Virus record (IMG/VR): IMGVR_UViG_3300028586_000445
Location: 1 to 29,392 of that record
Direction: 5' to 3' (one strand)
Length of the DNA stretch: 29,392 nt
Source: a virus
Taxonomy: Duplodnaviria; Caudoviricetes
Shown: piece by piece, positions 1 through 29,392 of the stretch
Layout: each line of letters begins with the position of its first letter
Position numbering within the stretch: the first letter of the stretch is position 1
Position numbers and translations under genes: made by a program
The notes under the pieces: generated by a model
Database searches by the model: none
Seen by the model: only the letters and a program-made list of their open reading frames with translations
What the model was told of the DNA's origin: nothing

Positions 1-127
1 ATCGCGTCGGCGCGCGCATTTAGGCCGTCGACAACAATCTGAGGTTGCTTGTTCTGGATGGCCGCACCCCACTGTGACAGATCTGAAAGCTGCTGTTTCT
101 GCGCCTCGGCGCTCTTCGTGTCCCAGG
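1..127. repeat. Terminal direct repeat (identical to 29266-29392); circular contig overlap
   Basis: Exact 127-nt identity of both ends; the reading frame continues across the join. Confidence 0.97.
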
Positions 128-374
128 CTTCCTTGAGTTGCTTGCTCATGCCTGGGATCTGCAGCATGGCGTTCGCGTAGTCTTCGCCGCTGGCCGAAGG
201 GTTCGCGATTAGCGACTGGATCACCTGCTGTTGTCGCTGCTGCTGCGCCAGCGCAGCCTGCTGCTGTTGTTGCTGTTGCTGAGCCTGGTTGATGCCGAGG
301 CCCAGCTGGTAACCCTGCAAGACACTCTCGAAGGGGTTGGCGATATTTGGTGGCGCATACTCGATCGGACCCAT
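1..374 (-). CDS. 5' part of origin-spanning phage DNA ejection protein (P22 gp20-like position), 548 aa in total
   Basis: ATG at 374 with GAGG RBS; MGPIEYAPPNIANPFESVLQGYQLGLGINQAQQQQQQQQ... stays open to nt 1 and continues in frame at 29265 into the 27993..29162 ORF. Confidence 0.8.
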   Translation of the reverse strand, partial: MGPIEYAPPNIANPFESVLQGYQLGLGINQAQQQQQQQQAALAQQQRQQQVIQSLIANPSASGEDYANAMLQIPGMSKQLKEAWDTKSAEAQKQQLSDLSQWGAAIQNKQPQIVVDGLNARADA

Positions 375-381
375 TTTTACC

Positions 382-1158
382 TCAGAATTTGAACGACGAT
401 AGATTGGAGGTGAACGCGGACATGTCGATCGGGGCGAAGCCAACCTCCCCTACGCTCGATGCTAGTCCGCTCGACTGGCGCGCGGAGGCGGCAGCGCGGG
501 CCGCGGCCGCGTCGTAGGTCGAGCTCGGGCCAAAACCGCCCAGGCCAGCGAACGTGCCGATACTGCTCCCCAGCGCGTTGTACACCCCGCTCTGTGCCCG
601 TCCTGCTGCAAGAGCATTACCCGCCTGTGCAGCGCCCTGCTGCTGAAGGAGGTTGGATACACTCTGGCCGGTCTGCATGCCTGCGTTGCCGACGCCGGCC
701 GCGGCGTTTTGTCCGAGGGAGGTCAGGCCGCCCAAGTTCGCGTACTGTTGCTCGATCAGCTGGTTGAGCAGCTGCGGCCGGAACTGGCCCAGCGCCGACT
801 GCACATTCCCGCCGCGCAGGCCACCAGTGGCGGATGCGTTTGCTAGGATGGCGTCTTCACCCTGCCGCGCGAGGGCGCTGAACATCGGGGACGACTGAAT
901 GCCGTTGATTGCCGCCTGCTGCGCATCGGCGCCGTTCAGGCCCAGGAGGTTCTGCTGCGCGCCGAGCGAGCCGGTGCCGGCCGTGACGAACGGCGACAGC
1001 AGCCTCTGCACCGTCTCGAACTGTTTGTTTTGCGCGTCGATGCCGAGCTGCGTGGCTCGCTCTTGCGCATTGGACGCGGTGTTGGCCGCCGACCTGGTCG
1101 CGCTCGAAGACAAGAGCGCGCCACCGATTCCTGCACCTACAACTGCTGCTGCCACCAT
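382..1158 (-). CDS. Phage DNA transfer/ejection protein, P22 gp7-like (258 aa)
   Basis: Likely start MVAAAVVGAGIGG after GGAGG; Gly/Ala/Gln-rich; contains the LANASATGGLRGGNVQSAL motif typical of the gp7 family. Confidence 0.85.
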   Translation of the reverse strand: MVAAAVVGAGIGGALLSSSATRSAANTASNAQERATQLGIDAQNKQFETVQRLLSPFVTAGTGSLGAQQNLLGLNGADAQQAAINGIQSSPMFSALARQGEDAILANASATGGLRGGNVQSALGQFRPQLLNQLIEQQYANLGGLTSLGQNAAAGVGNAGMQTGQSVSNLLQQQGAAQAGNALAAGRAQSGVYNALGSSIGTFAGLGGFGPSSTYDAAAARAAASARQSSGLASSVGEVGFAPIDMSAFTSNLSSFKF

Positions 1159-1162
1159 GACG

Positions 1163-1621
1163 TTACCCTCCAATCCATTTGCTGTGATAGACCTCGACCG
1201 GCTCGGCGCCAATCGCTTCGAAGAGGCGCGCCGCATATGGCATGTGGACCTTGTAGCCCATGAACCAGCGCTGGACGCCGCGGCGGCGCAGCTCTGCCTC
1301 GACAGCCTGGAACAGGCGCATGCCGGCGCCGCCGCCGCGCTTGTCCGGATGCACGTAGAAGATGTCCATCGTGCAGGTCAGGCAGGTGCTGTAATGCAGA
1401 CCGGGCGCGATGAAGCCGATGAAGTAGCCGATCATTTCGCCGGCTTCACGCAGCGTGACGAACAGCAGCTCGCCGGCGCGCTCGCGGGCGAGGTAGACCG
1501 GGTATTGCGGCGACAGCGGCACCTTGTCCTGGTTCAGGGCCAGCTCTTCGTAGTGCAGCGGCAGCAGCACCTTGAGCTCCTCGAGCTGCTGCTCGAACGA
1601 TTCGATATGGCAAGTGATCAT
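1163..1621 (-). CDS. GNAT-family acetyltransferase-like phage protein
   Basis: DIFYVHPDKRGGGAG acetyl-CoA motif A; sits just before the gp7-like gene. Confidence 0.85.
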   Translation of the reverse strand: MITCHIESFEQQLEELKVLLPLHYEELALNQDKVPLSPQYPVYLARERAGELLFVTLREAGEMIGYFIGFIAPGLHYSTCLTCTMDIFYVHPDKRGGGAGMRLFQAVEAELRRRGVQRWFMGYKVHMPYAARLFEAIGAEPVEVYHSKWIGG

Positions 1622-2190
1622 TTGGAAGTCCTGATGTCGACAATCATGTGGATGCGGTCCCCGGCGCTGTTGTTGATCACCTCATGCTCCTGTGCGTTGT
1701 CGAACCACCAGACCTCGCCAGGCGCCATGTAGGTAGTCTCCTCGCCGGCGCGGAAGTAGACCCCCGGCTGGCTTTGCAGGACGACATGGAAACGGCTGTA
1801 GTAGTCGGTATGGGACTTGGTGTCGACGTGCGGGAAGATCACGCCGCCAGGGGCGATCTTGTTGATCATGACCCGACCCAGGCGCTCCCCGCCGACCCGC
1901 GACATCAACGACATCACGATCGGGCGGGCTTCAGTCAGCAGCTTGTACGCCGGATAGTCGACGTTTTCGTGCTGGTCGTAGGTGCTCAGGTGGTTTTGCA
2001 GCTCTGCCTCGGTCTCGTGCACTGACTTGACGGGGAAGCGCAGCATGATCGACTCGATCTGCTTGAACGGGCCTTGCGGGTAATCGCGGAGGTAGGTGTC
2101 CTCTTTCCAGAGGTCGGGGCGGCGGCGGATCGCCAACAGAAGGGGGGTGACGTCGACGCCTTGCGCGAGCAGGAGGAAATTACGCATCAC
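1618..2190 (-). CDS. Aspartyl/asparaginyl beta-hydroxylase family 2OG-Fe(II) oxygenase
   Basis: PGGVIFPHVD (HxD), GEVWWFDN..EHEVIN, DRIHMIVD motifs. Confidence 0.88.
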   Translation of the reverse strand: MMRNFLLLAQGVDVTPLLLAIRRRPDLWKEDTYLRDYPQGPFKQIESIMLRFPVKSVHETEAELQNHLSTYDQHENVDYPAYKLLTEARPIVMSLMSRVGGERLGRVMINKIAPGGVIFPHVDTKSHTDYYSRFHVVLQSQPGVYFRAGEETTYMAPGEVWWFDNAQEHEVINNSAGDRIHMIVDIRTSK

Positions 2191-2358
2191 ATTCTCCCAA
2201 GGTTAGAAGGGGGTTTGTGAGCCGCTGGGCGCTCGAAACTCAGCTATAGCAAGTAGGTGCCACTAGGTCCAATTATAGCTGTTTCCTATCGTAAACTTAC
2301 TTTTGATAGCTAGACTTAATCGTAATATTGAACTAGAAAATCATTCCATCCGTATCTA

Positions 2359-2718
2359 TCAATTGTCGAGTTCGGAGAGGGTGGGATCTGGCCGGCCTGT
2401 CTGCGCGCACCAGGTGCGGAGCGTCATGAAGCCGTTTTCCTTGGTCTGAGCAAAGCCAGCAGCACACGCCACCGACAGATTGTGCCAATACCGTCCCCAC
2501 AGGCCCGGCTCCTCGGTTAGTTGCATTCTGATGCCTTCAACCTCTTCCGAAGACCATCCGTACCAAAGGGCCAGACGGTCCAGCCTCCTTGTCCGCGCGC
2601 GCTTGCGCGAGATAGTCTCAGTGGTCTTGGGTGGTGCGATCATCCATCGTTTCCTTCTACCTTGCGCGCGTGCGCGTACTGGTCCGAGGTCCTTCTCCCA
2701 TTCATCTCCATCGCGCAC
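2359..2718 (-). CDS. Hypothetical protein, paralog of 3228..3467 (start uncertain)
   Basis: Shared YGW..E.VE / PG...RYW..L / AG[FY]AQT.EN.F motifs. Confidence 0.7.
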   Translation of the reverse strand: MRDGDEWEKDLGPVRARAQGRRKRWMIAPPKTTETISRKRARTRRLDRLALWYGWSSEEVEGIRMQLTEEPGLWGRYWHNLSVACAAGFAQTKENGFMTLRTWCAQTGRPDPTLSELDN

Positions 2719-2727
2719 GCGCCCGAT

Positions 2728-3018
2728 TTAGACCCTTCCTGGGCCTTTTCCCGCCTCACGCGCGCGAAATGGTCTCAACCACCTGGCAAATAGCCCCGGC
2801 TGAGTAGCCACAACACCGTTTTTCCCGTGCTGCAGGGTCACCGCAATCAGGGTCATGGCGATCTTCGATTCGACCGACATCAGGTGCCATATCCCCTCCA
2901 GGTCTTGGAGTAGAACCGTGGCCAGGGCCTCTGGGTCGAATCGAGGCAAAGGGTTGGTCCTGGCGGTTTCAACGATGCTGGACATCAGGATCTGGATCTC
3001 TTCTCGGGCGATGGTCAT
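2728..3018 (-). CDS. Hypothetical protein
   Basis: AAGGAG RBS before ATG; co-oriented in the operon. Confidence 0.65.
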   Translation of the reverse strand: MTIAREEIQILMSSIVETARTNPLPRFDPEALATVLLQDLEGIWHLMSVESKIAMTLIAVTLQHGKNGVVATQPGLFARWLRPFRAREAGKGPGRV

Positions 3019-3104
3019 GTTGCTCCTTCATGTTGTTGTTGTCGTCCCCTCGGCCGGGAACGGTATGCGCTCAGGCGCGAAATGGTCTGGGGTAGCACTG
3101 CGTC

Positions 3105-3246
3105 TTCCTCGCGCGCGCACGCGATGCGTAGGGAAATACCTTCGGCAATCTCAGGTTTTTTCAGGAGGCACGGACCTCGTTCCCTCGCGTACGCGCGCGA
3201 TGTCGGCGGAAAATACCCTCTTGAATGTCAGGTTTTGTCAGGAGGC
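3105..3246. repeat. Imperfect tandem duplication (about 76-77 bp period)
   Basis: CCTCGCG...CGCGATG at 3107 and 3183; AAT[CG]TCAGGTTTT[TG]TCAGGAGGC at 3147 and 3224. Confidence 0.8.
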
Positions 3247-3467
3247 GCACCCTGCAGCTGCAGCCACTGCTCCACCCGTACGAAGTTGTTTTCCGGGGTC
3301 TGCGCATATCCGGCGCGGTGCGCGGCCGCGAGCTGGGTCCAGTATCGAACCATCTCGCCGGGGTTCGCCCTGGTCTGCGCCTTCGCGTCCTCGACGTCCT
3401 CGGTATTCCAGCCGTATAGGTTCGCGAGGTAGGCAAAGTCGCGCAGGAAGCGCTTAGACACCTTCAT
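3228..3467 (-). CDS. Hypothetical protein, paralog of 2359..2718
   Basis: Start overlaps the primase end; conserved motifs shared with the paralog. Confidence 0.75.
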   Translation of the reverse strand: MKVSKRFLRDFAYLANLYGWNTEDVEDAKAQTRANPGEMVRYWTQLAAAHRAGYAQTPENNFVRVEQWLQLQGAPPDKT

Positions 3468-4380
3468 CGGCCCAGTCCTTCCCGACCTGCCTTGGTATCT
3501 GGATCTCGACAGCCAGCCCTTCCTGTACTAACCGGCGTGCTAACCGGTACGCTGCGGCCTGGCCGGTATAGCTCGCATCGTTGTCGCCGGCGATCAGCAC
3601 GCGCTCGACACCAGCCGGCGGAACCCACGATTCCAGCAATGTCGCGTTGGTCGCCGCCCAAACCGGCACACAGAAGCGAATAGAGGCCGCTAGGGCCGTT
3701 TCGATGCCCTCGCTAATGCCGAGCGTCGCCCCAGCCTCCCCAAGCCTCACAGCGCCCGTATTTAGCGGTTTGCCGGCCATGATCTTTTTGGGCTGAGGCA
3801 CCGGCGCTTTCCCTCCATCGTCCGTCAGGTAGGTCCGGTGGATTGATGCGCCGGCGCCGTCCGGGTACTGAATCTTTGCGACCATCGCCGGGAAGCGGCC
3901 CAGGTCGCGGCCATCCTCGTCGGTGTACCTGAGCCCAGGGTGCAAGCGCAGCCCGGCCGGAACCTCCTCGAGGTCGAGCCGGCGGTTCAGGTAGCGCCAC
4001 ACTGGGTCACCTCGTGTTACCTCCCTGCTGCCCTCCCACACCTGCAGGAGCGCGCGCACCTTGCTGGCGTCCGTGCGCTGCGGCGCGATCGGCCCGGCCG
4101 GCACCGTGCCCACGATCCGGTCGATCTGCTTGGCTGCCTCACTGAACGACCAGCCCAGCACGCCCTGAAGCAACTTGAACCCGTCGCCCGAGCCGCAGTG
4201 CGAGCAGATCCAGGTGCCGCGCCCATCCTTATCGTCGAACCGGTACCGATCCTTTCCCGCGCAGATGGGGCAAGGACCATGCTTCTTGCCCAGGTAGGCG
4301 GCATCGATGCCGAGCTGCTGCAGGATGCCGGGCCAGCGGCCGACTGCCTCGTCTGCCGTTTTGGACTTAAGCGCCTGCAT
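3454..4380 (-). CDS. P4-alpha-type Zn-ribbon + TOPRIM DNA primase
   Basis: KHGPCPICAGKDRYRFDD..G.GTWICSHCGSGDG; EGIETALA; IAGDND; GKDWAD. Confidence 0.92.
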   Translation of the reverse strand: MQALKSKTADEAVGRWPGILQQLGIDAAYLGKKHGPCPICAGKDRYRFDDKDGRGTWICSHCGSGDGFKLLQGVLGWSFSEAAKQIDRIVGTVPAGPIAPQRTDASKVRALLQVWEGSREVTRGDPVWRYLNRRLDLEEVPAGLRLHPGLRYTDEDGRDLGRFPAMVAKIQYPDGAGASIHRTYLTDDGGKAPVPQPKKIMAGKPLNTGAVRLGEAGATLGISEGIETALAASIRFCVPVWAATNATLLESWVPPAGVERVLIAGDNDASYTGQAAAYRLARRLVQEGLAVEIQIPRQVGKDWADEGV

Positions 4381-6025
4381 GACGCACCTCCCTGCCCTTC
4401 GCGGCGCGGATCTGCAAGTGCTTGAGGAACCCGGTCACCTCATTGCTCACCGGCGCCGGAATGTCCTGCATACCGCGCGGCCACACCCCGAAGTATTCGC
4501 GGTACTTGTGCGACACCCATCCCGGCTTGTGGCCCTTCTCCTGCGCGATGCCGACCAGCTGGGAGTAGAACTCCTGCTTGTCCATCTTCTGCACCTTGGG
4601 TTTCTTCTTGAGCGGCACCAGGTCGCCGGCGCGGACGCCGACGTTTGCCTTGCGCTCCGGCGCGAAGCCACACACCGGGCACTTGTGCACCGTCTTGACG
4701 TAGCTGCAGGATGGGCAGGCCTTCGGCAGCGGCTTTTCCCGTTCCTCCTGGCCGCCCTTCGCATCCCGCGGCGTGCCGCCGTCGAGCTCGAGCGGGAACT
4801 CGTCGGTCGGGAACCCAAGACGGACGACTGAGCCGGAATGGTCCAGGATCAGTGCTCGGTCTTTGCTGGCGTGCGGGCGCAGCACCCGGCCGGCCATCTG
4901 GATGTAGCGAATCAGGGAGCGCGTCGGGCGCGCGAGGATCAGCGTGCGGCAGGCCGGGAAGTCCCAGCCCTCGGCGAGAATGCCCACGTTCGAGATCACC
5001 ATCGTCTCGCCGGTCTCGACGCGCGCCAGGATCGCGCGGCGCTCCTCCTCGTCGGTGTAGCAGTCGATGTGCTCGGCGCTGACGCCGGCATCGTGGAAGC
5101 GCTGGACGATGTGCTTGCTGTGGGCGATGTTCGCGGCAAAGCACACAGTCGGCGTGCCGGCCGCCAGGCGCAGCCAATGGGTCACGATGTCGCCCACCAG
5201 CTCCGGCTTGTCAGCGGCGCGGCCGACGTCGGCGTCGGTGTAGTCGAGGTCCCCGAACGCGTTGCGGGCCTGCTTGATCCCGGTCATGTCCGGCTCGCTC
5301 GGCGCGTACACGTCCACGTCGACCAGATAGCCGCCGTCGATCAGCTCGGGGATTGTGGCCGCCACCGTCATGTGCTCGAACAGCGGGCCGCCCAGCTCGT
5401 CGTAGTGCTTGCCCAGGCCTCGGGCGTACGGGGTGGCCGACAAGCCAATCACCGGTGTGCCTTTGGCCGCAGCGATGACGGCGCGGTATTCCCTGGAGCC
5501 GGCGACGGTGTGCGCCTCGTCGATGATGATCAGGTCGACTTCCGGCATGCCGCGCCGGGCGATTGTCTGGATGCTCCCCACCAGCACGTTCTCGTAGACC
5601 CTGGCGGTGTTCTCGCCCTGGATAACCCCATGCATAATCCCGGCCTTCGTGAACCGGCGCGAGGTCTGTTCGACCAAGTGCACGCGGTTGCAAAGGAAGA
5701 TCACGCGCTTGTGCTTCGCTCGGGCGCCACGAACCAGGGCCATGCCAATCTCGGTCTTGCCACTCCCGGTGGGGGAGCAGAGCATTTCCCGAACGATCCC
5801 CTCGGCCAGGGCGCGGCGGAGGTTTTGGACCGCGTCGGACTGGTACGGCCGCAGGGTCAGGGCGCCGGAACCGGCATCGCCTTGGCCGGGCGGTTTTGGG
5901 GGTTTAAAGCTATGGCTATGGCTCTGGCTATGGATTGGTTGACCAGTCGTATCACCAGACGAGCACGAAGCGTGCTCCAGCCGTGCGACGTTTCGTGCGT
6001 CAGGAATGGCGGCATCAAGCATCAT
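4367..6025 (-). CDS. Superfamily 2 DEAD/DEAH helicase with C-terminal Zn finger
   Basis: LRPYQ, SPTGSGKT, DEAH, SAT, QMAGRVLR, CPSC..CPVC; ATG at 6025 overlaps the upstream stop (ATGA). Confidence 0.93.
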   Translation of the reverse strand: MMLDAAIPDARNVARLEHASCSSGDTTGQPIHSQSHSHSFKPPKPPGQGDAGSGALTLRPYQSDAVQNLRRALAEGIVREMLCSPTGSGKTEIGMALVRGARAKHKRVIFLCNRVHLVEQTSRRFTKAGIMHGVIQGENTARVYENVLVGSIQTIARRGMPEVDLIIIDEAHTVAGSREYRAVIAAAKGTPVIGLSATPYARGLGKHYDELGGPLFEHMTVAATIPELIDGGYLVDVDVYAPSEPDMTGIKQARNAFGDLDYTDADVGRAADKPELVGDIVTHWLRLAAGTPTVCFAANIAHSKHIVQRFHDAGVSAEHIDCYTDEEERRAILARVETGETMVISNVGILAEGWDFPACRTLILARPTRSLIRYIQMAGRVLRPHASKDRALILDHSGSVVRLGFPTDEFPLELDGGTPRDAKGGQEEREKPLPKACPSCSYVKTVHKCPVCGFAPERKANVGVRAGDLVPLKKKPKVQKMDKQEFYSQLVGIAQEKGHKPGWVSHKYREYFGVWPRGMQDIPAPVSNEVTGFLKHLQIRAAKGREVRHAGA

Positions 6026-6468
6026 GGCCGACCTCCTGAAACCAAGCGCAGCCGCTTTTTCTGTTCCCGGTCGATCGCGATCTGCCTGTTCTTCTCGGCG
6101 ATGACGCGGGATTTGACGATCTCGCCCAGGGCGCGCACGTTGATCAGGCCTCCGACCTCTGTCCACTCAGTGACGACCGCCCGGAGCGGCCGGCGATCCT
6201 CCTCCGACCGGAGGCCCAGCAGCTCGTAAAGCGGTTCCATTTCGGACGGCAAAGGGCGCCAGAACTGGATGGCGATCGAGTCGACGGCGCGGCGCTCAGT
6301 TTCGGCTTCGGCCCGGAGCAGGCGGTAGAGGGCCTTCCGGTTACCGGGCAGCGGCCGGCCGGCGCCGTAGAAGTGGTCCAGCATCAGCCGGTAGGCGCCG
6401 TGTTCGATTACCGTCAGGTGACCGGTGGCGCGGGCATAGTCGCCGAGGAAGTGCTTGTAGAAGTTCAT
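6022..6468 (-). CDS. YdaU/DUF1376 family phage replication-associated protein
   Basis: MNFYKHFLGDYARATGHLTVIEHGAYRLMLDHFY N-terminus. Confidence 0.85.
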   Translation of the reverse strand: MNFYKHFLGDYARATGHLTVIEHGAYRLMLDHFYGAGRPLPGNRKALYRLLRAEAETERRAVDSIAIQFWRPLPSEMEPLYELLGLRSEEDRRPLRAVVTEWTEVGGLINVRALGEIVKSRVIAEKNRQIAIDREQKKRLRLVSGGRP

Positions 6469-6908
6469 GCCGCCTCCAGCTCGAGCTGGCCCTGGTCAGG
6501 CGGATTGATCTTGCGGGGGCCGAGCAGCACATAACGGGCCACACCCTTGTGCAGCAGCCCATCGGGGCCGATGACGTCCTCGGTGAACGTGCAGATGTTC
6601 CACACGTCCTTGAGCTCCATGACGCGCGTGGCGAGGCGCATGTACCCGGCGGCCGTGCCTTCGTAGGTGTTGAGGCCGCGCGGGCCGCGGAACTCCAGCG
6701 CGCGCCGGAGCGTTTCCAGCTGCGAGGCTCCCGAAGTGCTACGAAGCGAAACCCCATTTTGGGAAAGCTCTTCACACACGGCTGTGATACTCTGCGGGCT
6801 GCAGTTGAAGACTGTGGTTTGTTTCGTCGGTCCAGGCCCCCCAGCCCTATCGACACGAGCGCCTCCAGCCCCGGAGGCGTTTTTGTTTTTGCGATCAGGC
6901 ATGCGCAC
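6465..6908 (-). CDS. Winged HTH DNA-binding protein
   Basis: Q...L..ALE.RG..GLNT.E....GYMRLATRV.EL pattern; coupled to neighbours. Confidence 0.7.
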   Translation of the reverse strand: MRMPDRKNKNASGAGGARVDRAGGPGPTKQTTVFNCSPQSITAVCEELSQNGVSLRSTSGASQLETLRRALEFRGPRGLNTYEGTAAGYMRLATRVMELKDVWNICTFTEDVIGPDGLLHKGVARYVLLGPRKINPPDQGQLELEAA

Positions 6909-7095
6909 CTCCGCTCAGGAGGGCCGCGATGTCGTCTGCCGGCCAGGCAAGACGGCCGTTGATGCGCACGGGTTGGACCGGGCCTTTGCCAGTCCAAGCC
7001 CAGCGCTGGACGGTTCTGATTTGGCGGTTCAGTGCCTGCGCTGCCTGAGCGGAAGTCAGGGTGCGCGGCATTTCAGGAAGGTTCGTATCACGCAT
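6895..7095 (-). CDS. AlpA/excisionase-like HTH protein
   Basis: LTSAQAAQALNRQIRTVQRWA..GKGPVQPVRINGRLAW. Confidence 0.85.
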   Translation of the reverse strand: MRDTNLPEMPRTLTSAQAAQALNRQIRTVQRWAWTGKGPVQPVRINGRLAWPADDIAALLSGGAHA

Positions 7096-7207
7096 TTCAG
7101 CCCCTTATGGGTGATTGAAGGTGATACGAACTTTATGCAGGACCGAGAGGGATAACGATAGTCCCTCGGGCCAGTCGACGGCTCCCTATGCCCCGCCGAT
7201 CCTCTCC

Positions 7208-7981
7208 CTACGGTTTGGTGCCAAGGCCTGTCGCAATTCGCCACTCCCGGATGCGCGCCGCCAGGCTGTCGGCATTGAGTTCGCGGTCCTTGCCATCCTC
7301 GCTTCCGAGCGGTTCCCACTTCACCCCGCCTGCAACAGCCGCCACGAGGCAACCTCTCTGCGCAGGATCATCCGATTCGGCCAGGGCCTGCAGCCGCGCC
7401 ATCACCGGCCGCGGCGTCACTTTGCCGCCCGCTTCGTGGATCTCATAGCAAACGCGCCAGACGATGGGCGTCAGGTTGTCGCCGGCTTTTGGCTGAAGTC
7501 TGGCCGCCCTGGGAAGACTCGCTCGAGCGGCTGGCCTCTGCCCTTCTGGCTCGTCGTACGGGTAGGAGAGCACGTAGGGGCTGCCTTCCCTCCCGAGCCA
7601 GTCGTTCAGGTCGCGCGCTTCGATGATCCGGGTTCCCAGGGACCCGTGAGGCAGCTCCTCCTGTTCAATCGGGATGCCGTTCTCCCTCAGGATCATCTTC
7701 CCGCGCTGGATTGCTTTCTCCAGCTGCTTGCAAAACGAGCTTGCATTGATCACCCCTGGATAGGCCTCGGACAGGACCTGGGCGGCTTCCTTGACCCTGT
7801 ACTGGCCCAGCTTCCACCGATCCAGCCTTTCCTCGACGTCTTCCAGAAAGCCGTCGAAGTCGAGCGTGATCTGCAAGTCGTTACAGAACCGGAATCTGAC
7901 GAACCTGGTGCCCGGATCGATTTCCGGGGCTTGGTGCCAGCGTTCCAGTTCTCTTGAGGGGATCGTTTTTTCTGCAGCCAT
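7208..7981 (-). CDS. Hypothetical protein (probable DNA-binding, satellite-type)
   Basis: Long ORF directly upstream of the AlpA-like gene; probable start MAAEKTIP. Confidence 0.6.
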   Translation of the reverse strand: MAAEKTIPSRELERWHQAPEIDPGTRFVRFRFCNDLQITLDFDGFLEDVEERLDRWKLGQYRVKEAAQVLSEAYPGVINASSFCKQLEKAIQRGKMILRENGIPIEQEELPHGSLGTRIIEARDLNDWLGREGSPYVLSYPYDEPEGQRPAARASLPRAARLQPKAGDNLTPIVWRVCYEIHEAGGKVTPRPVMARLQALAESDDPAQRGCLVAAVAGGVKWEPLGSEDGKDRELNADSLAARIREWRIATGLGTKP

Positions 7982-8045
7982 ACCTGTTCTTCCTTTCCTC
8001 TCTTCTTGGCGTCGAACCCTCGCGAAAGCGAGCGGTCCCGGTGGT

Positions 8046-8112
8046 CCTTGATTCACCTTGATAACTTCCTACAAGCATTGAAGTACCTTGACCTACCTTG
8101 ATAAACCTTGAT
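8046..8112. repeat. 10-bp-phased CCTTGA iteron-like array
   Basis: CCTTGA at 8046, 8056, 8086, 8096, 8106; CATTGA at 8076. Confidence 0.8.
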
Positions 8113-8114
8113 GT

Positions 8115-9053
8115 CTACACCCTTGCCCTGCGGAACATCTCCATGGCGGCGCCCGTCTTCTCTTTGAGCACTGCATACCAGGCGCCGGTATTGGCTGTCT
8201 GCGCGCGAAACCGCATGCGGAAGACCCCGTAGAGCTCGGCCGACTTCTGATGGCGATAGACCGGGATCACGTAGTGATGCTGCTCGAGCAGCGCCGTGCC
8301 GCCCTGCAGATTCGCCTCGACGACCTCATAGGCGATGGCGTGAATGGATCGCTCTTCTGGCTCAGGGCCATTTACCGGGAACAAAATCTCAGCATCCGGC
8401 GATTCCGACTCGAACAGGTACGCAGCCTCCTGGAGCAGTCCCATTTCCTTGAGGGTGGCGATCCTTTGGAAGAAGGCATCGGCTCTGTTATCGCCCTTGC
8501 CCAAATGTGCCTTCGTCACATCCGTCGCCCATGAAACCCACGTATTGGCATCGGTGAACCCGAGGTACACCATGCTGCCGACGTCCCGGCAGACTTTCTT
8601 TTCGTACTTGCGGTAGTAGACCTCACGGGAGATGCCGCCATCCGCCGCCAGGTTTTGGGAGTGGTACAGCTCCACGAAAAGCCGCAGGGTCATAACGTCC
8701 TGAGTCTGGCGCAACCGATGGACAATAGGCTCCTCCCCAGCCAAAGGCATGACGACGTTCTTGGGGAGCCAGATCCGGTCCTCGGAGATTTTCAGCTTGT
8801 AACGTGGCCGGGCTTTGGTGGAGGTTTCGGCAGGCGTGACCAGCCCCGCCTTTACCAGCTGCTCAATGGCGGGCTTGGCGCGCTCCCAGCGGATGCCGCC
8901 ATACTCCTGGACCGCATTGGCCGACCAGGCTGTGGTTTGATTGTCGCGGCCAGTGCCGCATGCCAGAACTAGAAAAGCGACGGCCGGATTGAGGCCGATT
9001 TCGCAGGCCTGACGCCATTCGGCCAGCCCAATAGCGAAGAACCCTGTCTTCAT
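8115..9053 (-). CDS. Hypothetical protein with N-terminal wHTH-like region; candidate replication initiator
   Basis: 312-aa ORF; GIRWERAKPAIEQLVKAGLV wHTH-like segment; the phased repeat array follows its stop. Confidence 0.6.
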   Translation of the reverse strand: MKTGFFAIGLAEWRQACEIGLNPAVAFLVLACGTGRDNQTTAWSANAVQEYGGIRWERAKPAIEQLVKAGLVTPAETSTKARPRYKLKISEDRIWLPKNVVMPLAGEEPIVHRLRQTQDVMTLRLFVELYHSQNLAADGGISREVYYRKYEKKVCRDVGSMVYLGFTDANTWVSWATDVTKAHLGKGDNRADAFFQRIATLKEMGLLQEAAYLFESESPDAEILFPVNGPEPEERSIHAIAYEVVEANLQGGTALLEQHHYVIPVYRHQKSAELYGVFRMRFRAQTANTGAWYAVLKEKTGAAMEMFRRARV

Positions 9054-9153
9054 AGCGTTCCCTTAAACGCAGCCCTTAAAAAATAGGAGGCAGTGCCAGG
9101 GTGGTAAGGGAGCCACCTCTTCGCCCGCTAAAGCTAGGCACTGCCGAAAACCT

Positions 9154-10215
9154 TCATGGCCTGAATTTCAAGCCTGAATCGTCGTCATCGACGGCGATGT
9201 GTCTATTCTGCCTTGTGGGAAACAGCTTGTCCTCAAGGAATAAAATGCGCGCCGCCATACGCTTAATTTTCGTGATCGCCTCCTGGAGCTGGCCCTTGAG
9301 GCTGGCGATCGTCTCCATGAATGACCGCTTTTCGGCGGCAAACTCCTGCTCCCTCGCCTTCTCCCGAGCTCGTAACTGCTCGTTCTCCTTGCGCAGTTGG
9401 GCGGCCTCGAGCTCGTGCCGCTTAGCCTCCTCGACCCTCAGGCGCAGATCCTCGATCGCGGCCGCCTGCCGGCGCCGGGAGTGCTGACTGACCACTGCTA
9501 CATTCCGGGCCTGCTCGACCAGGGCGACATGCTCGGCCTGCGCCTCGGCGTGGTCCTCTTCCATCTGTTTGGCCCGGCCGGTAATCCGATCGGCAATGCT
9601 CGGCGCCGGCGGCGCAGGCGCTGCCAGCGTGGGGTTCTTCTGCAGTGCCGCTGCATACTGCTTAGCCGTCGTGTGGATCGCCTTCGAGCCCTCGACGCCG
9701 CGCCGCAGCCCAACAGGCTTACCCACCCGCTCCGCAAAATCGGATTGCATCTCACTCAAGACCTTCCGGCCACCGAGGAAGTCCTTGGCCGCCAGCCGGC
9801 CGTCCTTCGTCAGAGGGACGACATAAGCCACCAGGTGCGGCGATGTCTCGTCCAGTTGCAGGTTCAGGCAGACGACGTTTTCCCTTCCATGCCGTTCGCG
9901 CAGCCAGGCTATGGCGGCGTTGAAGTATTGCCGCTGCGTCTTCCATCGCGTCGCTTTGCACCATTCCGGGCTGGCCGTGATCAGGTACTCGATACACAGC
10001 ACGGCGTTCTTCCGGGGCTTTTCCGGCAACCGGGCCTTGATGGCGTCGCGCACCGCGGCCGATGAATTGGCCCCGCCAGTCCAGTTCAGGTGGGTTCGGC
10101 TCGGGTCCGCGTTCGGCGTTGGGATCTCCCTGAAGGTGTGCATTGCCGACCCGGTGATCGAACCGAACGACGTCAGTTTTTCGGCGCGCAGGATGCAGTA
10201 GGCTGGCTGATTCAT
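9154..10215 (-). CDS. mobV: MOBV (Mob/Pre) relaxase
   Basis: YCILRAEKL, HTFRE..TPNADP, RKNAVLCIEYLITASPEW, DETSPHL motifs and a coiled-coil tail, as in pBBR1 Mob. Confidence 0.92.
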   Translation of the reverse strand: MNQPAYCILRAEKLTSFGSITGSAMHTFREIPTPNADPSRTHLNWTGGANSSAAVRDAIKARLPEKPRKNAVLCIEYLITASPEWCKATRWKTQRQYFNAAIAWLRERHGRENVVCLNLQLDETSPHLVAYVVPLTKDGRLAAKDFLGGRKVLSEMQSDFAERVGKPVGLRRGVEGSKAIHTTAKQYAAALQKNPTLAAPAPPAPSIADRITGRAKQMEEDHAEAQAEHVALVEQARNVAVVSQHSRRRQAAAIEDLRLRVEEAKRHELEAAQLRKENEQLRAREKAREQEFAAEKRSFMETIASLKGQLQEAITKIKRMAARILFLEDKLFPTRQNRHIAVDDDDSGLKFRP

Positions 10216-10278
10216 GTCCGCCTCCCTGCGATCCCTGGCGCCGGTGCCGGCCGGCGTAGGGGCCACCGGGCGGGCCCG

Positions 10279-10313
10279 GTGTACTCACTACACTTTGCTT
10301 GCGCAAAGTCGTT
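10279..10313. other. oriT/RSA of MOBV type
   Basis: TACTCACTACACTTTGCTTGCGCAAAGTCG with ACTTTGC/GCAAAGT inverted repeat, upstream of mob; closely resembles the pBBR1 oriT as recalled. Confidence 0.85.
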
Positions 10314-10599
10314 CGCCCCTTCGGGGGGCAAGGCCACACCACCCACTCCGCGCACCCTGAGGGTACTTGGCCGCGTCTCGCCGCGGTGGCGCCCTTTCTC
10401 CTGTGCTTGCATGTCTTCTCCTGGTCGGTTTTCCCTATTACCAGCATGCATGATGCGGAGTGGCGTGGTTGCTCCAAACGGACTCTCCTGTTCATTTTTC
10501 GTGTTCCGTCACGAAATAAATTCCCGCCGGCGTGGCTTACCACGTCCAGCATCTCGCCGGCGCCGGCGGCAACATGGCCGACCGGGCACCGCAAAATGG

Positions 10600-10698
10600 T
10601 CAGATCGAGTGCGCCAAGACGATCAGGAACACCATCATCGAAAAGCATGCCCATGGCCGGCGTCCGAACCAGTCGTCAGGATCAAGAAGCCAGTGCAT
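10600..10698 (-). CDS. Small membrane peptide, 32 aa (MHWLLDPDDWFGRRPWACFSMMVFLIVLAHSI)
   Basis: TGATG coupling to the upstream gene; hydrophobic C-terminus; not in the ORF track. Confidence 0.55.
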   Translation of the reverse strand: MHWLLDPDDWFGRRPWACFSMMVFLIVLAHSI

Positions 10699-11066
10699 CA
10701 TTTGGCAGCCTCCTCGCTACAAGCACGTTCCCGCGCGTGATTGTTTACCCATTCAAGCTCCTGGTGCGCGCCTTCCGCCAGCACACCGGTCACCGCCATC
10801 GCAAGGCGCAGCAGCCTTTCCTTGTCGACGCTGCCGAGGACTGGCACCGCTTCGTCATCGTCCATGGCTCGGGCCTGCAGTGCCAGATCGGTCGAATGGA
10901 CCAGTTGCAGGCAGGTCTGCAGGCCTGCGCACATGTCTGCGACGCTTTCGATGAATCGTGTTCCGCGGGTGACCGTATCCGTATGCACCCAAGAAAACGC
11001 CTTGTGGAAGTGTTCGGGTTTCGCCTCTGGCGCACTGCCGGCCCCGCAGTTGTTCATGCTGTTCAT
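10698..11066 (-). CDS. Hypothetical protein
   Basis: ATGA overlap with the upstream gene; AAGGA RBS. Confidence 0.7.
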   Translation of the reverse strand: MNSMNNCGAGSAPEAKPEHFHKAFSWVHTDTVTRGTRFIESVADMCAGLQTCLQLVHSTDLALQARAMDDDEAVPVLGSVDKERLLRLAMAVTGVLAEGAHQELEWVNNHARERACSEEAAK

Positions 11067-11485
11067 GCGCGGCGTTCCTTACGTGCGTTGTCTTGCGCAA
11101 TCCGGAGGCTGTGTTCCATTACCTCCTCGCGGAAATCGATCAAGAACTCTAGCTGCAGGGCGATCTCGGTTACCAGGGTGCCGATACGGCCGCAGTCGCC
11201 CACCTTCGCTGGGAAGTCTTCATTGGCGGATGCCGCCCACAGAACACGCCCCAGCGATTGAAGCCCATCTAGCAACGTAAGGGTGCTATTCGATGCGTGC
11301 TTGTCAGCTGCATCGATAATTTCCAGCTGTTCGGCATCTAGGTGCGCGCCATGCAAATGCCGGGGCAACCGACGCAGCAAATTTCCGAGCTCATAAGGCG
11401 CCCGTTCAATGCACTTAAAAGTGGAATTTTTTGTTTCAGGCGATGACACATCGCCAATGTTTGTGTTAACCTTTGCTTCGTTCAT
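11063..11485 (-). CDS. Hypothetical protein
   Basis: GAGGAG RBS before MNEAKV. Confidence 0.7.
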   Translation of the reverse strand: MNEAKVNTNIGDVSSPETKNSTFKCIERAPYELGNLLRRLPRHLHGAHLDAEQLEIIDAADKHASNSTLTLLDGLQSLGRVLWAASANEDFPAKVGDCGRIGTLVTEIALQLEFLIDFREEVMEHSLRIAQDNARKERRA

Positions 11486-11693
11486 GTGCGACTCCTCAAA
11501 AAGATGCACTTGTCTACACCGCAGACCGAAGCTCCACCTTCGCTCTGCAGCAATCCCCGGTTCCGCCGGGCGCGGTTGCAAAAGAAATTCCAAAGGGTCA
11601 GCCTGCCAGCTGGCCCTTTTTCATTTCAGACTCGATTTATGCGATAGCTTCCCCTCCGCCCGGCTTACCAGGGCGGCTTCTTAGGTAGGTTGA

Positions 11694-11867
11694 TCAGTTT
11701 GCAGCTGCTGGTTTGCGATCGGCCGCTTCTTCGGCCTGGCGGTTCATCCGCTCGCGCAGTATTGCGACGACCTGGCTGTTCATGGACCGATCGCTGCGCT
11801 TGGCGTCTGACGCGAGCCAGGCTCTGACATCGTCTGGAAGACGCAGCTGAAACTTGATTCCTTGCAT
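11694..11867 (-). CDS. Arc-family ribbon-helix-helix regulator, 57 aa (not in the ORF track)
   Basis: MQGIKFQLRLPDDVRAWLASDAKRSDRSMNSQVVAIL; GGAG RBS. Confidence 0.88.
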   Translation of the reverse strand: MQGIKFQLRLPDDVRAWLASDAKRSDRSMNSQVVAILRERMNRQAEEAADRKPAAAN

Positions 11868-11898
11868 GGTGGTGCTCCGATTGATTTAAGCTGCCTCA

Positions 11899-11982
11899 AC
11901 TATATGGCTCACAGCCATCATGCGCAAGTCTTTTTGATGGCTCAGTGCCATCATTCCATAAATGGCTCATTGCCATTATCCT
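11899..11982. promoter_or_regulatory. Divergent promoters with three ATGGC-N5-GCCAT operators
   Basis: Operators at 11904-11918, 11937-11951 and 11962-11976; leftward TTGCGC-17-TATAGT; rightward TTCCAT-17-TATCCT. Confidence 0.85.
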
Positions 11983-11988
11983 GACCTG

Positions 11989-12246
11989 ATGGAAACTCCC
12001 AAACCAGAGCGCGCGCCTCAGCTCGCCGACAAGTACGTCCTGCGGATGCCCGATGGGATGCGCGACAAAATCGCCGAGCTGGCCAAGGCCAACAACCGAA
12101 GCATGAACGCGGAGATTGTGCTGATCCTGCAACAAGCACTCGATTCCCCCAGGAGCAGCACTGGCGCCGGCGCAAGCATCGACGTCGAGGCTTTGGCTGA
12201 TGCGCTTGCAGCTCGCCTTACCTTGAAGCTAAAAGAAAAATCCTGA
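11989..12246 (+). CDS. Arc/Mnt-family ribbon-helix-helix repressor
   Basis: ADKYVLRMPDGMRDKIAELAKANNRSMNAEIV. Confidence 0.9.
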   Translation: METPKPERAPQLADKYVLRMPDGMRDKIAELAKANNRSMNAEIVLILQQALDSPRSSTGAGASIDVEALADALAARLTLKLKEKS

Positions 12247-12254
12247 GAGATCAC

Positions 12255-12677
12255 ATGTTTTGGAAAAAGCCTACTTTTACTTTTACTAATGCTGGCGGGG
12301 AACCGTTTGACTTGATCCGCTGTAGAGAAAACTGCTTTATTAAAAAAGACCAGGTGACCGTTGGCTACGTTCAGGGCCTGTCAGCTTCCTCCTCTTCATT
12401 GACCATTGATCACTTTGCAGTTGACTCAGGCCTCATCGGAAAAGGCCAGGGGGAAGAGGTACTTAGGGAGTTCGCCAAATTGATAGAGAAACAAGCTCCT
12501 CATATCCAGACTATGGATTTCAATCTTGGTCGAGCAACGTCAAACAGCAACATCCAGAAGTTAGCAGATGCTAGAGAGGCACTATTGAACAAGGTGAATG
12601 CCATCAACGTTCAGCAGCTGCTGATCAAACCAGGTAGCATCGTAGTGATAGGCACCTGGAACAAAGCAAATTGGTAA
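12255..12677 (+). CDS. Low-GC hypothetical protein with GNAT-like motif
   Basis: IDHFAVDSGLIGKGQGEEVL resembles acetyl-CoA motif A; starts 8 nt after the repressor. Confidence 0.6.
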   Translation: MFWKKPTFTFTNAGGEPFDLIRCRENCFIKKDQVTVGYVQGLSASSSSLTIDHFAVDSGLIGKGQGEEVLREFAKLIEKQAPHIQTMDFNLGRATSNSNIQKLADAREALLNKVNAINVQQLLIKPGSIVVIGTWNKANW

Positions 12678-12697
12678 GCCTTCCATTCAAGCATAAA

Positions 12698-12805
12698 GAT
12701 ACCAACTAGTACCATATAGTATCCATCACAAAAAAGTACCAATTAGTACCATTAAGTATCCGTTTTCTGATAGCATTTTGGATACCATAAGATACTAAGG
12801 GGTAC
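12698..12805. repeat. parS/centromere-like phased GTACCA/GATACC/GTATCC repeats
   Basis: Triplets at 12698-12724 and 12735-12761 with 10-bp period, directly upstream of parA. Confidence 0.75.
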
Positions 12806-12807
12806 GC

Positions 12808-13512
12808 ATGCCTACCATCGTCTTCGTCTCGCCTAAAGGCGGCGCCGGCAAAACCACATCGGCGCTCGTGCTTGCCGAGCAGCTGGCTCGCAGTACCGAC
12901 GTCACTGTCATCGATGCCGATCCAAACCGGCCGATCGAGAACTGGGCTAAGGGCGGCGCCAAGCCGGAGCGCATGACCGTCGTGGCGGATGCTGATGAGG
13001 AAAACGTAATCGAGCGTATTGAGGAGGCGGCCGCGCGCACGCCCTTCGTCATCGTCGACCTGGAGGGCACCGCGGCCAAGATCGTCGTCATGGCCGTCAG
13101 TCAGGCCGACTTCGTAATCGTTCCGACCCAGGGCAGCCAGCTCGACGCCGAGCAAGCCGGCCGCGCCTTCCGCGTGATCCAGCAGCAGGAGAAGATGGTT
13201 CAGCGCCGGGTGCCGGGGTACCGTCTGCCCTACTCCGTCCTGCTGACGCGCACCAACAGCGCGATCCGCACGCGTACCCTGGCGCACATCGAGAAAGGGC
13301 TCGTCGCCGCCGGCATCCCGGTGTTCGAAACAGAGCTCAACGAGCGCGAGGCCTTCAGGTCCATCTTCTCGTTCCGCAAACCCCTGGCCGGGCTGAACCC
13401 GTCCGAGGTCGCCAACCTGGACAAGGCCGTGGCAAACGCCGAGCAGTTTGCACAGGAGGTCATTGCGGCCCTTCGCAAGGTCCAGCAGCAAGCATCGGAG
13501 GCATCGGTATGA
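12808..13512 (+). CDS. parA: ParA-family partition ATPase (type Ib)
   Basis: SPKGGAGKTT deviant Walker A, IDADPN, IVDLEG; no N-terminal HTH. Confidence 0.93.
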   Translation: MPTIVFVSPKGGAGKTTSALVLAEQLARSTDVTVIDADPNRPIENWAKGGAKPERMTVVADADEENVIERIEEAAARTPFVIVDLEGTAAKIVVMAVSQADFVIVPTQGSQLDAEQAGRAFRVIQQQEKMVQRRVPGYRLPYSVLLTRTNSAIRTRTLAHIEKGLVAAGIPVFETELNEREAFRSIFSFRKPLAGLNPSEVANLDKAVANAEQFAQEVIAALRKVQQQASEASV

Positions 13513-13901
13513 ATGAGCGCGTGAACCCATTTGGCGATCTGGGCGATTTCGCCCCGGCACCGGCCAAGCCCAAAGCGGAGATCCTTGAGGTCGCCAACCA
13601 GGTGGCGGAGCAGCAGGGCTTCCCGAGCCGCCAGCCGGTGAAACCAGCTGCACCTGATGTTGCGCCGGCACCAGCGCCGGCCACGCCGTCGGCGCCAGAA
13701 GTCCCAGCCGCCCAAGCCCAACCGAAAGAGCAGCTCCCGAGCCGGCGCCGCATGACCGGCCGCAGCGAGCAGGTAAACATCAAGACCACCTTCGCGGCCA
13801 AGAAACGGCTGATGGAGATCTCGGTAGAGCGCGATATGCCGCTGGGGGAGATCCTTGAGCAAGCGCTTGAAGCATTAGAAAAGTCTTGGAAGAGTAGCTA
13901 A
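13509..13901 (+). CDS. Small centromere-binding partition protein (ParG-like)
   Basis: Coupled to parA; disordered N-terminus and C-terminal TGRSEQVNIKT...LGEILEQALEAL. Confidence 0.8.
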   Translation: MNERVNPFGDLGDFAPAPAKPKAEILEVANQVAEQQGFPSRQPVKPAAPDVAPAPAPATPSAPEVPAAQAQPKEQLPSRRRMTGRSEQVNIKTTFAAKKRLMEISVERDMPLGEILEQALEALEKSWKSS

Positions 13902-13970
13902 AGATACCGAGTGGTATCTAGTGGTACCAATTCAAATTTTATATAACTGTGTTGATACGTAGGGGAATTT

Positions 13971-14507
13971 ATGCCTGTACTAAAAGAAGGCCAAGTACTT
14001 AGAGTGCAAATCGCTGAACACGCTACCGTCTATCCGACTGATGAAATCCGCAGACACAAGTTCGATCCGTTAAGCCCAGGCCAGATCCGTGGAGGAGCAA
14101 CGTGGCACAATTTTAAAACCGGGCCATACAACCAGTTCGAAGAGTTTACAGCTACCCCAATTGATATTTTAGAGTTACCAGAAGACTTTAGCGTTACGCA
14201 TGTTGCTACCGGCGGCAACTATACAGACTGGTATTACTTAGAGCGGAGACCGAAGAAAAACGGGATACCTAACGAGTATGTCGTCAATGCAAATGATCTG
14301 ATTCCAATGAACTTTGAGTATCCAACGATCATGACCAAATCATTCTTGGCAAGCCTTCAAGAAACATTAGCGAACGCACAGCTGGAAGCTGCTAGGTTGA
14401 GCCGGAACTCCGAAGTGCGGCTAGGTACTGCAGACCGCCTTGCGATACACCTCAAAATAATCGGTGTAAACGTTAGCGATTTTGACATCCCAAATAGGTA
14501 CCAATAG
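13971..14507 (+). CDS. Low-GC hypothetical cargo protein
   Basis: 178-aa ORF, AGGGG RBS, AT-rich. Confidence 0.7.
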   Translation: MPVLKEGQVLRVQIAEHATVYPTDEIRRHKFDPLSPGQIRGGATWHNFKTGPYNQFEEFTATPIDILELPEDFSVTHVATGGNYTDWYYLERRPKKNGIPNEYVVNANDLIPMNFEYPTIMTKSFLASLQETLANAQLEAARLSRNSEVRLGTADRLAIHLKIIGVNVSDFDIPNRYQ

Positions 14508-14544
14508 GTACCAACAGATATCTATTGGTACCTATTGCGGTTCT

Positions 14545-14570
14545 AAAAGCCGGGGACCTTCCCCGGCTTA
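14545..14570. terminator. Hairpin between convergent genes
   Basis: AAGCCGGGGA-CCT-TCCCCGGCTT, with a T-run on the minus strand. Confidence 0.7.
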
Positions 14571-14584
14571 CTACTGCTGATAGC

Positions 14585-14842
14585 CTACGCAGATGCCCCT
14601 GCAGGCTTTACATACTCACCGCTCACGTTCGATACCTCTAAGGCTGCCGCAAACAGCATTAAGAACTTGTAATCCCCGTATTGCGGTCCACCTTTGAAGC
14701 CTTCTGCTCTGTGCCTGATCAATGCGAGTACTTCCTGATGATGCTGCTGATATTGCTCTCCGCTAGCATAGAAACTCCGGTAGAAGGTTAAAACGTCCAT
14801 CGCTTCTTTTGCTATTTCAAATCCTGTTGCGTTCGCCATCAT
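14585..14842 (-). CDS. Hypothetical protein
   Basis: AAGGA RBS before MMANATG. Confidence 0.65.
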   Translation of the reverse strand: MMANATGFEIAKEAMDVLTFYRSFYASGEQYQQHHQEVLALIRHRAEGFKGGPQYGDYKFLMLFAAALEVSNVSGEYVKPAGASA

Positions 14843-15000
14843 ATTTCCTTCCACAAAGATTAAAGCCGAATGCTACACCTACAATAAGCTGTCTGCCAGG
14901 ATCAATAGCCTCAGCCTGAGCAAGCCTTGCCTGACCAACATAAGTTGCTATTCTTTTATCTCATGGCTAGAATATTTCTTCCACGAATCATGAGGTAATC

Positions 15001-15705
15001 ATGTCAAAAAAACTTGCTGCAGTTCTAGGGCTTCTAAGCGTCCTCCTTGGCCCTAGCGCGCACGGTCAATACAGCTCAGTAGAGCAAGATGAAGCAGCAA
15101 AACAAGCCGCTAAAGAGCAAGCTGTCGATACAGAACGACAAAAATATGTTGGAAGAAGGTTTTGGATCACGCCTAACCCTAAGGCCACTTCACACATTAA
15201 ATTTGTCGACACACTCGGGCAATACGGCTATCAGAACACTGAATTTGTTGTAACTGAGCCAACAAGTTTTGTTGTAAGTGGCTTTACGCGTCAACGTAAT
15301 GACAATTACGCACAGGTAACCTTTCAGGACGGCAAGGTCGCTTACCTTAAAGAGAACGTAAGTTTTGAGTACGACCCAAAAGAAGCTTCACTTTTCGAAC
15401 ATATGTACTCATTGACAGAGTATACGTTTGACTTTGTGGAATATATTTTCCCAATGTCGCCTGCAGATCTAAAGGTTGCTTTAGAAAAAAAACGCAGTAA
15501 AGCAGCGGCAGCGGCGGCTGCATTGAAAGCTCGTGGAGGTGTTAGGTTAGGCATGACCGCAGACCAGGTTCGCAAGTCGAGCTGGGGCAAACCTTCATCT
15601 ATCAATCGGTCTGTAGGTTCCTATGGTGTGCACGAACAATGGGTCTATGGCGGAAACAACTACATTTATCTTGAAAATGGGCGTGTCACATCGATTCAGA
15701 ACTGA
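15001..15705 (+). CDS. Exported protein with C-terminal SmpA/OmlA-like beta domain
   Basis: Sec signal peptide (..PSAHG-Q); LGMTADQVRKSSWGKP...EQWVY...YLENGRVTSIQ. Confidence 0.75.
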   Translation: MSKKLAAVLGLLSVLLGPSAHGQYSSVEQDEAAKQAAKEQAVDTERQKYVGRRFWITPNPKATSHIKFVDTLGQYGYQNTEFVVTEPTSFVVSGFTRQRNDNYAQVTFQDGKVAYLKENVSFEYDPKEASLFEHMYSLTEYTFDFVEYIFPMSPADLKVALEKKRSKAAAAAAALKARGGVRLGMTADQVRKSSWGKPSSINRSVGSYGVHEQWVYGGNNYIYLENGRVTSIQN

Positions 15706-15899
15706 TGCAATTCGACCGTCGAGTAGCTACGCGCTCGAGCTAACTGGACACCTACGCGCTCCCGCTTGTTTGCGGCCAAATTCCCCTACGGGGAATCAAG
15801 CCCCGCAATGCGGGGTTGTCTCGCCTGCAAGGACGTTTTTTCTTTGAAAAAAGTCCTGAAACACCAACCCCATCTGCATCTGCTATCGGTCTGATGGAC

Positions 15900-16445
15900 A
15901 ACGGCCAGCCGTTGCCCACAGGGTTATGTGCTATCACCAAGCTCAACCCCACCTTTCTGTAGACTCAAACGCGAGAGGGGGCCGGATCGCCGTGAGGCGA
16001 TTCCGGGAGAGAGCGTAGCGGCTCTCCGGGGGATGGTGGAGGGACCGAAGCGACGGAGGAGCGAAGGTAGCAAGGGGGCGCAGCCCCCTTCCGAGGGTTT
16101 TCGGGGCGCTCCAGCCCCGCATTCTTAGGGTTTGAGGCTTCCTTGTGCGCGAAGCGCAGTCTTGCTTTGATCTTTGCAACTAACCGGTGAGTTACAACTT
16201 AATAAGGCAATTGCTGCCAGTAAACTGGCTGAAAGCGTGTCCCAGTGCGGCTTTCAGCGGTTTACCGAGGGTGCACCAAATTGCACGGTACCGGGCAACG
16301 TGATGCACCGATCACGGTGACGCGTCCAGATTGCACGGTACCGTGCAAAGTTAGTGTCAAAATCGGACATTATTTTGCACCCTTCGTGCAAATTTATGAT
16401 TCCTTTTTGCGCTTTCTCGTGAGATTATTACATTCTTAGTTACTA
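15900..16445. other. Probable plasmid oriV (pBBR1-like)
   Basis: Region without credible ORFs upstream of rep; AAGGGGGCGCAGCCCCCTT hairpin; TTGCAC-N6/8-G[GT]GCAA palindromes at about 16281, 16331 and 16374; AT-rich tract. Confidence 0.65.
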
Positions 16446-16457
16446 AGGGTGCAATGC

Positions 16458-17048
16458 ATGACAAACGCTACTATCCCCGGGGATGACAACGAGCGGGGGA
16501 CGAACGTCACTTTGCCGGTCAAGGGTAAACGCGGCAATCCCACACAAGGATGGTTACAGAGCGATAAGGACTCCCATACGCCCATGTGGCAGCTCGGCAT
16601 CAAATATCCGACAGCCCTGGCGGTGCTTCATTTCATGATTAGCAAGCTGCAGCGAGGTGCGAACGGGCTTGTCATTTCGGCGCCGGCGTTGGCGCGCGCG
16701 ATGGGCATCTCCGAGCGCACTGCGAAGTCGGCCACCGCCGTCCTGCGCGACATGAAGTTTGTGCAAATCCTGAAGTCTGGTAACACCAACGTTTACGTTG
16801 TGAACAGCCGCGTGGCTTGGCAGAGCGCTAGGGGCGCTCGCTTTGCATCCTTCAACGCCCAGATCGTCGTCGACGAGCAAGAACAGCAGCGTACCGTCGA
16901 GGAGCTCGACGCCGAGAGCGCTGAACTCAACGAGGTGCCTCTCATGGAAATCAGCGACGATGGGACCGAGGCGCTCCGTGCGCGAACGCTGGATATTCCC
17001 ATGGCGGAGAAGAAAGACGCGGATAGTCAGGGGACTTTGCCACTCTGA
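16458..17048 (+). CDS. rep: Plasmid replication initiator, pBBR1 Rep-like
   Basis: GWLQSDK.SH..W, PTA..VLH, VIS...LA..MG.S.RT, YVVNSRVAW, F.AQIVVD match pBBR1 Rep motifs as recalled. Confidence 0.85.
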   Translation: MTNATIPGDDNERGTNVTLPVKGKRGNPTQGWLQSDKDSHTPMWQLGIKYPTALAVLHFMISKLQRGANGLVISAPALARAMGISERTAKSATAVLRDMKFVQILKSGNTNVYVVNSRVAWQSARGARFASFNAQIVVDEQEQQRTVEELDAESAELNEVPLMEISDDGTEALRARTLDIPMAEKKDADSQGTLPL

Positions 17049-17516
17049 TTGCCCGGTATCGGGCAATTTACTGCACCCTGAAGGCAGCAGCGGAGTAAAA
17101 GGCAAGCTGATCCAAGCCGGCTTATCCCAACACCTGATGCGCGCCTGCGCCCACCAAGTGTTGTGCTTGAACTGGTCCGCTCTCCCGTAACCGGCTGTTC
17201 AACACGCGCGCGCTGCAGGCTCCATGTTGTCGAAAGTGCAATCCATCAACAGATTTCGTTGATAAGCCTGTGCATAAGGGTGCCTCCACGGAAAAACCAC
17301 AAGAGGAATGCCGGGCGCCGAGCTGGAAGACTGCGGCGAGCACAACACGCCCGCCAGCGCGGTTAGGAAAACCCACCACAAGACCGCTAGTTACCACCGG
17401 CAGGATGATGTGCTCGCTGCCGACACACTTGCGATTCCTGTACGGGCCGAAGTCGTGACAGCAGCATAGGTGACACAATAGGAGACCGCGTTGGTCTCCT
17501 TAACCACTGGAGCCAT

Positions 17517-17672
17517 ATGCTTATCAAATTTACCCCGGCCACTCTCAACGCCCTGGCCCGGCTCGTTTGCGTTTTCGACCGCCATCCGCGCGGCGCGGCC
17601 ATGCTCATCGTGTTCATGATCGTCACTGGCGGCCTGATGGCGATACCCTACCTGCCTGCGGTGATGGCTTGA
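17517..17672 (+). CDS. Small membrane protein, 51 aa (not in the ORF track)
   Basis: GGAG RBS; MLIKFTPATLNALARLVCVFDRHPRGAAMLIVFMIVTGGLMAIPYLPAVMA; leader hairpin at 17480-17500. Confidence 0.6.
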   Translation: MLIKFTPATLNALARLVCVFDRHPRGAAMLIVFMIVTGGLMAIPYLPAVMA

Positions 17673-17733
17673 GCCGTGGCGCACCGTTGAGCAGGATCAC
17701 CGGCCGGCGCCGTGCCGACGGTACCGTGCACGC

Positions 17734-17955
17734 ATGCCTACCTCGACCACCTCCAGCGCCGGCGCCGATCGGCCGAATGCCGCCCTCGCCGTCGCCGTCG
17801 ACCAGGCGCTCGCCGTGCTCGAGCAGCAGGGTGCCCGCGCAGCCGCCGACTTCCTGCAGGCGCGCGGTGCCGGGTTCTCGCTTACATGTCGGGTTCTGAC
17901 AGATCCGGGGCGCCGCCGCCCACAACCGGCAACTCATCTCCGTATTCCCACATGA
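17734..17955 (+). CDS. Hypothetical protein
   Basis: Helical 73-aa ORF; overlaps the 3' end of the convergent gene. Confidence 0.45.
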   Translation: MPTSTTSSAGADRPNAALAVAVDQALAVLEQQGARAAADFLQARGAGFSLTCRVLTDPGRRRPQPATHLRIPT

Positions 17956-18247
17956 GGTAGGAGCGCATTGCAGCCACAAGCGGGGAGACGTCCGGCCGGC
18001 TGTAGTCGTCCCGCCGGCCATGCTTCCCCATCCAGCGCCCGAAGTCGTGCACCAGGTCGATCTTCTCGCGATCGATGATCGGGCCGCCCTGGGCCCAGTT
18101 GGTCGACGGGCTGAAGGCTTCCCCGTTCTCGATGACGCACATTTCGGAGCCGGCGCCGTGCGGCGCGACGATCTCGACCTGCAGGCCCTGCGCCGTCCCG
18201 ACCCAGTAATCGAGCAGCAGCCCGGCTTCGAAGTAGGCGATTTTCAT
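17882..18247 (-). CDS. DUF2591/NinX-family phage protein
   Basis: LDYWV..A.G, FSPSTNWAQGGPIIDREKI, PLVAAMR...YGDE. Confidence 0.85.
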   Translation of the reverse strand: MKIAYFEAGLLLDYWVGTAQGLQVEIVAPHGAGSEMCVIENGEAFSPSTNWAQGGPIIDREKIDLVHDFGRWMGKHGRRDDYSRPDVSPLVAAMRSYLMWEYGDELPVVGGGAPDLSEPDM

Positions 18248-18322
18248 GTGTGCTCCGTCGTCATGCTGGCATTCTATGGGATTGGTGCCTGGGCGCCCGC
18301 CCGGCTATACACTGGAGAGTCC

Positions 18323-18556
18323 ATGTCCGTATATGACACGTTCCTCACCCCCGAAGAGATTGCCTTCCTCACTGGCCGTAAAAAGCGGGAGCTGCAAGTC
18401 GAAGCGCTCCGCAATATGGGCATCCCCTTCTGGGTCAATGCAATCCATGCGCCGATCGTGGCGCGCGCGACCATTGAAGGACGCAGGGAGAAGGTCGAGC
18501 CACCCGAGGCTCCGTGGGTGCCTGAGGTGCTGAGGAATGAGAAGAAGGCCAGGTAG
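18323..18556 (+). CDS. DUF4224 protein (Xis-like, normally integrase-linked)
   Basis: FLTPEEIAFLTGRK....QVEALRNMGIPFWVN....PIVAR; GGAG RBS. Confidence 0.85.
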   Translation: MSVYDTFLTPEEIAFLTGRKKRELQVEALRNMGIPFWVNAIHAPIVARATIEGRREKVEPPEAPWVPEVLRNEKKAR

Positions 18557-18561
18557 GCGGA

Positions 18562-19284
18562 TTACAAGGACGGCCGGCGCGCGTCGACAATCTTCATCAA
18601 GTGGCTAGCCATGACGATCATTTCGGTGGCGTCGACGGTACTGAGCTGGACCCTGCGATGGCTGTGCGGGTTTTTGTAGGAACCGAGGGCGCCGGCCATC
18701 ATCTGGAGCAAGGCAACTCGCTCCCCAGGCGGCGCATCCATATCTGCCAGCGGGCCGCCTTTCTCGCCAAAGGCCTTCTGGGCCAGGGCAACACCAAAGT
18801 CGTCAGCCGAGAACCCGCCCGCCGCGCGGATCGCGACCTCGAGCTCGCGGAAGGCCTGAAACACGGCCGTGTCGTATTCACCTCTCATGAATGCCGGCCA
18901 GCAGGACTTGACGAGCTCAGCGTGCAGGATGGCGCGCGGAAGCTGTACCGAGTTGGTGTAAGCGGCCACGCCGGCCCGGTTCTTCAGCTGCATGCCGCGA
19001 CGGGTCACGAAATGCCAGCCGAATGTGTCGCCCGGCTTCGGGGCAATCAGACCCTCGCGCACAAGCCAGTTCCACCCCTCCGCCATCGCATATTCCACTT
19101 GGCTGCGTTTGTGCTCCTGGAATGGCCCTAGGGTATCCGGGTGGGTAAAGGACGTCGGGTGAAGACGAGAACTGCCGTTCGGGGAACCCGACATGATCAG
19201 CTCAAGGCCGACGCCAGCGAGTTCCTCAGGTTCCAGCGCCAGAACTGAGTCTGCATCGGGGATCAAGTCGTAGAGAGTTGTCAT
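18562..19284 (-). CDS. TIGR02391 (Ymh-like) family protein
   Basis: LH......W..F.RGEYDTAVFQAFRELEVAIR, GV.L..KAF, YKNPHSHR. Confidence 0.85.
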   Translation of the reverse strand: MTTLYDLIPDADSVLALEPEELAGVGLELIMSGSPNGSSRLHPTSFTHPDTLGPFQEHKRSQVEYAMAEGWNWLVREGLIAPKPGDTFGWHFVTRRGMQLKNRAGVAAYTNSVQLPRAILHAELVKSCWPAFMRGEYDTAVFQAFRELEVAIRAAGGFSADDFGVALAQKAFGEKGGPLADMDAPPGERVALLQMMAGALGSYKNPHSHRRVQLSTVDATEMIVMASHLMKIVDARRPSL

Positions 19285-19569
19285 GCGCTGGAGGTTCTGT
19301 GCTCGCCAGCTGGCGGCAGTCAATCGGGAAGCACTATAAGAGAAAGATTCTACGCGCCCGTATGCTGGGCGCCAAAACCGAAACCGAAGGTACCCGTTGG
19401 GGCCCACCAAGGTAACCGGCTGGATTTTGCGCCTACTAGTGGAAGCTGAACATTCAGCCGTGAGAACCGACTCAATCTTGAGTGGCGCCACTTCAATCTA
19501 AAAAGAGACACTTTTTTGCGCTTTCCCTAGGGAAAGTGCTTTCCTATGAATTTCATAGGCTTTTTTTCT

Positions 19570-19598
19570 TTGACCTTGATCCAAGAGTAGGAAATAAT
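19570..19598 (+). promoter_or_regulatory. sigma70 promoter with no sense ORF downstream (antisense RNA promoter)
   Basis: TTGACC-17-AATAAT. Confidence 0.65.
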
Positions 19599-19670
19599 CG
19601 CCTTGTTGCTTGACGTTATTGCCTTCTGGAAAGCGAAGGCCGGTTTGCAGACCGACCCCCGCTCTCTAAG

Positions 19671-19775
19671 TTAGATAATAGGAACTGCAGTCACCAAGGT
19701 GAGCGCAGCGAAGATGAGTGCAACATCGAGTTTGATGGAGACACTCGTTTTTCCAGTAGTTACGGTAAGCAACAT
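19671..19775 (-). CDS. Small hydrophobic peptide, 34 aa; candidate type I toxin
   Basis: MLLTVTTGKTSVSIKLDVALIFAALTLVTAVPII; AGAGAG RBS; not in the ORF track. Confidence 0.6.
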   Translation of the reverse strand: MLLTVTTGKTSVSIKLDVALIFAALTLVTAVPII

Positions 19776-19810
19776 AGTATTACTCTCTAAAGTAGTTAAA
19801 GTTTCACCAA

Positions 19811-19840
19811 GAAGCCAGGGTTGCCCCCCTGGCTTTTTGC
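19811..19840 (+). terminator. Intrinsic terminator-like hairpin
   Basis: AAGCCAGGG-TTGCCC-CCCTGGCTT followed by Ts. Confidence 0.65.
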
Positions 19841-20052
19841 GTTTACGGGTTTGCTAAGTACCCGCGACATAATTATGCCAACGACCTGTTGATTTGCGGA
19901 AAAATTCCCTTGTAAATCAAAGATTTTTCTCGTGCATCGCGAAAATCCAACGTGTGTAAGGACGACTACGCCACGAAACATTTCATCGGTGATCACTTCT
20001 GTTATTTGTTTTGAAATAAATACAGACAAGAAGTCTACTGTCATCGAACCCG

Positions 20053-20165
20053 CGTTCAAAAACGACCGTTTATGGACATCACACAAGAACACACAAAAAC
20101 ACTGTTCATAAAATAGGTGTTTGACTTATGAACATGTTCAAATGTAGAATATACGTTATTGGACA
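20053..20165. promoter_or_regulatory. res site (three resolvase-binding subsites) overlapping the resolvase promoter
   Basis: Three [CT]GTTCA...TG[GA]ACA inverted pairs with different spacers; TTGACT-18-TAGAAT. Confidence 0.8.
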
Positions 20166-20189
20166 TGCTCACGCGGGAACAGAGGAAAA

Positions 20190-20780
20190 ATGGCAATCTT
20201 CGGATACGGTCGGGTCAGCACAAAGGAACAAACGACGGAAAATCAGCGCCGCGAGATCGAGGTGGCCGGCTACCAAGTCGAATACTGGTATGCCGATGAT
20301 GGCGTGTCAGGGAAGGTGTCAGCGCTGCAGCGTCCGCAGTTCGCGAAGATGCTCGGCCAGATCCGCGATGGGGAAACCCTGGTGGTGACGAAACTCGACC
20401 GCCTCGGCCGTGATGCGCAAGACGTCGGCGCGACGATCAAGATGCTAGCCGGGCGCCGTATCGAGGTCATCGTTCTCCAGCTGGGCAAGCTCGACCTGAC
20501 CAGTGCCGCCGGCAAGCTGATGCTGACGATGCTCGCCGCCGTCGCCGAGATGGAGCGGGATCTGCTGGTGGAGCGCACCCAGTCCGGCCTGGCCCGAGCC
20601 AAGGCTGAGGGCAAGACACTCGGCCGCCCAACGCTGACCACGGATGCCGATCGACGCGCGATCACTGAAGCCCACGCGGCCGGCGTATCGATCAGTACCC
20701 TGGCGCGCATCCACAATCTTTCGCGGGCGACTGTCATGCGGGTCGTGAAGCCGGTCGGCGCCGATGCTACTGCAGGCTAG
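20190..20780 (+). CDS. Serine recombinase (resolvase/invertase family)
   Basis: YGRVST, DGVSG, TKLDRLGR, ERTQSGLARAKAEG..LGRP, C-terminal HTH. Confidence 0.95.
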   Translation: MAIFGYGRVSTKEQTTENQRREIEVAGYQVEYWYADDGVSGKVSALQRPQFAKMLGQIRDGETLVVTKLDRLGRDAQDVGATIKMLAGRRIEVIVLQLGKLDLTSAAGKLMLTMLAAVAEMERDLLVERTQSGLARAKAEGKTLGRPTLTTDADRRAITEAHAAGVSISTLARIHNLSRATVMRVVKPVGADATAG

Positions 20781-21019
20781 ATATCGGAGGTAATGCCGAT
20801 CAATGCCCGCTCCCAAGCTCCGGGGGCTGTATGGTCAAACTCGATGAGAACGCGACCTGTGCTGTCTCGGGACGTCACGACCTTGTGTGAGCTGACATCT
20901 ACGATTTCAAAGAGCCCAGGGTAATCGTTCCGCAGTGGCACTGGGCCATCTTCAACGCAAATCACATCCAGATTCGGATCGAGTTTGCTCAGTTTCGCCA
21001 TCAGCTCTTTGACTTTCAT
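20777..21019 (-). CDS. Hypothetical protein
   Basis: AAGGA RBS; MKVKELMAKLSKLDPNLDV phage-type N-terminus. Confidence 0.65.
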   Translation of the reverse strand: MKVKELMAKLSKLDPNLDVICVEDGPVPLRNDYPGLFEIVDVSSHKVVTSRDSTGRVLIEFDHTAPGAWERALIGITSDI

Positions 21020-21151
21020 ACCGTCCTTGTTCAAGGGTCCGTAGGATGGTCACGATCATAATACGACTTCTCATCGCAAGAACATCTACGGCTCGGCGCG
21101 CCGCCTTCTGTGGTCGTCAAATCCCTCGAAACCCGCATGAATGCTGGGTTT

Positions 21152-21197
21152 CAAAAACGCTTACCTGATAATACGACTTATCAGGTAAGCGTTTTTG
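21152..21197. repeat. Perfect 20-bp inverted repeat with 6-bp spacer (tyrosine-recombinase-like core)
   Basis: CAAAAACGCTTACCTGATAA-TACGAC-TTATCAGGTAAGCGTTTTTG. Confidence 0.85.
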
Positions 21198-21387
21198 GTG
21201 GTGGCGCGCCGGCTTCTCTCTTCGGCGCGCCGAGCTGGGACTGCGGCGCGCCGACTATGATGGACTGTAATTTCCTATGACTACTGAGGGTGATGTTGGC
21301 TCGGTTCAGGATCTTCACGCGACATCACGCAACATCACCCGACGTCCCGCTTGCTCATTTTTGATCACATGTGTGATAAAATTCTTC

Positions 21388-21525
21388 CCAAGACGGTTCG
21401 AGAGCGAGTGAAAGACGAACGTGCTGCCCAAAGAAATTTGGGTCCTGCGGATAGCAGGGGTAACAGAACCTCGCAAGGCAAACCTAGTTTGCCGAGACAA
21501 GGCCCTGCGGGGCCTTTTTCTTTTT
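21388..21525 (+). ncRNA. Candidate structured sRNA convergent with the HtrC-like gene
   Basis: Extended -10 TGnTAAAAT (21374-21382), three hairpins (21426-43, 21444-58, 21477-93) and a terminator at 21499-21525. Confidence 0.55.
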
Positions 21526-22065
21526 CTTCGCCGGTTTCGGCTTCTTCTCCCGCGGCGGGAACGCTTCAGCGATCTGGCCGGCCAGGGACACAAACCGCCA
21601 GTTCTGTGCGTTGGTCTTTGCGACCAACGGCTTCAGGTAGGCGCTCTTGACGAACATCCGGACTGCCGGCGCCTTCGCGCGCTTGTCCTTCTCCAGGTTG
21701 AAGAAGATCGAATAGCTTTGCTGCCCCGTGATCGACTCCAGGGTGATATGCGCGGCGTAGGTGTAGCTCTCGTCCGCATTGTAGATCGTCCCCTTCAGCA
21801 TGGCCTGCATCAGCTGCGGAAGCTGCAGGGAACACTCGTAGCGCAACGGATCGAATGCGCGCGTCTCGCCCTTGTACGTGTAGCGGTGGTCAGGCCGGTG
21901 CACGGCGTCATCGAAGCCCTCGGTGAAGCAGTGGCACCCAAAGGTCACATGCATGTCGATGACAAGGCTTCCATCCGTATTGAGAGGAACCTTCATCTGC
22001 AGCGGCTGCAGGTGACCAAAGGTGTAAGTAATGCCCTCGAACGGCTTATTGTGGAAATTACTCAT
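21484..22065 (-). CDS. HtrC/YjaZ-like protein
   Basis: VTFGCHCFT, ETRAFDPLRY and MFVKSAY parallel E. coli YjaZ VTYSLHCFT, ESRPFCQHRY and LHVTSAY as recalled. Confidence 0.7.
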   Translation of the reverse strand: MSNFHNKPFEGITYTFGHLQPLQMKVPLNTDGSLVIDMHVTFGCHCFTEGFDDAVHRPDHRYTYKGETRAFDPLRYECSLQLPQLMQAMLKGTIYNADESYTYAAHITLESITGQQSYSIFFNLEKDKRAKAPAVRMFVKSAYLKPLVAKTNAQNWRFVSLAGQIAEAFPPREKKPKPAKKKKKAPQGLVSAN

Positions 22066-22576
22066 CCTTTACCTTCTTGGGCTTTACCGGGTTGGCGACC
22101 AGGCCGCCGACCTTCGTCAAGGCCTTGGCCTTTTTCTTCGTTTCCTGTTTCTCCTGTTTGAGCTTGGTAAATTCAGGCTCGAACTTCTTCAATTTCTTCA
22201 CCAGGCCGTCCAGGTTGTACTCGTTGTTTTGCTGCCCACCTTTGTAGTGGTACCGCGGGTTACGCTTGATAAAGCCGTCGGCCTCCAGCTGAGCCATATG
22301 ACGCTGGATCTGACGTTCAGTGATGCCCATGCGCGAAGCAAGCTCAGCCTTGCTCGGGAAAGGCATCTTGTCGTGGTCCCACCAAAAGTCCGCCAGGTGC
22401 AGCAGGAGTACCAGTTGGGTCGGGCTGAGATTCAAGCGCGCTTGAGCCCAGAAGATCATCGAAGGGATCATCGAGTACCCGAGCTTCATCACGGCCGGGC
22501 CCCATTTCTTGTCGGCCTCGAAGACGTCTTTGGGGTGGAGTTGGACCACGTTGTCGGTGGTAGAATTTGCGTTCAT
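22058..22576 (-). CDS. Winged-HTH (HTH_36-like) Rep-like DNA-binding protein
   Basis: FPSKAELASRMGITERQIQRHMAQLEADGFIKR...NEY. Confidence 0.8.
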   Translation of the reverse strand: MNANSTTDNVVQLHPKDVFEADKKWGPAVMKLGYSMIPSMIFWAQARLNLSPTQLVLLLHLADFWWDHDKMPFPSKAELASRMGITERQIQRHMAQLEADGFIKRNPRYHYKGGQQNNEYNLDGLVKKLKKFEPEFTKLKQEKQETKKKAKALTKVGGLVANPVKPKKVKDE

Positions 22577-22957
22577 TGGTGTACCTTTATTAGTTGCGTT
22601 GGTGGGCTCGCGTATGAGGGAACGATACGGACATTGCCGGGCGAAAGCAAGAATTTGGGGGCGACATTTCTTACCAGGCCCCCAAGACATCTATGTCCAG
22701 AACGGGAGGTCGCCAATGTCCTCCGAAGCATAACGGATAGATGCATGACGCAACGAAGCGATACGAACAAGGACAAGACAGTCCTGGTAGGGAATGTCTA
22801 GGGGGCTGCTCATTTTTTACTCAGGCTGACGACCACCTTGTGGCACAGTTGCCGCCATGTCCCCTATCCTGCCTTCACTAATTTTGCCGGCCGGGTGTTC
22901 AGCCGCTGAACTGCGGCCGGTTTACGCTACCTTCCTGTCTCCATACGGAGAAACCCC

Positions 22958-23530
22958 ATGGACGTGATCCTGGATCGAGAGGAGCTTTACCGTGACGTCT
23001 GGTCGAAAGCTACCGGCATGGTGGCGCGCAAATATGACCTGAGCGAGGGCGAGATACGGAAAGCGTGCTTCGCACTGGATGTGCCAAGGCCTGCCCGAGG
23101 GTACTGGGCGAAACTCAAAACAGGCGATGCGCCTCCAGTTCCCCCACTTCCACCAAGTGGCGCGTCGACGTACGTTTGTAAAGCACCCACACGTCGCCCC
23201 ACGCCTGGCAGGGAGCCCGTCCCGAAGCCGGCCAAGGAGAAGGAGTCGCTTGTCGATTGGGTCCTGAAGAACCGTACAGATCTGCAGGCGAAGGGGCCGG
23301 TTCGCACGCCCCCACCGCCGCACAATTCGATGCACCTCCTACCTGAGGACACGATCGGCCTTCCCAGGTACATACCGATCGCGGCCTGGGCTGAGCTGCT
23401 ACTTGGAGAGCATGCCCCGCACTTCAACACGCTCCGCCGCTGGGTGCACGATGGGATGATCCAGCCGCGGCCAGTAAAGATCGGCAAGCGGTGGTGTGTT
23501 CGGAAGGATGCCGCATACATCCCTGATTAG
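22958..23530 (+). CDS. Two-domain DNA-binding protein with C-terminal excisionase-like domain
   Basis: N-terminal REELY..VWS...RGYWAK; C-terminal PHFNTLRRWVHDGMIQPRPVKIGKRW.V..DAAY. Confidence 0.75.
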   Translation: MDVILDREELYRDVWSKATGMVARKYDLSEGEIRKACFALDVPRPARGYWAKLKTGDAPPVPPLPPSGASTYVCKAPTRRPTPGREPVPKPAKEKESLVDWVLKNRTDLQAKGPVRTPPPPHNSMHLLPEDTIGLPRYIPIAAWAELLLGEHAPHFNTLRRWVHDGMIQPRPVKIGKRWCVRKDAAYIPD

Positions 23531-23844
23531 GATGCGCCTGGGTCGATCGTGCACAGCCACGACTGCGCATAGTTCACCACCCTCCCGTCGACCTGCACCC
23601 GCTCAAAGCCGGCCATCGTAAAGCGGCTGTCGCTCATCCACACCAGGTGTGGCTCGTACAGCACCTCCTGGCGCCGTAGCGGCCCCTCGCCGGCCGTGTG
23701 CCGCGCCACCTTGATCGACCGGCCTACACCATCGTCACGCACGTCCATCACCTCCAGCTGGCCAGGCGGCGGCGTGTACTCGCGCAGCTTCCACTTCGGC
23801 AGGTCCACGCCTTCCTTCCTCATCTTGATAATTCTGCATCTCAT
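23527..23844 (-). CDS. SOS-regulated hypothetical protein
   Basis: ORF MRCRIIKMRKEG...YAQSWLC starts 7 nt past a LexA box. Confidence 0.7.
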   Translation of the reverse strand: MRCRIIKMRKEGVDLPKWKLREYTPPPGQLEVMDVRDDGVGRSIKVARHTAGEGPLRRQEVLYEPHLVWMSDSRFTMAGFERVQVDGRVVNYAQSWLCTIDPGAS

Positions 23845-23851
23845 GCGGATA

Positions 23852-23867
23852 CTGTATGCGCATACAG
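23852..23867. promoter_or_regulatory. LexA (SOS) box
   Basis: CTGTATGCGCATACAG (CTGT-N8-ACAG) within a 22-bp palindrome overlapping TTGGCA-18-TACAGT. Confidence 0.88.
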
Positions 23868-24009
23868 TATTTTTTGCCAAGAGTGCCCAGCAGATTCCAC
23901 TACTCTAGTGCGCTCTCGGCTCAAGCTATCCGATGGTATCCACTAGTACCCAGCGGTATTCTCTGCCCTCGCGCGCGCGGAACGTTCAGCCTTGGCGCCC
24001 GTCTTTGGG

Positions 24010-24279
24010 TCAACTCGGCTTCACCCGCAGTTTCATCCCCTCGCACGATCTGGCGAACTCAGCCGCCCTTTTCTCAAGCTCCATCGTCGATGTACTCGCT
24101 GCAGGCACGGGTCTTCCCGGCCCATGCAATCGCAGCCACGCTTTGCACTCAGCCAGGTTATACCGGTGGGACCGCGCGCCGACTGGGGTGAATGGAAGCC
24201 CGGCGCGCTCCAGCCTACGAATGGTCGATTCGCTGACGCCGAGCTCTGCGCAGATCTGCTGCCTGTTCAGCTCATCCAT
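24010..24279 (-). CDS. Nu1/MerR-like wHTH protein
   Basis: LNRQQICAELGVSESTIRRLERAGLP......RYNLAECKAWL. Confidence 0.75.
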   Translation of the reverse strand: MDELNRQQICAELGVSESTIRRLERAGLPFTPVGARSHRYNLAECKAWLRLHGPGRPVPAASTSTMELEKRAAEFARSCEGMKLRVKPS

Positions 24280-24483
24280 CGTTCGCCCGTGATTGGAAGG
24301 AGAGATGAGCCTACCACCGAGTGCGGCTCCGATCGCGTCCTGAATCTGAGGTTTTCTGAGGAGGCGCCTCGCGCGTACGCGCGTTACCTGTCGCATCCTT
24401 CGTTCGCATACTCCCCATATCCAATCCGAACAGGTGCCAAAATCGTTCAGAAATCGCTGCTCTAAACACGCGCCACCTATAAC

Positions 24484-24496
24484 TAAGTATTTGATT
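24484..24496 (-). promoter_or_regulatory. IHF consensus site
   Basis: AATCAAATACTTA matches WATCAANNNNTTR. Confidence 0.5.
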
Positions 24497-24661
24497 CTGA
24501 AGTGTTTTGTTTATAAACCGCTGTTCGGAAAAAAGCTATGGTCGAGATGCCGTAACGAACCGTAATTTACGGATTGTGGGCTCCCAGCGAGCCTTGGAGA
24601 GTGCGCCCGGTTGACGGTACTGCCTCGCGCGCGCACGCGATGTCGGAAGAAATAGGGACGC

Positions 24662-24961
24662 TCAGCCGCCGCAGCGCAGGGCTTCGCCCACGACCGATGC
24701 GCCCTCGGCCCAGTCCGACGAGGTCGACACGACGTAGAAGGCATTGGCGCCGGCGGCCGCGGCTTCGTTTAAGGCAGACTTCATAGCGTTGCCGGGCTTG
24801 TCCGGGCCGAGCCGCTGATTGAAGGTCACCAGTTTGATGGTCTGGCACTTTTCCTTCTGGGCGGCGGTCACGATCTGGACCTTCTGGGCCGCATCGGTGA
24901 GGGGAGTTGCGCACCCTGCCAACAGGGCCAGGGCGGCGCAGATGAGGACGGGTTTCAGCAT
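24662..24961 (-). CDS. Small lipoprotein
   Basis: Signal peptide with lipobox LAGC; GGAG RBS. Confidence 0.8.
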   Translation of the reverse strand: MLKPVLICAALALLAGCATPLTDAAQKVQIVTAAQKEKCQTIKLVTFNQRLGPDKPGNAMKSALNEAAAAGANAFYVVSTSSDWAEGASVVGEALRCGG

Positions 24962-25036
24962 CGGTCGACTCCGGGCAATTTAGAAAGTTGCCACAGTAAC
25001 ACAACAGGTCAACCGACTATTCGACCACCTTGATAG

Positions 25037-25516
25037 CTATGCGCTGCCCTTCTCAGCGGCATCTTTCGCCTTCATGATCGCGACCAGCACCTCGGTCGGC
25101 AGGTTGGCCACATCAAGCGTCGATGCGGTCTGAACCGGGGGCAGGTCGGCAGCGCCGCCGATCGCTACCTTGTCGCCATAGTCGCGCGGCGCGATCTTCG
25201 ATGCCCGCCACCGGTAGTGCTGTGCAAGTTCACGCGCCTTGGACAGCTCGAATTGATCGCCGGCCGTCTCAATTGTCAGCGTTGCCCTCTCGTCCCACAT
25301 CTGCGCGGTTTGTACCCTCGCCTCGCGCGCACGCGCGGAACGTTCAGGATCGGCGCCAATCCATGCTACGAGCGAGCCTTGCGACACCCCTATCTCCTCG
25401 GCGATCGCATGCATGGCTTTCGGATGCAAGATGGCCGCACACACAGCATCAATTCCGAAGGCGTCGAGTTTTTCGGCGGCGGTAGGTCCGGCCTTCTGTT
25501 CGGTTTTTCGTCCCAT
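25037..25516 (-). CDS. terS: Terminase small subunit, Sf6 gp1-like
   Basis: HTH (IAEEIGVSQGSLVAWI), ARARE, RWRASKIAPRDYGDK; ATG 2 nt after the gp16-like stop. Confidence 0.85.
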   Translation of the reverse strand: MGRKTEQKAGPTAAEKLDAFGIDAVCAAILHPKAMHAIAEEIGVSQGSLVAWIGADPERSARAREARVQTAQMWDERATLTIETAGDQFELSKARELAQHYRWRASKIAPRDYGDKVAIGGAADLPPVQTASTLDVANLPTEVLVAIMKAKDAAEKGSA

Positions 25517-25518
25517 GG

Positions 25519-27993
25519 CTATTTCTCCGCTCCTGGATGATCCTGGTCTTCGTCTGCTCGCTCCGCCTGCAGCGCCTGCGTCACCCATCGCTGCGAAGCC
25601 GTCCCGTTGCCAGGCATTTTCATGACATGCGCGAAGCGTCGCCATCCGGGTGACTGGACGAAGCGTCGGATCGCATCCTGCTGCTCGGGGCGGACGCCAT
25701 GCGCGGTCCTGCGGGCCAGCTCAGTGAACTCGGGCGACGTCAGAAGCTTGTCGACTGCCTTGATGGCCTCGGGCTTGGCGCCCTTGGCGAGTGCGGAGGC
25801 AAAGGCAGCGCCTACTCCCGGACCTGCGACGGCACCAACGGCAGAACCAACGGTTGCGCCGAGTGCGGACTGTTTGGCGATGCCATAGACCCGTCCGGCG
25901 AAGTGGTCGATCGGCTTCAGCTCGTCCTTGATCGCATTCAGGCGCCCTGTGGTGATGCGCTCGCGCGTGGCGGCGCTGATACCCTTGGAGACGCGGTACA
26001 GGTCGCTGAGCTGCTTGCGCGCCTCGGACGGTAGATGGTGCATGACGGCCGCGTGCGACTGCCTGTTCTTGAGCAGGCCCTCGTACCAGTTCGCGAACTT
26101 GGCGAAGCTGACGTTGCCGTTGGCGGCGGTCTTGCCGAAGGCGGTGTTTAGGCCGGAGGCGACGACCTCCTGGCGCATGCTCTCCGGTACCGCCTTCAGC
26201 AACTTGATAAGCTGGGTTGGATCTCCTGCCGGAAGCGCCTTCATGGCGGTCGACATCTTGCCAACGAACGACTCGTCCAGCTTCTCCCCGAACAGTGCGG
26301 CCAGGTCCTTTTGGATGCCCTTGTAGGTGGCGACTGTTTTCTGAGCGAGATCCCATTTTCCGGCCATGCCGTGCTGCTCGAGCACCGCGCGCTGGTCCTT
26401 CTTCAGCGCGTCCTCGAGCATTGAGATGAGGCGAGTGTCCGAGTCCTTAAAGGGGCCGGCGCGCTGGACACGTGCCGCGGTGAGATCCCGCCTGACGTCG
26501 TCCATCAGCGTGTAGGTCGGATGTTTCAGAATTGCCTTCGGCGCCTCTCCTGCACGCAGAGGCTCGCCCGAGGCAGACAGGATCTGCGGACCCTCCGCTT
26601 TTGGCATTAGCCGGCGGGGCGAGAGCTTCGCCAGGACCATCTTCTCCATGGGGGACAGGTTCTTCATGCCGTCGAGCTCATCGGCGCGCGCCCGGATCAT
26701 CGCCAGCACGTTCTCGGCAGGTGCCTCGGACTTAGCCGGCACAGCGGCTCGAATTTCGTCATACATCCTGTTCGCATGACCTGTGAGCTGGTCGTGCACG
26801 CCGTTCAATTCGTGTTTGACGCTGTCGGCCAGGGTGCTGAAGTCGTGAGTCCCGCCCAACTCCTCGACCAGGTCATTGGCACGCTGCGCGACCCGCTGCA
26901 GGCCCTCCAGTTCGACGGCCCGTCCTTCCGAACCAGGGATCGACTTCGCAGCCTGCGACAGCTCGCGGAAAGCCTGGCTCGTGGTGACGTGATCCGCCTG
27001 CAGGTCTCCATCGACGCCAAGACGTTCCGCCGCTCCGACCACCTTGGAATCGGGCGATGCCTGCTCAGCCAACACCTGTTTTGCCCGGCCACTGCCGAAG
27101 CCGCCCTCGGCTGCCTTACGGGCGGTCTGGGTAAGGTCTTCTGCTGCCATGGGCGCTGCGCCAGGTGCGTCGGCTCCAGGAATGCCAGACGCTGCGCGCG
27201 GCGCCGGACCTTGCGAACCCATTGACGCTGTGCCGGCATCAGTCGCCTCGGTCGCTGCGGCTGCCAGTGGGTCCGCAGCTGCTGTGGGTTTCGGCACGCC
27301 CCGTACGCGCTGCAGGATTTGCTTGGCCGGCGCTGCTGCGGCGCGCACTGCATTGACCACAGCTGGCACGGCGGCGCCGGCGACGCCCGCTGCTGCCACC
27401 TCCCCCGGATTGAACTCCCCGCCGGTGGCTGCCTGGGTCGCCTCGATAGCTGCCTGTGTGCCAGCAGCCCCGAGAGCGGCGCCGCCGAGGGTCGTGGCGC
27501 GGCCGGCTGGAGTGAATGCGGCGATAGCACCGAGAGCGCGCGGCAGGTCGCTGACTTGGAAGCCGGGCTTGATCGCGTACTCCTTGCCGTCGATCGACGA
27601 CTGCAGCAGGTAGTTGCCCTTGTCGTCCTGGCGAGCCTGCACGCCTGGGAAATTCGACTGGATGATCTTGACCGTCTCTGCAGGGTTAGCCAGCAGCGTG
27701 CCCAGACCCGTCTTGGCGCTGGCCATGCTGAAAGAGTTCAGCTCAGGCATGCCGGCCCAGTCTGGCGCCGCGTCGGTTTCGGCAGTATGCCGCTTGTCAC
27801 CAGTGAAGGCTTCCTTGATGTGCCCAGGGAGCGATGCCAGAGTGTCGAACAGGTTATGCCCCTGCTCGGTCTCCGCGGCGGCGTTGGCCGGCAGTGACTT
27901 AATGTAGCCGGCAAGGCGTTGTGCGGCCTTCGTGTCGCCGGCAGCGTCAGCATTGCGCAGCGCCTGGTAGAGCTGTTCGCGGTCAGGCATCAC
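25519..27993 (-). CDS. Large phage DNA transfer/ejection protein, P22 gp16-like
   Basis: 824 aa, Ala-rich helical with hydrophobic Gly/Ala segments; third gene of the gp7-gp20-gp16 triad. Confidence 0.78.
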   Translation of the reverse strand: MMPDREQLYQALRNADAAGDTKAAQRLAGYIKSLPANAAAETEQGHNLFDTLASLPGHIKEAFTGDKRHTAETDAAPDWAGMPELNSFSMASAKTGLGTLLANPAETVKIIQSNFPGVQARQDDKGNYLLQSSIDGKEYAIKPGFQVSDLPRALGAIAAFTPAGRATTLGGAALGAAGTQAAIEATQAATGGEFNPGEVAAAGVAGAAVPAVVNAVRAAAAPAKQILQRVRGVPKPTAAADPLAAAATEATDAGTASMGSQGPAPRAASGIPGADAPGAAPMAAEDLTQTARKAAEGGFGSGRAKQVLAEQASPDSKVVGAAERLGVDGDLQADHVTTSQAFRELSQAAKSIPGSEGRAVELEGLQRVAQRANDLVEELGGTHDFSTLADSVKHELNGVHDQLTGHANRMYDEIRAAVPAKSEAPAENVLAMIRARADELDGMKNLSPMEKMVLAKLSPRRLMPKAEGPQILSASGEPLRAGEAPKAILKHPTYTLMDDVRRDLTAARVQRAGPFKDSDTRLISMLEDALKKDQRAVLEQHGMAGKWDLAQKTVATYKGIQKDLAALFGEKLDESFVGKMSTAMKALPAGDPTQLIKLLKAVPESMRQEVVASGLNTAFGKTAANGNVSFAKFANWYEGLLKNRQSHAAVMHHLPSEARKQLSDLYRVSKGISAATRERITTGRLNAIKDELKPIDHFAGRVYGIAKQSALGATVGSAVGAVAGPGVGAAFASALAKGAKPEAIKAVDKLLTSPEFTELARRTAHGVRPEQQDAIRRFVQSPGWRRFAHVMKMPGNGTASQRWVTQALQAERADEDQDHPGAEK

Positions 27994-29265
27994 TAGTTCC
28001 CATACTTGTTGAGGAGGTAATCGATATCGGCGGGATGTGCTGACGCGGACTTTGCCGGCTTCGTCGCCGCCGTGCTTGTACGTTCGCCCGCTCCCTTGCC
28101 CGTGAGGAGCGCGCGCGCGGCCGGCGACAGCATCGTGTCGTCGAAGTCTTTCAGGCCGGTACTGCGTTCGTAGCTGCGCTTTTTCTCCTTCAGGCGGCCG
28201 CCGAACAGCTCCTGCGCAGTGCCGACGGCGCCCAGTACCTGTTCGGGCGAGTAGGTGCCGTCCCCGGCCAGCGCTGCAGCAGTGTGGTTCCGGTCTTCGC
28301 CGGTGCCACCGACCCCGGACACGGCCTTAACCACCTCGGGCGCGACCATCTGCACGGCCACCTTCAGGTTCGATGGCGCAGCCCCGCCGGTGGCTTCCGA
28401 GATCCTGTTCGCGATCTTGTTAAACAGCCGGGTATCTCCGTTCTTCTGGGCGAGGGCCAGCTCCTTCAGCGTCGCGAGGTGGTTCATGGCAGTATTGGCC
28501 GACTCGATCGCCGAGCCATCCTTGCCGCCGGCTGCGAACGAGCGCAGCGCGGCGGCCCGCGGCGCGTACTGAGCTGCGTCGTACTGCGGGTTGAGCTGCA
28601 TGACCATGTCCATGGTCGCCTGGCCCCATGGCTTGTTCATGTTGAACTGGCCGAGCGGCGGCGCGCGGTAGAACGCGATCTGCTTGGCCAGCGTCTCGTT
28701 CGGCTTCGCCGGTGCATCGGCAGCCTTCTGCTCCTCGACCCACTCGGAGTGGCGGATGTCCTGGCCTCGGCGCAGCGTATTGGCCGACAGCGTCGCATCG
28801 GCGCTCGGCGTGGTAAACGCCTTCTGGTCTTTCGGGGTCATGCCAGCGTCGCGGAGCTGGCCCAGATACGTGGGAAGTTCTTTCGGATCGGCCGGCATGC
28901 CGTCGATATACTCCTGCGCGCCGCCCTTCGGGATGAAGCCGCGCGCCTCCATCGTCTTGAACATGGTGATTGCCTGCACTGTCTTCACACCGGGCTTTGC
29001 GATCGAGCCTGCTGCCTGCGCGAAGACGCCGTAATTCTTCACGGCCTGCTCGATCTTTTCGCCTGATACCTTCGAGTCGGACTCGGTCTGATCGCGCACG
29101 TTCTTGTCGAGCGCAACGGTGTTGTCGATAACCGCTTTACCCTGTGGGTGCACGACCAGCATTGAATTGATAAGGACCCTGGCGAAATCAGGATTTTCCT
29201 TGACTGCCTGTGCCTTGGCACGCAGTGCCTTAGACTCAGGGGTAGTACCACCGGCCGAGTTTTCG
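27993..29265 (-). CDS. 3' part of origin-spanning DNA ejection protein (gp20-like)
   Basis: 374+1273 nt = 549 codons; Ala/Gln-rich helical protein lying between the gp7-like and gp16-like genes. Confidence 0.78.
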
Positions 29266-29392
29266 ATCGCGTCGGCGCGCGCATTTAGGCCGTCGACAAC
29301 AATCTGAGGTTGCTTGTTCTGGATGGCCGCACCCCACTGTGACAGATCTGAAAGCTGCTGTTTCTGCGCCTCGGCGCTCTTCGTGTCCCAGG
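29266..29392. repeat. Terminal direct repeat copy 2 (= 1-127)
   Basis: Exact duplicate of the window start. Confidence 0.97.

Follow-up and report, generated by a model that had tools for sequence, protein, structure and literature searches.

An integrase-less circle of a PICI-like family from Massilia and related Burkholderiales, a probable satellite-plasmid with P22-type ejection genes

Background

Known phage satellites steal or resize the heads of their helpers, redirect packaging or, as recently shown, swap the tape measure. Replacement of a short-tailed phage's internal ejection proteins is hinted at by EcCIMP1, a PICI of E. coli MP1 that is mobilised and transduced by the P22-related phage Kapi1 (PMC11773190); we found no test of it in the literature examined. 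EcCIMP1 is capsid-less, with DNA-transfer-like genes downstream of the primase and a P22-like helper; it is integrated at tRNA-Thr, depends on its integrase and on AlpA, no terminase gene can be identified in it, and the function of its DNA-transfer genes formed no part of the experiments. PISP (11.1 kb) and cf-PISP (15.8 kb), satellite-plasmids of Vibrio crassostreae reported only from Vibrio, are circular and integrase-less, with ParA and Rep, a small terminase, PICI-derived genes and capsid proteins, and the available sections of their description mention no ejection genes (PMC13230959). Virions of PLE11 of Vibrio cholerae contain the satellite's own tape measure (PMC12987554), and the SUSP1 'F5' satellites (10.64898/2026.10.15.759431) likewise supply theirs; both are integrated and have long-tailed helpers. 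Foreign ejection proteins function in P22 hybrids and alter their sensitivity to SieA (PMC10883804).

We compared the window, i.e. the whole stretch of 29,392 nt analysed here, with these systems, taking the PICI core components from PMC10085698 and EcCIMP1 from its published description. As in EcCIMP1, ejection genes lie downstream of a primase and shell genes are lacking, but the window, which belongs to a Burkholderiales family, is circular, lacks an integrase and carries ParA, MobV and terS, where EcCIMP1 is integrated and needs its integrase and AlpA. It has in common with PISP and cf-PISP the circular form, the lack of an integrase, ParA and Rep, a small terminase and PICI-derived genes, but it is larger (29 kb) and lacks capsid protein E and the head maturation protease. 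Its internal ejection proteins would be the short-tailed counterpart of the tape measures of PLE11 and SUSP1 'F5'. With regard to PICI components, a small terminase and a primase-replicase block are present and tail and lysis genes absent, as expected, whereas an integrase with att site and a capsid morphogenesis gene are missing; so are the own capsid, portal and TerL of a cf-PICI, a P22-like prophage or a phage-plasmid. The sequence-only reading knew of no satellite family defined by this module on a plasmid backbone; EcCIMP1, PISP/cf-PISP and PLE11 are precedents, each for a part of this combination. The plasmid form combined with a swappable slot in Burkholderiales was not found in the literature searched.

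The circle and its assembly

The window closes into a circle of 29,265 bp, its terminal bases repeating the first ones.

29266..29392, no strand: assembly overlap of 127 nt, identical to 1-127

In a separately assembled run, one contig of 8,142 nt covering 1-3853 and 24977-29392 bridges the origin, the depth along the window is mostly 20-35x and no well-supported joint is listed for it; the whole 548-aa gp20-like protein is found, identical, on a record from a 29,406-nt contig. That run, a bulk metagenome and the only one containing this DNA, is possibly the source of the window, and therefore counts as a second assembly rather than a second sample. Together with the metagenomic origin of the DNA, this is what favours the view that a full P22-like prophage and a plasmid were misassembled together, which the bridging contig, the even depth and the recurrence of the same layout in four relatives described below (L043, G499, L371, G488) already contradict and make hardly credible; the earlier claim of a closed circle holds. 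Operon DNA had no match among PLSDB plasmids. Protein searches found gp16 in seven plasmid records and gp7 in three; the two examined (NZ_CP104216.1 and NZ_CP061617.1) are whole phages.

The ejection operon

Six minus-strand genes with intact frames form the operon, in the order hydroxylase-GNAT-gp7-gp20-gp16-terS, with gaps of -4, 7, 7, -1 and 2 nt, which agrees with the tight coupling and intactness noted earlier; 75 nt separate terS from a lipoprotein-like gene.

1618..2190, minus strand: Asp/Asn beta-hydroxylase-like, first gene of the operon (PF05118, E 5e-17)
1163..1621, minus strand: GNAT acetyltransferase at the P22 gene 14 position (PF00583, phrog_1249)
382..1155, minus strand: gp7-like ejection protein (PF25688, E 2e-12; phrog_598, E 7e-38)
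1..374, minus strand: gp20-like ejection protein, N-terminal part, through the origin (open frame across the junction)
27993..29265, minus strand: gp20-like ejection protein, C-terminal part (open frame across the junction; 548-aa record)
25519..27993, minus strand: gp16-like ejection protein without transglycosylase domain (phrog_770 'DNA transfer protein', E 3e-27; phrog_6704)
25037..25516, minus strand: small terminase terS, Sf6 type (PF20901, E 1e-9; phrog_1482)
24662..24961, minus strand: small lipoprotein-like gene after the operon (DUF4156 below cut-off)

The hydroxylase is 55-63% identical to the same gene in full phages and 80-81% in other phages. The GNAT gene immediately precedes gp7 in PfAn1 and other phages. 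The gp7-like protein shows 32% identity to P22 gp7 and 64-66% to gp7 of two Massilia-genus prophages. The weakest call of the operon is the identity of gp20, whose frame, open at the junction, runs from 374 through the origin to 27993: the product gave no passing Pfam or PHROG match, and the assignment draws on its position, its homology to the gene that follows gp7 in full phages, phrog_917 matches in two relatives and an Atlas lead to PF16928, the model being all-helical (mean pLDDT 73). The gp16-like protein matches Kapi1 at 25%, and P22 gp20 and gp16 had no BLAST match to the window's proteins. The gp16 model is poor (mean pLDDT 55), fold searches with gp16 and gp20 returned mostly unnamed phage proteins with TM < 0.4, and no solved structure matched either profile; we give these structural results no weight. 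Among solved structures, the terS profile finds chains named 'Gene 1 protein / terminase small subunit' (E 3.5e-6). The lipoprotein-like gene keeps its position in the relatives G499 (87%) and L371 (89%).

Backbone and missing genes

3228..3467, minus strand: 79-aa gene after the primase, family marker (17 of 401 genomes of G001's family)
3454..4380, minus strand: primase, zinc ribbon and Toprim (PF08273, PF13362, phrog_510)
4367..6022, minus strand: DEAD-type helicase (PF04851, PF00271, phrog_16)
6022..7095, minus strand: DUF1376 gene, unknown gene and HTH_17 regulator, head of the replication block
8115..9053, minus strand: 312-aa unknown gene (92% in L043, 75% in G488; dN/dS 0.08)
9154..10215, minus strand: MobV-family relaxase (PF01076; NF041497, 155 bits, cut-off 100)
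11694..12246, no single strand: two divergent Arc-like regulators (PF03869)
12808..13901, plus strand: ParA and small partner gene (PF01656, phrog_164)
16449..17048, plus strand: RepL-like replication protein (PF05732 just below cut-off)
20190..20780, plus strand: serine resolvase (PF00239, E 6e-39; 84-96% in relatives)
22958..23530, plus strand: excisionase-like gene (PF07825, phrog_629; 76-77% in L043 and G488)

The PICI-type primase-helicase block spans 6022-3454, and identities in relatives are 79-85% for the primase and 81-86% for the helicase. ParA is about 70% identical to ParA of named proteobacterial plasmids; the RepL-like protein shows 36-39% identity to plasmid RepL/HTH proteins and its gene is flanked by repeats at 16268-16351 and 17044-17079 (D10, I1). 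The relaxase motif has Q at a position where MobV proteins usually have H. HTH_17/phrog_66 genes lie at 6895-7095 and 24010-24396 (MerR below cut-off), with no AlpA family match shown for them.

Capsid, portal, TerL, tail and lysis families are absent from the 44 main ORFs and the 73 overlapping ORFs of at least 90 aa (117 in total). In tblastn (E<=1e-3), 36 queries covering structural, terminase, lysis and integrase proteins matched only the window's own terS, its six frames contain no PF00589 (tyrosine integrase), and neither the integrase nor the att of L043 has a match in it. The sequence-only reading, which had recognised none of these genes, is borne out, its statement on the integrase holding for the tyrosine type, with a small serine resolvase and excisionase-like genes present.

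Relatives and the variable slot

By sequence comparison, the closest relatives of the circle are in Massilia soil bacteria. The nearest, L043, is an 18.9-kb island at tRNA-His between 55-bp repeats, with a tyrosine integrase, helicase (86%), primase (79%), gp20-like and gp16 (84%) genes and no shell genes; hydroxylase, GNAT, gp7 and terS are missing, only the hydroxylase start being left. Several integrated islands have the window's replication block in common, and an integrase or chromosomal att, the PICI feature that the window lacks, is present in L043, L142, L145, L371 and L374. Three further circles with terminal repeats, which share ParA (87-98%), gave no PF00589 and no match to any structural query: G499 carries the whole ejection operon minus terS, G498 a gene-14-like gene and gp7 without gp20 and gp16, and G488 a tape measure in the slot. 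Tape-measure genes on the same family's backbone also occur in L145 and L377, as in PLE11 and SUSP1 'F5'. The integrase-bearing L371 has hydroxylase (84%), GNAT (75%), gp7, two large genes, a DUF5681-type small gene and the lipoprotein gene. The gene at the GNAT position of G498, before gp7, matches both phrog_651 and phrog_1249, and a phrog_651/DUF2824 gene is described for EcCIMP1 (PMC11773190).

Across close relatives, the slot is thus occupied by P22-type ejection genes or by a tape-measure gene, or is empty (no large gene in 3 of 9 close genomic relatives); delivery genes are all that was found there, with no coat, portal or tail spike genes. The terS gene is missing in L043, G498, G499 and G488, and other small genes take its place in L143, L147 and L371; its location at the end of the operon, earlier taken as a sign of selection, is the ordinary PICI position of an optional gene. 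The order gp20-gp16-terS recurs in Massilia sp. Root133 (consecutive locus tags ASD28_13080/13085/13090) and in CT11-108 (near-consecutive tags 00460/00465/00475), as known from protein locus tags alone. The gp16 and gp20 alleles differ between family members; a second gp16 allele, A3, aligns with that of the window over only 27 columns and was assigned to gp16 from where it lies in Massilia-genus prophages and in phage AH02. A metagenome search gave the record of the window itself and 79 more distant loci, while searches of viral contigs found only four full-phage loci with terS and none with Mob. Since phrog_598 finds gp7 genes missed by PF25688, gp7 counts based on Pfam are lower bounds. 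Searches for satellites anchored on integrases would miss circles of this kind, which have neither integrase nor capsid.

Origin of the gene block and candidate helpers

The hydroxylase-GNAT-gp7-gp20-gp16 series is found undivided in full P22-like phages (PfAn1, PV364321.1; the complete 42.9-kb phage G495, with terS 49% identical; and others), so that, judging by this shared gene order, the first five operon genes were taken as one block from such phages and not assembled by the element, as had been supposed. PfAn1, G495 and Massilia-genus prophages are the source of the block and of the terS family seen in the window. These phages have TerL, portal, scaffold, coat, gp4, gp10, tail and lysis genes, all lacking in the window, and their terS lies far upstream of the ejection genes, whereas that of the window ends the ejection operon. 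A P22-like helper class exists in the same genus: prophages with gp7 were found in 3 of the 110 Massilia-genus genomes (G056, G108, G034), two of them with the window's terS family before the portal. Within the DNA around 127 gp16-seeded loci, terS had no match.

The gp16 gene has a dN/dS of 0.12 and a dS of 0.71 against L043; since the dS of backbone genes is 0.58-0.75, gp16 has stayed with the element. In a quick tree it falls into an 11-row clade (SH-aLRT 100), none of whose members lies on a contig of 38-43 kb. Hydroxylase (80-81%; dN/dS 0.16 against L144) and GNAT (75-77%) resemble their counterparts in full phages no less than those in other elements, and periods passed in phages may account for their low dN/dS; gp16 of G499 is 70-85% identical to full-phage proteins. 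Purifying selection on the ejection genes and the recurrent synteny accord with the earlier reading, and the element is not unique.

Proposed life cycle and alternatives

On its gene content, the circle belongs, as a member without integrase, to a PICI-like family found in Massilia and related Burkholderiales; it is likely maintained as a plasmid, and its spread likely depends on P22-like short-tailed phages, whose satellite it would be. We favour (probability about 0.6) a satellite-plasmid that loads its own injection proteins into the particles of the P22-like helper packaging it, most probably as a way around superinfection exclusion. The circle, its intact genes, the lack of shell genes, the integrated and circular relatives and the purifying selection are directly established. 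Maintenance as a plasmid would fall to ParA with its partner, together with the RepL-like protein and the resolvase. Upon helper induction or infection, the primase-helicase block would amplify the circle and the ejection operon would be switched on; the element's TerS with the helper's TerL would begin headful packaging on element DNA, a ~40-kb head taking about 1.4 circles, and relatives without terS would depend on the helper's TerS. The element's gp7, gp20 and gp16 would enter helper procapsids, replacing or mixed with the helper's own, and form the trans-envelope channel on infection. Ejection proteins enter procapsids before DNA, so helper genomes would receive element proteins too. The most likely gain would be entry into helper-type lysogens whose SieA-type exclusion shuts out the ejection proteins of the helper itself, cells in which the satellite could be mobilised again; tape-measure relatives would do likewise with long-tailed helpers. 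Against this stand the supply of element proteins to helper genomes, the closeness of hydroxylase, GNAT and the gp16 of G499 to full phages, the reduced or empty slots of L043, G498 and 3 of 9 close relatives and the MobV relaxase as another transfer route. Of the satellite reading first proposed from the letters, a capsid-less, satellite-like element that keeps its ejection genes is supported; an operon made by the element, a special terS position and a lack of precedent are not.

The ejection proteins could instead serve interference first, making mismatched channels in helper heads, so that helper particles infect less well and the host population is protected, with own transfer secondary. 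Intact partial sets (gene-14-like and gp7 in G498, gp20 and gp16 in L043) persist and do not readily fit a complete channel of the element's own, and the EcCIMP1 report describes some immunity against its helper and a low rate of transduction (PMC11773190). However, the window, G499 and L371 keep a complete coupled set, terS and the primase-helicase block indicate packaging, and foreign proteins in P22 hybrids support infection with no poisoning (PMC10883804), so that we regard this alternative as rather unlikely. It is a little harder still to see a plasmid that arose from a PICI-like island and is mobilised by conjugation, its late-gene block being a passenger gained by recombination with resident prophages and lost again: the relaxase scores above its NCBIfam cut-off, full phages have near-identical blocks, slots are emptied or reduced and alleles vary, but purifying selection has acted on gp16 as it diverged alongside the backbone, none of the six frames is broken, no coat, portal or tail spike genes were found in the slot of close relatives, and the relaxase has the Q motif.

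Very improbable is a terS that remains from the start of a terS-terL-head cassette, the window being a deletion product of a larger capsid-forming element of permuted order. L143 has the order primase, gp20-like, gp16-like, terS (phrog_309) and a 55-aa frame cut by the contig end, which we take to resemble the start of TerL, and TerL, portal and capsid genes occur at L379, a distant locus that bears the marker. Yet no tool names the L143 fragment TerL (Atlas scores of about 0.8 are uninformative), its terS belongs to another family, and in the window terS is followed by the 75-nt gap and the lipoprotein gene that also follows the operon in G499 and L371.

Beyond the satellite-plasmid itself, we tentatively propose, at somewhat less than even odds, that this Burkholderiales family switches between island and plasmid and carries a helper-matched, swappable delivery cassette that rebuilds the particles' entry channel past lysogen exclusion; the cassette may comprise P22-type ejection proteins for short-tailed helpers and a tape measure for long-tailed ones. 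If true, replacement of the entry machinery would join capsid resizing and packaging redirection as a general strategy of satellites. One backbone offers natural controls (full set with terS in the window, no terS in G499, gp20 and gp16 in L043, gene 14 and gp7 in G498, tape measure in G488), island and plasmid forms are both present and databases name cultured Massilia carriers, which makes two questions testable: virion re-equipping versus superinfection exclusion, and how integrative satellites turn into plasmids.

Non-coding elements

2174..2295, minus strand: non-coding leader of the operon (77% DNA match to L043)
9073..9144, minus strand: int-alpA RNA motif (Rfam RF02996; 58.1 bits, gathering 35.8)

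The leader is conserved in L043 and partly in phages, and its motif also occurs in L001, L003 and L004; its consensus fold is weak (-7.5 kcal/mol, double change in 2 of 12 pairs), and we claim no structured RNA within it. The window contains no tRNA, and PADLOC gave nothing beyond weak matches at 18562-19491 and 22058-22690. The sole match of the Rfam search is the int-alpA motif, which has been retained although the integrase is gone.

Gene content and circularity

The six genes of the operon (hydroxylase, GNAT, gp7, gp20, gp16 and terS) are intact and tightly coupled on the minus strand, as the sequence-only reading had it, with intergenic gaps of -4, 7, 7, -1 and 2 nt. Family profile searches of the window ORFs gave matches for hydroxylase, GNAT, gp7, gp16 and terS, the last of which matches small-terminase chains of solved structure. 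The gp20-like protein obtained no passing family match of its own; it was assigned because of its position, its homologs in full phages, matches to phrog_917 in relatives (the gp20-like gene of the L043 island and one of nine further proteins scanned) and an Atlas lead to PF16928. Its frame is uninterrupted over the circle origin, and an identical complete protein (548 aa) is recorded from a 29,406-nt contig. Neither the 44 main nor the 73 overlapping ORFs of the window gave a match to a capsid, portal, TerL, tail or lysis family, tblastn with 36 queries reported no match of these kinds, and a search of all six frames revealed no tyrosine integrase, which bears out the absence of these genes proposed earlier.

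The window is circular (29,265 bp), with 127 identical bases at either end. That the circle is a misassembly of a full prophage is hardly credible: a separately assembled 8,142-nt contig from a leaf-litter metagenome (run X1) bridges the origin, covering 1-3853 and 24977-29392, and the read depth in this run is mostly 20-35x across the window. X1 is the sole public run with window DNA and may be its source, hence the contig represents a second assembly rather than a second sample.

Relatives and the variable slot

L043 is an 18.9-kb island of a Massilia MAG, located at tRNA-His, flanked by 55-bp repeats and equipped with an integrase. Its helicase, primase and gp16 are 86%, 79% and 84% identical to those of the window, and it also has a gp20-like gene, a resolvase and an excisionase. 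Gp7, GNAT, hydroxylase and terS are missing, and since L043 retains the hydroxylase leader and start, these four genes have been deleted there. If the island is drawn as a circle, the order of its genes is similar to that of the window, in which mob and par genes were gained and the integrase is gone. Protein look-ups revealed homologs of gp20, gp16 and terS (85-95%) whose locus tags are consecutive in Massilia sp. Root133 and near-consecutive in CT11-108; further homologs come from contigs whose recorded sizes agree between the proteins (658,797; 21,517; 9,055; for gp16 and terS also 25,951).

Three more terminal-repeat circles (ParA 87-98% identical) exhibit neither an integrase nor a structural match. 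G499 (22.1 kb) encodes hydroxylase (81%), GNAT (76%), gp7, a gp20-like protein and a gp16-like protein of a different allele, with terS absent, while G498 (18.0 kb) has only a gene-14-like gene and gp7 from the operon; in both, DnaB and another Rep replace the primase-helicase. G488 (23.4 kb; contig G050:C7 of a Massilia-genus genome) has the same primase-helicase, a tape measure in the slot where the window has its ejection genes, as well as DUF6651 and neck-like genes. In viral contigs the primase-helicase is followed by ejection-type genes (L142, L143, L144, L147, L364) or by a tape measure (L145). The synteny thus recurs beyond the window, in L043, Root133 and CT11-108 (from protein records), G499 and locus L371.

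Tape-measure genes in the ejection-gene slot of related elements (phrog_24 or phrog_28)
L146:11265-16619 (G488 = G050:C7), 1785 aa
L145:12705-18038, 1778 aa
L377:10076-11932, 619 aa

A 79-aa marker gene was matched in 17 of 401 genomes of the family of G001. The nine closest (57-83%) are given below; among the eight more distant (37-50%), not counted as members of the element family, are a TerL-portal-capsid locus (L379) and some that look like phages.

Slot contents in the nine closest marker-bearing genomes
G001: gp20 and gp16
G114 (L371): integrase, hydroxylase (84%), GNAT (75%), gp7, two large genes, a DUF5681-type gene (a family we take to be small terminases), lipoprotein
G361, G234: large genes matching phage-locus proteins, the mapped ones at the ejection-gene position
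G285: tape measure
G142: unassigned 661-aa gene at a contig end
G004, G245, G169: no large gene found

In viral contig L143 (9461-10116), behind a gp16-like gene, come a terS of another family and a cut frame that may be the beginning of TerL. That terS of the window, where TerL has no match, is a relic of a terS-terL cassette appears very improbable.

Phage origin and selection

The gp16-seeded set comprises 127 loci (the window's own record and two annotated records excluded), of which 115 contain phage structural genes; hydroxylase, GNAT and gp7 are all present in 8 of these, not all of them distinct phages. The other 12 are two integrase islands (L043 and L050), one different phage context and nine fragments of at most 8.2 kb. 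In PfAn1 the block sits within a normal P22-like late operon, and in other full phages hydroxylase and GNAT are 80-81% and 75-77% identical to those of the window. GNAT occupies the position of P22 gene 14. Since the block is found whole in full phages, five of the six operon genes are one phage block. TerS, for which no match was found among the gp16-seeded loci within the locus DNA examined, is the only operon gene out of phage order. It is lost or absent in L043 and G499, and the case for a purposeful move of terS is weaker than had been claimed.

The expected selection was found for gp16, with dN/dS of 0.118 (dS 0.71) between the window and L043, against 0.131 (0.67) for the helicase, 0.185 (0.75) for the primase and 0.081 (0.58) for a 312-aa gene. 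Its dS equals that of the backbone genes, which indicates that gp16 and the backbone have been together for the whole of this time. For hydroxylase and GNAT, compared with L144, dN/dS is also low (0.16 and 0.18), which may stem from their phage history. A quick tree of 53 gp16 proteins puts the window inside an 11-row clade (SH-aLRT 100) from contigs of 6.7-29 kb or chromosome size, none being of 38-43 kb. The arrangement seen in the window is real and recurrent and, as judged chiefly from gp16, under selection.

L050 (7266-12481), from a Burkholderiales MAG, is another capsid-less island type: a tyrosine-integrase-like gene is followed almost directly by a lone gp16-like gene (1146 aa, with a transglycosylase domain) and by small genes.

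Candidate helpers and proposed mechanism

P22-like prophages with gp7 occur in 3 of 110 Massilia-genus genomes. Two of these, in G056 and G108, have a counterpart of the window terS ahead of their portal, scaffold and coat genes, and a gp7 that is 64-66% identical. The complete 42.9-kb phage G495 contains the whole five-gene block and a terS 49% identical to that of the window; four of five phage records of this kind have no PF20901 match, thus candidate helpers use several terS families.

From gene content and comparison, we consider it probable (about 60%) that the window is a satellite with its own loaded ejection proteins. It would be maintained as a plasmid, its replication would be triggered by the helper, TerS would steer headful packaging, the element's ejection proteins would be loaded, and the particles would enter past superinfection exclusion. 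This last step, the least supported one, is proposed because a satellite would gain most in helper-type lysogens, which would exclude the helper's channel. P22 ejection proteins are described as forming a trans-envelope channel (10.64898/2026.09.03.749273; PMC10883804) that SieA blocks. Mutations that escape SieA map to genes 16 and 20, and hybrids into which foreign ejection genes were placed are reported to be viable and partly resistant (PMC10883804).

Against the satellite reading stand the slots reduced or empty in relatives, the exchange of genes with phages, the relaxase carried by the window, and the expectation that loaded proteins would be shared with helper genomes. The ejection genes could instead serve interference with the helper, an unlikely alternative. 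That the ejection block is a passenger on a mobilisable plasmid, as the relaxase and the empty slots could suggest, is rather improbable, gp16 being under purifying selection.

Relation to known satellites

PICIs are described as having five core components (PMC10085698). Compared with them, the window has a primase-replicase and terS, has neither integrase nor capsid gene, and its match to the regulator is uncertain; it is predicted to work like a PICI, yet by core components it is not one. EcCIMP1, a PICI reported to be functional and to use a P22-related helper, resembles the window in carrying DNA-transfer genes, of predicted role (PMC11773190). PISP and cf-PISP of Vibrio, described as integrase-less, are likewise satellite-plasmids, but differ by their capsid genes (PMC13230959), whereas PLE11 (PMC12987554) and SUSP1 satellites (10.64898/2026.10.15.759431) encode tape measures, like G488, L145 and L377. 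Each of EcCIMP1, PISP/cf-PISP and PLE11 precedes a part of the arrangement, so its novelty is less than had been claimed, although neither a plasmid satellite with ejection genes nor the Massilia family of the window was found in the main texts of open-licence PMC and bioRxiv literature. The new element here is a family from Burkholderiales that occurs both as islands and as plasmids and whose delivery slot is swappable. Tentatively, at somewhat less than even odds, this would be a satellite family switching between these forms, with a helper-matched, swappable delivery cassette that rebuilds the entry channel past the exclusion of helper lysogens.

Other features of the window

Outside the operon lie the primase-helicase block, ParA and its partner, genes for a MobV relaxase, a RepL-like protein and a resolvase, excisionase-like genes, and an int-alpA RNA motif. 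The initiators of related circles are different ones (a 432-aa Rep, DnaB), therefore the replicon is often exchanged. The metal-binding motif of the relaxase is QLDETSPHL in all three mob genes (window, L259, L260), with Q at a position where H is presumably usual.

Additional features of the window
22058-22690 (-) and 16449-17048 (+): replication-initiator-like genes, beyond the primase-helicase block
12692-12761, 13897-13929, 14481-14548: repeats with a GGTACC/AGTACC core around parA-partner, candidate partition sites
9154-10215: mob gene
18562-19491 (-): TIGR02391 protein with weak PADLOC matches to PD-Lambda-3_B and Aga_HEPN, possible anti-phage cargo
13971-15705 and 19500-20100: low-GC (45-48%) cargo segments
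1618-2190 and 1163-1621: hydroxylase and acetyltransferase
2190-2255 (-): motif with complementary halves

The hydroxylase and acetyltransferase immediately precede gp7 in many P22-like phages, and may modify ejection or virion proteins, a predicted role. Both elements and phages have the short motif just upstream of the hydroxylase gene (also L043:8150-8225, L001:5625-5705, L003:6022-6102 and L004:5838-5915); it is a possible regulatory leader, with weak fold support.
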